NCBI GenBank assembly: GCA_963848485.1
Contig: CAWKDX010000001.1
Span: 235,145 to 299,144 of the forward strand
Source of the DNA: an uncultured Acidimicrobiia bacterium
GTDB taxonomy: Bacteria; Actinomycetota; Acidimicrobiia; IMCC26256; JAENVU01
DNA: 64,000 nt
Direction: 5' to 3'
Notes under the pieces: model-generated
What the model saw: the letters and a program-made list of their open reading frames with translations, nothing else
Databases searched by the model: none
What the model was told of the DNA's origin: nothing
Shown here: positions 1 to 64,000 of the stretch, one piece after another
Layout of the letters: every line of letters starts with the position of its first letter
Numbering within the stretch: the first letter of the stretch is position 1
Position numbers and translations under genes: made by a program

Positions 1-560
1 CGAGCGGCGCGTAGTGCTCGAACGCGGCGGCGATCCGCATCGACCTCGCCCGAGCCGAGGAACACGAGGGCGTCGGGCTCGGGCCCGGCCAGCGGCGGCC
101 ACCCGGGCGGCGCTCTCGGCACTTCCGCGCGGCCGCTGCTGTCGACCGCCAGGTGATCCGGGGGTGCGCCGGACCGCTGCCCGGCGCCGCGCGTTCCCGA
201 CGCGCGATGACCCGGCCGTGGCCGAGGAGGTCGCAGATCGAGGCGGCGAAGAAGCGCGCGGCCCGGCGAGCCCGGCGTCGTCGCCGACCAGCACGATCGT
301 GCCGGGTCGCAGCTGGACGATCAGCTCCTGGTACGCGTGCAGGTCGGTCGGGTACCGCATGACCGGCTCGGCCGAGCCAGGTCGCCTCCCGCCAGGCCTG
401 GTGGTCCCAGAGCGCCTCGATCGCGGCGAGCTTCAGCTCGTCGGGGACCGGGACCGCCGGCGCCGGCCGTCGCGTCGCCCGCCGGGTCGCGGAGCGCGTC
501 GAAGCGCGACGCCCGATCTCGCGGCGCGACCGGGTGCGCCGCGGCGGCTTTGGTGCTCAT
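1..560 (-). CDS. CmcI / cephalosporin-hydroxylase-family methyltransferase-like protein (3' end leaves the window; frame-interrupted)
   Basis: Minus-strand translation stitched over three frames gives LKLAAIEALWDHQAWREATWLGRPVMRYPTDLHAYQELIVQLRPGTIVLVGDD...FFAASICDLLGHGRVIA. This is the WLG / P-x-DL-x-YQE / ASICDLLG-x-G-x-VI pattern I recognise from CmcI-family proteins. Candidate ATG at 560-558. At least two frame changes between about 200 and 480. The 5' boundary with the upstream GT2 is unresolved. Confidence 0.5.
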
Positions 561-1415
561 CGCGCCGACGAAGTGGACGGGCCGGTCGAGGCCGATGAGC
601 GGCCGGCCGCGGAGCTCGCGGAAGTGCGCGCCGTACGAGCGCGACGCGGTCGCGGCGGACGGCTTCGTCGGCCACGTTCGTGGTCGTGCCGCCGTGGAAC
701 TGGTGGAAGGTGCCCTCGCCGAGGATGCTCGCCGCGTTGACGCCCGGCGCCAGCCCGAGTCGCTCGAACAGGTCGAGGTTCGCGTAGCCGCCGCCGGGCA
801 TCGAGAAGCTGTCGTCGTAGCCGCCGAACTGCTCGACGAGCTGGCGGGGCACGAAGAGGCAGTTGCTCTCGACGATGCCGTCGAACCAGTCGCGCTCGCC
901 GATGAAGTGGCCGATCTCGAACAGGCGGTAGCCGTCGGCCGGCCACTTGATCCGGCTGAACAGCCGGTCCTCGACCGCCTGGTCGTACCCCGCCTGCTGC
1001 GCGTCTCCCTGCTGGCCCGGGCCGACGTACCACTGCTGGGTCGCGACGATGGCCGGGCGCGTAGGTCTGCAGCGCCAGTCATCCCGTAGCGCAGCACGCC
1101 GGGGGTGAGCACGTGGGCGCCGTCGATCATCAGCGCGAGCGACTCGCCACGGGCCATCGCGATGCCTGCGTTCAGCGCGACGGTCGGCGACGGCGACGCT
1201 CGCTTCGTCGACTGATCACGAGCCGGAACTCGGGCCGAAGCGCGGCGACGTCGTCCTCGCTGAGCCGCTGGTCCGGGCTCCGAGCCGTTGTCGATGACGA
1301 TCACCTCGTAGTCGAGGTCGTCGATCCCGCGCTGGTACGAGCGCGACAGCGAGTGCAGCGTTCGCGCCGCCTCGCGGCGCATGTTGTGGAAGACGACGAC
1401 GACGCTGAGCGGCAC
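561..1415 (-). CDS. Family-2 (GT-A) glycosyltransferase, paralog of 31195-32234 (frame-interrupted)
   Basis: GTG at 1415. VPLSVVVVFHNMRREAARTLHSLSRSYQRGIDDLDYEVIVIDNGSEP, then ...SPSPTVALNAGIAMARGESLALMIDGAHVLTPG..., and C-terminal ...MPGGGYANLDLFERLG...LGEGTFHQFHGG (ORF 433-852 frame). Collinear by eye with the copy at 31195-32234. A compensating pair of frame changes lies near 1280 and 1210, with more further on. No in-frame stop is visible, so the 3' end is a guess. Confidence 0.6.
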
Positions 1416-1439
1416 CGACGCCGCCGGCGCGGCGCGGCG

Positions 1440-3151
1440 CAATCGCCGGGCGAGGCGAGGGATCCCGGGTGCGTGAAGTCCAACGCCGCAGTCCCGAGCG
1501 CCGCGGGCTCGGCGGCATCGAGCGGGACGCGCCAGGTCCACGAGTTCGCGTCGATCCGCTCGACCGGCGCCGTCAACCCGAGTCGGTCCCGGCCTCGGTG
1601 ACCGAGCCCGCTCGACGACGGGATCGGCGGTGCCGGCGACGATGACCACTGCGCCGGGGGAGAGGCGCGGATGGACGCGCTCGAGCATCGCGCCGAGCAG
1701 TCGCCCGAGGCTCCTCGCCGAGGCGGACGAGCGCGAGCCGCTCGATCGGAGCGTCGGCGAGCGTCGCGGCCGGCGCGCCCTGCAGGAACCGAACGCGGTC
1801 GTCGAGCAGACCGAACCGGGCGAAGCCGTCGCGGACCTGGTTGAGATCGCTGCGGAAGCGTTCGACGATGGCCCGGGCGTCTCCGGCGGGTTCATCCGCC
1901 GGTGGACTCGTCTGCCGTGGCCAGGAACGAGTCCGCGACCCACACGGTGCGGTCGGTCATCTCGTGGGCCGCGAGGAACGCGCGCAGGAACACCGCGCCG
2001 CCGCCCCGTCCGGTGCCGATCTCCGCGAGGTCCCCCGGTATCTCCTCGGTCCTGATCGTCAGCAGGGCCGCCTCGAGCTGGTCGAGCTGGGCGCGGCCCA
2101 TCTCGGTGTAGGGGAAGTAGGCGGGGGTGCGGCCCTCGTCGCACGCTGAACCCGGCGGTCCGCATCTGCGTGAGTCGCGCTGGAAGCGGACCGGGAGGAA
2201 CCGGGCCGGATCCCGAAGCGCGTCCGGGTCGACCGCATCGCGGTCCACGAGGGTGAGCAGGTATTCGAGGCGGACCTCGTTGTCGAGGTAGTGCTCGTCG
2301 AGCAGCGCGGCCTTGGCCAGCTCGAGGTAGCGCTGCGCCGATCGCTCGATCTCGCCGTGCAGGTTGCGGATCCAGGCCTGGTTGAAGATCGCCTCGTCGA
2401 TCCGGATGCGCTCGGCCAGACGTACGAGCGCCTCCTGGCCGACCAGGCTGTCGAACCGGTCGAAGAGCGCGGCGAGCTCCGGAGCGGCATCCAGGCGAGC
2501 CTGCTTCGGCAACGATGGCGAGGCCGTAGTACGACGGGCAGGACGACTCGCCGCAGTGGCCGGTCGTGCTCGGCCATGAAGTCGTCGAGCGCGGTCATCA
2601 CGCCGTTGCGTTCGCCCCCTTCCTGCTCGGCGTTGTCGAGGGTCAGGTTCATCCCGCCGTTGGGGAACAGCCGGGAGGTGCCCGGGCGCATGCCGGCCTT
2701 GCGGTAGGGCTGGCGGAACTCCGCGCGGGATGCGCGACGGCTCGTAGTACAGGTCCCGACGGCCGTAGGGCCAGCCGACGTCGTGCAGGACCAGCACCGG
2801 CAGCGCCGCTGCCGGCCTGGCGGGCGGTGTCGGCCAGGATCTTCAGCTCGTGGTACACGGTGAACCAGTTGTGGTCGCCGTCGACGAGCGCGACGTCGCG
2901 TCGGCGGAAGCTGGGGGAGCACGTCGTGGCTGATGCCGAGGTGGAAGACGTACTGCCCGGGGAACGCCCGCTCGTGCTCGTCCGGGTCGAACTGCGGGAG
3001 CGGGTCGATGACGTGGAGCTCGCAGTCGGGGCCGAGCCGCTTGCAGCATGCGGACCGTCGTCTCGCCCCGGAGTGCGCCGATCTCGACGACGCGGCGCGC
3101 CCTGACCGCCTCGATGACGGGTGCGATGACCTCGTCCCAGAACGGAAACAT
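1440..3151 (-). CDS. Two-domain SAM-dependent methyltransferase: class I MT N-terminal domain, coiled-coil linker, TylF/MycF-type O-methyltransferase C-terminal domain (frame-interrupted)
   Basis: ATG at 3151: MFPFWDEVIAPVIEAVRARRVVEIGALRGETT...DVALVDGDHNWFTVYHELKIL...LVLHDVGWPYGRRDLYYEPSRIP. Linker: ...LVGQEALVRLAERIRIDEAIFNQAWIRNLHGEIERSAQRYLELAKAALLDEHYLDNEVRLEYL. TylF-like part: YFPYTEMGRAQLDQLEAALL...IPGDLAEIGTGRGGGAVFLRAFLAAHEMTDRTVWVADSF...LERVHPRLSPGAVVIV...PVERIDANSWTWRV. Pieces are spread over ORFs 2843-3151, 2059-2922, 2649-3221, 1892-2797, 321-2165 and 1301-1576, requiring at least 5 frame changes. No stop is visible before the GT2 start. Confidence 0.6.
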
Positions 3152-3213
3152 CGCTCAGCCCTTGGTGATCACGAAACCGACGGTTCGGCCGAGGGACCAC
3201 GCACGGTCTCTCC

Positions 3214-3229
3214 TCCGCCACGTGGCGGA
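3214..3229. promoter_or_regulatory. Perfect 16-bp palindrome TCCGCCACGTGGCGGA in a divergent intergenic region (candidate operator)
   Basis: Read directly at 3214-3229. It lies between the minus-strand methyltransferase start (3151) and the plus-strand dioxygenase start (3338). Confidence 0.35.
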
Positions 3230-3337
3230 CTCGGACTCTTTATCACAACGGCCCGGGTTGCTCCCGTAGCCGACCGGCGACTCGGCGCGGCGAGACTGAC
3301 GGCGCGCAGGTGGCCTGCTCATGACGGCGGCCCGGGG

Positions 3338-4396
3338 ATGAAGAAGGTTCCGATGGCGAATCCAGACCTCCAGGCGGGCCGGGAGGGGTCGGATTGGCTC
3401 GCGGAGGCGGCCTTGCTCGCGGCTTCGGGACGAGGTCAGGAGGGCATCCGTCTCCTCAGCGCCGCGAACCGCGCGCGCTCGGATCCCAGGATCGAGGAGC
3501 GGCTCGTGGGGCTCCGCCACGAGACCTTCGCAACGCTGGATCGTCGAGCGCCCGATTGCCCCCCGTCCCCCATCACCGCGCGGCCGGGCGCCTCCGCCAC
3601 GCTCCCGGAGCTCGCTCCCCACGAGCTGACCCCCACGACACTGCGCGATGGTCTGGCTCGCCATGGCTGCGTCTTGGTCCGCGGGCTCGTGCCGCCCGGT
3701 CGGAGCACCCGCCTGGCCGAAGGGATCGACCGCGCGCTCGACGCCTTCGACCAAGGAGCGCAGGGAGCTCCGGCCTCGACGACCGCCCCCTGGTACGTGC
3801 CCTTTGTCCCGACGACGGGCGACTACAGGGTGGGCGGCAGGCGCAATTGGGTTCGGGCGAGCGGCGGAGTCTGGACCGTGGACTCGCCCCGGATGTTGTT
3901 CGAGATCCTCGAGTTGCTCGACGAGACGGGGATCGGCGATCTGGTCACCGCGCACCTGGGCGAGCGCCCGGCCCTCTCGGCGAACAAGTGCACGTTGCGC
4001 AGGGTCCCCCTGACGTCGAACACGGAGTGGCACCAGGATGGAGCCTTCCTGGGCGCGAGCGTGCGTACCGTCAACCTCTGGTTGGCGCTCTCGGATTGTG
4101 GTGTCGACGCGCCCGGCCTGGACCTGCTCCCGCGGCGGCTCGATCACGTGGTGGAGACCGGCACCGAGGGGGCGATCTTCGACTGGTCGGTCGCGCCTGA
4201 CCGGGTCGACGCCCTGGCGGGGGATGCACCGGTCGTACGTCCCCGGTTCTTCGCGGGCGACGCCCTCCTCTTCGACCACCTCCTCCTCCACCGGACTGCG
4301 GTCGATGCCGGGATGACTCGGGAGCGACATGCCATCGAGACCTGGCTCTTCGCGCCCTCCGTCTACCCGGAGGGCCAGATCCCCATCGTGTACTGA
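3338..4396 (+). CDS. PhyH-like Fe(II)/2-oxoglutarate dioxygenase with about 70-aa N-terminal extension
   Basis: Uninterrupted frame within ORF 2933-4396; ATG at 3338 (MKKVPMANPD...). LTPTTLRDGLARHGCVLVRGLV start typical of the PhyH family. HxD motif in TEWHQDGAF and a distal His in LLLHRT. Confidence 0.7.
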   Translation: MKKVPMANPDLQAGREGSDWLAEAALLAASGRGQEGIRLLSAANRARSDPRIEERLVGLRHETFATLDRRAPDCPPSPITARPGASATLPELAPHELTPTTLRDGLARHGCVLVRGLVPPGRSTRLAEGIDRALDAFDQGAQGAPASTTAPWYVPFVPTTGDYRVGGRRNWVRASGGVWTVDSPRMLFEILELLDETGIGDLVTAHLGERPALSANKCTLRRVPLTSNTEWHQDGAFLGASVRTVNLWLALSDCGVDAPGLDLLPRRLDHVVETGTEGAIFDWSVAPDRVDALAGDAPVVRPRFFAGDALLFDHLLLHRTAVDAGMTRERHAIETWLFAPSVYPEGQIPIVY

Positions 4397-4456
4397 GGGG
4401 ACAGGCGTTCCGATTGCCGTACGATCAGATGAGGCGGGGCGGGCACGATCGGCACC

Positions 4457-5533
4457 GTGACGAGCAGAGGAGGGGCATTGATCGGCTTCACCGACTCGAC
4501 GGATCTGCTCGATGATCCCGAGGCACTGCGCCGGCGCTTCAGCGACGACGGCTATGTGCTCCTCCGCGGGGTGGTGGATCCGGAGCTGCTCTTGGAGGCA
4601 CGGCGCGCAATCAGCGGGATCTGCGAAGCGCACGGATGGTTCCAGCCTGGCACCGACCCGATGGATGCCATCTGCCGCGTCGAGCCGCGCGTGGAGGGCG
4701 AGCGGCTCTTCTTCGAGGTGTACGACGAGATCCAGAAGCTCGAGGCACTCCATGCGGTGCCCCACGATCCAGCAGTGGCCAGGCCCATGATCGCGCTGCT
4801 GGATGAAACCGCGTTTCCCCACCCGCTCTCGATCGCGCGACTGTCGTTCCCGGACAACGAGGAATGGTCGACCCCGCCGCACCAGGACTTTCCCAACAAC
4901 CAAGGTACCGAGGAGCTCTACGCGTGTTGGATGCCGCTCGGCGACTGTCCGGTCGCGCTCGGGGGTCTCAGCGTCCTTCGCGGCTCTCACCGGCTGGGCA
5001 TCGCGCCGCTCGAGGCGGCGCTGGGGCCGGGTCACCGTCAAGCCAAGCTCGATGATCGGCACGCGCAGCTCGAATGGGTCGGAGGGGACTTCCGTCTCGG
5101 CGACGCGATCATCTTCCACAGCCTGACCGTGCATCGATCCCTCCCGAACTCCACTGATCGATTGCGGCTGTCGGTGGACTACCGGTTCCAGCGGGAGGGC
5201 GACGCGCTCACCGAGGGATGTCTGCAGCCCCATTTCGGCCGAGTCTCCTGGGCCGAGGCGTACGAAGGCTGGCGGCGCGACGACCTCAAGTACTACTGGG
5301 AGAACAAGCGCTATGAGATCGTTGCGTGGGACGGCGAGGGCTTCGCCGTTCCCGACGACGAGTACGAGGCCCACATGCGTGCATGGCTCAAGTGGCGCGG
5401 TCGCCATCCACCGGTCGACGGCACCCCGGTCTCGGGGCAGGACGTGGCGCTGCGTTGGCGGAACGAAGGGAGGGTCGAAGCGGTCAACGATGTCGACCGC
5501 CGCCCGACGACCGCCGCGGGGAGCGAGGGCTGA
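4457..5533 (+). CDS. Phytanoyl-CoA dioxygenase (PhyH) family Fe(II)/2OG oxygenase
   Basis: Intact 358-aa ORF with GTG start. RRRFSDDGYVLLRGVV, HxD in PPHQDFP, distal IFHSLTVHRS and RLSVDYRF (2OG-binding Arg pattern). Confidence 0.75.
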   Translation: MTSRGGALIGFTDSTDLLDDPEALRRRFSDDGYVLLRGVVDPELLLEARRAISGICEAHGWFQPGTDPMDAICRVEPRVEGERLFFEVYDEIQKLEALHAVPHDPAVARPMIALLDETAFPHPLSIARLSFPDNEEWSTPPHQDFPNNQGTEELYACWMPLGDCPVALGGLSVLRGSHRLGIAPLEAALGPGHRQAKLDDRHAQLEWVGGDFRLGDAIIFHSLTVHRSLPNSTDRLRLSVDYRFQREGDALTEGCLQPHFGRVSWAEAYEGWRRDDLKYYWENKRYEIVAWDGEGFAVPDDEYEAHMRAWLKWRGRHPPVDGTPVSGQDVALRWRNEGRVEAVNDVDRRPTTAAGSEG

Positions 5534-5622
5534 CCGGCCGAACGCTCGGGGCACGCCGAGGACTGAGCCCGGACGCCCTCGAGCCCTGAACCGGTCACCG
5601 TGGGCGGTGGCATACTCCTGAA

Positions 5623-7547
5623 ATGGTGGCCCGTCCAGGACCTGGAGAGCAGCCGGGTCGCGATGTCGAGCGGGAGCTCGAAGCGGAGCGGGCGGCCGTC
5701 GACCATTGGCGGAGCATCGCCGAGCGCCGGTCCGCCGAGTACGCGACCCTGCGGAACCGTCCCTTGGTTCGGGCGCTGCTCGGGCTCGAACGGCGCCTCC
5801 GGCCCGCCCGCGTCCGGGCCTCGAAGGCCTCCCGGGAGCTGCGGAGCTCTCTTGATCGGGGGGTGCTCAGCGTCAGCGCCCTGACGCGCTTCGGCTCGGA
5901 CCGCTCCCAGACGCGGATTTCGGAGACGATGGATTCGGCGGCGGCCGGCGACGACCGCCGCATCACGGTGGTGGTCTTGGGCGACCAAGAACGGCCGCTC
6001 CCTCCCGAGTCGCTTGGTGATGCGGTCCAGGTGGTGCGCGTCAGCCAGCCCGACGGCGCGGTGCGGGCCATCCGGAGCGCGGTCGAGGAGACGGACCCGG
6101 ACCTCGTCGTCCTGGTTCTGGGCGCGAGCGAGCCACTGGGCGACACGTGGCTCTCGGGGCTCGGCGCGGCCGTGGGCGACGGCGTCGTTGCCGCAACACC
6201 CCTGCTGGTGCACCCGTGGCGGCAGCGTCGCTCGGCCACGCCCCACGACGGACGCATCCGAGCCGCGGGCCTGTCGATCGAGCCCGACGCGTGCGGTGTC
6301 CCGATCGTCCGAGGTGTCTTCGCCGGCGCCCGACTCGAGCCCGACGGTGCGCCCCGCGAGGTCGAAGCGGCAAGCGCCTGCCTCGTCATCGACCGAGCTG
6401 CCTACGACCGGGTCGGCGGTCTCACGATCATCGACGATTTCGACGTTGCGATCGTCGAACTCTGCGCGCGCCTCAGGGCCTCGGGTGGCCGCATCGTCGT
6501 TGTCCCGAGCGTCGTCGTCGCCGACCATCGACCGGTGCGATCCCGCCAAGAGCTTCGCGGCCCGATCGACCTGACGAGCCCGGCCTGGAGGGCGGCGGTC
6601 GAGCGGTGCGGAAGCAGTCTGTTCCGACCGGCGGAGTTGGAGGCGGCTTTACGCCTGGTGCTGACCGTCGCCGCGCCGTCGCCGAAAGTCGCGGCGCGTT
6701 GGGGCGACTGGCACCTCGCCGAAGGCCTTGCTCGCAGCCTGCGACGGGCCGGGGCGCAGGTGCGGGTTCAAACGGCGCGGGATGCCGATGGCCTGGCCGG
6801 TCGGGTGTGCGACGTCCACGTCGTGCTCAGAGGTCTCCAACCGGTCCGCCGTACCGTCGGCCAGCGCCACGTCCTCTGGATCATCAGCCACCCGGAGTCG
6901 ATTGAAGATCAGGAGCTGGACGCCGCGGACCTCGTGCTGGTGGCGTCGGCTCCGTTCGCCGAGCATCTTCGGACCCGGACCGGGACTCCTGTCGATGTGC
7001 TCCTGCAGGGCACGGACCACCTCCGGTTCCGACCTCGCGTCCCGGATCCGGCGCACCGGCACCCGGTCACCGTGGTCGCCAAGACGCGCGACGTTCTGCG
7101 CCCCGCCGTCCTCGACGCGCTCCAAGTGGGGATCCGACCCAGCATCTACGGCGCGGGTGGCGCGATCTCGTCGACCCTGATCTCGTCGTGGCCGACTCCG
7201 TGGACAACGAGATGCTTCCTGTCGTCTATTCATCGGCGGGACTGGTGCTCAACGACCATTGGGCCACCATGCGAACCTGGGGTTTCGCGTCGAACCGTCT
7301 CTACGATGTGCTGGCGACGGGGACCCCGGTCATCTCGGACCCGGTGGCGGGTATGCGCGAGCTGTTCGACGGCGCGGTGCTGGAGTACCACGATCCCGAG
7401 GAGCTCAGGCGCCTCGTGGACGAAGTGCTCGCCGAACCGGATCGCGCCCGGCGACGCGCCGCGGATGGTCGAGCGGTGGTGCTCGCGCGGCATACCTTTG
7501 ATCACCGCGCCGCGGAGCTCCTCGCGGCGCTCGATCGCCACCCGTGA
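5623..7547 (+). CDS. Glycosyltransferase: coiled-coil N-terminus, GT-A-like middle, CgeB-like (GT-B half) C-terminal domain (one frame change)
   Basis: ORF 5623-7590 reads well up to ...GIRPSIYGAG. It continues in the ORF 7188-7547 frame: WRDLVDPDLVVADSVDNEMLPVVYSSAGLVLNDHWATMRTWGFASNRLYDVLATGTPVISD...ARHTFDHRAAELL. Frame change near 7157. Confidence 0.6.
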
Positions 7548-7578
7548 CTGCGTACGACGTGGCTCACATCGCTACGGT

Positions 7579-8330
7579 CAGGGGAGGTAGCCGCTCCGGG
7601 TGAGGATCTCTCGAGCGGGTGCAGACGCAAGAAATGCCGCGAATTGTGTGGCGTCACGGCTCTTCGACCCGACGACGTAGTTGACACTGACGACCACGTT
7701 CCGCGCTCGACGGGATCACGATGAGCTTGACCGTGCTGGGCACTTTGACGCCGGCGCGGAACGCCAAGGCGGCGTCGAGCTTGCCCGATGAGAGATCCTG
7801 CATTGCTTGGGCCGGGCAGTTCGCGCTCGTCGAGACGGTGCTCGCCTTCGGAGTCACCCCGGCCTTCTGCAGCACCAGAAGACTGAAGTCGCCGACGGGC
7901 GTCTTGGCTCCGCACACGGTCGTGCGGAGCTTGCTGCTCGTTCGCGAATGCGGCCGTCCCGGTGACCTTGGCCGGGTTCGCTGCCGGGACGGCGACCACC
8001 GCGAGATTCCGGCCCAGGGAACCGCCCACCGGCTCCTTGGCCTTGTCCACCCAGGTACCGGGAACGACGGCGATCTTCGCCGCGCCCGTCAGCGACAGCC
8101 TTGGTGGTGTTCGCTTGGTCCGCTTCGGCGGTGACCGTGACCTTGGCGCCGGCATGGGTCTTGCGGTAGGCGGCGACGAGATCGTCCACGAGAGGCTTGA
8201 ACGCGGGGTTCGTGTAGACGGACATGCCGCCGTCCGCGGCCTGACCGGACCCGCCGCTGCTCCCGCCCCCTCCGCAGGCCCCCAGAGCCAGAGCTGCTGC
8301 CAGGCTGGCCGCGAGCATCCTCGTTCTCAT
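7579..8330 (-). CDS. ModA-family periplasmic oxyanion (molybdate/tungstate-type) binding lipoprotein (frame-interrupted)
   Basis: ATG at 8330 preceded by GAGGAGG. Lipobox in MRTRMLAASLAAALALGACGG. Then FKPLVDDLVAAYRKTHAGAKVTVT, NLAVVAVPAANPAKV, CGAKTPVGDFSLLVLQKAGV, SSGKLDAALAF, and C-terminal ATQFAAFLASAPAREILTRSGYLP*. At least 2 frame changes (ORFs 7854-8393, 7502-8155, 7654-7917). No modB or modC adjacent. Confidence 0.6.
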
Positions 8331-8526
8331 CCGCGCCTCCTCAAAGCTCGGCATCGTAGCGGTGCGTGTCGCGGCGTGGCGGTCGGGCCGCACGGGGCCG
8401 CGAGCGCCTCATCACCGACCCCGATCGTCGGCTCCGTTGTCGTACGGCGTACGGTGCGTCGCCTTCGTGGACCTGCACACGCGGGTCCCCCCCGGGGCTC
8501 ATCGCCGGGCGCGATGGGCGGGTCCG

Positions 8527-9951
8527 TCACGCGGAGTCGTCTCCCGCGGGCGGGTCGCCGAGCGTCAGGGGGATCCGCTCGAGCACCGCCTCGGCCCAGC
8601 GGTCGAAGTAGCTCAGGCTGCGCATGCGGTAGAGATGGACGATGTCACCGTGGACGATCCCTGGTGCAAGCAGGTCCGGGGACGACAGCGTGAGGTAGAG
8701 CAGCTCGACGCCCGTCGCCGGCTCCGTCAGCTGCTCGGGGTCGGACCAGGACACCCCGTCCGTGCTGGTGCGGATCAGGTACGTCCACTCACCAACGAAG
8801 CCGTCCGACTGGACCATCACGTACATGTCGTGGTCGACCATGGAGACGACGTCGAACCAGCGCGCGTCGGGGCCGTCGGCCATGAGGTCCGTCGAGGCGC
8901 CGCCGAGGCCGGGCTCCGTCCAGCCACCGCGAAGGTACTTGTGGAAGACCGGCGCCACCCCGGCGGCCGCCGCATCGACGACCTCCGCGAGTGGTGCTCG
9001 AGCGACCGACACGTTCAGTGAGGTCGCGTCGGCCAGGGTTTCCCGGAAGTAGACGTACAGGTACTCCACGCCTTGATCGGATCGCACGATGTAGGGGGCA
9101 CCGCCAACCTCCGTGAAGAGGGGCCGGAAGCGGGCGTCGGGGCGGATCTGCGGTTCGATGATCCGCCCGTGGCTCGACCAGCTCCGACCCTCGTCGTCCG
9201 AGCTCGCCAACCCGATGAAGGACCAGAAGCGATCGGGAGACTCCGGCGGGATGAGCTCGCCGTGGTACAGCATGAGCAGCAGGTCGTGGCGCTCGTCGTG
9301 GTACACGGATCCACCGGCGGCGTAGTCCGCGGTCTCGCCGCGGATCGAGATGCTGGAACCGGTCACCTCTTGGATGAACCGGTCTGGTCCGATCTCCCAC
9401 CGGGCCGTGCCCGCGGCCCGGGTGCCGTTGTCCCCGTTCGCGGCGAAACCGTAGACGGACCCACGCAGCGCAGCGATGCCGATGCACCCGTCGGCCCAGA
9501 CGTCGAGCCCGAGCGACCTTCGCTCAGCGTCGGTCACCAAGAGCTCGGCGGCGCCGACGGTCCAGCCGGTCGTCGTCGCGACGCGACAAAAGGGTGGCAG
9601 CGTCCAGGCGGACGCGAAAGGAGCGGTCTCTTCGCCGTCCTCGAAGATCACGGAGACGCCGAGCACGAACCAGCTCGACATCGAGCTCCTGACCTTCGAC
9701 CACGGGAAGTCGATCCACGGATCCGTGGTGGTGCGGAACCAGATGGGGTACGCGCCCGCCCAGACGACGGGTCGGTAGCCCGAGATGTTCGCGCGGGGCC
9801 GGTGCAGCTCCTGCTCGTCGATGGTCCACGAGACGCGCACCGATTCGACCGGCGTGTCCGACGACACACTGATCACCAATCCGGCGGTCCGGCATCCGGG
9901 GGGGATCCGCGTCGCGGGCTTCGGCGGCTCGGCGATGGCGAACGGTATCAC
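8527..9951 (-). CDS. Hypothetical BNR/Asp-box beta-propeller-like protein (glycoside-hydrolase/sialidase-like fold suspected)
   Basis: Intact 474-aa ORF with GTG start. Two Asp-box-like motifs: SSDDEGRSWS and STDGVSWS. No obvious signal peptide. Confidence 0.5.
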   Translation of the reverse strand: MIPFAIAEPPKPATRIPPGCRTAGLVISVSSDTPVESVRVSWTIDEQELHRPRANISGYRPVVWAGAYPIWFRTTTDPWIDFPWSKVRSSMSSWFVLGVSVIFEDGEETAPFASAWTLPPFCRVATTTGWTVGAAELLVTDAERRSLGLDVWADGCIGIAALRGSVYGFAANGDNGTRAAGTARWEIGPDRFIQEVTGSSISIRGETADYAAGGSVYHDERHDLLLMLYHGELIPPESPDRFWSFIGLASSDDEGRSWSSHGRIIEPQIRPDARFRPLFTEVGGAPYIVRSDQGVEYLYVYFRETLADATSLNVSVARAPLAEVVDAAAAGVAPVFHKYLRGGWTEPGLGGASTDLMADGPDARWFDVVSMVDHDMYVMVQSDGFVGEWTYLIRTSTDGVSWSDPEQLTEPATGVELLYLTLSSPDLLAPGIVHGDIVHLYRMRSLSYFDRWAEAVLERIPLTLGDPPAGDDSA

Positions 9952-10006
9952 CGGCGACCCTGGGCACCAGCCGAGCGGGCGGCGGTGGGACCAGGATCAG
10001 GGCCGG

Positions 10007-10991
10007 TCAGAAGAGCTCGACGTCGCCCAGGCCGAGAGCCCAGGTGCGCAGCGGGGGTGGGTCCTCGCCGCGGACGGACCGCCACGTGAGCGTCGGCCCC
10101 TGGCCCGGGAGCGGGATGAAGCCGCGGCCGGTGTGGGAGCCGAGCCCGACCGCGTAGTCCGCTCCGCTCTCGACCGCGGCGGCTCGGGCCAGCCGGCGGA
10201 GGAGCGGCCGATCCTGGTCCGGAGCCAGCACCTCGACGATCGCCGCCTCGAGCGCACCGCCCCTCCGCCGGAGACGCCAGACTGCGAATCCTTCGGAGAC
10301 CGAGGTCCCGAGCGTCGTCACTCGGTAGGCCAGCGCCGGGAATCCGGCGTACCGCCAACGAAGGAACTCGGGCGATCGGCGGGTGGTGATGCGATCGGAG
10401 TCCGGCTGGCCCGCGAGCAGGCGAGCCAGCGCGTCGGCGTCGGCGAGCGCGACTGCCGCGTCGACCCCGTTGGCTCGTCGGCACCGACCACATGTCGGCG
10501 GGAGTGCGCGCGGTCGCCATGCGCCGGAGGGCCGGCAGCGAGCGGGGCCGGGCGTGGATCGGCAGCCGCCCGACGACCTCCCATCCCATCTTGAGGTAGC
10601 CGGGCCGGCTCTGGTCGTTCGGCGTGTTGAAGACGAATCCCGACCTCGGCGGCCGGCAGCGCGGCCAGCCCGTGAAGGGTCAGCGCGGAGAAGACTCCGC
10701 GCCCTCGATGTTCCGGGTGGGTCGCGGTGTCGACCGCCCGGACGGCCTGCGGACGACGGCGCCGACGACGAACTCCCACCGGAGGAAGGTGCGGAACCCG
10801 GCGAGCGCACCGTCGACGATTGCGACCCACGCCAACGAGGGCCCGAACGGGTTCGCCTCATGCTTCCACGAGAAGAACGCGCCATGCTGGTCGTCGGGCA
10901 TCCAACCGAGCGACGATGCCATCAACTCGAGCACCGCGGCGCGGTCGGTCGGCTCGTAGGCCCGCACCTCCATGCCGTCTGCGCTGCTCAT
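10007..10991 (-). CDS. GNAT-family N-acetyltransferase, long form (frame-interrupted)
   Basis: MSSADGMEVRAYEPTDRAAVLELMASSLGW...LAWVAIVDGALAGFRTFLRWEF, then VRAVDTATHPEHRGRGVFSALT (acetyl-CoA loop R/Q-x-x-G-x-G/A), then FVFNTPNDQSRPGYLKMGWEVVG, and tail ...PEFLRWRYAGFPALAYRV...GLGDVELF*. Spread over ORFs 10680-10991, 10318-10830, 9948-10589 and 10007-10885. Confidence 0.6.
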
Positions 10992-11117
10992 CGCCGCTCA
11001 CCTCCAGGGGATGAACTGAAGCACCGGCCCGAGGTCTCGGTCAAAGCTGCGCGGCCATGGGTCGGTTCGGGCGGACCCACGTTGGCGATCGCCGGTAGCG
11101 CCCCCGAACTCGCGGTG

Positions 11118-12293
11118 ATGCGCGCCTGTACGATGGATTGCCTCATGGAACCCTCTGCGCTGCCGGCGGGACCGACGGCAGTGGGGACCCGCCGGTTGCG
11201 GGTGCTCTGGCTGATCAAGGGATTGGGTCCGGGGGGCGCCGAGCGACTGCTGGCCTCCGCCGCCGCGGTCCACGATCAGTCCAGCTTCGAGCTGCACGTC
11301 GCGTACGTCGTGCCGGCCAAGGACCACCTGGTCCCGGTGTTGGAGGACGCGGGCGTGCACGTCCACAAGCTCGGCTGTGACGGCGACCGCCCGGGCGCCT
11401 GGGTGCGCCGCCTGGATCGGCTGCTGCGCACCGGTCGCTTCGACATCGTGCACTTCCACGCCCCGCTCCTCGCCGGCGTGGCGCGGCTCCTGGCGTTGAC
11501 GATCCGGCCTCGACCGCGGCTCGTCACGACCGAGCACAACGCCTGGCCGACCTTCGCGCTGCCGACCCGGGTGCTGAACGGGGTGACGTGGCCGCTCGAC
11601 GACGCGCACCTGGCTGTCTCCGAGCAGGTCCGCGCCTCCGTGCGGCCGACCTGGTCCGTGGCGCGCACCGAGGTGGTCGTGCACGGAACCGACCTCGAGT
11701 CGCTCCGGCGCGCTCGTGACGACCGGGAGGAGGCCCGCCGCGCGCTCGGCGTCGACTCCGAGGTGCTGATCGGGACGGTGGCGAACTACCGGAAGCAGAA
11801 GGCCTATCCCGAGCTGCTGGCCGCGGCCAGGATCGTCCTCGACGCCTCGCCCAGGGCACGCTTCGTCGCCGTGGGCCAGGGACCGTTGGAGGCGGAGATC
11901 TTGGCGCTCCACGACGAGCTTGCGCTGGGCGACCGCTTCATGCTCCTCGGGTACCGGGAGCATCCGGAGATCGTGCTCGCGGCGTGCGACATCTTCGTGC
12001 TGGCTTCCTACTTCGAGGGCTACCCGATCGCGCTGATGGAAGCGCTTGGCATCGGCCTCCCGGTGGTGGCGACTGCCGTCGGCGGAGTCACCGATGCGGT
12101 GCGAGACGGTGTCGAAGGGCTCCTGGTTCCGCCCGGTCGACCCGGAGAGCTCGCCGAAGCGCTGCTCGCGCTCGTCTCCGACGAACCGCGGCGCATCGAG
12201 TTCGCGGCGGCGGCCCGAGCACGCGGAGCGCGTTTCGACATCGCCCACGCGGTGCGCCGGACCGAGCAGATCTACCGGCGGATCACGTTGTGA
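11118..12293 (+). CDS. GT4-family (GT-B, Glycos_transf_1) glycosyltransferase
   Basis: Uninterrupted within ORF 10383-12293. Candidate ATGs at 11118, 11133 and 11145. LRVLWLIKGLGPGGAERLL...FVLASYFEGYPIALMEALGIGLPVVATAVGGVTDAVRDGVEGLLVPPG (EX7E-type motif). Confidence 0.8.
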   Translation: MRACTMDCLMEPSALPAGPTAVGTRRLRVLWLIKGLGPGGAERLLASAAAVHDQSSFELHVAYVVPAKDHLVPVLEDAGVHVHKLGCDGDRPGAWVRRLDRLLRTGRFDIVHFHAPLLAGVARLLALTIRPRPRLVTTEHNAWPTFALPTRVLNGVTWPLDDAHLAVSEQVRASVRPTWSVARTEVVVHGTDLESLRRARDDREEARRALGVDSEVLIGTVANYRKQKAYPELLAAARIVLDASPRARFVAVGQGPLEAEILALHDELALGDRFMLLGYREHPEIVLAACDIFVLASYFEGYPIALMEALGIGLPVVATAVGGVTDAVRDGVEGLLVPPGRPGELAEALLALVSDEPRRIEFAAAARARGARFDIAHAVRRTEQIYRRITL

Positions 12294-12421
12294 GGCCGCC
12301 GCGCGCCCGCCGAGCGGAGCGGTGACGCCGGCGCCGCTACGATACCGACCTCCGAGGGAGGAACCAGATCTTCACCGAGAGCGGCCGGTCGCGCCGGCCG
12401 ATTCCTGATCGTCTGAGGGGG

Positions 12422-15400
12422 TTGCGCGTGGGAAGGGACCCGCAGGAATTCCCGATCGCCATCACCGGCATGCACCGGTCGGGTACCTCGATGATCACGC
12501 GCGCGCTCCACGATTCCGGGCTGCACCTCATCGGCAGCGGGGCCGAAGAGCTCATCGACGCTGCCGAGGACAACCCGGAGGGGTTCTGGGAGAACAAGGC
12601 GATCGTCGCGTGCAACGACGCGCTGCTCGAGGCCACGGGCGGATCGTGGGACAACCCGCCCGCGCTGGCGCCCCAGGCGGTCGACGATCCGCGGGTGGTC
12701 GACCTCGCCGAATCGACCACCGCTGCGCTCACCGCGCTGAGCGAGCACGAGCCATGGGGGTTCAAGGACCCGCGCACCTGCCTGACCGCGGGCTACTGGC
12801 TCGACCTCGAGCCGGAGCTCAAGTTCATCATCTGCGTCCGCCACCCGCTCGAGGTCGCGCTCTCGCTGAAGCGCCGGAACCAGAACTCCTATTCGCTCGG
12901 ACTCGCGCTCTGGGAGCGGTACTACACCAGCGTGCTCGAGCTCGTGCCGCCCGAGCGCCGCATCGTCACCCACTACGACACCTTCTTCGTCGACCCGGTG
13001 GGCGAGGTGGAGCGGCTCTGCGCGTTCGCCGGGCTGGAGGCGGTCCCGCCCCGGGTGCGGTCCGATCTCCGGCACCACACCGTTGCGGTCGGCCTCGGCG
13101 ACGCGGGAGTCAGCCCGAACCTGCGCGCGCTCTACAGCTCGCTCTGCCGGGAGTCCGGCGCGCCGGTTGTTCCCGAACCGCCCGCCGACGAGGGCCGGGT
13201 CCGGCGGCTCATCCTCGACGGCGCGGTCGCCGTGCGCCATGCCGAGCAGCGCCAGGCGGCGATCGAACGCCTCCAGGAGCGCGAGGAGCAGTTCCGGCGC
13301 CGAGCCAGGCGCGGCGCATGCGAGAGCCGCAGTCTCCGCGCCGAGCGTGCGGCAATGGAGGCCGACTACCGGCGCGCAGCTCCGCGATCTGGAGCGCAAG
13401 CTCGAGGAGGCGCGGATCGAGTCGGCGCGCCGGCTCGAGGCGTTCCAGGTCAAGACGCTCGAGCCGCTCAATGCGATCGCCGATTCGACGAAGCGGACGT
13501 TGTCGAAGGTGGAGACGATCGACGGCCGGACCCGCGAGACGGCCGCCCGACTCGAGACGGTCGCCCGCGAGGTCGCACCCGGTCCGTTCCGCCGCGTCGC
13601 GCGCCGAGCCGGTGGCAAGGCGAAGCGCGGATGGGCGCCGAGCACTGCGCGAAGGCAGGCGCGACGCCGGCTCCGTCGCTCGCCGCGTCGACCCGTCGGC
13701 TGCCTCTCCGCGCGCAGCAGCAGCTGCGCCGGGCTGCGGCGAGTCGCCCAGCTGGGCGCGGCGGAGCCCGTTCCGACCGCGAAGCGGTCGGCCAACGGCT
13801 CGCGCCCGAGTGCCGGCTCCACTGCGCCGCGCCGGCGCGCAGCCGGCTTCCGCCGCCCGCGCAGCGCGTGCTCAAGACCACGTGGATCCGTCTGCGACTG
13901 GCCCGGACCGCACCGATCCCGACGGCGAAGCGCGCGGCGCGGCGCCTTCCGCCGCCGCGCGCTCGACGTCGCGCAGCGCGCGTGGCGACGCAGCGCCGAC
14001 ATGCGCCGCTACGGCGTCACCCAGGCGGTGCGGCCCGACGAGAAGTCGAAGCCGGCGCCGACCCCCAAGGGTCCCGCGCTGCGGCAGTGGAAGGACGCGT
14101 ACGTGCGCATGGTCGCGGCGGCGCTGCCCGACGGCGCGTCCTGGCTGGTCGTCGCCCCGGGGAGCCCGCCCGAGGTGCGCGACGTCCGCCGGCACCGTGC
14201 CGACCACGTTCCCCGCCAACCGCAAGGGCCGCCCGCTCGTCAACGACCTCGCGCACATCGCGCACCTCGAGGCGCTGCGCTACGCCGGGCATCGGTACCT
14301 CGTGCTCCCGGAGGGGTCACGGGCCTGGTTCCGGCAGCAGGCGGAGCTCCGCGCGCACGTCGTCGGGACCTACCGGACGCTGGTCGACGAGCCGGGTGCC
14401 GGTGCGATCTTCGACCTCGGCGAGCCCGCGGTCGTCGGGGTGCGCTCGTTGCGGGGTGAGGTCATGCGCCTCGCGGGTCGCACGGCGCACAGCCCGGCGG
14501 TGCTCGACTGGACCGAACGCGGGATCGCCGACGAGCTGCCCGGACTCACGACGTTCCGCCCGCCCGCGGGTGACCGGCTCCCGTACCTCGACCGCAGCGT
14601 GGACGTCGTCGTCGTGGACGCGGACGCACGACCTCGAGGAGGCGGGCCGGGTGGCGCTGCTCGGGGTGATCACCGTCTCCGAGGACGGCGCGGCTCGAGC
14701 TGCGCGAGATCGATCCCGCGAGCGCGGGCGCCGCGACCGAGTGCAGCTGGCGCCGCCGCGGGTCGTCGTCTGGTCCAGCGCGGTGAGCTCGGACGACCAC
14801 CTGGGTGACGGCGCTCGGCGAGCGCGCGGCCGCGGCCGGCGCAACGCTGCGCATCGGTCCGATCGACGAGGCCGCGCGTCGCGCGTGTTCGCCGAGCACG
14901 ATGTCGCGGTCGTGGTGGAGCCCGCACGTGCTCCCCCTGCCCGGGGCGATCGAGGCCGCCGTGGCGCTCGTGCGCGGCACGGCCGGACTCCGTCGTGGCC
15001 GGCAAGGTGCTGCGCGCCGACGGACGGCTCGATTCCGCGGGCGGCGCGGTGTTCTCGGACCGATCCGTCGGCGTTGATCGCCGACGGCTCGGAGCATCCG
15101 TCCGCGCCGTGGCACGACTACCGGCGCGCGGTGTGCTGGGCGCCCGGGTCTGGTCGCCGCGCGCGCGCCGCTCTGGGCCGCCGTTTCGGGCCGGACGGAC
15201 TCGGCGGCCGGGCGTTCCTGCGTGAGTGGTGCGCCGGCGTCTGGGCGAGCGGGGGCTCGGTCGACTATCAGCCGACGGTCGCCGCGGTACGGGTCGGTGG
15301 CAACGGGGGCGAGCCCTCGGCGCCGCTGCGCGAGTCGGCATGGCAGCGTGTGCTGGACCTCCGTCCGAGCCGTCCCGATGAGCTGAGCGATGGGGTGTGG

Positions 15401-15445
15401 CGCTACCTCATCGCCCACGACGACGTGGAGGCCTGCCGTCCATGA
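12422..15445 (+). CDS. About 1000-aa multidomain protein: N-terminal sulfotransferase, coiled coil, conserved HLEALR-type module, GT-A-like C-terminal domain (frame-interrupted)
   Basis: RBS GAGGGGG before TTG 12422 / GTG 12428. PIAITGMHRSGTSMITRAL (PAPS-loop pattern)...KFIICVRHPLEVALSLKRRN. Coiled coil: QLRDLERKLEEARIESARRLEAFQVKTLEPLNAIADSTKRTLSKVETIDGRTRETAARLETVAREV (ORF 13083-14459 frame). Module: WLVVAPGSPPEVRDV..FPANRKGRPLVNDLAHIAHLEALRYAGHRYLVLPEGSRAWFRQQAELRAHVVGTYRTLVDEPGAGAIFDL (ORF 12610-14808 frame). Tail: GKVLRADGRLDSAGGAVFSD...VDYQPTVAAVRV...WQRVLDLRP...YLIAHDDVEACRP*. At least 6 frame changes. Confidence 0.55.
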   Translation: MRVGRDPQEFPIAITGMHRSGTSMITRALHDSGLHLIGSGAEELIDAAEDNPEGFWENKAIVACNDALLEATGGSWDNPPALAPQAVDDPRVVDLAESTTAALTALSEHEPWGFKDPRTCLTAGYWLDLEPELKFIICVRHPLEVALSLKRRNQNSYSLGLALWERYYTSVLELVPPERRIVTHYDTFFVDPVGEVERLCAFAGLEAVPPRVRSDLRHHTVAVGLGDAGVSPNLRALYSSLCRESGAPVVPEPPADEGRVRRLILDGAVAVRHAEQRQAAIERLQEREEQFRRRARRGACESRSLRAERAAMEADYRRAAPRSGAQARGGADRVGAPARGVPGQDARAAQCDRRFDEADVVEGGDDRRPDPRDGRPTRDGRPRGRTRSVPPRRAPSRWQGEARMGAEHCAKAGATPAPSLAASTRRLPLRAQQQLRRAAASRPAGRGGARSDREAVGQRLAPECRLHCAAPARSRLPPPAQRVLKTTWIRLRLARTAPIPTAKRAARRLPPPRARRRAARVATQRRHAPLRRHPGGAARREVEAGADPQGSRAAAVEGRVRAHGRGGAARRRVLAGRRPGEPARGARRPPAPCRPRSPPTARAARSSTTSRTSRTSRRCATPGIGTSCSRRGHGPGSGSRRSSARTSSGPTGRWSTSRVPVRSSTSASPRSSGCARCGVRSCASRVARRTARRCSTGPNAGSPTSCPDSRRSARPRVTGSRTSTAAWTSSSWTRTHDLEEAGRVALLGVITVSEDGAARAARDRSRERGRRDRVQLAPPRVVVWSSAVSSDDHLGDGARRARGRGRRNAAHRSDRRGRASRVFAEHDVAVVVEPARAPPARGDRGRRGARARHGRTPSWPARCCAPTDGSIPRAARCSRTDPSALIADGSEHPSAPWHDYRRAVCWAPGSGRRARAALGRRFGPDGLGGRAFLREWCAGVWASGGSVDYQPTVAAVRVGGNGGEPSAPLRESAWQRVLDLRPSRPDELSDGVWRYLIAHDDVEACRP

Positions 15446-17003
15446 GGCCGCGGGCGCTGATCGTCCACACCCGAATGCCGGCCTTCGACCGCGACAGCGG
15501 CTCCCAGGACATCGACAACATGATCCAGTTCCTGCTGCGCGCCGGCTGGCAGGTCACGTTCTTGGCTCGAGAGGAGCAGGGCGTGGCCGAGGAGCGCCAT
15601 GCCGACCGGCTCCGCCAGCTGGGTGTTGCCACCCATGCCGGGTTCGACAGCGCCGAGCGGCTCGTGCGCTCGAACGACTTCGACCTGGCGATCATCGCGT
15701 TCTGGGAGCTGGCCGCCGAGCTGCTGCCGGTGCTACGCAAGCAATCACCCGAGACCGGGTGGTCATCAACTCCATGGACATCCACTTCCTGCGGAACGCG
15801 CGCCGGTCGTTCGGGCCGGGGCGCGACGCTGGGCGACTCGTTCGGCGGCGAGGCGGCCAAGGAGCTCAACACCTACAACGCGGCGGATGCCGTTCATCGC
15901 GGTCTCCGACAAGGAGCGCGAGCTGCTGGCGGACTTCCTCGGCGACAGCCGCGTCATGACGCTCCCGTTGGCCGATCAGGTGGAGCGATCGCCCGTATCC
16001 TCTCGACGAGCGCCGTGGCATGTACTTCGTCGGGAACTTCCGTCACCTCCCGAACCAGGAGGCCGTCGAGTACCTCTGCGCCGAGGTGTTGCCGTTGCTC
16101 GACCGCAGCCTGCTCGAGCAACATCCGTTCAGCGTGCTGGGCAACTGGCTCGACCGCATCGAGCTCGACGTCGACCCGGCGACGCCCGGGCGTGCGGCTC
16201 ATCGGATGGGTCCCATCGGTGCAGCCCTACATCGAGCGGTCGCGACTCGCCGTGGTGCCGCTCCTGCACGGCGCCGGGGTCAAGCGCAAGGTGATCCAGT
16301 CGATGATGGCCGGGACTCCCGTGGTGACGACGCCCATCGGTGCCGAGGGCCTCGATCTCGTCCAGGGCGAGCACGCGCTGATCGCGTCGGACTCGGCCGA
16401 CCTCGCGGCCGGGCATCAGCCGGCTGTTGACCGACGATGTGCTCTGGCACCGGCTGCGGGACTCGGGCGAGGCCCACGTCCGGGAACGGCATGGCCTCGA
16501 GCTCGTCGAGCAACGTTTCGCCGAGATCGTCGAGGAGGTGATGGCGTCGGCGCGGCCGCGCCGGCGCGCCGGTGTCGCGCTGTCGCGGTTCACTGGCGTC
16601 GACGACGACCACGACGACGGCGGTCCGACGACGGATCCAGAACTCGGGCGCCCCGGGGACGTGGTGCTCGTGGCCTCAGGCGGCGACGACGCGTTGCTCG
16701 ACGCCGGCTCGCACCCGTGCTGGCCCTTTCCGCAGGGTCGCGACGGCGCGTGGGCCGGCTACGACCCCGTTGACGGGCCGGCGGCGGTGAACCACCTCGA
16801 GGCCCAACGGGACGCGGGGCGCGTACTTCGTGCTGCCCAACGCGGCGTTCAGTTGGCACTACCGGTATCCGGAGCTCTTCGAGCGACTCGAGTCCAGCTA
16901 CCGGCGGGTGCACCGCGACGAGCACCTCGAGATCTACGCCCTCGCCGGAGACACCGGGACCTCGGCGATCCTGGATCAAGCTCCGGCGTTGCGCGTGCCG
17001 TGA
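15442..17003 (+). CDS. GT4-family glycosyltransferase with a C-terminal HLEA-type module (frame-interrupted)
   Basis: ATG 15442 overlaps the upstream stop (ATGA). MRPRALIVHTRMPAFDRDSGSQDIDNMIQFLLRAGWQVTFLAREE...; YFVGNFRHLPNQEAVEYL; RLIGWVPSVQPYIERSRLAVVPLLHGAGVKRKVIQSMMAGTPVVTTPIGAEGLDL. Then GDVVLVASGGDDALLDAGSHPCWPFPQGRDGAWAGYDPVDGPAAVNHLEAQRDAGARYFVLPNAAFSWHYRYPELFERLESSYRRVHRDEHLEIYAL. Stop at 17001-17003. At least 5 frame changes. Confidence 0.55.
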
Positions 17004-17399
17004 TCGGTACCTACGCCGCGCATCGCAGCGGGCCGCCGCCCGCGCTCGTCGCCGAGCTCGGCTCGAGCACCGCCTTGAAGGTGGACCAGCAGTGGCAGCC
17101 TGGATCGCCGACGCGTGAGCTGGACGAGCCGGCGGGCGACGACGTGAGCTACGTCGTGCACGTCCGAGACGACGCGATACTCCCGGGGCGATTTCTCGAA
17201 TCGTTGATCGCAACCCAGGTGACCCTCGACGTCGACCGCATCCAGCCCGCGCACACGCAGGGCCGGCCGGCGGCCCACCGGTCACCGAGCGGCACTTCGG
17301 CGTCGTCGCTCGGGAGATCGACCGGGTCACGGCACTCCCCGTGCTCTCGGTGCGGGCGGGTCCGATCGGGATGGTCCGGTCGCGCTGGCTGACCAGGTG
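17000..17399 (+). CDS. Hypothetical protein, possibly a degenerate GT-A-like domain (could be the N-terminal part of the next gene)
   Basis: GTG 17000 overlaps the upstream TGA (GTGA). VIGTYAAHRSGPPPALVAELGSS...DDVSYVVHVRDDAILPGRFLESLIATQVTLDVDRIQPAHTQG..VTERHFGVVAREIDRVTALPVLSVRAG. One frame change near 17270. The stop overlaps GTG 17397 (GTGA). Confidence 0.3.
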
Positions 17400-19250
17400 A
17401 CGATCGGGCTACGCCAACCGCTGGCCCGGGAGGACCCCGGTACCGAGCAACGTTCGGCGGGTCTGGGTGCTCGGGCCGGACCGACGCCCGGTGGCCTGGA
17501 TCCGGCCCGAGCCCGCGTCGCGCCGCGCATCAGCGTGCTGATCGCCACCTACGAGCGGCCCGAGCTGCTCCGGTGCGTGCCTCGCGTCCTTCGCGAGCCA
17601 GACCCTCGAGCGGTCCGCCTTCGAGGTCGTGGTGGTCGACGACGGCTCCGGCGACCACGACGCTCGAGCCGATCATCGCGGAGTTCGCCGAAACCCTCCA
17701 GATCGTCGGGCTAAGGATCGAGCATGCAGGACGCAGCGCGGCGAAGAACCATGCGGTCCTGCTCGCTCGAGCGCCGATCGTGTTGTTCTTCGACGACGAC
17801 GACCGCGCGGCTCCCGACTACCTCGAGCGCCACCTCGCCGGCCACGCCGCCCGGCCGGACGAGGCAGTGGCGATCCTCGGCCACACCGACTGGGCCCCTG
17901 AGCTCGAGCGCACGCCACTCATGCACTACATCACCGACGTCGATCGGCTGATGTTCGCGTACGAGCGGCTCGGTGACGGCCAGGAGCTCGACTGGCGCGG
18001 GTTCTGGGAAGGCCGCATCTCGTGCAAGCGCTCGCTCCTGATCCACCACGGCCTGCACGACCAACGCCTCGTGTACTCGATCGACGTGGAGATGGCCTGG
18101 CGCCTCGCACCGACGGGGCTTCGCGTCATCTACGACTCGTCTGCGCGCAGCTTCATGGCCCGCGCCATCGACTTCGACGCCTTCTGCGTCCGCACCGAGG
18201 CCAAGGGACGGGCGAGTGCCGTCATCGCCACACTGCACACCGGCAGCGAGATCGCCGAACGACTCCGGGTCCTGGACGCGACCAAGGTGTGGGAGGAGCA
18301 GCGCTCGGGTGAGCCGCGGCTCCGAAGGCGGGTGCTCGAGCTCGAGGCGAGCGGCGCGACTGATCCCCGATCGCTCGACGAGCTGCACGCGGCCTACCGT
18401 CAGATGTTCCGACTGATGCACGCCAAGGGTGCTGCGAGCACCGGCGAGGAGCCACGCGAGATGGCCGCACCTCCGACCACGGTGCAACCGTTTCCGAACA
18501 CCGATCCGGACCTGGTCTACGACGGCACGCCGGCCGATCGTCGCCAGGAGCCGCTGCTCAGCATCACGCTGCCGGTCTGGAGCCGGAGCCCGGAGCTCGC
18601 ACGGATGGCCCAGAGCACGATCGAACGCATCTGGGAGGTCGCGCAGATCCCCACCGAGGTCGTGGTGGTCGACAACGGGTCGCCGCTTCGAGGTTCCCCT
18701 GCCGGCCAAGGTCTACCGGTACCCCGAGAACAAGGGCGTCGCCACCGGGTGGAACACGGGCGTGCGACTCGGCGACCGCGCCCATGGTGGTCGTCCTGAA
18801 CAGCGACTGCCGGGTCGAGCCGGGGTGGGACGTCGCGCTCTACGAGGCCGCGAGCGACGGGCGGCGGGTGGCGTTCCCGTTCACGGATCACTGCGACGGT
18901 CTCGGCTTCACGCGTCCTGACCAGGGCGGCACCGCGGGCTGGTGCTTCATGCTCACCAAGGAGCTCTACGACGAGGTCGGGGTGTTCGACGAGTGGTTCA
19001 ACCCCGCCTTCGGCGAGGACACCGACTACTGGCACCGTGCCTGGGAGATGGGCGTCGAGCTGTCACCGGTGCCTGCCGCCCGGGTCGTCCACGCCCGTCG
19101 GACGACGGCCAACATGGATCCGCGCGTCGACATGCTGTTGCAGGGCCACCGGTACAAGTACGGGTGGAAGCACGGCGTGGATCCCCACCGGGCGCCGCCG
19201 TACTACGAGCGCGACATCGTCGACTACCAGGGTTCGTACCGCGTGCCGCG
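17397..19250 (+). CDS. Tandem double GT2 (GT-A) glycosyltransferase (frame-interrupted)
   Basis: Domain 1: RISVLIATYERPELL..FEVVVVDDGSGD...GRSAAKNHAVLLARAPIVLFFDDDDRAAPDYLERHL...GRISCKRSLL. Domain 2: LLSITLPVWSRSPELARMAQSTIERIW...EVVVVDNGSPL..YPENKGVATGWNTGVRL..VVVLNSDCRVEPGW...AGWCFMLTKELYDEVGVFDEWFNPAFGEDTDYWHRAWEMGV. Pieces lie in ORFs 17397-17714, 17573-18799, 18429-18920 and 18784-20259. The 3' end is not resolved. Confidence 0.55.
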
Positions 19251-19254
19251 ACGA

Positions 19255-19822
19255 AGCCGTCGAAAGCCCGCCGGACCGGCCACACGTCTTCGGCATCGGC
19301 CTGAACAAGACGGGAACCTCCTCGTTGCACGACGCGTTGACGACGCTCGGGCTACGAGAGCCTCCACTGGGGTGGGCCGGCGATCCGTCAGTTCGTGGAG
19401 GTGGCCCTCGAGGCCGGGGAGCCGCTCCTGTCACGCCTCGATGCTCGCTTCGATGCGTTCTCCGACATCCAGGTGCTCTCGAAGCACTTCGACCTGCTCG
19501 ACCGCCAGTACCCGGGCAGCCGCTTCGTGCTCACCATCCGGCCGCTCGACGACTGGATCGACAGCCGACGCCGTCACGTCGAGAACAACGTCCGTCGCCA
19601 GGCGACCGGTGAGTACGCCGGGGGTTCCTCGAGGTGGACGAGCCGCTGGCGCGCGGAATGGGAGGAGCACGTGCGAGCGGGTCCGGTCGCTATTCGCGGG
19701 CCGGGACGACTTCCTCGAGCTCGACCTCGCGACCGACCGCGGGCTGGGAGCCGTGTGCTCCTCCTCGGCGCTTCCGTATCCCGGCGGAACCGTTCCCGTG
19801 GCGGCGAACTCGACCGACCTAG
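19255..19822 (+). CDS. Sulfotransferase-family protein (Sulfotransfer_4-like) (frame-interrupted; may be fused to the preceding GT)
   Basis: RPHVFGIGLNKTGTSSLHDALTTLGL, FDAFSDIQVLSKHFDLLDRQYPGSRFVLTIRPLDDWIDSRRRHVENN, RSLFAGRDDFLELDLATDRGWEP..PAEPFPW...*. TAG at 19820-19822. Spread over ORFs 19037-19612, 19395-20420, 18784-20259 and 19634-19822. Confidence 0.5.
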
Positions 19823-19839
19823 CCGAACGGGGTCCATTC

Positions 19840-20919
19840 ATGCGGCTGATCCTCCACATCGGAATGTCGAAGACCGGCACGTCGACCTTGCAGGCGACGC
19901 TCAATGCGAACGCGCAACTGCTCGCCGCATCGGGGGTTCTCTACCCGAAGCCGAAGTTCGGCAAGGTGAACCACAACTACCTCACGACCCTCGTCCACCC
20001 CATGGAGAAGATCCAGCGGGAGTTCACGTCGGGCGGTCACGACTTCGAGTCGATCCGGGCTCGGGGCTCGGAGTTCTGGCAAGACCTGCAGCGGCAGGTC
20101 AAGCGCTCGAAGGCCGACATCGTCGTCTTGTCCGGCGAGTACATCTACGGGCTTGGCGACCGTTGCTCGACTCGCTGCGTCGCATGCTCCTCGAGCTCAC
20201 GAACGACATCCACATCGTCTGCTACGTGCGTCATCCGGCCTCGTACTACGTGTCGCTGACCCAGCAGATCGTCAAGGCGTCGTATCAGATCCGCGGTCCG
20301 GGTGAGTTTCAGATGCGGGCCCGGGATCCTTCTGCCCACCTTCGTCGAAGCCTTTCCGGGAAACGTGACCGTACGGGCATACGATCGGTCGGCGCTCGTC
20401 GACGGCGACATCGTCCATGACTTCGTGACCAACTTCCTCCGGGCGGTCAGGCGCTCATGAACATGGTCGTGGTCGACGACCGGAACGAGTCGATGTCGGC
20501 CGAAGCGATGTGCATCCTCCAGGCGTTGCGGCGCTCCGAATGGCCCGAGAGCAACGACCACTTCTTTCCGGAGAGCGACCACGTCTGGCAGGTGCTGAAC
20601 ACCATGCGAGACGATCCGAACCAGACGGCCGCGAAGCTCACGCCGGAGCTCCACCGAGCGGTCGTGCGCAGGCACCTGCCTGATCTGCGCTACCTCGAGG
20701 ACAACTTCGGCCTCGTCCTCGATCGGGACGGGGCCGAGAGCTGCCGCCTCGAGCGACCAGAGCCAACCGGACGGATGGTTGTCGCACGATCTGACCGAGA
20801 TCCTCGACGTGGATTCCGATTCGATCGAGCGCACGTTGCTGGCGCTCGTACGGGAGCTGTCCACCCGCGACGTTCGTCAACCGCGATCGAGGTCGGGGCG
20901 AGGCTCGTCACCCTCGTAG
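19840..20919 (+). CDS. Sulfotransferase-like P-loop protein (frame-interrupted)
   Basis: ATG at 19840. MRLILHIGMSKTGTSTLQATLNANAQLLAASGVLYPKP...ADIVVLSGEYIYGLGD, then LLDSLRRMLLELTNDIHIVCYVRHPASYYVSLTQQIVKAS, then FPGNVTVRAYDRSALVDGDIVHDFV, then ORF 20457-21005 frame NESMSAEAMCILQAL...LPDLRYLEDNFGLVL. At least 3 frame changes. The 3' end is approximate. Confidence 0.45.
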
Positions 20920-21698
20920 GTTCGACCCCATGCCGCGGTCGGCTTCGTGGCCACAAAGAGCGAGTTCCGATAGCGAGCTCGACGAATGCGTGTGGTCGAG
21001 TGTGACGGGCAAGGAACCCGATGTCGCTCGAGCAGGTCGAGCACATCCGTACCGAAGTCGGTGAACACGAGTGTGGGTTCGCTGCTCGGCGACGTGTGGT
21101 AGGCCGGCTTGAGATAGTGGACGAGCTTGCCGTCGACGATCGCACAGCGCACCCGGACGTCTCGGGCGGAGGCCACACGACGGGGACCGAGAAGACGTAG
21201 CGCCCTCTCGGCTTGAGCACACGGTAGATCTCCTGGAACGCTCGCTCCGGGTCCGCCACATGCTCCATGACGTGACTGCTGGTGATCAGGTCGAAGGATT
21301 CGTCGTCGAAGGTGAGCCGGTGGAGGTCCTCGTGACGCGTTCCGTCCGTCGCCGGGCCCGGGGCGCCCTTGATGTGTACTCGACTCGGTGTAGTCGGGCA
21401 GCTCCTTCAACCTCCGTCGGAGTGGCCCGGAGACGCCGACGTTGTACACCGACAAGGCCTGTACTCGGTCGTCTCGTACCAGCGAGGTCATCGACAGGTG
21501 GCGGCCTCGACCGATCTCTTCGAGCACCACCGAGGCTTCGTTCCGTACGCGAAGTGTGGCGCTACAGCTCAGACAACGGAACGAGCGGTCGACGAGCTTG
21601 GCGCTCTCGGTCTCGAACCGCCCCACGTGGCCACAGATCGAACAGACCCCGTCATATCCGATCGGACGGCTGGGCGGTGATGAGCCTCTGCGCAGCAC
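20877..21698 (-). CDS. Class I SAM-dependent methyltransferase with N-terminal Cys4 zinc-ribbon (frame-interrupted)
   Basis: CSICGHVGRFE...FRCLSCSATLR at the N-terminus. Middle part in ORF 20690-21268 frame: ...FDLITSSHVMEHVADPERAFQEIYRVLKPRGRYVFSVPV (Methyltransf_11-type motif). Tail ...VDGKLVHYLKPAYHTSPSSEPTLVFTDFGTDVLDLLE. 2 frame changes. Confidence 0.6.
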   Translation of the reverse strand: MLRRGSSPPSRPIGYDGVCSICGHVGRFETESAKLVDRSFRCLSCSATLRVRNEASVVLEEIGRGRHLSMTSLVRDDRVQALSVYNVGVSGPLRRRLKELPDYTESSTHQGRPGPGDGRNASRGPPPAHLRRRILRPDHQQSRHGACGGPGASVPGDLPCAQAERALRLLGPRRVASARDVRVRCAIVDGKLVHYLKPAYHTSPSSEPTLVFTDFGTDVLDLLERHRVPCPSHSTTRIRRARYRNSLFVATKPTAAWGRTYEGDEPRPDLDRG

Positions 21699-21793
21699 TC
21701 GACGACCTGCTCATCGACCTCGCGTGGTCGTGGTGGTCGTCGGAGTCTTCGACCCCGACGACTGACTCGCTCCGGTGCTCGGCCCGGTGATGT

Positions 21794-22845
21794 TCACGCC
21801 GCCCCGTTGTTGGGAAGCACCCAGAAGTTGATCTTCCCGGACTCGATCGCCTTGAGCATGTCGTACTGATCGCCGGTCAGACCGAGTGCGGCGATCGACT
21901 GTGCCTCCGCCTGGCGCTGGGCGATCTCGTTCTCCTTGGTCTGGATCTGGATCGCCGAAGTCCGGTTGTCCTGGAACGCCTGCGTGACCGACGCGGGGAG
22001 GTTCACCGACTTGATGATGAACGTCGGGTCGCCGCACTTTCCACCCGGTCCGAAGGTCGGCGAGCAGAAGAACGGTGCGCCGAGCGCATCCTTGAGTCGT
22101 TGCGAGAGCTTCTGCTGCACGCGGTTCTGGAGCTGCACGAGGAGCTGCGCGTTGCCGAACAGGTCGGCGACGTCGACCTGGCGGGTCTCCTCCTGCAGCG
22201 CGTTCTCGATCTGCTGGCGGAAGGTGTCCTGGATCAGCTTGTACCAGCCCGGCGCGGTGTACGCCTTGTATCGAAGCCCAAGCTCCTCATGAAAGGCGCG
22301 CAGCCGGTCGGTGTTGAGCTTGAAGTAGACCGCGACCTGATACGTGGCCTGAACCCGGTCCTTGGTCGGCGCGATGATCGAGTCCGGAGACTTCTGTGCG
22401 CCGACGCCCTGCTGCGCCGAGACGATGTAGTTCTGCTGGTCCGACGGGTAGAGGTACAGCGGGTCGAGAATTCCGTTGAAGAACAAGCTCGAGCCGGGTG
22501 AGACGACCCCTTGGTAGTGCGTCCCCTCGAAGGGACCGCCGCCGTAGCTGATGCCGATGCGGTTTCGTGGTGTCTTGTAGACGCCGACGAAGCTCTTGAT
22601 GTCGTTCCGTGAGATGGGTAGCACGAGAAGCGCCACGATGACCGCGGCGACGATGATCAGCGCCCGCCACTTTGTGCTGATGCGCGGCAGGTGTTCCGGG
22701 CATGCCGTGGCAGTTCGGCGGCACGTCCGGTCGGGGTGGCTTCGCGGTCGACCAGCGGGATCGCGGCGCCATGGGGCGACGGTTCGCCGTCTTCGTCGGT
22801 CGGCCGCGTTCCATTGCCGTCGTCGTCGCCGGTCTGATCGGACAC
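21794..22845 (-). CDS. SPFH / band-7 (prohibitin/stomatin-like) membrane protein (one frame change near the N-terminus)
   Basis: GTG 22845 preceded by AAGGAG. Acidic N-terminus, then TM helix WRALIIVAAVIVALLVL, then the intact 280-aa ORF 21794-22636. C-terminal coiled coil QIQTKENEIAQRQAEAQSIAALG. Confidence 0.7.
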
Positions 22846-22870
22846 CTCGAACTCCTTTTTCTTTGAGTTC

Positions 22871-23714
22871 TCAAAGATGGATCGTGAACTCGCGCTCACG
22901 CTTGAGGAACACGTACCCTCCGACGACGAGCAGCGCGAGCGCCCAAAGGCCCGTCTCCAAGACCAAGGAGAAGCTCGGCATGGTTCCGGTTGCGATTGCC
23001 TGGTACAGGCGAAGAGTGGGAAGAGCGGCTGCCACTGGAGGAGGGCCTTCACGTTCGCCGGGAGCAGGGCCACCGGGTACATGACGGGGGTGGCGAAGAA
23101 CAGGATCCGGTTGACGTACGACATCAAGTTGGACCCGTCGGGGACCAGTACGACGTACGTCGAGACGAGTAACGCGATGCCGACGTTCATCATGATCTGG
23201 AACCCGAACAGCAGGGGAAGCACGAGGAGGCCCGGACCGATCTGACCCCCCAACAGCGGGAAGAGCACCGCCAGGACGATGGCTGCGGGAACGAACTCCC
23301 GCAATGACTTGTAGACCGAGGTCACCGGGAGCAAGCGCTCGGGGGAAGGTCGAGTTGAGCATCAGGCCCCTGGCCCGACGGATCGAGTTGCCACCTTCGC
23401 CCAGCGCCGCGGTGCTGAGTCCGAACAGGAAGAAGCCGGCGATGAGGACCGGGAGGAACGAGGTGTTCGCGCCCGAACGCGAGGACCGAGTAGAGGAAGA
23501 AGTAGATCCCCGCCTGGAAGAGCGGGTTGAGAACGCTCCAGATGTTGCCGAGCGCGGTGCGGCTCCGTGCGGTGCGGAGGTCGGCCTTGGCGAGCGCCGC
23601 CATGAAGCGGCGCCGTTCGAAGAGGGCCTCCAGGTAGGGGCGCAGCTGGGGCATGCTCTTGGTGTGGGGTTCAAAGACGTACTCGACATCGCTGTAGTCG
23701 CCGACCGTGTCCAT
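22871..23714 (-). CDS. ABC-2-type polysaccharide/teichoic-acid exporter permease (Wzm/TagG/RfbD-like) (frame-interrupted)
   Basis: MDTVGDYSDVEYVFEPHTKSMPQLRPYLEALFERRRFMAALAKADLRTARSRTALGNIWSVLNPLFQAGIYFFLY (characteristic ABC-2 N-terminus). Then FLPVLIAGFFLFGL, LLPVTSVYKSLREFVPAAIVLAVLFPLL, VNRILFFATPVMYPVALLPANVKALLQWQPLFPLF, and tail LWALALLVVGGYVFLKREREFTIHL*. About 3 frame changes. Confidence 0.65.
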
Positions 23715-23723
23715 CGCGCTGCC

Positions 23724-24524
23724 TCAGATGTCCCACGTGCCGAGGGACTCGATGCGGCAGTACCGCATGTACTTGCCCACGACATCGTCGACGTCGCCCA
23801 GCTCGGCGACGCGGCCCTGGTGGAGCCACAGTGCGTCGGTCGCCATCATCTTCACTGTGCTCAACCCGTGGCTCACGAGAATGATCGTGCGCCCCTCGCC
23901 GGTGAGCTGCGCTGTCCGCTCGGCGATGTGCTCCGAGAACGCGGCGTCACCGCCGGTCAACGCCTCGTCGATGAGCAGGATCTCGGGATCGAGGAACACC
24001 GCGATCGACGAACCCAGCCGCATGCGCATCCCCTGCGAGTACGCGTGCATCGGCAGGTCCAGGTAGCCCGAGAGCTGCGCGAACTCGGCGATCTCGTCGG
24101 TGATGTCGGCCAGGCGTTCCGGTGACATCCCGCTCGCGAGCCCGCCGAGGGTGATGTTCTCCCTACCGGTCAGTGCTGGGCTGAAGCCGAGGCCGGGGGA
24201 GAGGAGGTTCAGCCGTCCCCGCACGGTGACCCGGCCGGATTCGGGAGGCAGGATGCCCATGATGACGCGACAGAGCGTGGACTTGCCCGCACCGTTGCGC
24301 CCGATGACCGCCAGCACGGATCCTTTGCGGACATTGAACGAGACTTCGCGCAGTGCCGGGATCATCCGGCCGCCGGAGTCTCCTTTGCGGAACAGGCGCC
24401 GCAAGTCGGTGCGAATGTCCTCCGAGTCGATTCGGACGTGGTACGAAGCTGAGAGGTCGTCGACCTCGATGGAGGGGCGTTCGGCCGCGGACGGTTGCCC
24501 CGCCGCCACGTCGGAATCATCCAT
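23724..24524 (-). CDS. ABC exporter ATP-binding protein (Wzt/TagH/RfbE-like), short form without a C-terminal glycan-binding domain
   Basis: Intact frame with ATG at 24524. Walker A GRNGAGKSTL, signature YSQGMRMRL, Walker B ILLIDEAL, H-loop ILVSHG. It lies 9 bp upstream of the permease. Confidence 0.85.
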   Translation of the reverse strand: MDDSDVAAGQPSAAERPSIEVDDLSASYHVRIDSEDIRTDLRRLFRKGDSGGRMIPALREVSFNVRKGSVLAVIGRNGAGKSTLCRVIMGILPPESGRVTVRGRLNLLSPGLGFSPALTGRENITLGGLASGMSPERLADITDEIAEFAQLSGYLDLPMHAYSQGMRMRLGSSIAVFLDPEILLIDEALTGGDAAFSEHIAERTAQLTGEGRTIILVSHGLSTVKMMATDALWLHQGRVAELGDVDDVVGKYMRYCRIESLGTWDI

Positions 24525-24568
24525 CGCGCGTGTGGCGCGAGACGACCGGTCCCAATGGTCGGTTGCGG

Positions 24569-25036
24569 TCACTCGCGCCTCTGGTCGAGCGAGTCGATCG
24601 CGTGCTTGGCCGCCGTGAGCTCTTCTCGCTCGGCGATTCGCACGAGGTCTGCGATCTCGGGTTCCATCGTGAGGACACGCTTCTCCTTGACCCGTCCATT
24701 CGGTAGACGTTCCGTGACATTGCGGCGCGACGAGCAGATTGGGCCGATTCGCCTCTCGGGTCAAGGTGTTGATCTCGGTCGATGATCCCCGCAACTTCCC
24801 GGACGCTCAGCTGGATCTGCCGGGCTGCATCCGCCGCATCGAGCTCGGCTCCCGTGGCGGCAGCTCTCGCCACGAACGCCAGGAGTGACCGGCTGGACTC
24901 ATCGATGCTGTCGTACATCGCGCTCGAGTGACGGCTGGTCCCAGGGCTCGATCGACGCCCGGGCCATGGCGCGGAGGATGAACTGCATGACATCCTCGAC
25001 GTGCTCCTCGGGCACGGGCACCATCACGTACGGCAT
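24569..25036 (-). CDS. Hypothetical small protein upstream of the ABC exporter genes (frame-interrupted)
   Basis: ATG 25036 preceded by GGGGGAG. MPYVMVPVPEEHVEDVMQFILRAMARASIEPWDQPS..YDSIDESSRSLLAFVARAAATGAELDAADAARQIQLSVREVAGII..INTLTREANRPNLLVA...EPEIADLVRIAEREELTAAKHAIDSLDQRRE*. No family recognised. Confidence 0.3.
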
Positions 25037-25262
25037 CGCCTACTCCCCCTCGTCCTTAGCGGCGTGAGGCTACATGACGCGTTCGCGCTCCGTGCCGCGG
25101 GACCCGACGCCGAGACCAGCGAGCCTCTCCGACAGGCGGGTGGGACCTGGGACGGTGCGAGAGACGGCCGCCCGAGACGGTCGCGCGGAGCGAGCCGGAG
25201 CGGCCCTGCGACCCGCCACGCTACGCGCGCAAGACGGCGGCTGGCGGGTCAGGTCCGACGGG

Positions 25263-26463
25263 TCACGTCACCCCGAGCGCGTCGACGATCCGTTGGATCT
25301 GGCGGTCCCAGGACCAGGAGGCCTCGGCCGAGGCCCGGGCGCCACGACCGAGCCGTTGACGCCTCGCGGGGTCGTCGCGGAGCTGGATCAGGGCGTCGGC
25401 GAGGGAGCGGACGTCGCCCGGAGGCACCAGCATCGCGTCGGTCCCGTCCGTGAGGCGCTCCTGGAGCTGACCGTACGCCGGGGCGACCACGGGCAGGCCG
25501 GCCGCAAGGTACTCGGCGAGCTTGAGGGGGGAGTAGTGGAACGACGCGTCGGCCGAGGCGAGAACGACGAGGGCGGCGTCCATGGCCGCGAGGTGCCGGG
25601 GGATCTCGGCGTGCGGGGTCGTCCCCGCGAACACCACGGAGGCGCGCTGTTCAGTCGCGAGGCGCTCGAGCCGTGGCCGTTCGGGGCCGTCGCCCACGAG
25701 CAGGAGGGTGGCGCCCTCCACCTGCTTGATCGCATGGATGGCCAGGTCGATGGAGTGGAACCGTCGGAAGCTGCCGACCCAACCGACGACGAAGCGGCCG
25801 TCGAGCCCGAGCTCGTGGCGCAGCTCAGGATCCGTCCCGGGCGTGAAGACATCGAGGTCGACTCCGGTCGGGGTGATCAGGATGCGGTCCTCGGAGACGC
25901 CGAGGCGGATCACTTCTTCGGCGACGGTCGCGGTGCCGCAGGCAACGAGGTCGGCGGAGCGCAGCGCGGGGCACTCACCGAATCGTTCCAGCATCCGGCC
26001 CCAGCCGGGTCTGCGGACACCCCAGCGCGCGGCCTCCCAGACCTGGGGCGCGGGCACGAACAGCACCGAGGGCACCCCGAGTGACCGGGCCAGCTCGATC
26101 CCACCGGTGTGGAACACCTCGTGGCGTTGCCAGACGAACGCCACGTCCTGACCCGTCCATGGGCCCGTCGGTTCGATCGAACCCCGCCGGCCCTGTCGCC
26201 ACTGGAGGATGTCCTTCGCGGCGATCTTGGCCGTCACCGGTACGAAACGAGGCCACACGGGCGCCGACGCGCTGCGTGAGATGGGCCGCGGAACCGAAAC
26301 GGCGCGCCTGATCCGGGTCCATGATTCCGTACGGGGTGACGATCCAGGCCTCACCGAGGACGCGGCGGGCGGCGCCGGCCCACCCGGCGGTGCTGACGAG
26401 CGCGGCGACGGGGCCCTGCTGACGGGCCGTCGCGCCGGAGAGGGCGAAGATCGCGGATCGCAT
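25263..26463 (-). CDS. GT4-family (GT-B) glycosyltransferase (one frame change)
   Basis: ATG 26463 (MRSAIFALSGATARQQGPVAALVSTAGWAGAARRVLGEAWIVTPYG). It joins ORF 25263-26354 near 26290. ...VGWVGSFRRFHSIDLAIHA...FHYSPLKLAEYLAAGLPVVAPAYGQLQERLTDGTDAMLVPPGD. Confidence 0.7.
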
Positions 26464-26486
26464 CGAAGAGAAGGTAGTGGCCCGGC

Positions 26487-27624
26487 TCAGCAGCCTCCCG
26501 CGACGAGGCTCTGAGCCGCCGCATTCGGGTAGTCGTTGCTCCCCAGGGCGAGGCCACAGGAGTCGTACGTCCTCGTGCCGTACATGACGAAGCCCGTCTT
26601 GAAGACCTGGTGGTTTCCGTGCACGGCGACGCCGTCGACCCGCCAGAATTGCATCGCCGCCTGCTGCGGGTTCGCCAGAGGAAGGTCCGAGGTGTTGTTC
26701 AGCACCGCCCAGTCGTGGCGCCTCCCTCCGCTCTTGTCGCTCACGAAGACCTGCAGGGCCTCGCCGTGGAGCCGGTTGGACTGGATCGTGACGTCGTTGA
26801 CGGGTCCGTGGCCCGCGGCAGCAACGAAGAAGAGCCGTCCCGGTCGAAACGTCGTTGTTGCGGATCAGGACGTTCTCCACCCCCCAACCGCTCCCGGCCC
26901 CCGGCTCGAGGTCGAACGAGGCCCGCCGCATGTCGCTGAAGGTGTTCGCCTCGATGACGACGTTCGTGGCGGCCGCCATCGAGATGCCCTGACGACCGTT
27001 GCGCGCGAAGTGGCTTCCAGAGATGCGGACGTCGTCGGACCAGTCGACTCCGTGCTCCCTGGTGATCTCGACGAAGTCGCCGTACGTGTCCGTCACGGTC
27101 ACGCCGGTGAGCGCGACGTGGTGCACGCCCTGGAGGTCGAAGCCGTGCTGCGCCTCCTTCGTGACCTGGTAGGCGTCGTCGGCCCAACCGGCGTGCGGGT
27201 TCGCGCCCTGGACCCGCAGGTTCTTGAAGACGATGTCGGAGCCGCCCGTCACGAGGATGTTGCTCCGGACGCGATCGCCGGGCGTCGTCGCGAAGATCTT
27301 GGCGTTGTTCCCCTCGAACGTCAGTCCGTGCCGGTGGAAGCAGGACGAGGGTGCTCTCCATGCGGTACTGGCCGCCGGCCGCCAGCCGGACGGTGCGCCC
27401 GTCGGGCACCGAGGCCAGGAACGCCCGGAAGGCGCCGGAGACATCGGTGCGCCCGGTTGCGTCGATCGAGGTCGGTACCCGCACGACTGGGGCCGCCGCG
27501 GGGGCCGCGGCCGGGGGCTGGGCGAGCGGCCGGGGGCGACGGGGCGGGTGGGCCGGGGGCTGATGCAGCCGCTCAGGGCGGCGGCGGCCAGGAGGACGAC
27601 GGGCACAGCGGAGCGGCGCAGCAT
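26487..27624 (-). CDS. Secreted right-handed parallel beta-helix repeat lipoprotein, paralog 1 (frame-interrupted)
   Basis: ATG 27624. Lipobox in MLRRSAVPVVLLAAAALSGC. IDATGRTDVSGAFRAFLASVPDGRTVRL. Beta-helix repeats NILVTGGSDIVFKNLRVQGANPHAGW...HHVALTGVTVTDTYGDFVEI...VRISGSHFARNGRQGISMAAATNVVIEANTFSDMRRASFDLEP...VENVLIRNNDV. Tail in ORF 26487-26744. At least 3 frame changes. Confidence 0.6.
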
Positions 27625-27723
27625 GGGATTCCCCGGGGAGAAGAGTGTGGCTTTTGACCTATCGGTCGGAAACCGGCACTCCTGAGCAATTTCCTGCTCG
27701 CTCACGGCGTGGCACCATGCCGC

Positions 27724-29814
27724 ATGCGCATCCTTCATCTTGTGTCGCGCAGCCACCGCCGGGGCGCGGAACAGGTCGCGCTCGAGCTGGCCCAGGAGCT
27801 CGATGCTCTCGGCCACACCAATCGAGTGCTGGCGCTCGTTCCGGCGGACAACGGCAACATCGACCCCCGGCTGCCACCCCTTGTCCAACAGGTCGAGCTC
27901 CGGCCGTCGCTTCGCGCCCTGTGCACCTGGCGACTCCGCCGGCTCCTCGCGACCGAGCCGTACGACGTCGTGCTCGCACACGGGGGCTGGCCGGCGCAGG
28001 TCGCCGCATTCAGCGTCGGACCGGGCGGCCCGATCCTGGTCTGGCAGCGGATCCTCGGGTTTCCGGAAGCCCTCTGGCGTGGGCCGCGACACGGACTGTG
28101 GCGGACCGTGGCCGGACGGGTCGACGCCACCGTCGGTCTGACCGGATCCGATGCCGAGGAGATGCGCAGGCTCGGCTTCACGGGGCCCATCTGGGTCATC
28201 CCGAACTTTCGCCGACCCGAACGGTTCTTTGCGGTCGACCGCCCGACCGCCAGCGCCGCCCTCCGCCGCGAGATCGGGGTCGACGGCGACGTGGGTCTGA
28301 TCGGGTTCGTCGGCCACCTCGTCGCGCAGAAGCGCCCGGAGCGCGCCGTCGAGGTGCTGGCCGATCTCCGGAGGAGGGGCCACCCTGCGCATCTGGTCGT
28401 CGCCGGTGACGGTCCGGTCCGCCGACTCGTGGAGGAGGTCGCGCACGCCCGCGGCGTCACCCGAAGCGTCACGATGCTCGGGCACCGCAACGATGTCGAG
28501 CTCGTCTTCGGAGGAGTGGACGTCGCGATTCTCACGAGCGACTTCGAAGGGATGCCAGGGGTTGCGATCGAGGCTCAGATGGCCGGGTGTCCGCTGGTCT
28601 CGTTCCCGGTGGGCGGCGTGGCCGAGGTGGTCGAGAACGGCGTCACCGGCACGATCCTCGAGCGCCCCGACACGAGGCTGATGGCGGACGAAGTCGCGCG
28701 GCTGCTCGACGACGAGGAGCTCCGGGACCGGATGGGAGCGGCGGCCCGGGTCCTCGCCGATGGCTTCACCGCACGCCAGTCGGCCCTCACCTACGAGTCC
28801 TACCTCCTGTCGCAGCTCGAGACCCAGGCCGCCGCGCCGCGTTCGACCCGGTGGTTCGGTCGGCGGGCTGCGCCCGGGTTGGTCGAAGAACGTCTGCCCA
28901 ACCTCTTCATCCTCGGTGCGCCGAAGGCCGGCACCACGTTCGTCCACCAAGCGCTCCGACTGGTCCCCGAGGTCTTCATGTCGGAGGTGAAGGAACCGGG
29001 CTTCTTTACCTCGAGGGAGTACCGACTTGGCATCGACCACTACGCGGAGGCGTACTTCCGGGGCGCGGGCGGTCATCCCCTCCGGGGCGAATCCACCCCG
29101 TGGTACCTCTATTCGCAAGATGCGCGGAGCCGGATCGGCGAGCTCTCCGCACCGTCGCCGCCGAAGCTCGTCGTCATCGTGCGCCGACCCGCGGACCGCG
29201 CCCTGTCGATGCATCGCGATCAGGTGCGGATCCGCCGCGAGCGAAGGCCCTTCGAAGTCGCCGTCGAAGAGGAGCTGGCGGGACTCGACCGCGGTGATCT
29301 CGCGGAAGACGTTCGGAACCGGTACATCTGGTGCGGCTTCTACACGCAACACGTCCGCGCCTGGCAGGACGCCTTCGGACCCGATTCGGTGCAGGTGATC
29401 GTGTTCGAGGATCTCGCCCGCGACGCAGACGCCGTCTGGTCCGAGCTGAGCTCGTTCCTGGGCCACGACCTCGGTCCGTCCACCTTCTCGCGGGTGAGCG
29501 AGCGCGACATGAACCTGGCGGGAGATCTCCGATGGCCGCGTCTCGACCGGCTCGTGCGGTCGCTCGAGGGCCGGGAGCTGGCTCCGGTGGAGCTGGCGAA
29601 GCGGGCCCTCCCTCCGGGGGCCCACCGGCGTCTGGCCCAGCGGCTGGGCCGGATGAATCGCGAACGATCGGCGGACTCCGTCACCGATCGGGAGAACGTC
29701 GACGCGGCTCTCCTCGCTGAGCTCGACACGGTCTTCGCCGACGAGCACGCAGCTGGTGGAGGAGGTCCTTGGCCGACCCATCGAAGCCTGGTCCCGGGCC
29801 CGGCCGCTGCTCTG
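27724..29814 (+). CDS. In-frame fusion of a GT4 glycosyltransferase and a carbohydrate sulfotransferase (one frame change near the 3' end)
   Basis: MRILHLVSRSHRRGAEQVALELA...ILTSDFEGMPGVAIEAQMAGCPLVSFPVGGVAEVVENGVTG (GT-B). It continues without a stop into LPNLFILGAPKAGTTFVHQAL (5'-PSB loop) ... KLVVIVRRPADRALSMH (3'-PB pattern) ... VIVFEDLARD. After a shift near 29745 it reads TQLVEEVLGRPIEAWSRARPLL*, with TGA at 29812-29814. Confidence 0.7.
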
Positions 29815-29858
29815 ACGAACAGCACGTCGACAGAAGCAGGGACGCTCGTCTCGCCGAC

Positions 29859-31198
29859 CTACGAGCGTCCCCGCGGTCGTAGCCGGCGGGAGCGCCGGCT
29901 CCGGTCGATCCCGAGCACCACGAGCCCGCCCAGGCCGACTCCGGCGAGGATGATCCCCCACGCACCGAGTCCGGAGCTCGATGAATGCCTGCCCGCGGCC
30001 TCGGCGTGGGGTGGGCTCGTCGAGGTGGTCGTCGCTGCGGACGGCTGCGCCGGCCGGGTTCGGCTCCGATCGTCCGAGCGGGGATCTGCGCGGCGAGGTC
30101 GGGTGGCAACGGCACCGGACCGGCGGTCGGTTGCGCGCAGGCCGCACCGGTGGAGCTCACGACCTGGGCCGCACCGGTGAAGGTGTTGCCGGCCACCTCG
30201 AGACCGCAGACTTCCGTGGCCAGGATCGCCGGGCTCTTCGCGATCACCGGCTGGGTGTTGTGCCGCACCAACACACCGTCGAGGCGGGTGAAGCGGAGGG
30301 GGGTGCTCCCCGCCTGCGTGTCGCTCGTGTTGTCGACCACGTAGAAGCCCGACCGCCGCGTCCCCACCGGCGCTTCTACGTCGACGGCGAGATCGCGTCC
30401 GCTCAGCGTGTTGCGGGCGATCACCACGCCGTTGACCGGTCCGTTGCCGTGGGCGGCGACGAACCGGAGAACTCCGGGACCGATGTCGTTGTCGATGATG
30501 TGGACGTTCTCGGCGCCGTAGGTGGGCGCGCCGGGCTCGAGGTCGACGGTCGCCCGGCGGGTGTTGGTGATGACGTTGTGTTCGATGAGAACGTTCCGGG
30601 CCGCGGCGACGGCGATGCCCTGCCGCCCGTTCCTCGCGAGGTACGAGTCGTGGACCCAGACTCCATCGCACCATGCCTTGTCGCGGCTCCACATGATGGT
30701 GACGAGGTCACCGAAGACATCGGTGATGTGGACGCGGTCAAGCTCGATGTCACGCGCGCCCTGGATGAGGATTCCGGACTGGAACGCCTTGTCGAACCGC
30801 CACGCGTCCCCAGCGAGGCCACCATCGGGATGGGCGCCTTTGATGACGAGGTTGCGGATCACGATGTCGGAGCCCTTGTCGATCCAGAGATGGCTCCGGT
30901 CGCGCGCACCCTCGGTCCCCGCGAAGATCCGTCGCCCCCTGCCCGTCGAGGACGATGTCGTGGCGGTCGGCGAGCTGGAGGGTGCCGTCAACCCGGTAGT
31001 TCGCGCCCGGGACGGAGCTGGATGATCATTCCGTTGGGCACGCTCGCGAAGAACAGGTTCAGTGCACCGGTCACGTCGGTGGCACCGCTCGCGTCGATCG
31101 TCGCAGGCGCGAGCACCGCGTCGCGCAGCGCGGCTTGCAGTCGGTGGCGCGGGAGCGGTGGCCATCACGAGCGCGGCGAGGGCGCAGCGCAGGATCAC
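29859..31198 (-). CDS. Secreted right-handed beta-helix repeat protein with C-terminal membrane anchor, paralog 2 (frame-interrupted)
   Basis: GTG 31198. Signal-like MILRCALAALVMATAPAP. IDASGATDVTGALNLFFASVPNG. Repeats WIDKGSDIVIRNLVIKGAHPDGG...ILIQGARDIELDRVHITDVFGDLVTI...VWVHDSYLARNGRQGIAVAAARNVLIEHNVITNTRRATVDLEP...VHIIDNDIG. C-terminus in ORF 29859-30692 frame: GAWGIILAGVGLGGLVVLGIDRSRRSRR. Confidence 0.6.
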
Positions 31199-32234
31199 GG
31201 GTCCAGGCTCCGATCAGCTCGACCACATCTCGGACGGGGGAATCGCCGAGAGAGTGGTGAGGGTACTGCGTCGTCTGGGCGCCACCCGCGCGCGGACGGC
31301 CGGTCACGACCCAGGCGGTCGCGGCTCCGTCCTGAGGCCTGGCGCGCCGAGGCCTCGATGTACGGCAGCACCGACGGCGCGACGCGATCCCACGTACGTC
31401 GGAGGGTTCGACGGCGGCCGGTGGGGCTCGCCGCGGATCGCCTCGTAGTCGGCCTGCATCTCGTCCCACGTGAAGCGGCGCGAGGTCGCGGCACCGCCGT
31501 GGAACTGGTGGAACGTTCCTTCGCCGAGGAGCACGATCAGCTCGGCGCCGTCGAGCGCGCACGCGCGGCGGTAGAGGTCGTGGTTGGCGAGCCCACCACC
31601 GGGCAGCTCGAAGCGCTCGTCGAGGCCGCCGAGCTCGGCCCAGACCTCGCGGGACGCGAAGAGGCTGCTGCTCTCACCCATGGCTCCGAACAGACCGCGG
31701 CCCGATGACCCGGCCGGAGTGCTGATGTCGAAGAGGCGGTAGCCGTCGTCCTCCCAGCCCGAACGCGGCCAGCAGCTCGTCCTCCACGGCCTGGTCGTAG
31801 CCGACCTCCGCGGCGCGCATGTGGGTGACAGTGCCGAGGTGGAACGCGGGCGCGGTGATGACCGCCCGCTCCGACAGGAGCCGGGCCCGCCGCGCGCCGG
31901 CGAGCAGGCCGGGTGATGCGAGCCGGGCGCCGTCGATCCAGAGCCCGAGCAGCTCGCCGCGCGCCAGGGCCAGTCCGTGGTTCGCGGCCCGCACCGGCGA
32001 CGGCGGTGCGGGCTCGAGCCGCTCGATCCGCAGGAGGCCGTCGAACTCGTCGAGCAGGGCCGGGTCCACCGGCTCGGACGAACCGTTGTCGACCACGATC
32101 ACCTCGTAGTCGTCGGCGTCGATCCCGTGCTGGCACGCGGCCGAGAGCGAGCGGAGCGTGCGCACGAGCTCGCGTCGCATGTCGTGGACGACGACCACCA
32201 CGCTGAGCAGGGGTGTGATTCCCACCGAGTCCAC
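31195..32234 (-). CDS. Family-2 (GT-A) glycosyltransferase, paralog of 561-1415 (frame-interrupted)
   Basis: GTG 32234 (or 32225), 5 bp after the upstream stop. LLSVVVVVHDMRRELVRTLRSLSAACQHGIDADDYEVIVVDNGSSEP...ANHGLALARGELLGLWIDGARLASPG, then ORF 31304-31681 frame ...LPGGGLANHDLYRRAC...LGEGTFHQFHGG. The stop TGA 31195-31197 overlaps GTG 31198 of the next gene. The 3' frame is uncertain. Confidence 0.6.
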
Positions 32235-32239
32235 GTGCG

Positions 32240-33993
32240 TCAGGTTCGGCTGGGGGGAAGCTCGCCTGCGGCGCGCTGCAGGAAGGGGTGCCGTTGCACC
32301 TCGTCGTAGGGACCGAGCGCCGCGACCGAGCCGTGCTCGAGCACCAGCAGGCGTTCGCAGGCGGCGATGGTGCTGAGCCGGTGGGCGACGATCACCATCG
32401 TCATCCGACCGCGCAGCTCGGAGATGGTCGCGTGGAGCAGGCGCTCGGAGTGGACGTCGAGCGCGGCTCGTCGGCTCGTCCAGCACCAGCAGCTCGGGCT
32501 CGCCGACGAGTGCCCGGGCGATGGCGAGCCGCTGGCGCTGACCGCCCGAGAGCCCGCCACCGCGCGCGCTCAGCGGCGCGTCGAAGCCGCCCGGGATCTG
32601 CTCGATCTCGTCGGCGATGTGGGCCCGGGTCGCCGCGGTCACGATCTGCTCGCGTGTGACATCGGGGCGGTGGAAGGCGATGTTGTCCGCCACACGTCGC
32701 GGCGAAGAGCCGTGGCTCCTGCGGCACGACGGAGACGAGGCTGGCCCAGCTCTCGGGGGCGATCTCCTCGTAGGGTCGACCGTCGACGAGCACGGTGCCG
32801 GTCGTCGGCAGGCGGAGCCGCAGCAGCACCTGCACGAGCGTCGACTTGCCGCCGCCGGACGGACCGACGACGCCGAGCAGCTCACCCCGCGCGATCTCGA
32901 GGTCGATCCCCCGCAGCGCCGGCTGATCCCCGTAGCTGTAGGACACGTCGTGCAGCAGCATCGGACCGACCTGCTCGACGTGGACGCTGCCGAACTTCTC
33001 CTCGACCGACTCGAACTCGGTGATGGTCCGGTGCAACGCGACGAGGTTCGGCTCCACCTCGTTGACCCGCTGGCTGTAGGACTGCGCCTGCTGGGCGTAG
33101 GAGAGCGCCCGCACCATGAGCACGACGACCGCGCCGATCGCGCTGAGGTTCACTCCGCCGACGATGTAGAGCCCGGCGACGGCGCCAGTGAGGAACAGCA
33201 GCGTGGCGTACCGGTAGACCGCGATCCCGGCCAGGCTGGAGAAGCGGGTGAGGTAGCCCTCGCGAGCAGTGCGCGCGCGACTCCTGGCCGAGCAGCTCGG
33301 CCTCGGCCCGCTCGACGCCGAACACCCGCATCTCGAGTGCGAGCGCCGAGGCTTCGGCCACGGACTCCGCGTACCGACGCGTTGCTCGCCGACGAATCGA
33401 GTGGCCCGCCGACGCGTCGCCTGGGTGATCGGCCGCATGATGAGGACGATCGCCAGACCGAGGCCGATGACGGCCACCGTCGCTACCGCGCTCGACGATC
33501 AAGGCGACGCCGAGCAGCGCGAACAGGTTCATGACGAAGGTCAGGCCCTTCGCCACGGACATGGTGAGTTCCATCGCCTGCATGGAGTTGTTCGAGACCG
33601 CTTCTTGCAGCGCGCCTTCGCGGCTCAGGGCCTGGGAGTTCCACGATGCTCGCGAGAACGCCTGCACCGTCGCCGTGCGGGTGGTGGACAGGACGTCGGC
33701 CGACATCTGAGCGGTCATCCGCGCCGCGAAGATCGCCAGCACCGCGGCCACGAGGCACGCGACCACGGCGGCCCACAGCAGCGAGGTCACCCCGATCGAG
33801 TGGGTGCCGAGCAGCGGCGCCGTCACGGTGACGTGGTGCTTGTGGTCGGCGATGGCGACGGCCGCGCGGACGGTCAGGACCAGCACGGCCGCCTCGAGGA
33901 GCCCACCGAGGCCCGAGAGGATCACCAGTGTGGCAGCCGCCTGCCGCGGTGCGGGAGATATTCGCCGAGAAGGTCCCAAACAGCCCTGCGCAT
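32240..33993 (-). CDS. Type I ABC exporter, fused TMD-NBD half transporter (MsbA/lipid-A-flippase-like) (frame-interrupted)
   Basis: TMD: AATLVILSGLGGLLEAAVLVLTVRAAVAI...VSNNSMQAMELTMSVAKGLTFVMNLFALLGVALIV...AVIGLGLAIVLIMRPI. NBD: Walker A GPSGGGKSTL, Q-loop VPQEPRLF, signature LSGGQRQRLAIARAL, Walker B LLVLDEPTSALD, H-loop VIVAHRLSTI. Pieces lie in ORFs 32882-34324, 32401-33477, 31674-32885 and 32240-32560. At least 5 frame changes. Confidence 0.65.
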
Positions 33994-34211
33994 GGAGGCG
34001 ATACGCTACCCCCCGCCAAGTCGGCGGCGTTGCGCGAGCACCGGTGCTGCGGGCTCCGCGGAGTGGTTTCCGACCTGCGGAGGACGGTCTGGTCGTGCGC
34101 GGTACTCTGCGCGTTCGACGGCCTGGCCCCCGAACCAGGGCCAGGAGGCCGGTGGGGTGGAGCGGTCGAGGGCGGGGCGCTCGAGGACGGGTTGCTGTGA
34201 GGGGAGACGCC

Positions 34212-35049
34212 GTGTTTTCGACCGAGCCGCGAGCGCTGCGTTCGCTCGCGCAGCAGACGCTCAAGCGGACGGCCGCGGCGGCCGACCGAGTGCGCCCGCC
34301 CGCACCCGGCGTGGTCGTGCTCATCTACCACCGGGTGGGTGGCGGCTCCGGACTCGAGCTCGACCTCCCCGTCGAACAGTTCGACGCGCAGATGGCGTGG
34401 TTGGCCGAGCTCGGCACCGTGATGACCCTGGACGATGCGCTCGTCAGTGCTCGAGGAGGAGCATCCGGTCGGTGCGAACCCGGTCGTCGTGACGTTCGAC
34501 GACGGTACGGACGACTTCGCGGACCAGGCGGTGCCCGTGCTGGAGCGATACCGCATCCCCGTGACGCTCTACGTCGCGACGCATTCGTCCATCGAGGCGA
34601 GCCCCTTCCCTACGGCGCGCCGCCCGCCTCGTGGGCCGGTCTGCGCGACGCTCTCTCCACCGGGTTGGTGAGCATTGGATCCCACACCCACACCCATTGC
34701 CTGCTCGATCGGCTGCCCGCCGAGGAGATCGCGTTCGAACTCGACGAGCCGACACGACTCATCGAGCGGGAGCTGCAGGTCACGCCCTCGCACTTCGCGT
34801 ACCCCAACGCGGTCGATCCCTCTCCATCGGCCGAGGCCGCGGTGCGCGCGAGGTTCCGATCGGCGGCGCTCGCCGGCACGCGACCGAACCGCTATGGCAC
34901 GACGGATCTCCATCGTCTCGCGCGATCGCCGGTCCAGGCTTCCGACGGGATGCGAGTGGTTCCGGGCCAAGCTCGCGGGCGGCATGGCGTTCGAGGACGA
35001 CGTCCGGCGCGTGGCGAATCGGATCCGCTACCGCGGCGAGGTTTCGTGA
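34212..35049 (+). CDS. Polysaccharide deacetylase (NodB homology domain, CE4-like) (frame-interrupted)
   Basis: GTG 34212 after GGGGAG. VVVLIYHRVG...; VVVTFDDGTDDFADQAVPVLERYRIPVTLYVAT (ORF 34435-34671 frame); IGSHTHTHCLL; FAYPNAV. Tail WFRAKLAGGMAFEDDVRRVANRIRYRGEVS* (ORF 34675-35049). About 3 frame changes. Confidence 0.65.
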
Positions 35050-35234
35050 CCGCGATCCCTCGGCGAGCAGTTGCGCTCCAGGTGGCCCGGTATCCGGAGG
35101 GCTGGCGGCCTGTGAGTGGCGCACCGGTAGCACTCCGCCCGGCTGTCCGCGAAGACGTGGCCCAGCTCGCCGAGTTGCGCGCGTCCCGCATCCCCGATGG
35201 CTTCCTCCCGGAGCTGAGTCCCGCCTTGGTGTAG
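35045..35234 (+). pseudogene. Possible truncated N-terminal fragment of an acetyltransferase-like gene (62 codons)
   Basis: GTG 35045 overlaps the deacetylase stop (GTGA). ...VALRPAVREDVAQLAELRASRIPDGFLPEL resembles a GNAT N-terminus. It stops at 35234, 25 bp from the end of a convergent membrane-protein gene. Confidence 0.2.
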
Positions 35235-35258
35235 GCAGCCGCGCGGGTTCGCTCGACC

Positions 35259-36304
35259 TCAGAGTCGCTTCGGTCGGGAGCGGGAGACGAGTGCGGCGAC
35301 CCCAGCACCGCGAGCACCGCGGCCGGTGCTGCGAGCACCGCGGCGCGGGCGGCGAGGACCTCGAACCCGGCGATGCGCCCGAAGTAGAGCGCGAGGACGA
35401 CCTGTGCGCCGATGAGCACGGCGGGTGGTGCCGTGTCGGGGAGGGACGCGACCCGAAGGTGGCCAGGGACGCACCGTCGCGCCAGCGCGCGGCCCACCGG
35501 CTCCGCGACCAGCAGCCCGAGGCACGCGGCAGCCCCCACCGTCGAACCGGATCGCCCGACGCCTTCGATCACCGCGATCCAGAGGAACAGTCCGCACGCG
35601 GCGTAGGACCCACCGCGGCCCAGCCGAGCCAGCGTGAAGGGCCACGCCAGGAGCGTCACCGGCAGTGCCACGCCGAGCGCTACGAGCACGAGCTCCGTGT
35701 CGGGGACGGTCGCGTACATCCCGCCGAGCGCGACCGCGAAGAGCACCGGCCCGGTGCCCGACGCGGCGGCCCGTTCGTCGAGGTCCGACGTGGTGGTGCC
35801 GGCGAGCGCGGGACCAAGGACGAGCAACGCGACCGTCCAGGCGGGAAAGCCGCTCGCGCCGTCGGCGAGGAGCACGCCACCCGGCAGGGCCAGGAGCGCG
35901 CCGACGAGCGGGCCGCGCCCGACGTGTGCGCTGAGGCACCCGGCACACCAGAGTGCCGCGAGCCCCACGACCACCACGCCCGGGACGTGAACCTCTTGGG
36001 TGAACGGTCCGAGACCGCCCATGACCGCAGTGGTCGCGATGACGAACGCCAGTCCGACGCCCCCGGGAACACGACTGTTCCCATCTCCGGCTCCCGGCCG
36101 GATGGCGCGGTACCGGCTGCGAACGCCGAGGACGACCAACACGAGGAGGGCGACGACGAGGCCGGCGGTCAGTCCCGCTCCGAACTGACGCGACTCGAAG
36201 AGGACTTTGAACGTGTTCAGGTTCGGTAGGTCCACCGGTGCCCCTCGGAACGGGAGTCGCAGCGTTGTTGCCGGTCGCTCGACCGCGGTCTTTCGGTGCG
36301 ACAC
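35259..36304 (-). CDS. Polytopic integral membrane protein, family not recognised (at least 8 hydrophobic segments)
   Basis: Within ORF 34892-36304. GAGLTAGLVVALLVLVVLGV, VGLAFVIATTAVMGGLG, VVVVGLAALWCAGCL, WTVALLVLGPALAG, VLFAVALGGMYATV, LVLVALGVALPVTLLAWPF, ACGLFLWIAVIEGV, VLIGAQVVLALYFGRIAG. The likely true end is the stop at 35259 (...LAVLGVAALVSRSRPKRL*) after one frame change. The start is uncertain. Confidence 0.45.
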
Positions 36305-36383
36305 CCCGAATTCACAAATGCGTCCATATTCACGAATAAGTCGTTCGACTTACTTGCGGCCACGGACAGTGGGCGTCACACTG
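36305..36383. promoter_or_regulatory. Lower-GC divergent promoter region with a direct repeat ATTCACNAAT
   Basis: gaATTCACAAATgcgtccatATTCACGAATaagtcgttcgacttacttgc is visibly AT-richer than its surroundings. It lies between the divergent membrane-protein and wbpM-like genes. Confidence 0.3.
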
Positions 36384-38372
36384 ATGGCTCGACTCGCACA
36401 CTGCCACGGGAGGCGGCGGGCGGGTTTGCATCTGGTTGGCTGGGGGGCGGACGTGGCGCAGACATCAGACACGGTGGGTACTCGGCGGGCCGGGCCGGTG
36501 CTCTCCATCGTGCTGGCTCAGGGCGCTCGCACGCGCCAAGGGCTGCGGATCGCGGGCGACTGCGCCCTGTGGACGGTCGCTCTCTTCGCTGCCGTCCTCC
36601 TCCGGTTCGATTTCGACGCCGCCCGTGTCTCCGCCTTGGAGGTGGCGTGGCTCATCCCCGCCGCCTGGATCGCTCAGGTCGGGTTCGGCTACCTCTTCGG
36701 TCTCTACCGGCGCAAGTGGACACTGGGCTCTTTCGAGGAGGTTCCGGCGCTCGCGGCGTGTGTCGGCCTCACGACGGCCGCGCTGATCGGGTTCGACCTC
36801 AACAAGCCGGGGGCCCACTCGGTGCCGGTGAGCAGCGTCGTCGCCGCCGGGTTGATCGCGTTCGTCGCCATGGGCGCGCTCCGGCACCTGACGCGGCGCG
36901 GCATCGACCACCGACGGCGCAGCCGCGGCGACGGGCGGGAGTCGGCGATCGTGTTCGGTGCCGGCGAAGGCGGCGAGCGGGCCGTCCGCTCGATGCTCTA
37001 CGAGTCGGGCAGCCCGTTCCACCCCGTCGCGCTCCTCGACGACGACCCCGCCAAGCGGAACCTCTCGGTGCGCGGCGTGCGGGTCCTCGGAGACCGCCGG
37101 GCGATGGCTGCGGTCGCGCAACGGACGGGGGCCAAGGTGCTGGTGGTGGCCATCCCGACCGGTGACGGGGCCATGATCCGGGAGCTGAGTGAGTCGGGCC
37201 GCTCGGCCGGCCTCGACGTCCGGGTCGTCCCGTCGGTGAGTGAGCTGTTCGAGGGCCGGGTCACCGTCACCGAGATGCGGGCGCCGACGGAGGTCGACCT
37301 GCTCGGGCGGCACACGATCGAGACCGATCTCGGCGCGGCGTCGGAGTACTTGCGGGGCCAACGGGTCGTCGTGACGGGCGCGGGTGGCTCGATCGGCTCC
37401 GAGCTGTGCCGCCAGATCATGGCCTTCGAGCCTGAGCGCCTCGTGATGATCGACCGGGACGAGTCGAACCTGCATGCCGTGCAGCTCTCGATCGAGGGCC
37501 GGGCCATGCTCGACTCGCGCGATCTGCTCCTCGTCGACATCCGCGACCGGGTCCGCCTGCACCGGGCCATGCAGGAGGTCCGCCCTGACGTGGTCTTCCA
37601 CGCCGCGGCGCTGAAACACCTGCCGCTGCTTCAGTCTCATCCGGTCGAGGCCCTCAAGACGAACGTCTGGGGCACCGCCTCGGTGCTGCGGGCGGCTGCT
37701 TCGGCCGGCGTGTCGCGCTTCGTCAACATCTCCACCGACAAGGCGGCGGACTCCTGCAGCGCTCTGGGCTACTCCAAGCGGATTGCCGAAGGATTGACCG
37801 CGCACTTCGGTCGCGAGGAGCCGGGGAAGTATCTGAGCGTCCGGTTCGGCAACGTGCTCGGGAGCCGCGGCTCCGTGCTCACGGCCTTCCGGAGCCAGCT
37901 CGACGCCGGTCAGCCCCTCACGGTCACGGATCCGGACGTGACTCGGTACTTCATGACCGTCGAGGAGGCGGTCCAGCTCGTCGTCCAGGCCGGCGCAATC
38001 GGTCACGACGGTGAGGTGCTCGTCCTCGACATGGGCGATCCCGTGCGGATCGCCGACGTCGCGCGTCAGCTTGCCGCGAGCCGCACGCCGGAGGTCCCGA
38101 TCATCTTCACCGGACTCCGTCCGGGAGAGAAGTTGCACGAGGACCTGTTCTGTGTGGCTGAGACGGCACTGCCGACCGAGCACCCGCTGATCCGCCTCGT
38201 CGATGTCCCTCCGCTCGACCCGTCCTACGTCGAGAACCTCGAGACGTGCGGATCAAGCGAAGAGATGCTCGAGACGTTGCGCGGCCTCGCGCGCCTGATC
38301 GACTCCCGGATCGAGGGATTCATCGACCTCACCGCCGGCGACCCGGTCCCGAACGATCGGGTCGTGCTCTGA
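36384..38372 (+). CDS. Membrane-anchored polysaccharide biosynthesis protein, WbpM/CapD/PglF-type NDP-HexNAc 4,6-dehydratase
   Basis: Intact frame (ORF 36207-38372). N-terminal TM helices (ALWTVALFAAVLL, LIPAAWIAQVGFGYLFGLY, ...). GAGEGG Rossmann linker, then the SDR domain VVVTGAGGSIGSELCRQI...VVFHAAALKHLPL...NISTDKAADSCSALGYSKRIAE...RFGNVLGSRGSV...RYFMTVEEAVQLV. The start ATG 36384 is one of several options. Confidence 0.85.
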   Translation: MARLAHCHGRRRAGLHLVGWGADVAQTSDTVGTRRAGPVLSIVLAQGARTRQGLRIAGDCALWTVALFAAVLLRFDFDAARVSALEVAWLIPAAWIAQVGFGYLFGLYRRKWTLGSFEEVPALAACVGLTTAALIGFDLNKPGAHSVPVSSVVAAGLIAFVAMGALRHLTRRGIDHRRRSRGDGRESAIVFGAGEGGERAVRSMLYESGSPFHPVALLDDDPAKRNLSVRGVRVLGDRRAMAAVAQRTGAKVLVVAIPTGDGAMIRELSESGRSAGLDVRVVPSVSELFEGRVTVTEMRAPTEVDLLGRHTIETDLGAASEYLRGQRVVVTGAGGSIGSELCRQIMAFEPERLVMIDRDESNLHAVQLSIEGRAMLDSRDLLLVDIRDRVRLHRAMQEVRPDVVFHAAALKHLPLLQSHPVEALKTNVWGTASVLRAAASAGVSRFVNISTDKAADSCSALGYSKRIAEGLTAHFGREEPGKYLSVRFGNVLGSRGSVLTAFRSQLDAGQPLTVTDPDVTRYFMTVEEAVQLVVQAGAIGHDGEVLVLDMGDPVRIADVARQLAASRTPEVPIIFTGLRPGEKLHEDLFCVAETALPTEHPLIRLVDVPPLDPSYVENLETCGSSEEMLETLRGLARLIDSRIEGFIDLTAGDPVPNDRVVL

Positions 38373-38396
38373 CCGAGAGCTCCGAACGACCGGGTC

Positions 38397-38570
38397 TCAG
38401 GGCTCGGCCGGACCGAGGTCGCCCTCCGCGGCGATCACCCAGGTCCGCAACGCGTACGGGCTGACGCCGCATTTGGCCGCGACACCCTTGATCGTCATCC
38501 ACTGGGTGTAGCGATCGCGTTGGAGGGCGCGCACGAGGCCGACCGCATACTCCTTCGCGTCAGGCGCGAC
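38397..38570 (-). mobile_element. IS3-family transposase OrfA N-terminal (HTH) remnant, in frame with the upstream methyltransferase ORF
   Basis: APDAKEYAVGLVRALQRDRYTQWMTIKGVAAKCGVSPYALRTWVIAAEGDLGPAEP* aligns without gaps, by eye, to the IS3/IS6110-type OrfA pattern PPELRERAVRMV....SEWAAI.EVA..LGV..ETVRKWVRQAQVDAG. It is truncated after about 55 aa. No orfB and no inverted repeats identified. Confidence 0.4.
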
Positions 38571-39272
38571 GCGGTCGTTGCACCGCACCAGCACGCTCAC
38601 CCGATGCCCTTCCCGGTAGTCGTCGTTGCCCGGCACGTCGAGAAGGCCGGACGCGGCCCAGTCGAGCGGTTCCCGCTCCCAGCCGAAGCTGGCCAGCATG
38701 ACGTCGAGCCCGATGCGGCTCGGGTATCCCTCGAGGTGGCTCCCGGGCGGTGGCGGGCTCGCGCCGAGCGGGCTGCGGAGCTCGATCACGGAACCCGGCA
38801 GCTGGGAGATCTTGGTGTCGACGATCAGCCAGTGCGGCTCGACCCCGGCGATGTTCGAGAGCAGCTGCATGTGGTCGTTGACGTGGTACATGATCCCGAA
38901 GCAGAAGACGACGTCGAACTGCTCGACGTCGTCGAAGTGGCGGAACATGTCGCGTGTCACGAACTCGTAGCGGTCCGGAGCCTCGCCGTACGCCGCGAGG
39001 TTGGCGCGGGCCTGCTGGACGAGCGAGTCGTCGATGTCCACGCCGACGACCCGCGCCGCGCCCGCCCGGAGCGCCGCAAAGCTGAATCGGCCGTCGTGGC
39101 TGGCGAGGTCGAGCACGGTCGCACCCTCGAGCAGGTGCCGCTGCCGGTCGATCAGCATCGTGTACCGGGCGTTCAGCCGACCGAGGGACACGGGTGTCTT
39201 GCTGCTGTCGAGGAAGCGTGGGAAGTCGTCGAAGAACGGGATCGATCCGGCCGGCTGGGACATCGCGGGCAT
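38397..39272 (-). CDS. Class I SAM-dependent methyltransferase (C-terminal about 55 aa appear IS-derived)
   Basis: Intact ORF. ATG 39272 after GAGGGA. GATVLDLASHDGRFSFAALRAGAARVVGVDID (motif I) ... FDVVFCFGIMYHVNDHMQLL. Confidence 0.7.
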   Translation of the reverse strand: MPAMSQPAGSIPFFDDFPRFLDSSKTPVSLGRLNARYTMLIDRQRHLLEGATVLDLASHDGRFSFAALRAGAARVVGVDIDDSLVQQARANLAAYGEAPDRYEFVTRDMFRHFDDVEQFDVVFCFGIMYHVNDHMQLLSNIAGVEPHWLIVDTKISQLPGSVIELRSPLGASPPPPGSHLEGYPSRIGLDVMLASFGWEREPLDWAASGLLDVPGNDDYREGHRVSVLVRCNDRVAPDAKEYAVGLVRALQRDRYTQWMTIKGVAAKCGVSPYALRTWVIAAEGDLGPAEP

Positions 39273-39352
39273 CGTAGATCCCTCGGAGCCGGGTCGGGAC
39301 GGTGGTGCCACCGCCCGGGCGCGACCGCGTCGTCGGATGCCAGGATGGGCCG

Positions 39353-39814
39353 ATGAGCGAAGTGGAAGCGAACAAGGACCTGATCGAGCGGTTCTGGGAG
39401 GACCTCGGCGCGCGCGACTTCGCCGCGGTGCGCACCTACTTCACCGACGATGCGCACTACACGGACGTGCCCGCGCCCGAGGACGGCGCCCGCGGGCCCG
39501 ACGCGATCGAGGCGCGGCTCCGCCTGGGCATCGAGCCGCTGGAGCAGTACGTGCCGAGTCTCGGCACGCTCACCGCCGAGGACGATCGTGTCGTGCTCGA
39601 GCACTCCGAGGAGTGGCACTGGCCCACCGGGGAGTTCGTCGTGCTGCCCTTCGTGTCCGTGTTCGACATCCGCGACGGCAAGATCGCCCGCTGGTGGGAC
39701 TACTGGGACCTCGGCACGCTGATGAGCGCGGCGCCGCAGTGGTGGGTCGAGCACATCATGCAGGGCTACCAGGAGCCGGAGCGACCTCCGGTCGACGGCG
39801 GCGCCCCCGGTTGA
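39353..39814 (+). CDS. SnoaL-like / NTF2-superfamily protein (limonene-1,2-epoxide-hydrolase-like)
   Basis: Intact; ATG 39353. MSEVEANKDLIERFWEDLGARDFAAVRTYFTDDAHYTDVP...VFDIRDGKIARWWDYWD. Confidence 0.65.
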   Translation: MSEVEANKDLIERFWEDLGARDFAAVRTYFTDDAHYTDVPAPEDGARGPDAIEARLRLGIEPLEQYVPSLGTLTAEDDRVVLEHSEEWHWPTGEFVVLPFVSVFDIRDGKIARWWDYWDLGTLMSAAPQWWVEHIMQGYQEPERPPVDGGAPG

Positions 39815-40609
39815 GCGCGAGCTCGAGCAGCCGCGACCGCGCCGTAGCCGAGGGCGAGCACCACCCAGCCCCCGATCGCGTCCAGGATCCAGTGGTTCGC
39901 GGTGACGACGATCGCGAAGATCGTGCAGAACGGGTAGAGGCCCACGAGCACCTTGAGCCAGGTGCGCTTCACCAGCGGGAGCAGCGCGAGCGCCGACCAC
40001 GTGGACCAGCCGACGTGCAGGCTCGGCATCGCGGCGTAGAGGTTCCCGAACGCCGCGCGCGCGGCCGCGGTCGGCTCGCCCCGCGCGTTGAGCCGGATCG
40101 GCTGCTGCGGCCCGAAGTTGAAGAAGCGCGACGCGGCATCGACGAAGTCGTAGTGCGCAGGCATGAGGCGCGGCGGCGTGAGCGGGTACAGCCAGAAGCC
40201 GATGAGGCCGAACGCCAGCATGAAGAGCAACGCATTGCGCCAACGGATGTAGCGCGTCGGCGTCTTGTCGGTACATCGCGACCAGCGCGATGACCGGCAT
40301 CACGAAGTGGATGGTCCCGTAGTAGATGTTCCAGAACGAGATGAACCAGTGCCAGTCCAGGAACGCGTGCTGGATGCGGTGCTCCTGGTAGATGCCGAAG
40401 GTGCGCTCGATGCGCACGACCTGCTTCGCGTGCCGCAGCGCGGCCGACGCGGTGCCCATCGTCTGGTCGCGCAAGGAGTCGTAGAGGAAGTACAGGCCGA
40501 TCCCGACCGCGACCTCGATGATCCAGCCGAACCGGATCCGCTTGGTGAGCGGGAGCCGACCGCCCGGGGCGACCGCGGCGTCAGGAGTAGTCGTAGAAGC
40601 CCCGGCCAC
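39766..40609 (-). CDS. PAP2-superfamily membrane protein (PAP2_3 / inositolphosphotransferase-like) (one frame change)
   Basis: N-terminal part in ORF 39173-40675 frame (FGWIIEVAVGIGLYFLYDSLRD...RIERTFGIYQEHRIQHAFLDWHWFISFWNIYYGTIHFVMPV). C-terminal part is ORF 39766-40230 (NLYAAMPSLHVGWSTWSAL...VVTANHWILDAIGG). Shift near 40255. GTG 40609 overlaps the 3' end of the upstream dehydrogenase gene. Confidence 0.6.
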
Positions 40610-41415
40610 TCTTCCGTCCGAGCTTGCCGGCGGCGACCATCTGGCGCAGCAGCGGCGGCGCGCGGAACGCGTCACCGAACGCCACTCGCATGTCGTCGAG
40701 GATCGCGAGCAGCGTGTCGAGCCCGACCCGGTCCGCGAGCTCGAGCGGACCCATCGGGTGGTTGTACCCGAGCTTCATCGCCGTATCGAGGTGCTCCGCC
40801 GACGCGACGCCCTGCTCGAACGCGCGGATCCCTTCGCACATCAGCAGCGTGCCGAGCCGCGTGGTGACGAAGCCAGGGAGGTCGCGGATCTCGACCGTCT
40901 CCTTGCCGAGCGCGTGGCAGAAGTCGAGCGCGCGTCCCAGGGTCGCCGCGCTGGTCTCGACCGAGCTCACGACCTCGACGAGGCGCATCGCGGGCACCGG
41001 GTTGAAGAAGTGGGTCCCGACGACCTGACCCGGCCGCTGGCTGGCCGCGCCGAGGACCTCGATCGGCAGGCCGCTGGTGTTCGACGCGAGGACCGCGTCG
41101 TCGTCGGCCGCGAGGCCGAGCGTGGTGAAGATGGCGCGCTTCAGGTCCAGGTCCTCGGACACCGCCTCGATCACGATGTCGGCGGCGGCAGCAGCGACCG
41201 GCAGATCCGTCGTGAGATCGAGCGAACCGAAGCCGGTGAGCTCGGCCCCCTTCGACCGTGCCCGCGACTCGTAGTGCGCGACCCGCGCCTCGTGCGGCCT
41301 CGAGGAGCTCGGGCTTCGACTCGACGATCGTGACCGGGAACCCGGCGACGCGGGCCTCGAACGCGATGCCCGCGCCCATGATCCCTCCCCCGACGACGAC
41401 GGTGCGCGTGGTCAT
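40581..41415 (-). CDS. hbd: 3-hydroxybutyryl-CoA / 3-hydroxyacyl-CoA dehydrogenase (frame change near 41290)
   Basis: MTTRTVVVGGGIMGAGIAFEARVAGFPVTIVE (Rossmann GxGxxG), ...ADIVIEAVSEDLDLKRAIF...ASNTSGLPI...GTHFFNPVPAMRLVEVV...GFVTTRL...GYNHPMGPLELADRVGLD...GRKSGRGFYDYS*. Confidence 0.8.
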
Positions 41416-41858
41416 GACTTCCCTTCGGTCGGCGACGAGCTCTCGGCGGATTCGGGCCGCGGTTCACGACGCCGGAGGATGAACGTGCCGCTCGCCTTGG
41501 AGACGAGGTCGCCCTCCATGTTGGTGATGGTCGTCTCGAGGTAGGCGATCTGGCGGGCGAGGCGGATGACCTCGCCGCGGACCGCGAGATGATCGCCGGC
41601 CGAGGCCGCTCGCATCGTCGAGTACGTGATCGAGATCGTGGCGCCGCGGTCACCCTTCTCGAGCGCGGCGTTGGTCGCGAAGTTCATGGCCGCATCGTGC
41701 ACGACCGCGTAGACCCCACCGTGGACCGGGCCTGCCGGGTTGCAGGCATCCTCGGTCGGGACCCAGGTCGCCTCGACCCAGCCTTCGCCGTAGCGCTCGA
41801 AGCTCACGCCGAGCCGCCCGAGCAACGCCATCCCACCGTCGCCCAGCGACCGGTCCAT
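41412..41858 (-). CDS. PaaI-family hotdog-fold thioesterase
   Basis: Last 148 codons of ORF 41412-43229: MDRSLGDGGMALLGRLGVSFERYGEGWVEATWVP...NPAGPVHGGVYAVVHDAAMNFA...GEVIRLARQIAYLETTITN. The stop overlaps the hbd ATG (ATGA). Confidence 0.7.
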   Translation of the reverse strand: MDRSLGDGGMALLGRLGVSFERYGEGWVEATWVPTEDACNPAGPVHGGVYAVVHDAAMNFATNAALEKGDRGATISITYSTMRAASAGDHLAVRGEVIRLARQIAYLETTITNMEGDLVSKASGTFILRRREPRPESAESSSPTEGKS

Positions 41859-41939
41859 GTCCCGCACGGGCCTGGAATGTACCGGACGACGCAGACGTAG
41901 ACTTGACCGAACGGTCAAGTTCGCGCTCTGGAGGACATC

Positions 41940-43098
41940 ATGGCCACCGCAGTCATCGTCGACGCAGTCCGCAGCCCGCTCGGGCGACGCAACGGCAAGC
42001 TCAAGGACACCCACCCCGTCGACCTGGCTGCGCACAGCATCCAGGCGCTGGTCGAACGCACCGGCATCGACCCCGCGATCGTCGAAGACGTGATCATGGG
42101 TTGCGTCATGCAGGTCGGGGACCAGGCGGTCAACATCGGCCGCAACGCGGCGCTCGCGGCCGGCTTCCCCGAGACCGTCGTCGGCACGTCGGTCGACCGC
42201 CAGTGCGGATCGTCCCAGCAGGCCGCGCACTTCGCCGCGCAGGGCGTGATCGCCGGCGCGTACGACGTCGTGATCGCGGCGGGGGTCGAGAACATGACGC
42301 GGGTGCCGATGGGCGCGTCCTTCATCCAGGGCAGCATGCCGTTCGGCCCGCGGATGCTCGAGCGCTACCCGAACCTCGTGCCCCAGGGCATCTCCGCCGA
42401 GCTGATCGCCGAGAAGTGGGACATCAGCCGCGAGGACAACGACCGCTTCTCGGTCGAGTCGCACCAGCGCGCGGCGCGGGCAACCGCCGAGGGCCGCTTC
42501 GAGCGGGAGATCGTGCCCGATCGACATCACCGGCGAGGACGGCGCCGAGACGATGCGCACCGACGAGGGCATCCGCCCCGACTCGTCGATGGAGACGCTC
42601 GCCAAGCTGAAGCCCGCGTTCAAGCCCGACGGTGTGGTCACCGCGGCGAACTCGAGCCAGATCACCGACGGCTCGGCCGCGCTGCTCGTCATGAGCGAGG
42701 AGAAGGCCAACGAGCTCGGCCTCACGCCCCGGGCCCGGTTCCACACGTTCGCGCTGGCGGGCGTCGACCCGGTGATGATGCTGACGGGCCCGATCCCCGC
42801 CACGACCAAGGTGCTCGAGCGGGCCGGGATGAAGCTCGACGAGATGGACCTCGTCGAGATCAACGAGGCGTTCGCACCGGTCGTCCTGTCGTGGGAGAAG
42901 GAGCACCACCCGGACATGACCAAGGTCAACGTCAACGGAGGCGCGATCGCGCTCGGCCACCCGCTCGGTGCGTCGGGCGCGCGGCTCATGGTCACGCTGC
43001 TCAACGAGCTCGAGCGCACGGGTGGCCGGTACGGCCTCCAGACCATGTGCGAGGGTGGTGGCATGGCGAACGCCACCATCATCGAGCGGCTCGGCTGA
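41940..43098 (+). CDS. Acetyl-CoA C-acyltransferase (thiolase) (one frame change near 42519)
   Basis: MATAVIVDAVRSPLGRRNGKL...SVDRQCGSSQQA (active-site Cys)...GVENMTRVPM. It continues in ORF 42553-43098: ...VTAANSSQITDGSAALLVMSE...VNVNGGAIALGHPLGASGARL...LQTMCEGGGMANATIIERLG*. Confidence 0.8.
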
Positions 43099-43146
43099 GC
43101 CCGAGCACCGAGCTCGGCGAACCAAGGCGACCGAGGCCGACCTCTC

Positions 43147-43413
43147 GTGCCCTTTGCCGTTCGGATCCTCATCGCGGTGTTCGTCGCGGTCCTGCTGTAC
43201 CTGTTCGCGGTGAAGCTGATCCGCGCCATGCTGCGCCCGGCCCCGCCCGACGAGCCCGACCTCTCACTCCTGCGCCCGGTGGATCTCCACTACCGGTGCG
43301 GGGTCTGCGGCGCCGGGGTGACGATGACGGCCGCGCCCGGTGACGAGGATCCGGACCCGCCCCGGCACTGCAAAGAGGACATGGTGCTCATCGACGACTG
43401 GGAGAGCCACTAG
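43147..43413 (+). CDS. Small membrane-anchored Cys-containing protein (hypothetical)
   Basis: Intact 88-aa ORF with GTG start. N-terminal TM helix FAVRILIAVFVAVLLYLFAV. C-x2-C (YRCGVCG) plus HC (PRHCKED) about 30 aa later. Confidence 0.4.
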   Translation: MPFAVRILIAVFVAVLLYLFAVKLIRAMLRPAPPDEPDLSLLRPVDLHYRCGVCGAGVTMTAAPGDEDPDPPRHCKEDMVLIDDWESH

Positions 43414-43419
43414 TTATCC

Positions 43420-43458
43420 ACAGGGTTGTCCCCCGTCTGTGGGGAACGACAGCCCTGT
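43420..43458. terminator. Extended stem-loop between convergent genes (candidate bidirectional terminator)
   Basis: ACAGGGTTGTC-CCCC-gtctgt-GGGG-aac-GACAGCCCTGT. The outer stem is 11 bp with one G-T pair and the inner stem is 4 bp. No clear U-tract. Confidence 0.35.
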
Positions 43459-43508
43459 AGTTCCCACGCACCGGGACCACACCGGGGGGCGGTGCAACCA
43501 CCGCGGCG

Positions 43509-43740
43509 TCAGCGATAGATCGTGGCGAAGATGAAGCCCGCGGTGATCTCGACCAGGCCGAGCAGCAGATAGGGGTTCTGCTGCTCGCCCGGGAGCAGCC
43601 CCAGGTAGTTGAGGACGATCACCAGCGTGCCGGTGATCGAGCAGCGCGAACATCACGGCCGGCACCCACATCGGGCTCGACGGCTTGTTCTTCGGCGCGG
43701 GCGCGGTGTAGCGGGAGCGCTTCCCCTTGGAGACGGGCAC
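43509..43740 (-). CDS. crgA: Cell division protein CrgA (one frame change near 43638)
   Basis: GTG 43740. (M)[33 protein letters not shown], then [42 protein letters not shown]. Matches the basic N-terminus plus two TM helices of actinobacterial CrgA. Position next to trpG/pknB is as in other Actinobacteria. Confidence 0.7.
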
Positions 43741-43807
43741 AGCGGGGGAGGTTAACCGGGCGGAGCCGACCGATCGGTCCGGTACCCTCCGACCCGTGGG
43801 CGCCCGC

Positions 43808-44382
<575 letters not shown>

Positions 44383-44394
44383 CGCTCGGTCGCC

Positions 44395-45183
44395 TCAGTC
44401 GGGCAGCGCGGCGTGGGCGCCGTGGACCACCGCGAGCCCGTCGGCCACGAGTGACGCGAGCGCCTCGGGGTCGAGCTCGTCGATCCCGACGCCGCCCTCG
44501 TCGCGGAGCCGGGCCATCACCTGGCCCCGCCGCTGCCGGAACGATCCCGCGAACGGAGCCTGGCGCGAGCGCAGCTTCGTCGGGCCGCGGACCGCGCGAC
44601 GCGCACCGCCGCCGCAACGGGCACTCCGTGCACTTCGGCGCGCGCAGGCCGGCAGAGCACGGCGCCGACGTCCATGAGCGCGAGGAGCCGGTCGCGACCG
44701 CGCAACGGTCGCGCGAGCTTGATCATCGCGGCTTCGGCGTCGCGCTCGGAGAGCGCGCGCCCCGCGCAGCGCTCGACGACCCGCCGGATGTTGACCTCGA
44801 CCGCGGGGACGTCGGCGTCGTCGGCCTGGGCGAGGATCGCGCCCGCGGTGTAGCGCCCGACGCCGGGCAGCTCGGTGAGGTCCTCGGGCCAGCCGTCGGT
44901 CGCGATGATGCTCGCCGCCTCCCAGAGCCGGCGGGCCCGGCGCGGGTAGCCGAGCCGGCCCCACGCGGTGATCACCGCGCCCGGCCCGGCCGCGGCCATC
45001 GTCGGCGGGGTCCGGGAACCGGCCGATGAACCCGGGCCACGCCTCGGCGACGCGCGGCACCTGGGTCTGCTGGAGCATCACCTCGGAGACGAGGATCGGC
45101 CAGCGGTCGCGCGTCGCTCGCCACGCGAGGTCGTGCCGGCCGTGCTCGCGGTACCAGCCGGCCAGCGCGGCCGGGCGGGTCAC
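44395..45183 (-). CDS. HhH-GPD base-excision DNA glycosylase with 4Fe-4S loop (MutY/Nth-like) (frame-interrupted)
   Basis: GTG 45183 overlaps the pknB stop (GTGA). [36 protein letters not shown]...[22 protein letters not shown]...[19 protein letters not shown]...[11 protein letters not shown]...[24 protein letters not shown] (Cys-x6-Cys-x2-Cys-x5-Cys). At least 3 frame changes. Confidence 0.6.
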
Positions 45184-47065
45184 GTCGTGGAGGTGGTGGT
45201 CGTGCCGGGGCCGGTGCCGACCGTGATCGTCACCTGCGTCCCCTTGTTCACGGTCGTGCCGGCGAGGGGCGCCTGGGTGATCACCTTGCCCATGTTCGAC
45301 GCGGACGACGGCACCTGCACGACCCGGACGTCGAACGCGCGCGTCGGTCAGCGTGCTGGTCGCGTCGGCCTGGGTCTTGCCGACCACGTTGGGGACGGTC
45401 ACCTGCTCCGGCCCGGTCGACACGTTCATCGTGACGGTGGAGCCGCGCGGTGCCTGGGTCCCGGCCGCCGGGTTGGTGCTGATGACCGAGCCCGCGGGGA
45501 CGGTGCTGCTCGCCATGTTCGTCTTCTGGAACTTGAGCCCGGCGTCGGTCAGGATCTGCGCGGCCTCGACCTGGTCCTTGCCCGTCGACGTTCGGGACGT
45601 TCACCGGCGCCGGGCCGGCCGAGACGAACACCTGGACGTCGGAGTTCCGCTTCACGGTCGCGTCGGCCGGCGGGTTGGTGCTGATGACCTGGCCGAGCGG
45701 GACCGAGTCGCTGGCCTCGTCGACCCGCACCGCGTTGAGCCCCTTGGCCTGGAGCGTGGTCGCCGCGTCCTCGAAGGTCTCGCCGACGACGTCGGGCACC
45801 TTCACGCTGCCGGCGCCGTCGCTGACGGTGAGCAGGATGTTCTCGTCCTGGCCGACCTTCGTCCCGGCCGACGGGTCCTGGCGCACCACGAGGCCTTGCG
45901 CGAACTGGTCGTTGGCCCGGCGCACGACCGTGACCTTCGTGAGCTTCTGGGCCGCGAGGTGCAGCTGGGCCTCGGCGACCGGCTGGCCGACGACGTCGGG
46001 CACCGGGATCGTGGCCGCCGAGCCGTCGTCGCCGAGCTGGGTCGCGAGCAGGTACCCGACGCCGCCGATCAGCGCGAGGAGCAGCACGATCACCGCGATG
46101 ATCGGGCCCTTGCTTCTTCTTGGGCGGCGGCGGTGGTGCCGGCCAACGGCACCGGCGCGACGGGCGGAGCGACCATCGTCGAGGTCGCGTCGGGGATCGT
46201 GGCGACCGCGGCGGTGATCGCGGTGCCGACGACGGCCTGGCCGCGCCGGAAGCGCAGGAGGTCGGCGCGGAGGTCGTCGGCGGACTGGTAGCGGTCGGCG
46301 GGTTCCTTCGCGAGGCAGGTCATGATCACCCGCTCGAGCTCGGGCGGGATCGACGGGACCATCTGGCTCGGCGGGACCACCGGCTCGCGCACGTGCTTGT
46401 ACGCGACGCTGACCGGCGAGTCGCCGGTGAACGGCGGCTCGCCGGTGGCCATCTCGTAGAGCACGACGCCGAGCGAGTACACGTCCGAGCGCCCGTCGAC
46501 CGCGATGCCCTGCGCCTGCTCGGGGGAGAAGTAGGTGGCGGTGCCCATCACCGCGCCGGTGCGGGTGAGCCCGTCGTTGTCCCCGCCGGCGCGGGCGATG
46601 CCGAAGTCCGTGACCTTGACCTGGCCCGCGGTCGTGATGAGCACGTTGCCGGGCTTCACGTCGCGGTGCACGACGCCGTTCGTGTGCGCGAACGAGAGCG
46701 CGGCGGCGATGTCCGCGCCGATGTCGGCGACCTGGCCCGGGGCGATCGGTGCCCTCGCGGTGGATCATGTCCCGCAGCGTCTGGCCGTCGATGTACTCCA
46801 TGACGATGAACGACGTGCCGTGCTCCTGGCCCCAGTCGAAGATCCCGACGATGTTGGGGTGGTTCAGGCCCGCGGCCGACTGCGCCTCGCGCCGGAACCG
46901 CTCGACGAACGCCGGGTCCCGGGAGAGCTCGGGCGAGAGGACCTTGAGCGCGACGGGACGGTCGAGCTTCGAGTCGCGAGCGAGGTACACGTCGGCCATG
47001 CCGCCGTGCGCGATCTCACTGACGATCTCGTAGCGGTCCGCGAAGATGGTCGGAGGGGAAGCCAT
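45180..47065 (-). CDS. pknB: Ser/Thr protein kinase PknB with TM helix and extracellular PASTA repeats (frame-interrupted)
   Basis: ATG 47065. FADRYEIVSEIAHGGMADVYLARDSKLDRPVALKVL...; ORF 46090-46671 frame: HRDVKPGNVLI...VKVTDFGIARA...GTATYFSPEQA...SDVYSLGVVLYEM. TM helix IIAVIVLLLALIGGVGYLL. PASTA units VPDVVGQPVAEAQ..., VPDVVGETFEDAATTL..., VPNV.G..., VPNVVGKTQADATSTL.... At least 5 frame changes. Confidence 0.85.
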
Positions 47066-47147
47066 GGAGTCGAGCAACGCTATCTGTCGGGTCGGTGCCG
47101 GCCCGGGCACGTGAATCCCGTCACGTTCGACCCTGCGGCGCGCCAGG

Positions 47148-48612
47148 TCACTTCCCGAGCAGGTACTTGAGGATCTCGGCGGCGATCGGCGCGGCCACGC
47201 GGCCACCCGTCGCCTCGTTGCCCATGCTCCCGCCGTGCTCGACGAACACGGACACCGCGTACTGCGGTGCCTCGGCCGGCGCGAACGCCACGAACCACGC
47301 GTGCGGTGAGCAGCCCTCGCAGCTCTGCGCGGTGCCGGTCTTGCCCGCGACGGTGACGCCCGCGATCTGGCCCGCGGTGCCGGTGCCCGTGCTCGACCAC
47401 CTGGACCATGAAGTCGCGGATCGTCGCCGCGGTCGTGGCCGGCATCGCCACCTTCCACGGCTTCGGGCTGATCGTCGAGAGCTTGCGGCCCTCGTCGTCG
47501 CGGATCTCGGCCGCGACGTGCGGTCGCATGATCGTGCCGCCGTTGGCGACGGCCGAGCCGATCGAGCGCCATCTGCAGCGGCGTCGCGGCGACGTCACCC
47601 TGGCCGATGCCGGCGAGCGCGAACGACGGCTTGTTGTCGTTGAACGTCCCCGGCACCGGACCGGTGCTCACCGCGGCGCCCGGTGAGAGGTCGAGCGGCG
47701 GCGCCTCGTAGATCCCGAAGCCGGCGAGCCGGGGCGGGAACTTCTCGCCGAGGTCGAGCCCGAGCTGGGCGAACGTCGTGTTGCACGACTCCACGAAGCT
47801 CTCCTCGAGCGTGCCCGCCGCAGCGCTCGCCGCCGAAGTTCGAGATCGACCGCCCGGCCTGGGGCGGGAGCAACGACGTGCGGAACGGGAACGTGGACGT
47901 CGGGGTCGCGGTGCCGGTGTCGAGCGCGGCTTCGGTGGTCGCGATCTTGAACGTCGAGCCCGGTGGGTAGCGCTCGCGGTACGCGCGTGGCAGCAGCGTG
48001 GTCGTCGGGCTGTTCGGCTGCAGCGACTCCCAGTACGCCTGGACCAGCTTCGGGTTGTGGCCCGCGAGCGGCTGCGGGATCGAAGCTCGGGTTCGAGTAC
48101 ATCGCGATCAGCGCGCCGGTCTTCGGGTCCATCACCACGACCGAGCCCTGCTGGTTGCCGAGCGCGGCCTTGGCGACGAGCTGCACGTCGGTGCGCAGGC
48201 TCAGCACGACGTTGCCGGTCTGCTCCTTGCCGGAGAGGAGGTCGCCGAGGTCGCGCAGGCGGAGATGCGAGCGGTCCCGGCCGGAGAGCACCGCCGAGTA
48301 CTCCTTCTCGACGCCGGTGCTGCCGACGACACCGACTGGTACCCGACGGTCTGGGCGAACAGCTCGCCGTAGGGGTAGACGCGCTGGTACTCGTACTCGT
48401 CCTTCGACGGGATCGACCGGGCGAGGATCTTGCCGTCGGCGCTGATGATCTCGCCGCGGGGCCGGGTGAAGTCCTTCAGGTACGTGCGGGTGTTGCGGGG
48501 GTCGTTGGCCAGCTTGTTGGCGTCGATGACCTGCAGGTACGTGAGCTGCCCGACGAGGAGCAGCAGCAGGACGATGACCGCGGTCGCCGACCCGTCCGAT
48601 GGCGCGGTTCAC
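47148..48612 (-). CDS. pbpA: Class B penicillin-binding protein PbpA (transpeptidase) (frame-interrupted)
   Basis: GTG 48612 overlaps the rodA stop. VNRAI.RVATAVIVLLLLLVGQLTYLQVIDANKLANDPRNTR...RGEIISADGKILARS...; QQGSVVVMDPKTGALIAMYSNPSFDP; ESCNTTFAQLG; GIGQGDVAATPLQMA; VAGKTGTAQ (KTG motif)...HAWFVAFAPAEAPQYAVSVFVEHGG...ILKYLLGK*. At least 6 frame changes. Confidence 0.8.
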
Positions 48613-49968
48613 GGGCGGGCCGCCTCGACCGCGACCATGCGGGCCTCGCGCTCGCGGCCGCGGCCGCGGCGTCGTTCGCGTTCTCGTCCGAGATGCGCAG
48701 GAGCAACGCGAGGATCACGAAGTTCGCGACGAGCGACGAGCCGCCGTACGACACGAACGGGAGCGTCACTCCGGTGAGCGGGATGAGCCGGGTGACGCCG
48801 CCGATGATGACGAACGTCTGCACGCCGAGGATGGTGGCGAGACCGGCGGCGAAGAGCTTCGAGAACGGGCGCTGCGACTGGATCGCGATGCGGAACGCGC
48901 TGCCGACGAGGAGCATGAACCCGATCACGACCGCGACCGTGCCGAGCAGGCCGAGCTCCTCGCCGATGGCCGCGAAGATGAAGTCGGTCGTCGCGACCGG
49001 GATGATGTCGGGCCGGCCGAGCCCGAGGCCGGTGCCCTGGAAGCCGCCGCTGCCGAACGCGTAGAGGCTCTGCACGAGCTGGTACGCGTTGCCCTGGCGG
49101 TCGACCCACGGGTTGATCCAGGTGTCGATGCGCTCCTGCACGTGGCCGAAGAAGTTGTAGGTGATCGCGACCGCGCCGGCGAAGAGCACCGCGCCGACCG
49201 CGAGGTACGCGGCGCGGTCGGTGGCGATGTAGAGCATCGCGACGAACACGGCGAAGAACAGCAGCGACGACCCGAGGTCCTTCTGCAGGATCATGATCAT
49301 GATCGAGACGACCCACGGCAGCAGCAGCGGCCCGAGGTGCTTCGGGTCGGGGAGGTGCATCCGCCCCAACCGGCGGCTGCCCGACGAGAGCAGCTCGCGC
49401 TTCTCGACGAGGTACGCGGCGAAGAACACGACGAGCAGGACCTTCGCGGCCTCGCCGGGCTGCACGGTGAGCGGACCGATGCGGGCCCAGAGCCGCGCGC
49501 CGTTGATCTCGACGCCGATGCCGGGGACGAGCGGGAGCAGCAGCGCGACGACACCGAGCAGGAGGAACGTGTACCGGTAGCGGGCGAGGTCGCGGACGTT
49601 GCGCACGAGCGACGAGCGTGGCGACGAACGCCGCGACGCCGACCGCGGTCCACAGGGCCTGCGTGGGCGCGACCCGCTTGGCCTCCGGGACCGCGAGGTC
49701 GAGCCGGGAGATCGTGACGAACCCGATCCCGAGCAGCAGCGCGACGAGCGGGAGCAGCGTCGCGTCCGCGCGCGGCGCCCACTTGCGGACCGCGAGGTGC
49801 GCGACGACGAACAGGCCGAGGATCCCGCCCATGAAGGCCCAGAGGCCGGCGGGCAGCGCCGGGCGCCTCCGAGAGCGCGAGCAGCACGTAGCCCGACCCG
49901 ACGATGACGAGCGCGAGCACGCCGAGGCCGAGCTCCTCGGTGCGGCGGCGGCCGCTGATGACGCTCAC
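48609..49968 (-). CDS. rodA: SEDS-family peptidoglycan glycosyltransferase RodA/FtsW (frame-interrupted)
   Basis: GTG 49968 overlaps the pstP stop. RRTEELGLGVLALVIVGSGYVLLAL...; long good stretch in ORF 48476-51331 frame: RYRYTFLLLGVVALLLPLVPGIGVEINGARLWARIGPLTVQPGEAAKVLLVVFFAAYL...LQKDLGSSLLFF...GSGGFQGTGLGLGRPDIIPVATTDFIFAAIGEELGLLG...IGGVTRLIPLTGVTLPFVSYGGSSL. Confidence 0.8.
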
Positions 49969-51331
49969 GTGGAGGGGACCGGCACCAGCGGGGTCGTGGT
50001 GGTGGTCGTCGTCGTCGTCGTGCTGGTCGCGGCGTGTGGCGCGGTCCTCGACCCGCCCGACGAACGCGATCGCGGCGCCCTTGTCGTCGAACTCCTTGCG
50101 GTCCTGGACCGCGACCAGCGCGTCCTCGGTGAGGTCGTCCTTGGTCACCTTGGTGTGCTGGACGACCGTCGGGTCCCAGATCAGCAGACCGCCGGGCCGG
50201 CCCTGGTAGACCGTGACCTGGCCGGCGTGGTCGAACGCGACGTAGTACGTGCGGCGCGCGTACCAGGCGGTGACCGCGACCGCGAGGCCGAGGATCAGGA
50301 CGATCGGCAGGAGGAAGCGGGCGAAGCGGCCGACGGACTTGGCCGGGTTGCGCTCCTTGCGCCGCTCGGCACGCTCGCGACGGGCCAGCGCCTGCGCGGC
50401 GGTGGCGCCGTCCGGGCACCTGGACTGCGGCGCCGGCGCCGGGCTCGGCGTCGGGCGCGCGGGCGGAGCGAGCGGCGCGCTCGTGGGCGCGGCGTCGGAT
50501 CGGCGACGGCGCCGGGCGGCGCATCGGCCGCCGTGCCCGATCGCGACGGGCATCGCGACCGTGACCTCCGGCCCGACCGAGGGCGTCGCGGGCGCGAACG
50601 GGTCGGCGCCGTCGTCCTCGATGTCGATGACGATCGTCGTGATGTTGTCCTCGCCGCCGGCCGCGTTCGCCGCGTCGACGAGGAGGTTGGCGGCGCGGGT
50701 CGGGTCGCTCTCCCGGCGCAGCAGCGCGCCGATGGCCCCGGGCCGCAGCATCGTGGTGAGACCGTCCGAGCAGAGCAGCAGCCGGTCGCCGGGGAGCAAC
50801 GGCACCGGGTACACGTCGACCTCGACGTTGTCCTCGACGCCGAGCGCCCGGGTGATGATCGAGCGCTGCGGGTGCACCGCGGCCTGCTCCTCGGTGAGCC
50901 GGCCCTCGCGCATCAGCTCCTCGACCAGGCTGTGGTCGGTGGTCAGCTGGCTGAGCTCGCCGTCGCGCAGCAGGTACGCCGCGGGAGTCGCCGACGTGGC
51001 CGACGAGCACGCCGTTGCCGTCGGGCACGACCGCGGTGAGGGTGGTGCCCATGCCGTGGAGGTCTTCGTCGTCGGCGGCCTTGCCGTGCACCGCGTCGTT
51101 CGCGCTGGTGATCGCGTCGCCGAGCCCGGTGCCCGACGCGACCGCGGCGCGCAGCGCCTCGAGCGCCGTCGCGCTCGCGACCTCGCCGGCGCGGTGGCCG
51201 CCCATGCCGTCGGCGACCGCGAACAGCTGCAGCCGGCGGTCGACGACGTAGCTGTCCTCGTTCCTCGCACCTGCCCTGTCCGTCGCCCACCGGGACACTT
51301 CATGTTCCGCTCCGCTGGCGCCGGCCCTCAC
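49965..51331 (-). CDS. pstP: PP2C-family Ser/Thr phosphatase PstP with C-terminal TM/extracellular segment (frame-interrupted; start uncertain: 51355, 51331 or 51303)
   Basis: SRWATDRAGARNEDSYVV...LFAVADGMGGHRAGEVAS...LHGMGTTLTAVV...VGHVGDSR.YLLRDGELSQLTTDHSLV...HPQRSIITRALG...LLCSDGLT...AGGEDNITTIVIDI. TM helix FLLPIVLILGLAVAVTAWY. Confidence 0.75.
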
Positions 51332-51368
51332 CCTCGCTGGTGGTGCACAGCCTCATGTCCCGCTCCAC

Positions 51369-51849
51369 TCACTTGGTGATCTCCGCGAGGGTGTTGCCGA
51401 ACTGGACCTGGTCGCCGCGGTGCAGGCGGGTGACCTCGCTGATGCGCTCGCCGTTCACCAGCGTGCCGTTGGTCGAGCCGAGATCCTCGACGTAGGTCTC
51501 GCGGCCGCGGCGGAACGAGGCGCGCGTGGACCTGGGAGACGAACGTGTCGTCGTCGAGCACCACGCCGCACCCCGGCGCGCGCCCGACCGTGACCTCCTC
51601 CGCGAGCGCGTAGACCTCGCCGTTGCGCGCCGGCGGCTCGAGCAGGTACAGCTGGCTGCCGCCGCGCGCCTTCGTCGCCTTCTTCGCGGCCGGGCGCCGC
51701 GGCCAGCGGCTCGGCGCGACGACGGCGACCGGCACCGGGACCTTCGCCGGCTTGAGCTCGAGGCGGACGATCCGCACGACCCGGAACAGGAACAGGTAGA
51801 GCAGCGCGAGGAAGCAGAACTTCAGAACGGTGAGCAAGCCCTCGGACAC
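51369..51849 (-). CDS. fhaB: FHA-domain protein FhaB/FipA-like (one frame change near 51505)
   Basis: GTG 51849. TM helix LLTVLKFCFLALLYLFLF. After correction the FHA domain reads VTVGRAPGCGVVLDDDTFVSQVHAR..FRRGRETYVEDLGSTNGTLVNGERISEVTRLHRGDQVQFGNTLAEITK*. TGA at 51369-51371. Confidence 0.7.
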
Positions 51850-51864
51850 GGTGCTCCTCGGCCG

Positions 51865-52518
51865 CTACGAAGCCTCGAACCGGATGGCCACGGCACCGAT
51901 GCCGATCAGGTCGCCGTCCATCAGCACGTGGTTCTTCGCGGGAGCCGCGTTGACCATCGTCCCGTTGAGCGATCCGAGATCGACGAGGCGGTAGGCGTCC
52001 GGTTCGGGGCGGATCTCGGCGTGGCGCCGGGAGGCGAGGGGATCCTCGATGGGCAGGTCGCAGTCGGCGAGGCGGCCGATGACGAACGGCTCGGCGCCGA
52101 GGGTGATGCGGCGCCCGTCGGGCAGGACGAGCGCCCCGACCCGGCCGCCGGGGCCCTCCTTGATCGAGGCCTCGACCTCGAGGTCGCCCCGGCGCAGCCG
52201 CGGGTCCTCGACCAGCTGGACCGCGACCGGGCCGAGGAAGTGGTAGCCGTCCGAGCGGGCGTGGTCCCGGGCCTCCTCGGCCAGCTCCCGCTCCAGGACG
52301 TCGGCGTAGTCGTCGAAGCGCTCGGCGTCCTCGGCGCAGAGGCAGACGAGGAAGTAGTTGGGCGCGACCGTGCCCCGGACGCCCAGCGTGCGCCCGTTGT
52401 CCATCTCGCGCAGCAGCTTGCGTGCAATCTCGACCGGCTGGAGACCGCTGCGGAAGGCCTTCCCGAAGGCGCCCTCCACCAGCCGCTCGAGCCGACGCTC
52501 GAAGCCCTGGACTCCCAT
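51865..52518 (-). CDS. fhaA: FhaA (FhaA N-terminal/DUF3662 domain plus C-terminal FHA domain)
   Basis: Intact; ATG 52518. MGVQGFERRLERLVEGAFGKAFRSGLQPVEIARKL...FVIGRLADCDLPIEDPLASRRHAEIR...YRLVDLGSLNGTMVNAAP. Confidence 0.8.
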   Translation of the reverse strand: MGVQGFERRLERLVEGAFGKAFRSGLQPVEIARKLLREMDNGRTLGVRGTVAPNYFLVCLCAEDAERFDDYADVLERELAEEARDHARSDGYHFLGPVAVQLVEDPRLRRGDLEVEASIKEGPGGRVGALVLPDGRRITLGAEPFVIGRLADCDLPIEDPLASRRHAEIRPEPDAYRLVDLGSLNGTMVNAAPAKNHVLMDGDLIGIGAVAIRFEAS

Positions 52519-52594
52519 CGGCACCGAGTGTACGGCCCGAGCCCGAGCAACCACGGCCACACAGGCCGGGGGCCGCTCGAGCCGGTGGGCCCGG

Positions 52595-55088
52595 TCAGCT
52601 CACGGGTCCGACAACCGGTCCGGGAATGATTCCATGGCTGGGTGCCGGGCCCCGCTCGTTGTCCGCCTTTTCCAGGATCTCCTTCGGGACGAGCCCCCGG
52701 GAGACCCAGTGGTGCTTCTCGTCGGCCCAGATGAGCAGCGGTGGCAGCACGACGAGCGCGCTCAGCAGCGCCACGGTGACGTTCAGCGCCACGACGATGC
52801 CGAAGTCGCGCAGCAGGGGCAGCGACGAGGTGGCGATCACGGCGACGCCCGAGATCGCGGTCAGCCCAGAGACGATGAACGCCCGGCCGGTGCGGCACGC
52901 GGTCACGTCGACCGCGGCGCGCGGCAGCAGTCCCCGTCGTCGTTCCTCGACGAACCGCAGCAGGATCAACGACGTGAACTCGGTGCAGGTCGCGACGACG
53001 AGCGGACCGCCGACCGCGGTCATCGGGCTCAGCTTGAGGCTGAGCACGTACGCGAAGAGGGATGCGGCTCCGACCGCGATGAGCACCGGGACGAGCGACA
53101 GCAGGGCCCGGACGACGCTGCGGAGCCGGACGGAGAGGAACAGGAACACGAACAGGATCGCGAGGTAGGTGAGCCCGACCCGGTTCGCCTCGAGGTTGTC
53201 GAGCAGGCCGACGCCGACGACGGCGAGACCGGATGGCGTGGCGCGCACGCCCGCGGGCGGGTGCGTCGTCTTCCGGATCTCCTTCACGACCATGGCTCGA
53301 GCGTCGAGCCCGCTCGGCCCGGTGCGGAACACGAGGTTGAGCGCGTCGTTGCTCGGTGTCGCGGTCGAGAGCTGGACGTCCTTCGGCGCGACGTCGTAGG
53401 CGGCCTTCACCTGCTCGCCGGTCGGCGCCAGGTGTGCCGCGCCGGGCACGTCGCTGAGGTCGCTCACGACCTCGACGATGCTCGAGCCCGTCAGCAGCGT
53501 GCCGGGGTACTTCGCGAGCTGCTGCGCGGGTGAACCCGTCGAGGAAGCCGACGGTCTTGTCGCTGAAGCCCTGCTTGGACTGCACGTACACGCCGAGCTC
53601 GCTCGAGGACCCGGTCTGCTTGTCGAGGACGTGGAGGTCCTTGATCACCTGCGACTTCTGGTTGACCCACTGGATCGGGTCGGTCTGCAGCACGAGCTTG
53701 CCCTCGACGAGCACGCCGCCGGCGAAGATCACGATGCTCGCGATCGCCAGGAAGATGGCGAGCCGTGCCGGGATGCTGCCGAGCCAGACCACGAGCCGGC
53801 CGAGCGGACCCTGGCTGAAGTCCTTGGCCTTGGTGGGCGACTTGTACTCGCGGATGCCGAGGATGGCGAGGGGCGCAATGATGCTGTTGACGCAGATCGC
53901 GGCTACCCCCACCGCGAGCAGCAGGCCGAACTGGCGCAGCATCGGGACCTTGGCGAAGTGCAGCGCCGCGAACGCGAAGATCGCGTCGAACGTCACGACG
54001 AGCAGCGCCGGGCCGAGGTTCCGGGAGGTCTCCTGGATCGGGTGCGTGGCCCGGTCGACGACGACTTCCTCCTCGACCCGTGCGTGCATCTGGATCGCGT
54101 AGTCGATGCCGATGCCGAGCATCACCGGCAGGCCACCGATCGTGACGATCGTCAGCGGGATGCCCAGGTAGCCGGCGATGCCGAACGCCCAGATGACACC
54201 GACGACCACGACGCCGAGCGCGAGCAGGCGCCAGCGCACGCTGAAGAGGACGAGCAGGATGAGCGCCATGATCGCGGCCGCGAGCGCCCCGAGCGTGAGC
54301 ATCCCGCCGGTGAGGTAGTCGTTCACGTTCTTCAACAGGACGGGCGCGCCCGTGGTGACGATGGATGCATGGTCGAACTTCAGCTTCTTCGCGACGTCCT
54401 GCACGAGCACCGACGCCTTGCCTTCGTCCTTGATCGACTCGTTGCCCGGCAGTCGCGTGACGATCTGCGCGTGACGGGCGTCGGGGAAGTTCGCGAGGAG
54501 CGGCTTGCGGATGTTGCCCTGGTTGTCGTACAGGAGGAAGTCGACGTACGCCGGGTTGTTGAGCGTGCGCTCGGCGGCCGGGATCGCGGAGATGCGAGTC
54601 AGGGTCGTGGCCGTGTCGGCGTTGCGGGCGGCGGCGTCCGCCGGCGTCTTGGCGCGCGCGACGCCGTCGAGGAGGATCTTGCTGGCGACTCCCTTGGTCG
54701 GGTCCCCGCCGGGACCGAGCACGAGCGCGTTGTTGAACTGCAACGCGGTCAGCGGCGTGACGGTGTTCACGATCTTGCCGCTGTCGTGCAGCTGCTTGCT
54801 CACCGCGTTCCACTGAGCGATGTTCTTCGCCGTGAAGAGCTCGTTGACCGTGTGGCCCTTGTCCATCGTCACGAGCGTGACCATGGCTTCGCCGCCGAAG
54901 AGCTTCTGGTAGGCGACGCTGTCCTTGTAGACCTGCTCGCTCTTGTTGAGGTAGCTGTCCTGGCCGGTCGAGAACTCCAGGTTCGTGATGCCGTAGCCGA
55001 GGCCGATCGTGATGATCGCGCCGATCGAGAGCACGATGATCCAGTGCTTCCCCAGATTGAGCCCGAGCCAGCTCCAGAACTTGTGCAC
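52595..55088 (-). CDS. MMPL/RND-superfamily membrane transporter (one frame change near 53525)
   Basis: GTG 55088. About 520 good codons in ORF 51921-55088 (WIIVLSIGAIITIGLGYG...VLLKNVNDYLTGGMLTLGALAAAIMALILLVLF...IGGLPVMLGIGIDYAIQMH...). It continues in ORF 52595-53467 (...LTYLAILFVFLFLSVRLRSVVRALLSLVPVLIAVGAASL...VVATCTEFTSLILLRF...ATSSLPLLRDFGIVVALNV). This is the two 6-TM bundle MMPL architecture. Confidence 0.75.
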
Positions 55089-55222
55089 GCCGGTTCCCCC
55101 CGATTGCAGTGTCTGCGGCGGACGTTACCGACCCGATCGGAGACTGGATAGGGACTTCAGTCCTTCGGTGCGAATGGGATCGTGACGGCCCACGCCTTGG
55201 CGCTACCCTCAGCACTCCACTC

Positions 55223-55306
55223 GGGCGAGTGGCGGAATTGGCAGACGCGCAGGCTTCAGGTGCCTGTGTCCGAAAGGATGTGGGGGTTCAAGTCCCCCCT
55301 CGCCCA
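55223..55306 (+). tRNA. tRNA-Leu (anticodon CAG), long variable arm, CCA not encoded
   Basis: GGGCGAGTGGCGGAATTGGCAGACGCGCAGGCTTCAGGTGCCTGTGTCCGAAAGGATGTGGGGGTTCAAGTCCCCCCTCGCCCA. The acceptor stem GGGCGAG/CTCGCCC pairs perfectly. The anticodon loop is TTCAGGT. The T-arm is GGGGGTTCAAGTCCCCC. It is near-identical in layout to E. coli tRNA-Leu(CAG). Confidence 0.9.
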
Positions 55307-55340
55307 CTCCCGGCGGCGCGGTTGTCACCGCACCGAGCGT

Positions 55341-55853
55341 CTACTCCCGGAGGCAATCCCTGAGAAGGTCGAGATGACCAGCATGGCGTGCGGTCTCGTC
55401 GATCATGTGCACGAGGATCCAGCGCAGGTTCACCGGCCCCACCCCGAAGGACGGAACCGCGGCAACTCGGTCGAGTGAACCAAAACGGGCGACCGCGGCT
55501 CGGCTCCGACCGCACGCCGACAGGTACAGCTGCGCGATTTCGTCGACCGTGTCCGTCTCGTCGATGCGCATCGCCCGGTCGGGATCATCGGCGCCGGGTG
55601 CGTTCCACGGCGTCGGCATCGGGACACCCAGGAACCGGCCTTGGAACCAGCGGTCTTCTGCCCACGCCAGGTGCTTGACGACCCCGGCGATGGTCAGGTC
55701 CGTGGCGGGCAGGAGCCTCGTGGAGGCCTCCTTCCATCCAAGGTCCACCAACGACGACGCTGCGACCTCTCGGTACAGGTCGAGGCGTTGCACGAGCGCA
55801 GTGCGCTCGTCCTCGGGCTGGAGGTCGGTGTGCTGCCGTCCGCGGCCTTCCAT
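55341..55853 (-). CDS. DinB-family (DUF664 / mycothiol-transferase-like) protein
   Basis: Intact 170 codons inside ORF 55341-56150. VVKHLAWAEDRWF...RWILVHMIDETARHAGHLDLLRDCL (the characteristic C-terminal His-containing motif). Confidence 0.7.
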   Translation of the reverse strand: MEGRGRQHTDLQPEDERTALVQRLDLYREVAASSLVDLGWKEASTRLLPATDLTIAGVVKHLAWAEDRWFQGRFLGVPMPTPWNAPGADDPDRAMRIDETDTVDEIAQLYLSACGRSRAAVARFGSLDRVAAVPSFGVGPVNLRWILVHMIDETARHAGHLDLLRDCLRE

Positions 55854-55970
55854 GTCCCGAATGCTCGCGCGCCGACCGGCCGGTCGCGCTCGGACGGGCC
55901 AGTCCAGCTGGGTGACGGCAGGTGTGGGTGGCGTCGCCCCGCATCCTGGTGATGGGCGACAATCTCGGGC

Positions 55971-56669
55971 GTGTCGTCGAGTCCGTGCGTCGAGTTGGAG
56001 AATGTGAGCGTTCGCTACGGTCGGGTCGTTGCGCTCCAAGACGTGACGCTTGCGGTTCGGCCGGGCCAGCTGCTGTGCGTGCGAGGAGTCAACGGGGCCG
56101 GGAAGACCACCCTCTTGCGTCTGCTCGCGGGCGTTGTGCGCCCCTCGCACGGATCGAGAATGGGGTCGCGTCGCGTCGCGTATGTCCCAGCGGCGATTCC
56201 ACCGCCGTCGCTGTCGGCGAAGAGTTGGCTTCGGGGCGTTCGGTCACGACACGACGGCGATCCGTTCGCTGCGTTGAAGCAGCTGGGGTTCGACGGCGAG
56301 CTCGGGCGAAGTTGTCGTGCGCTCTCGTTCGGGAACCTCCGCAAGCTCCTCCTCGCCGACGCGCTGTCGAGCACGGCGGACCTGATCGTGATCGACGAAG
56401 CCAACATCGGACTCGACACCGCTGGGCATCAGGGGATGACGGAGCTCGTCACCGAGAACCTCGCACGCGGCGCAGCCGTCGTCGCGGCTGTCCAACAGAG
56501 CGAGACCATGGCAGGCGCAGACTCGATCGTGGTGGTCGGTGACCGCACGATCCGAGAACGTGATGCGGAGGAAGCCGACATCGGATTCCGCGGGCCCCCG
56601 GAGCAGATCGGCACGCTGATCCGAGCCGCGCACGAGCTCGGGTTCCGCCCGACCTCTCACCAGCGGTGA
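55971..56669 (+). CDS. ABC transporter ATP-binding protein with a degenerate signature motif
   Basis: Intact; GTG start. Walker A GVNGAGKTTL, signature position LSFGNLRK, Walker B LIVIDEANIGLD. Confidence 0.75.
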   Translation: MSSSPCVELENVSVRYGRVVALQDVTLAVRPGQLLCVRGVNGAGKTTLLRLLAGVVRPSHGSRMGSRRVAYVPAAIPPPSLSAKSWLRGVRSRHDGDPFAALKQLGFDGELGRSCRALSFGNLRKLLLADALSSTADLIVIDEANIGLDTAGHQGMTELVTENLARGAAVVAAVQQSETMAGADSIVVVGDRTIRERDAEEADIGFRGPPEQIGTLIRAAHELGFRPTSHQR

Positions 56670-57292
56670 CGCGCTTCACGCTCCGGCTGGTGGCCCGTTC
56701 GGGACGATGGGTCGCGCCGGCGAGCATGTACCTCGTCTGGCTGGTCCTCGTCCTCGCAAACCCTGGGCCCGCACTCACCAACGGAGCGAACATGTTCTTC
56801 GGTGCGGTCGTCTTCGCCGCGTGGCTCGCGGTCACCGCGGGGAATGTTGACGATGATCCACACCGCGATCTCTGCGCCGCCGTCGCGGGGTCACCCGGTC
56901 GGCTCCACATCTGTCGCGCGCTCGCAAGCATTGGTGCCAGCGCGGGTGTCGTCGTCGTGACCGCGTTGTTGACCGGATCGACGGGCGATCTCGGCCGCCA
57001 CGAGCTTCCCTACACCGTGGGCTGCACCATCGTGCTCCTGGTCTCGGGCGCGCTGATCGGCTCCGCGATCGGTGTCTTCTTGCACCGGCCCGTGATCCGC
57101 AGCGTGGCTTGGTCGCTCGTGCTGGGCGCTTCAGCAGCCATCGCCGTCGCGCTGCTCCCGCCCGTGCAGCACGTGCTTCGCAACTTCGACCACGACACCA
57201 CCCATGGCGTCTTCGTCCTGCTCGCCGCCGCCGCGACCAGCGCCACACTGGCGATCATCGTCTCGGCCACGCTCGCCTACCGGAGCAGTTGA
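56666..57292 (+). CDS. Hydrophobic membrane protein, putative permease partner of the preceding ATPase
   Basis: Intact 208-aa ORF. GTG overlaps the upstream stop (GTGA). About 5-6 hydrophobic segments (YLVWLVLVLA, FFGAVVFAAWLAV, VVVVTALL, IVLLVSGALIGSAIGVFL, LVLGASAAIAVALL, VFVLLAAAATSATLAIIV). Confidence 0.5.
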   Translation: MTRFTLRLVARSGRWVAPASMYLVWLVLVLANPGPALTNGANMFFGAVVFAAWLAVTAGNVDDDPHRDLCAAVAGSPGRLHICRALASIGASAGVVVVTALLTGSTGDLGRHELPYTVGCTIVLLVSGALIGSAIGVFLHRPVIRSVAWSLVLGASAAIAVALLPPVQHVLRNFDHDTTHGVFVLLAAAATSATLAIIVSATLAYRSS

Positions 57293-57391
57293 CCACCCCG
57301 TCACGGTCTCTCGACGCATCCGCTCCCCTGACCGCTCCGACCCGTGGCGCCCCGGAGGCCCGCGGTGCGTCCCACCGGGCGGTCGCGCGGG

Positions 57392-59319
57392 CTAGGGGTT
57401 GGGCGCGGTCTGCTGCTGGATCAGCGCCGCGTACGCCGCGCTGACCGGTCGGGTTCAGGTGGATGCCGTCCTGGTAGAAGTACTCGGGGTGGGCGTCGCC
57501 GATCGCGTGCCAGTCGATCAGCTTGGCGTTCGGGTACTTCGAGACGTTCGAAGCGAGGACGTCGTTGTCGATCCCTTCCCACGAGCGTGGCACCTTCAGG
57601 TTGAGGAACACCACGCGCTTGCGGTCCTTGAGGATGTCCATGATCGCGTCCATGTGGCCCTGGGTGATCACGCCGTTGGTGCCCATGTGCACGACGACGG
57701 TGTCACTCAGCTGACCCGCAGCCTTGATCTCGCGCAGGATGTCGATCGCGGTCCCGAACTGCCGGTTGACCGCGGCATCGATGCGGACCGGTCCGAGCGC
57801 CTGCACGAGCGCGGTCTCCGCGCCGACCATCACGGAGTCGCCGACGAGCGTCACGCGCGCCACGGCCGGGTCCGCGGCGCGCCGGCGGCGGTGCCGCGCC
57901 CGCGACGGTTGCGGTGGTGGTCCCCGGGAGCGCCACGGTGGTGACGGTGGTCTGCGCAGCGGATGCGGCCTTGACGTCGAGGCCCGGAGGAATCGGCGCG
58001 GGCTGCCCGTTGGCGAGGCCGACGGCCACCAGGACGATCCCGAGGAGGAGCGACCCGGAGATCACGGCGGTGCGGGCGCCCATGCTGATCCGCTCCGATC
58101 CTGTCGAGCTGCGCAGCTCCTTGAACCATCGGCTGAGGGCGCCCTGCCGGATGGGCTGCTCGACGTACCGGTAGGAGAGCTCGGCGATCGCGACCGTCAC
58201 CGCCAGCCGCAGGATCAGGTTGGGTGTCCCGGTCCAGCCGATGTCGAGCACCGGCCGGGTCACCATGAACACCGGCCAGTGCCAGAGGTAGATCCCGTAG
58301 GACCGCTCACCGATCCACCGCAGCGGTTTCAGCCCGAGCAGCCGACTGAGATCGGCCGCGGGGTGCACCGTGACCGCGATGACCATCGCGGCGAGGATCG
58401 AACAGACCAGGAACCCGCCTCGGTAGAGGTCGTTCGAGAACTCGTTGACGTTCAGGAACATCCACGCGAGACCGGCGAGGCTGCCGAACCCCACGACGTC
58501 GAGCACGATGCGCGCGCCACTCGTGAGCTTGTCCGAGAGGCGCCAGGGCGCCCAGACCATCGCGAGCACCGCGCCGATGAGCATCGTGAAGGCGCGGGTG
58601 TCGGTGCCGTAATAGACGCGCGACGGGTCGTGATCGAGCGGGTAGCCGCGGTGGATCGACAGCGCGATCATGAGTCCGGACGAGAGCACGATCATGCCGA
58701 GCGTCGCGAGCAGCATCGGTCGCCGACGGCCGTGCCAGAGCTTGAACATGCCGGTGAGCAGCAACGGCCAGATCAGGTAGAACTGCTCCTCGACCGCGAG
58801 CGACCACAGGTGCTGGAGCAGCGGCGGGCGGCCTGCGGCCTCGAAGTACGACAGGTTGTGGAAGATCTGCCACCAGTTGGTGCCGTAGAAGAGCGCGGCG
58901 ACGACGTCGCCCCGGAGCTTGGTCACCTCGTCGGGCAGGAACACGACCGCGAAGAGGCCGACGACGCCCAGCAGCAGGAAGAGCGCGGGCAACAGTCTCC
59001 GGGCCCGCCGAAGGTAGAACTGGCCGAGCCCGATGCCGCCCTGGTTCCGGAACTCCGCGAGGAGCAACGACGTGATCAGGTAGCCACTGATCACGAAGAA
59101 CACGTCGACGCCGAGGAATCCGCCGGGGATCCAGTTCAGGGTCGCGTGGTAGAGCAGCACTCCGGTGACGGCGAACGCACGCAGCCCGTCGAGCCCGGGC
59201 ATGTAGCGCATGCGCACGAGGTGTCGGGTCGCTTCACCCCGGGCCGTCTCCGCGCCGGCTCTGTTGCCGCCACCCGGCGCGTCCGAGCGCGCAGAAGAAC
59301 GGGTGTCCAGGGCCGACAT
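57392..59319 (-). CDS. Acyltransferase-3 family membrane O-acyltransferase fused to a C-terminal SGNH hydrolase domain (OafA-like) (two frame changes)
   Basis: ATG 59319. MPGLDGLRAFAVTGVLLYHA...GFLGVDVFFVISGYLITSLL...LWSLAVEEQFYLIWPLL...RWIGERSYGIYLWHWPVF. Then Thr/Ala linker and ORF 57255-57863 frame VTLVGDSVMVG...VVVHMGTNG...FYQDGIHLNP. Tail SAAYAALIQQQTAPNP* after a shift near 57450. Confidence 0.75.
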
Positions 59320-59464
59320 GACGACATTCTCTCGCGTTCGACGGAGCAAAAGGGGATCGCCTGCGTGGCGTTCGGCACACGTCGGCCCGCGTCTGCCTTA
59401 CCTCGGTCGTGCCGGGTCGCTCCAGCATCCGCACTTCGTGCCCGCGCCTGCGTACGCTCCCTCG

Positions 59465-60169
59465 ATGGAGGTCCGTGAGGGGTACGCGCCGCTGGCTCGG
59501 CTGGTGGCCGAGCGAGCGACGACCGCGCAGCCGCTCGTCGTCGGCATCGGTGGCGGGGTGGCGGTGGGCAAGAGCACCGCGGCCGCGGCCGTGTCCGAGC
59601 TCTTCGCCCCGGGCCGGGTCGAGGTCGTCGCCACGGACGGCTTCCTGCGTCCCAACGCCGAGCTCCTCGCCGAGGGCCTCCTGCACCGAAAGGGCTTCCC
59701 CGAGAGCTACGACGCCCCGGCCGTCGAGGCGTTCCTCGACGCCGTGCACCGCCGCGACCCGAGGATCACGGTGCCGGTGTACTCGCACGTCACCTACGAC
59801 GTGACCGACGAGCGCAAGCCGATCGAGACGCCCGACGTGCTGGTGCTCGAGGGAGTGAATGCGCTCCGGTTCGCCGATCGACTCGATGTCGCCGTGTATC
59901 TGAACGCATCCGAAGCGGCAATGGAGGACTGGTACGTGACCCGATTTCTGAGGCTGTGCGAGGCGCCGCCACCCGGTTCGTTCTACGCACAATTCGCCGA
60001 TCGGGACCTGGACGGCTGCCGATCGCTCGCGGGTGACGTCTGGCGCGGGGTGAACCTCCCGAACCTCCGCGAGCACATCCGTCCGACCCTCGCCGTCGCC
60101 GACATCGTGGTGGAGAAGCGCGCCGACCACTCGGTCGGCCGCGTCGACGTCATGAACCTGGTCCCATGA
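59465..60169 (+). CDS. coaA: Type I pantothenate kinase (short form)
   Basis: Intact; ATG 59465. P-loop VVGIGGGVAVGKSTAA; TDGFLRPNAEL...RKGFPESYD; PVYSHVTYD; VLVLEGVN; C-terminal W.GVNLPNLREHIRPTLAVADIVVEKRADHSV, matching the CoaA tail pattern I recall. Confidence 0.7.
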   Translation: MEVREGYAPLARLVAERATTAQPLVVGIGGGVAVGKSTAAAAVSELFAPGRVEVVATDGFLRPNAELLAEGLLHRKGFPESYDAPAVEAFLDAVHRRDPRITVPVYSHVTYDVTDERKPIETPDVLVLEGVNALRFADRLDVAVYLNASEAAMEDWYVTRFLRLCEAPPPGSFYAQFADRDLDGCRSLAGDVWRGVNLPNLREHIRPTLAVADIVVEKRADHSVGRVDVMNLVP

Positions 60170-61140
60170 GCCGCGCGGCAGCGACGAAGCGACCGAGCGC
60201 GGCGATCCGGGCGTGGCACGGTGCGGCTGCTGCCGTGCTCACCGCCGGGGAGTGCGAGGTGGTGGTGCTCCCGTCGGTCGGGATGCTCGTGCCGTCGTTC
60301 ACCCACCGCGGCGCCGAGCTCGTCGCGTTGCCGGGTGGGCTCAGCGCGTACCGCGCCGGTCACACCACCGGGATCCCGCTGCTCTACCCGTGGGCCAACC
60401 GGCTGGCGCGCGACCGGTACCGCGAGGGGGAGATCGAGGTCGACCTCCGGGGGCTCGATCTCCACACCGACGACAACGGTCTGCCGATCCACGGCTTGAT
60501 GCTCGCCCGCCCCGAGTGGGAGGTCACCCGGCTCGGCGCGGGACCGCGCAGCGCCCGGCTCGCGGCTCGCTTCGACTGGGCCGCGCACGAGGACCTGATG
60601 GCCGCGTTCCCGTTCCCGCACGAGCTCGCGGTGGACGTCACGCTCGCGGCCGCGGGTCTGCGCGTCGTGACCACAGTGCGCCCGAACGGACCGGTGAGCG
60701 TTCCCGTCGCGTTCGGCTGGCACCCGTACCTCCAGCTGCCGGGCTCGCGGCGCGACGACTGGGAGCTGACGTTGCCGGACGCGGCGCACGCCGCGCTCGA
60801 CGGTCGGGGCATCCCGACCGGGCGAGCCCGTCCGGTCGCGTCGGAGTCGGCGCGGCTCGGCGGCCGGGACCTCGACGACCTCTACGCGCTCGGCCCGGAG
60901 CGCACCCTCGAGCTGGCGGCCGGGGACCGGCGCCTCACGATCACCTACGACGACGGGTACCCCTACGCGCAGGTCTACTCACCGGCCGGGGCATCGTTCT
61001 GTGCGATCGAGCCGATGACCGCGCCGACGAACGCGCTCGTCTCGGGTGACCACCCGTCGGTCCGACCCGGCGAGACCTTCTCCGCCGCGTTCACGCTCGC
61101 GGTCGCCAAGCCATCGCGGCGCAAGCCGCCCCTCGGCTGA
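60166..61140 (+). CDS. Aldose 1-epimerase family protein
   Basis: Intact; ATG overlaps the coaA stop (ATGA). GIPLLYPWANRL, LPIHGL, FGWHPYLQLPG, FCAIEPMTAPTNAL. Confidence 0.7.
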   Translation: MSRAAATKRPSAAIRAWHGAAAAVLTAGECEVVVLPSVGMLVPSFTHRGAELVALPGGLSAYRAGHTTGIPLLYPWANRLARDRYREGEIEVDLRGLDLHTDDNGLPIHGLMLARPEWEVTRLGAGPRSARLAARFDWAAHEDLMAAFPFPHELAVDVTLAAAGLRVVTTVRPNGPVSVPVAFGWHPYLQLPGSRRDDWELTLPDAAHAALDGRGIPTGRARPVASESARLGGRDLDDLYALGPERTLELAAGDRRLTITYDDGYPYAQVYSPAGASFCAIEPMTAPTNALVSGDHPSVRPGETFSAAFTLAVAKPSRRKPPLG

Positions 61141-61144
61141 GCGG

Positions 61145-62101
61145 CTACGGGCAGGTCACGTACCGGTCTCGCTCCGGGGTCTCGCCGAGCCACTGCGCCG
61201 TCGCCCGGAGCCCCTGGTCGAGCCCGGTCACTGCCGCCCACCCGAGCTGGTCACGCGCGCGTCGAGGATCGGACCTCCAGCTCGCGGTGTCCCATGACCG
61301 ATCGGGCATCGTTCCCCAGCTCGGCTCCTCCTCCACGCCGAACACCCCGCGCACGATGCCGACGAGCTCCTCGAGCGTCGTCTGCTCTCCGCTCCCCAGG
61401 TTCCAGATCGCACCCGGCCGACGAGTGGCCTCCCGCGCGGCCCGCACGATGCCGTCGACCGCGTCGTCGATCCAGACGAAGTCGCGTGCGGTCGACGGGC
61501 TGGTGAGGACGGGAAGCGTCCCTGCGAGCGCGCACACGACCAGCCGGGGCATCAGGCGGGTCGGCTCTTCCCAGCGGCCGTAGACGGAGTAGAGGCGGAC
61601 GGTCGAAGCCGCCAGCCCGGTGGTGCGGGCCCAGTGCGAGACGGCGTGGGTCGCCGCGCACTTCGTCACCGCGTAGACGCTGTCGGGATGGACGATCTCG
61701 TCCTCGGCCGGCGCATGGTCCTTGAGCCCGTACTCCGAGGACGATCCGGTGTGGACGAAGCCGGCGCAGGCGCCGGTCTTCGCGACCGCGTCGAGGAGAT
61801 TGAGCGTCCCGAGCGTGTTGACCTCGACGATCCTCCGGTAGTCGGTCTGGCTCGCGTACGCGCCGTGGGCGGCGAGATGGAAGACCCATTCGGGACGGAT
61901 CGTCGCGACGAGCTCGTTGACCCGGTCCGAGTCCTCGAGTGGGCAGACGTGCGTGCGGATCTGCTCGAGCCCGTCCAGACGCCACCGGTTGGTCTCCCGT
62001 CGCGTCAGGGCATGGACCTCGAGCCCGTCGTCGACGAGGCGGCGAACGACGTTCGCACCGACGAAACCGGCGCCGCCGGTGACGAGCGCCGACCCGTTCA
62101 T
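61145..62101 (-). CDS. NAD-dependent sugar epimerase/dehydratase (extended SDR)
   Basis: Intact 318 codons at the end of ORF 61145-62911. ATG 62101. ALVTGGAGFVGANVVRRL, HLAAHGA, GSSSEYG, YAVTKCAATH (YxxxK), RLYSVYG. Confidence 0.8.
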   Translation of the reverse strand: MNGSALVTGGAGFVGANVVRRLVDDGLEVHALTRRETNRWRLDGLEQIRTHVCPLEDSDRVNELVATIRPEWVFHLAAHGAYASQTDYRRIVEVNTLGTLNLLDAVAKTGACAGFVHTGSSSEYGLKDHAPAEDEIVHPDSVYAVTKCAATHAVSHWARTTGLAASTVRLYSVYGRWEEPTRLMPRLVVCALAGTLPVLTSPSTARDFVWIDDAVDGIVRAAREATRRPGAIWNLGSGEQTTLEELVGIVRGVFGVEEEPSWGTMPDRSWDTASWRSDPRRARDQLGWAAVTGLDQGLRATAQWLGETPERDRYVTCP

Positions 62102-62829
62102 CGCTTCTTCGGGCGTTCCTCGACGAAGGACGGAAGCCGTCGTTGCAGGTCCCATCGGAGCGCGAACGCCTGGGTGTACATGTTCCACGCGGACTTGTAG
62201 TTCGTGGTCGAAGTGCCCGAGTGCCGAGGGAGCGGGCCGACCGCGAACTCGACCATTTGGTAGTCGAGCGCGTTGCAGGTCGCGACGAACTCCGCGTCGA
62301 TCATGTCGTCGACCCGGCGCAGCTCCCGCAGCGCGGTGTACTCGGCGGGGAAGACCTTGGGCGTGCCGTTCACGTCGAAGACGGAGAGCTCGAACAGGAG
62401 CCGGCACTCGAGGTTGTACAGGACGGACCCAGCTCGACGCACGAAGCTGTCGCGCACGCGCCGGTTGGCCTTCACGACCGAGCCCGGTGCCGCGGCTGCG
62501 AGCGCCACCGCTGTGCGCAGCACCTCGGGTGGGGTGCGGGCCAGGTTCGTGTACGCCAGCAGGTCTCCGGTCGCGGCCCGGAGCCCCATCCCGACCGCGC
62601 GGCCCCATCCCGACCGGTCGGCCCGGAGCACCTGGACTCGAGGGTCCTCGGCGCGCAGCGCGTCCGCCGCCGCGTCGGTTCCGTCGCGGGGGCCGTTGAC
62701 GACGAGGACGACCTCGACGGCCATGCCGAGCTTGCTCACCACGTCCATCATCTCCGGGACCACACGACGGATGTGGTCCACCGCCTTGTACGCGGGGAGG
62801 ACGATCGAGATGTCGGGCGGTTCGGTCAT
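62098..62829 (-). CDS. GT2 glycosyltransferase, polyprenyl-phosphate sugar synthase-like (DPM1/GtrB-like)
   Basis: Intact 243 codons. ATG 62829 overlaps the upstream stop; the stop overlaps the downstream ATG. ISIVLPAYKAVDHIRRVV...EVVLVVNGPRDGT...ANRRVRDSFVRRAGSVLYN...DVNGTPKVF. Confidence 0.8.
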   Translation of the reverse strand: MTEPPDISIVLPAYKAVDHIRRVVPEMMDVVSKLGMAVEVVLVVNGPRDGTDAAADALRAEDPRVQVLRADRSGWGRAVGMGLRAATGDLLAYTNLARTPPEVLRTAVALAAAAPGSVVKANRRVRDSFVRRAGSVLYNLECRLLFELSVFDVNGTPKVFPAEYTALRELRRVDDMIDAEFVATCNALDYQMVEFAVGPLPRHSGTSTTNYKSAWNMYTQAFALRWDLQRRLPSFVEERPKKR

Positions 62830-63753
62830 CTGGACCGAGCGAGCTCGAGGAACCGCTGCTCGAGCTGGGGTGCGGAGATCCCGTGGAGCTCGTGCAGGAA
62901 CGACTCGCCACCGAGCTGGTCCGAGGAGCACGGGTCCTCGACGCAGCAACGAAGCAGTGGGACCGCGAGCCCGGATGCCGCGATCTCGTCGGCGACGATC
63001 GACCCCAGAGCGCCCCCGCGCACGTGCGCCTCCACGGTCGCGGCCCAGGGTTGGTCCAGGAGGAGCCGGCGAAGGTGTGCTGCCGGCGGCGGAGCGAGCG
63101 TCGACATCACGCCGAACGAGCAGTCGACCCCCTGCGCCACGAGTGCCTCGACTGCGAGCGCGGCCTCGCTCGCGATGCTGCCGGTGGCCAGCACGAGCCC
63201 TGCGGCACCGTGCCGAACCATCGCGATTTCCTCCGGGTCGAACGCATCGTCGAGTCCGGCCACCCGGCGGCGTTCGTCTTTGCCGAGTCGGAGGTACACG
63301 GGCCCGCGGCCGCGTCTGCACGTGGCGCACCACCGATCGCGTCTGGCCGGCGTCAGCAGGAGCGAACACGCAGACGCGAGGAAGGAGGCGCATGACCCCG
63401 ATGTCCTCGAGGGCGTGGTGGGTCATCCCCGCCGCACCGTATTCGAACCCTCCGCCCATGCCGACGATCCGCACCGGCAGGTCGTGCCACACCGCTCCGT
63501 TGCGGAAGAACTCGAACCCACGCAGTGACGCGAAGGTCGCGATCGAGTAGCAGTAGGGGGTGAAGCCGGCCTCGGCCAATCCGGTCGCGATGCCGATGAG
63601 GTTCTCTTCCGCCACCCCGACGTTGTAGAACCGATCGGGGTGCCGGTCACGGAACGGCTCCAATGCCATGAAGCCGAGATCGCCGGTGAGCAGCACGATT
63701 CGTTCGTCTTCGGTGGCCATCTCGGTCAGCGTGTCGACGAAGGTGGCTCTCAT
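62826..63753 (-). CDS. Transketolase-like ThDP enzyme, C-terminal (Pyr + TKC) subunit (one frame change near 63300)
   Basis: ATG 63753. MRATFVDTLTEMATEDERIVLLTGDLGFMALEPFRDRHPDRFYNVGVAEENLIGIATGLAEAGFTPYCYSIATF...GMGGGFEYGAAGMTHHALEDIGVMRLLP. Then ORF 62826-63299 frame YLRLGKD...VLATGSIASEAALAVEALVAQGVDCSF. Confidence 0.75.
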
Positions 63754-64000
63754 GCGCCTTCCAGCTCGGCGAGCGCACACTCGTACTGCTCATCATCCAT
63801 TGGGAGGTAGTGCCACTTCAGCTCGCGTTCCATGAACGTGATGCCGCGACCGAAGACGGTCTTCGCGAGAACGACGCGAGGTGGACCGGTTCGATCCGTC
63901 ACATCGAGTGCGTCCACCAGCGCGGCCACGTCGTGACCGTCGACCTCGACCACCTCCCACCCGAACGCGGCGAACGCCTGCCCGGGGTCGGGGATGCCGA
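63750..64000 (-). CDS. Transketolase-like ThDP enzyme, N-terminal subunit (5' part outside the window)
   Basis: ...AFAAFGWEVVEVDGHDVAALVDALDVTDRTGPPRVVLAKTVFGRGITFMERELKWHYLPMDDEQY...*. The stop overlaps the next ATG (ATGA). Confidence 0.7.
   Translation of the reverse strand, partial: GIPDPGQAFAAFGWEVVEVDGHDVAALVDALDVTDRTGPPRVVLAKTVFGRGITFMERELKWHYLPMDDEQYECALAELEGA

Follow-up and report, generated by a model that had tools for sequence, protein, structure and literature searches.

The first 38 kb of the 64,000-nucleotide stretch of DNA analysed here (the window) belong to an uncultured, soil-type Acidimicrobiia bacterium rather than a classical actinomycete and, by their predicted gene content, make up most of a gene island that is conserved in Acidimicrobiia. 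Our data suggest that this island probably makes a sulfated and O-methylated heteropolysaccharide, assembled while attached to polyprenol on the cytoplasmic side of the membrane and exported by a Wzm/Wzt ABC-2 transporter (Table 1). An earlier, sequence-only reading had proposed a sulfated, methylated glycan assembly locus, and we recover both the sulfotransferase-type domains and a conserved glycan-assembly gene set with an ABC-2 exporter, though its assignment of all 38 kb to a single product is not established (the region has two exporters, and genomes differ in how the modules are arranged).

Sulfotransferase domains and their fusions

The five peptides quoted in that reading as PAPS-loop or 3'-phosphate motifs all lie where it placed them, on the forward strand (at 12452, 19286, 19846, 28903 and 29170). 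Three of the four P-loop domains claimed as sulfotransferases (D1, D2 and D4) exceed the Pfam GA cut-offs (27 bits for Sulfotransfer_3, 22.8 for Sulfotransfer_4 and 22 for Sulfotransfer_1) and are classed as sulfotransferase-type by these curated HMM thresholds; D3 falls below GA, and its assignment draws on profile-profile comparison and invariant motifs. A six-frame motif and HMM scan of the whole window found no further sulfotransferases.

D1 scored 55.1 bits against Sulfotransfer_3 (12461–13037, E = 1.7e-14), with R135, P137, S143 and the HRSGTS loop conserved in its family and orthologs of ~470–510 aa at 70–86% identity. In the AF2 model of one ortholog (P0125), the globular domain is followed by a single helix spanning residues 262–374. 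The end coordinate of D1 is approximate because its tail is low-complexity and frame-shifted. D2 scored 31.3 bits against Sulfotransfer_4 in one fragment and 57.3 bits with frames stitched (profile positions 2–207 of 215), the stitched fusion also scoring 23.8 bits against Glyco_tranf_2_3; it matches solved sulfotransferases (PDB 9kf1, 1.6e-6; 8y9p), and a 406-aa ortholog in the related contig L001 is collinear with the fusion across three frames at 64–87% identity. D4 (28897–29494) scored 41.2 bits against Sulfotransfer_1 and 30.4 bits against Sulfotransfer_3, and the GT part of its fusion 67.8 bits (Glyco_transf_4) and 76.6 bits (Glycos_transf_1). It matches PDB 3rnl (9.5e-17) and heparan-sulfate 3-OST-3 (1.3e-11), and in its orthologs (66–67% identity over the full length of the fusion) the PSB loop, catalytic Glu and 3'-PB Arg/Ser are all invariant.

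Two of the four sulfotransferases are fused to GT modules (GT2-ST4 and GT4-ST1). The GT4+ST architecture is found in ~30 full-length clusters, in both domain orders, and contig L082 encodes a GT2+ST4 protein of 744 aa; we regard these predicted fusions as real architectures.

Glycosyltransferases, tailoring enzymes and exporters

At least ten GT domains had been claimed: nine have HMM support (seven above GA, two below GA and backed by orthologs), and the tenth is recognised by eye only. The four methyltransferases of the earlier reading (TylF-like, CmcI-like and two class I) correspond to TylF, Methyltransf_24, Methyltransf_11 and Methyltransf_25 domains, but since the first two are domains of one protein, the 'CmcI-like' label is approximate only. 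HMM searches also recovered both PhyH dioxygenases, the NodB deacetylase, the WbpM/CapD/PglF-type dehydratase, two secreted beta-helix proteins and the MsbA-type exporter, while the GNAT is supported solely via its annotated ortholog. The proposed Wzm/Wzt-type exporter was borne out by the ATPase, which within NCBIfam matches TagH and a galactan-exporter Wzt best, and by clear ABC2_membrane orthologs of Wzm, which itself scores below GA because its gene is frame-broken. As that reading had noted, cysDNC, a WecA/WbaP primer and Wzx/Wzy are missing from the window, and we recognised no PAPS-synthesis gene, polyprenol-phosphate primer, LCP ligase or O-antigen-type ligase anywhere in it.

Table 1 Predicted features of the glycan-assembly island (window coordinates).
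Feature	Position	Strand	Evidence
GT2-family glycosyltransferase, paralog of the 31.3–32.2 kb GT2	637..1410	-	Frame-broken; Glycos_transf_2 20.2 bits (below GA); 48% identity to L082 GT2
Two-domain O-methyltransferase: N-terminal Methyltransf_24 (CmcI-like class), C-terminal TylF	1700..3155	-	At least 5 frame changes; stitched TylF 82–109 bits, Methyltransf_24 40 bits
PhyH-type Fe(II)/2-oxoglutarate dioxygenase 1	3400..4396	+	PhyH 33.3 bits
PhyH-type dioxygenase 2, intact ORF	4457..5533	+	PhyH 68 bits
Glycosyltransferase, C-terminal Glyco_trans_1_2 domain	5623..7590	+	Glyco_trans_1_2 48 bits (7126–7449); N-terminal GT-A-like part by eye only; corresponding C-terminus in L001
GNAT acetyltransferase	10010..10991	-	One frameshift; 62–64% identity to L001 327-aa protein annotated Acetyltransf_1/9
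GT4 glycosyltransferase	11196..12293	+	Glycos_transf_1 85 bits, Glyco_transf_4 48.5 bits; 61% identity to L001 GT4
Sulfotransferase D1: Sulfotransfer_3 domain, long helical stalk, basic tail	12422..13950	+	Sulfotransfer_3 HMM, orthologs
Multi-module GT region: GT4/GT1 module, then GT2 module	15397..18796	+	Several frames; Glyco_trans_1_4 50.7 bits (16020–16408), Glycos_transf_2 28.3 bits (17672–17867); 81% identity to C-terminal part of L001 1001-aa multi-GT protein
GT2-Sulfotransfer_4 fusion (D2)	18560..19815	+	At least 3 frameshifts; stitched-frame HMM, L001 ortholog
D3, divergent sulfotransferase-like protein, unannotated family	19846..~20890	+	4 frameshifts; family HMM, hhalign, AF2
Class I SAM methyltransferase	21030..21700	-	Methyltransf_11 58.3 bits
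SPFH/Band_7 membrane protein, conserved neighbour of Wzm	21794..22870	-	Band_7 37.7 bits; 73% identity to L001, 58% to L082
Wzm-type ABC-2 permease	22874..23714	-	Frame-broken; ABC2_membrane 21.4 bits (below GA); 68–86% identity to L001/L082 ABC2_membrane genes
Wzt/TagH-type ABC ATPase without C-terminal carbohydrate-binding module	23727..24572	-	ABC_tran 68 bits; orthologs 267–287 aa
GT1/GT4 glycosyltransferase	25275..26463	-	One frameshift; Glyco_trans_1_4 83.7 bits; orthologs 68–72% identity
Right-handed beta-helix lipoprotein A	26490..27630	-	N-terminus MLRRSAVPVVLLAAAALSGC; Beta_helix 33 bits; lipobox seen
GT4-Sulfotransfer_1 fusion (D4)	27724..29748	+	Essentially intact; HMMs, PDB matches, orthologs
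Beta-helix protein B, paralog of A	30061..31213	-	Hydrophobic N-terminus; Beta_helix 28.6 bits; orthologs 65–81% identity
GT2 glycosyltransferase	31327..32225	-	2 frameshifts; Glycos_transf_2 29.8 bits; 85–91% identity to L082 GT2
MsbA/PglK-type ABC exporter, fused transmembrane and nucleotide-binding domains	32243..34100	-	Frame-broken; ABC_tran 96.4 bits; 84–97% identity to L082; transmembrane part by eye only
NodB-type polysaccharide deacetylase	34212..34955	+	Polysacc_deac_1 58.4 bits; 69% identity to L082
Polytopic membrane protein, conserved in L082	35200..36262	-	No Pfam or NCBIfam match; coding GC1/2/3 pattern 0.78/0.56/0.85; at most 77% amino-acid identity to L082
WbpM/PglF/CapD-type membrane-anchored UDP-HexNAc 4,6-dehydratase, intact	36207..38372	+	Polysacc_synt_2 322 bits, CoA_binding_3 42.7 bits; NCBIfam PseB/FnlA-like
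Class I SAM methyltransferase, right edge of locus	38397..39311	-	Methyltransf_25 47.3 bits

Conservation and proposed pathway

The synteny check suggested in the earlier reading recovered the gene set, in rearranged form, from six or more further Acidimicrobiia contigs. A GT1/beta-helix/GT4-ST1/beta-helix/GT2 core is common to L001, L082, L083 and the GTDB MAGs L002, L003, L004 and L007; Wzt-Wzm-Band7 is common to L001 and L082, and a Sulfotransfer_4 gene is also present in L001, L082 and L083. Blocks are inverted from genome to genome, but the genes are nonetheless kept together. For the left 11 kb (PhyH, SBP, BNR-like), no synteny was seen in the relatives' contigs examined. The L082 and L083 assemblies are noisy too.

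The pathway is, by its predicted components, ABC-transporter-dependent. The chain would be started by a primer enzyme encoded elsewhere, would include a 6-deoxy-4-keto-HexNAc-derived sugar from the WbpM-type dehydratase and would be extended by ~9–10 GT modules, several of them within multi-module proteins. With PAPS as donor, the GT-fused sulfotransferases may sulfate the just-installed or a neighbouring residue, and further decoration may come from the methyltransferases and from D1 and D3, the two sulfotransferases that stand free of a GT module. The finished chain would be exported via Wzm/Wzt, with extracellular trimming or modification by the NodB deacetylase and the two beta-helix (lipo)proteins.

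Alternative explanations

We consider it improbable that any of the P-loop domains, and D3 in particular, are kinases or other nucleotide-dependent enzymes. D3 reached merely 18.9–22.5 bits against Sulfotransfer_3, under GA, and had no match in NCBIfam or, by sequence, in the PDB; in its family (39 homolog clusters), a Pfam domain is absent in all but one, and hhalign against the Sulfotransfer_3 family returned a probability of only 12.6%. P-loop kinases and GTPases predominate among its Foldseek matches, the best E-values going to zeta-toxin kinases and GPN-loop GTPases at TM-scores of ~0.3, yet the top TM-score of its AF2 model (pLDDT 93.5) is to the sulfotransferase 3rnl. The D3 loop (PKTGTS) also places Lys before Gly-Thr like a PSB loop and unlike Walker A (GxxxxGK[ST]). 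Five ORF pieces cover positions 1–349 of the family HMM, in which K11 (PAPS-loop Lys), E100 (catalytic Glu), R131 (3'-phosphate Arg) and P133 are invariant, the first three aligning with the D4-family PSB Lys, catalytic Glu and 3'-PB Arg; the family profile keeps all three motifs in register with the D4-type Sulfotransfer_1 domain (hhalign probability 84%, E = 7e-6), and the same slot in relatives holds a bona fide Sulfotransfer_1 gene. Far less probable still is a decaying locus of pseudogenes with genuine frameshifts. Many locus genes are split in the window across two to six reading frames (at least four frame changes in D3, three in GT2-ST4 and five in the Methyltransf_24–TylF gene), but so are housekeeping genes (thiolase, pknB, the PBP gene pbpA and PP2C), with 23 frame switches counted across 24.6 kb of housekeeping sequence versus 19 in the 39.4-kb locus and an equal or higher density in these essential genes. 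Gene fragments each retain 64–97% amino-acid identity to orthologs without in-frame decay, and related contigs named in long-read-assembler style (contig_NNNN) are fragmented likewise, the L082 WbpM homolog appearing as ORFs of 75, 73 and 245 aa. Since indels strike the essential pknB, pbpA and thiolase genes equally, we take them as assembly errors rather than decay, and the genes are therefore presumably intact in the organism.

The region may also be a mosaic of at least two independent, adjacent glycan pathways, which we hold to be a serious if somewhat unlikely possibility. One would make a Wzm/Wzt-exported polymer; the other, to which WbpM, NodB and GT2 would belong, would make a lipid-linked oligosaccharide for the MsbA/PglK-type transporter to flip. 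To speak of a single giant locus with a single, heavily decorated product would then be an overstatement. The two exporters are of different classes, block order and orientation vary among the window, L001 and L082, and the 19.8–21.8 kb segment, of lower G+C (0.64 versus ~0.70 elsewhere), is replaced in L082 and L083 by other sulfotransferase and methyltransferase genes. However, in three or more long contigs the same genes are still clustered although rearranged, and the GT2/MsbA/WbpM block accompanies the GT4-ST1 core in L002, L007 and L082. It is unlikely that the sulfated, methylated acceptor is a glycolipid or protein-linked (S-layer or O-mannosyl type) glycan rather than a free or wall polysaccharide. 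Gram-positive S-layer glycans also follow Wzm/Wzt routes with methyl caps, the known targets of actinobacterial sulfation are lipids, and the L001 version of the island includes a PMT_2 (GT-C) gene. Mycobacterial examples of lipid sulfation are cited in PMC8205485. Against such an acceptor, the 1–38 kb region has no oligosaccharyltransferase, PMT, acyltransferase/Pks or lipid-transport gene, a cell-division cluster intervenes between the locus and the MMPL-like gene at 52.6–55.1 kb, and at least nine GT modules with secreted beta-helix and NodB enzymes better fit a polymer.

Comparison with known systems

Our preferred reading, a Wzm/Wzt-exported sulfated polysaccharide, can be set beside the synechan (xss) cluster of Synechocystis PCC 6803, in which several PAPS-type sulfotransferases of different Pfam families lie among ~8+ glycosyltransferases (PMC8205485), an embedding shared by this locus. 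Unlike xss (Wzx/Wzy/PCP/OPX), the locus has Wzm/Wzt without Wzx/Wzy in the window, two GT-fused sulfotransferases, one sulfotransferase with a predicted helical stalk and a monoderm Acidimicrobiia host, and it is known from genes alone. D4 aligns over ~190–205 residues with the heparan-sulfate 3-O-sulfotransferase/NDST domain and bacterial 3rnl, sharing PKxGT(T), the catalytic Glu (RGESTPWY versus MEKTPSY) and the RxPxxRAxS 3'-PB motif, but identity is low (E 1e-11 to 1e-17) and, unlike them, D4 is one part of a fusion protein, attached C-terminally to a GT4 glycosyltransferase.

Comparators for ABC-transporter-dependent assembly include E. coli O9a, Klebsiella O3/O4/O7/O12, TagGH and mycobacterial Wzm/Wzt (PMC11231755, PMC3482155). 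Like such O-antigen, teichoic-acid and galactan systems, the locus combines a Wzm/Wzt pair with multi-module polymerising GTs and methyltransferases and, as in WbdD-type terminators, a modifying enzyme is predicted to sit on an extended helix. In contrast to these comparators, its Wzt has no carbohydrate-binding module for reading the terminal cap, the window lacks a primer or ligase, and the candidate 'terminator' would add sulfate. To our knowledge, sulfate is no known terminal cap in ABC-dependent glycan assembly.

The sequence-only reading called such a glycan undescribed, which holds for Acidimicrobiia chemistry but not as a genomic prediction: cyanobacterial ABC-type clusters with sulfotransferases have been noted (PMC8205485), and the wps-1 EPS cluster of Actinoplanes missouriensis, with two sulfotransferases (one heparan-sulfate type) and a methyltransferase, is likewise an Actinomycetota cluster predicted, and only predicted, to make a sulfated polysaccharide (PMC13390465, 2026). 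Unlike this locus, wps-1 is Wzx/Wzy-dependent and much smaller, its sulfotransferases are free-standing and its host belongs to the class Actinomycetes. Public MAGs already hold key proteins of the island, labelled merely 'glycosyltransferase' or 'sulfotransferase'. The most likely product of the island is an exported surface polysaccharide that is both sulfated and methylated, of a kind seldom proposed beyond cyanobacteria.

Sulfotransferase domains and their fusions

The sequence-only reading had proposed a giant multi-sulfotransferase, multi-methyltransferase locus for a sulfated, methylated envelope glycan, with four P-loop domains taken as sulfotransferases (STs). Pfam scans run on frame-aware fragments, and then on stitched sequences, placed three of these (D1, D2, and D4) above the Pfam gathering threshold (GA), whereas the fourth, D3, fell below it. 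All five of the P-loop and 3'-phosphate-binding (3'-PB) peptides quoted in that reading were found where it had located them, and no further sulfotransferase-type loop occurred in coding frame in the whole 64 kb. An NCBIfam scan gave no match for any of the ST domains.

The 5'-phosphosulfate-binding loop, defined as P/x-K/R-x-G-T/S-T/S at the first strand-helix turn, was present in all four domains (GMHRSGTS in D1, GLNKTGTS in D2, GMSKTGTS in D3, and GAPKAGTT in D4) and was invariant or nearly so in family alignments. The 3'-PB motif, sought as a strand followed by R-x-P ... S on the next helix, was represented by VRRPADRALS in D4 (against RDPVTRAIS of 3-OST-3), by TIRPLDDWIDS in D2 (against TVRDSERWYDS of 9kf1), and by the invariant R135/P137/S143 of the D1 family. 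D2 resembles the solved sulfotransferases 9kf1 and 8y9p. D4 aligns with the bacterial sulfotransferase 3rnl (E 9.5e-17) and with heparan-sulfate 3-O-sulfotransferases and NDST (E 1e-11 to 1e-9), with the PKxGTT loop, the Glu of RGESTPWY, and RRPxDRALS in register; a phmmer search of the PDB with D1 gave no match. The Glu in the D4 segment aligned with the Glu-containing MEKTPSY segment of 3-OST-3, whose Glu we take to be the catalytic base. All four STs either have no signal peptide or are fused to cytoplasmic glycosyltransferase (GT) modules, consistent with the use of cytoplasmic PAPS.

Two of the STs are fused to GTs, D2 as GT2-ST4 and D4 as GT4-ST1. Fusions of GT4 and sulfotransferase domains formed ~30 public homolog clusters and occurred in both domain orders. 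A sister group of ~700-aa homologs (P0007-P0029) has the reversed order, with the sulfotransferase N-terminal and GT4 C-terminal, so the modules were fused at least twice or permuted. This architecture suggests that sulfation may be coupled to particular glycosyl transfers; our literature searches found no paper describing a GT and a sulfotransferase domain in the same bacterial protein.

A divergent sulfotransferase-like family

D3 scored 18.9-22.5 bits against Sulfotransfer_3 (GA 27), had no NCBIfam match and no PDB sequence match, and a PDB profile search with its family gave nothing meaningful. The family comprises ~39 clusters of ~350 aa, mainly Acidimicrobiia sequences labeled 'hypothetical protein', only one with a Pfam domain. 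A confident AlphaFold2 (AF2) model of the family has a P-loop fold (pLDDT 93.5). Foldseek matches to it were weak and ambiguous: kinases and GTPases ranked highest by E-value, TM-scores were ~0.3, and the best TM-score belonged to the sulfotransferase 3rnl. Profile comparison (hhalign) with the D1 family left the identity of D3 unsettled; comparison with the D4-type domain gave 84% probability (E 7e-6), in which PKTGTS lies opposite PKAGTT, the invariant E100 opposite the presumed catalytic Glu, and VRxPAxYYxS opposite VRRPADRALS. R131 and P133, invariant in the D3 family, align with the D4 3'-PB motif. Because of this profile-profile alignment we regard the identity of D3 as mostly settled, and with good confidence consider it a probable divergent sulfotransferase. 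A Sulfotransfer_1 gene in the corresponding slot of the related contig L082 was rejected as its ortholog, as tblastn found no homology; D3 therefore cannot be annotated by orthology. The family, which has neither a Pfam nor an NCBIfam model and in which K, E, and R/P residues of sulfotransferase type are invariant, could merit a sulfotransferase family model of its own (alignment A2).

Broken reading frames

The window has a G+C content of ~70%, at which shadow ORFs arise, and its frames hop; neither plain ORF lists nor GC3 filters could thus be used for gene calling, and a codon-usage model with stitched fragments took their place. Frame-plot and codon-model analyses both showed the coding frame shifting repeatedly within presumed single genes. 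A 406-aa GT2c-Sulfotransfer_4 ortholog in L001, a 4.03-Mb contig of a relative, is collinear with the window in 3 different frames at 64-87% identity; the D3 gene lies in five ORF pieces jointly spanning positions 1-349 of the family HMM, and the gene joining Methyltransf_24 and TylF domains needs at least 5 frame changes. Such breaks could mean that the locus is decaying into pseudogenes, but essential genes are as frameshifted as the glycan genes: a thiolase gene is split at 42512/42532, the pknB kinase domain is divided between frames, the PBP and PP2C genes are each spread over several frames, and same-strand frame switches number 23 in the 24.6-kb housekeeping part versus 19 in the 39.4-kb locus. 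We therefore reject pseudogenization and read the frameshifts, from sequence evidence, as probable assembly indels.

Close relatives (ENA assemblies with 'contig_NNNN' names) are fragmented likewise, and this naming is the style of long-read assemblers such as Flye. None of the inspected breaks (19248/19250, ~19340, 20150, 20320, 20450, 42512/42532, 46751-46758) lies at a long homopolymer. They are unevenly distributed: the genes for the WbpM-type dehydratase (2.2 kb) and GT4-ST1 (2.0 kb) are untouched, and other genes have 4-6 per ~1-1.5 kb.

Predicted glycan assembly and export

Most of the machinery proposed to surround the STs was recovered. Nine of the suggested ten or more GT domains have HMM support, and a tenth (5.9-6.5 kb) was recognized by eye only. 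Four methyltransferase domains in three proteins (Methyltransf_24 plus TylF, Methyltransf_11, and Methyltransf_25) bear out the minimum of four, and Pfam scans confirmed both PhyH dioxygenases as well as the NodB deacetylase; the GNAT was found through its L001 ortholog only. The WbpM/CapD/PglF-type dehydratase was likewise confirmed, with a Polysacc_synt_2 SDR domain (322 bits) behind a membrane/CoA_binding_3 region (42.7 bits); its NCBIfam matches, PseB (180 bits) and FnlA (143 bits), are both under equivalog cutoffs. Two paralogous right-handed beta-helix proteins are also encoded, one with a clear lipoprotein signal (LLAAAALSGC).

Both proposed exporters are present: an MsbA/PglK-type fused ABC exporter and a Wzm/Wzt-type pair (ABC_tran 68 bits), in which ABC2_membrane is frame-broken in the window and clear in orthologs at 68-86% identity. 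The best NCBIfam matches of the Wzt ATPase, which adjoins the Wzm permease, are TagH and the mycobacterial galactan Wzt. The absences reported earlier from the window also held. Pfam and NCBIfam scans of the window gave no family match for a Wzx flippase, Wzy polymerase, or PCP/OPX protein, no Glycos_transf_4 (MraY/WecA) or Bac_transf match for a priming transferase, and no cysDNC; for cysC/cysNC, 39.5-45 kb and some other fragments were covered by eye only. The WbpM-type protein resembles EPS sugar transferases in its N-terminal, non-catalytic part only, and the priming enzyme may be encoded elsewhere.

In the ABC-transporter-dependent route, the whole glycan is completed in the cytoplasm and then exported (PMC11231755). 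Given the Wzm/Wzt pair, the lack of Wzx/Wzy in the window, and the multi-module GTs (the 15.4-19.8 kb region is orthologous to a 1001-aa multi-GT protein of L001), the predicted gene content fits this route. From family knowledge, the glycan would be assembled and sulfated with PAPS in the cytoplasm and exported afterwards, and NodB and the beta-helix (lipo)proteins would act on it after export.

Several further genes lie within this region (Table). The nucleotide-binding domain of Wzt stops ~10 residues before the stop codon, leaving no room for a C-terminal carbohydrate-binding module (CBM), and its orthologs are 267-287 aa long; because Wzt has no CBM, an accessory subunit may be encoded separately by the small conserved ORF immediately upstream of it, which in L001 and L082 shares 4 nt with the Wzt start. 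The polytopic membrane protein at 35.2-36.3 kb may be a ligase, a polymerase, or a GT-C-like component, with no Pfam or NCBIfam family match supporting WecA, Wzy, or a ligase; codon-position G+C and identity argued against an opposite-strand gene call at this position in L082, which was discarded as an apparent mis-call. The region's left part also contains two genes for extracytoplasmic proteins. Outside the locus, a conserved actinobacterial cell-division/wall cluster lies ~6 kb away, and a second, small envelope-related set encodes an Acyl_transf_3 protein whose tail is SGNH-like, an NAD-epimerase/dehydratase, a GT2, and a transketolase split into N- and pyrimidine-binding subunits.

Table. 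Coordinates of features in the window and in related contigs
Feature	Window (strand)	Relatives	Remarks
HMM-supported GT domains	0.6-1.4, 7.1-7.4, 11.2-12.1, 16.0-16.4, 17.7-18.2, 18.6-19.2, 25.3-26.5, 27.8-28.7, 31.3-32.2 kb		
Lipoprotein solute-binding protein, ModA/Sbp type	one of 7581-8300 (-) / 8527-9996 (-)		SBP_bac_11 20 bits, below GA
489-aa Asp-box-like protein (SSDDEGRSWSS, STDGVSWS)	other of 7581-8300 (-) / 8527-9996 (-)		BNR_2 weak, 16.5 bits
D1	12461-13037		Sulfotransfer_3 55.1 bits (GA 27)
D2	behind GT2 module		Sulfotransfer_4 57.3 bits (GA 22.8), near-full profile, stitched sequence
D3	19846-20890		Divergent P-loop protein
SPFH/Band_7 membrane protein	21794-22870 (-)	L001 15981-17099; L082 3269-4369	Directly beside Wzm in 3/3
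Small conserved ORF	24572-25036 (-)	L001 13784-14296; L082 6107-6571	154-170 aa; no Pfam
D4	28897-29494		Sulfotransfer_1 41.2 bits (GA 22), behind complete GT4
Polytopic membrane protein	35200-36262 (-)	Conserved in L082	~9-10 predicted TM segments by eye
Cell-division/wall cluster	45581-52533 (-)		pknB (kinase + PASTA), PBP transpeptidase, FtsW/RodA, PP2C phosphatase, FHA protein, FhaA
MMPL-like gene	52.6-55.1 kb		By eye, after cell-division cluster
tRNA-Leu(CAG)	55223-55307 (+)		
Second envelope-related set	57408-59238 (-), 61295-63998 (-)		Outside locus

A sulfotransferase with a predicted stalk

Orthologs of D1 (~470-510 aa) carry the Sulfotransfer_3 domain, then heptad-like repeats (RDLERQRAALEAEH in the homolog P0123) and a basic tail with repeated KLPPPAQ..LRRGR motifs. 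In the AF2 model of ortholog P0125, the ST domain (1-240) is followed by a single continuous 113-residue helix (262-374; pLDDT ~92-98 for residues 270-340), and a short helix in the tail (410-427) is modeled at low confidence. The window's copy is frame-shifted in the stalk stretch, and its C-terminal tail, low-complexity and frame-shifted, gave no clean alignment. The protein is conserved in Acidimicrobiales beside multi-module GTs and Wzm/Wzt.

In the ABC-transporter-dependent systems of Klebsiella and E. coli, chain termination and a ruler function have 'a characteristic marker', namely an extended coiled coil that carries the terminating enzyme at its distal end (PMC11231755, PMC3482155). 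WbdD/WbbB-type terminators have their catalytic domain N-terminal to the coiled coil, and a membrane-binding amphipathic helix or polymerase docking site at the C-terminus. D1 may share the first arrangement, to judge from the predicted helix behind the ST domain of its ortholog; unlike WbdD-type systems, Wzt here has no cap-reading C-terminal CBM. On this structural analogy D1 might be a WbdD-like, sulfate-capping chain terminator and molecular ruler, a reading we consider unlikely. We know of no description so far of sulfate as the terminating group in ABC-transporter-dependent glycan assembly. If D1 did act in this way, GT2-ST4 and GT4-ST1 would tie glycosyl transfer to sulfation inside the repeat, and uncultured soil Acidimicrobiia would be habitual makers of sulfated wall or extracellular polysaccharides.

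Conservation among Acidimicrobiia

For three independent proteins, the best named relatives come from Acidimicrobiia/Acidimicrobiales MAGs, and the closest DNA is the ENA contig L082 (79-86% nucleotide identity in 0.8-4.0 kb blocks, ~12.8 kb in total); the D4 domain had no match above 60% identity among GTDB species representatives. The synteny comparison proposed alongside the sequence-only reading found the gene set conserved but rearranged. L082 keeps the window's gene order from Wzm/Wzt to WbpM, and the related contig L083 matches it as GT4 - ST3 - GT - GT2 - ST4 - ... - ST; in L001, Wzt-Wzm-Band7 ... ST4 - multiGT forms a block on the opposite side of the GT4-ST1 core. A GT1 / GT4-ST1 core is common to the MAGs L002, L003, L004, and L007, with beta-helix homologs in L002-L004, GT2 in L002 and L007, and an MsbA-type ABC exporter in L007.

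The slot at 19.8-21.8 kb, with a lower G+C of 0.64, holds D3 and a methyltransferase in the window, and in L082 and L083 it holds different Sulfotransfer_1 and methyltransferase genes, as would be expected of a serotype-like variable part. The stretch at 20000-24000, covering the D3/methyltransferase segment, Band7, and Wzm, has a G+C of 0.64 versus 0.69-0.74 elsewhere.

Implications

Sulfotransferase genes are common in metagenomes, which tempers the interest of any single occurrence. We found no paper on sulfotransferases in polysaccharide synthesis in Acidimicrobiia. Among described systems, the closest are the xss cluster for synechan, with two sulfotransferases, eight GTs, and Wzx/Wzy (PMC8205485), and the Actinoplanes wps-1 cluster (two sulfotransferases and Wzx/Wzy, with a predicted sulfated EPS; PMC13390465). 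In Aeromonas salmonicida, a Wzm/Wzt O-antigen cluster also includes a sulfotransferase-domain gene whose role is unknown (PMC4483657). Compared with synechan-type clusters, no Wzx, Wzy, or PCP/OPX was found in the window; compared with xss and wps-1, the export route, the number of STs (four), and the lineage differ, and the GT-ST fusions and the stalked ST are features of this locus. GT4-ST1, GT2-ST4, the stalked ST, and the D3 family are candidate enzymes with which to test whether glycosylation and sulfation are coupled, and with which sulfated glycans could be made.

Bacterial sulfated polysaccharides have repeatedly been called nearly exclusive to cyanobacteria (PMC8205485, PMC13390465). 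The predicted product of this locus is a sulfated polysaccharide, which would contradict that common statement, and the recurrence of the gene set in several uncultured Acidimicrobiia points to a probable second widespread terrestrial lineage of producers, one that would use the ABC-transporter rather than the Wzx/Wzy route.
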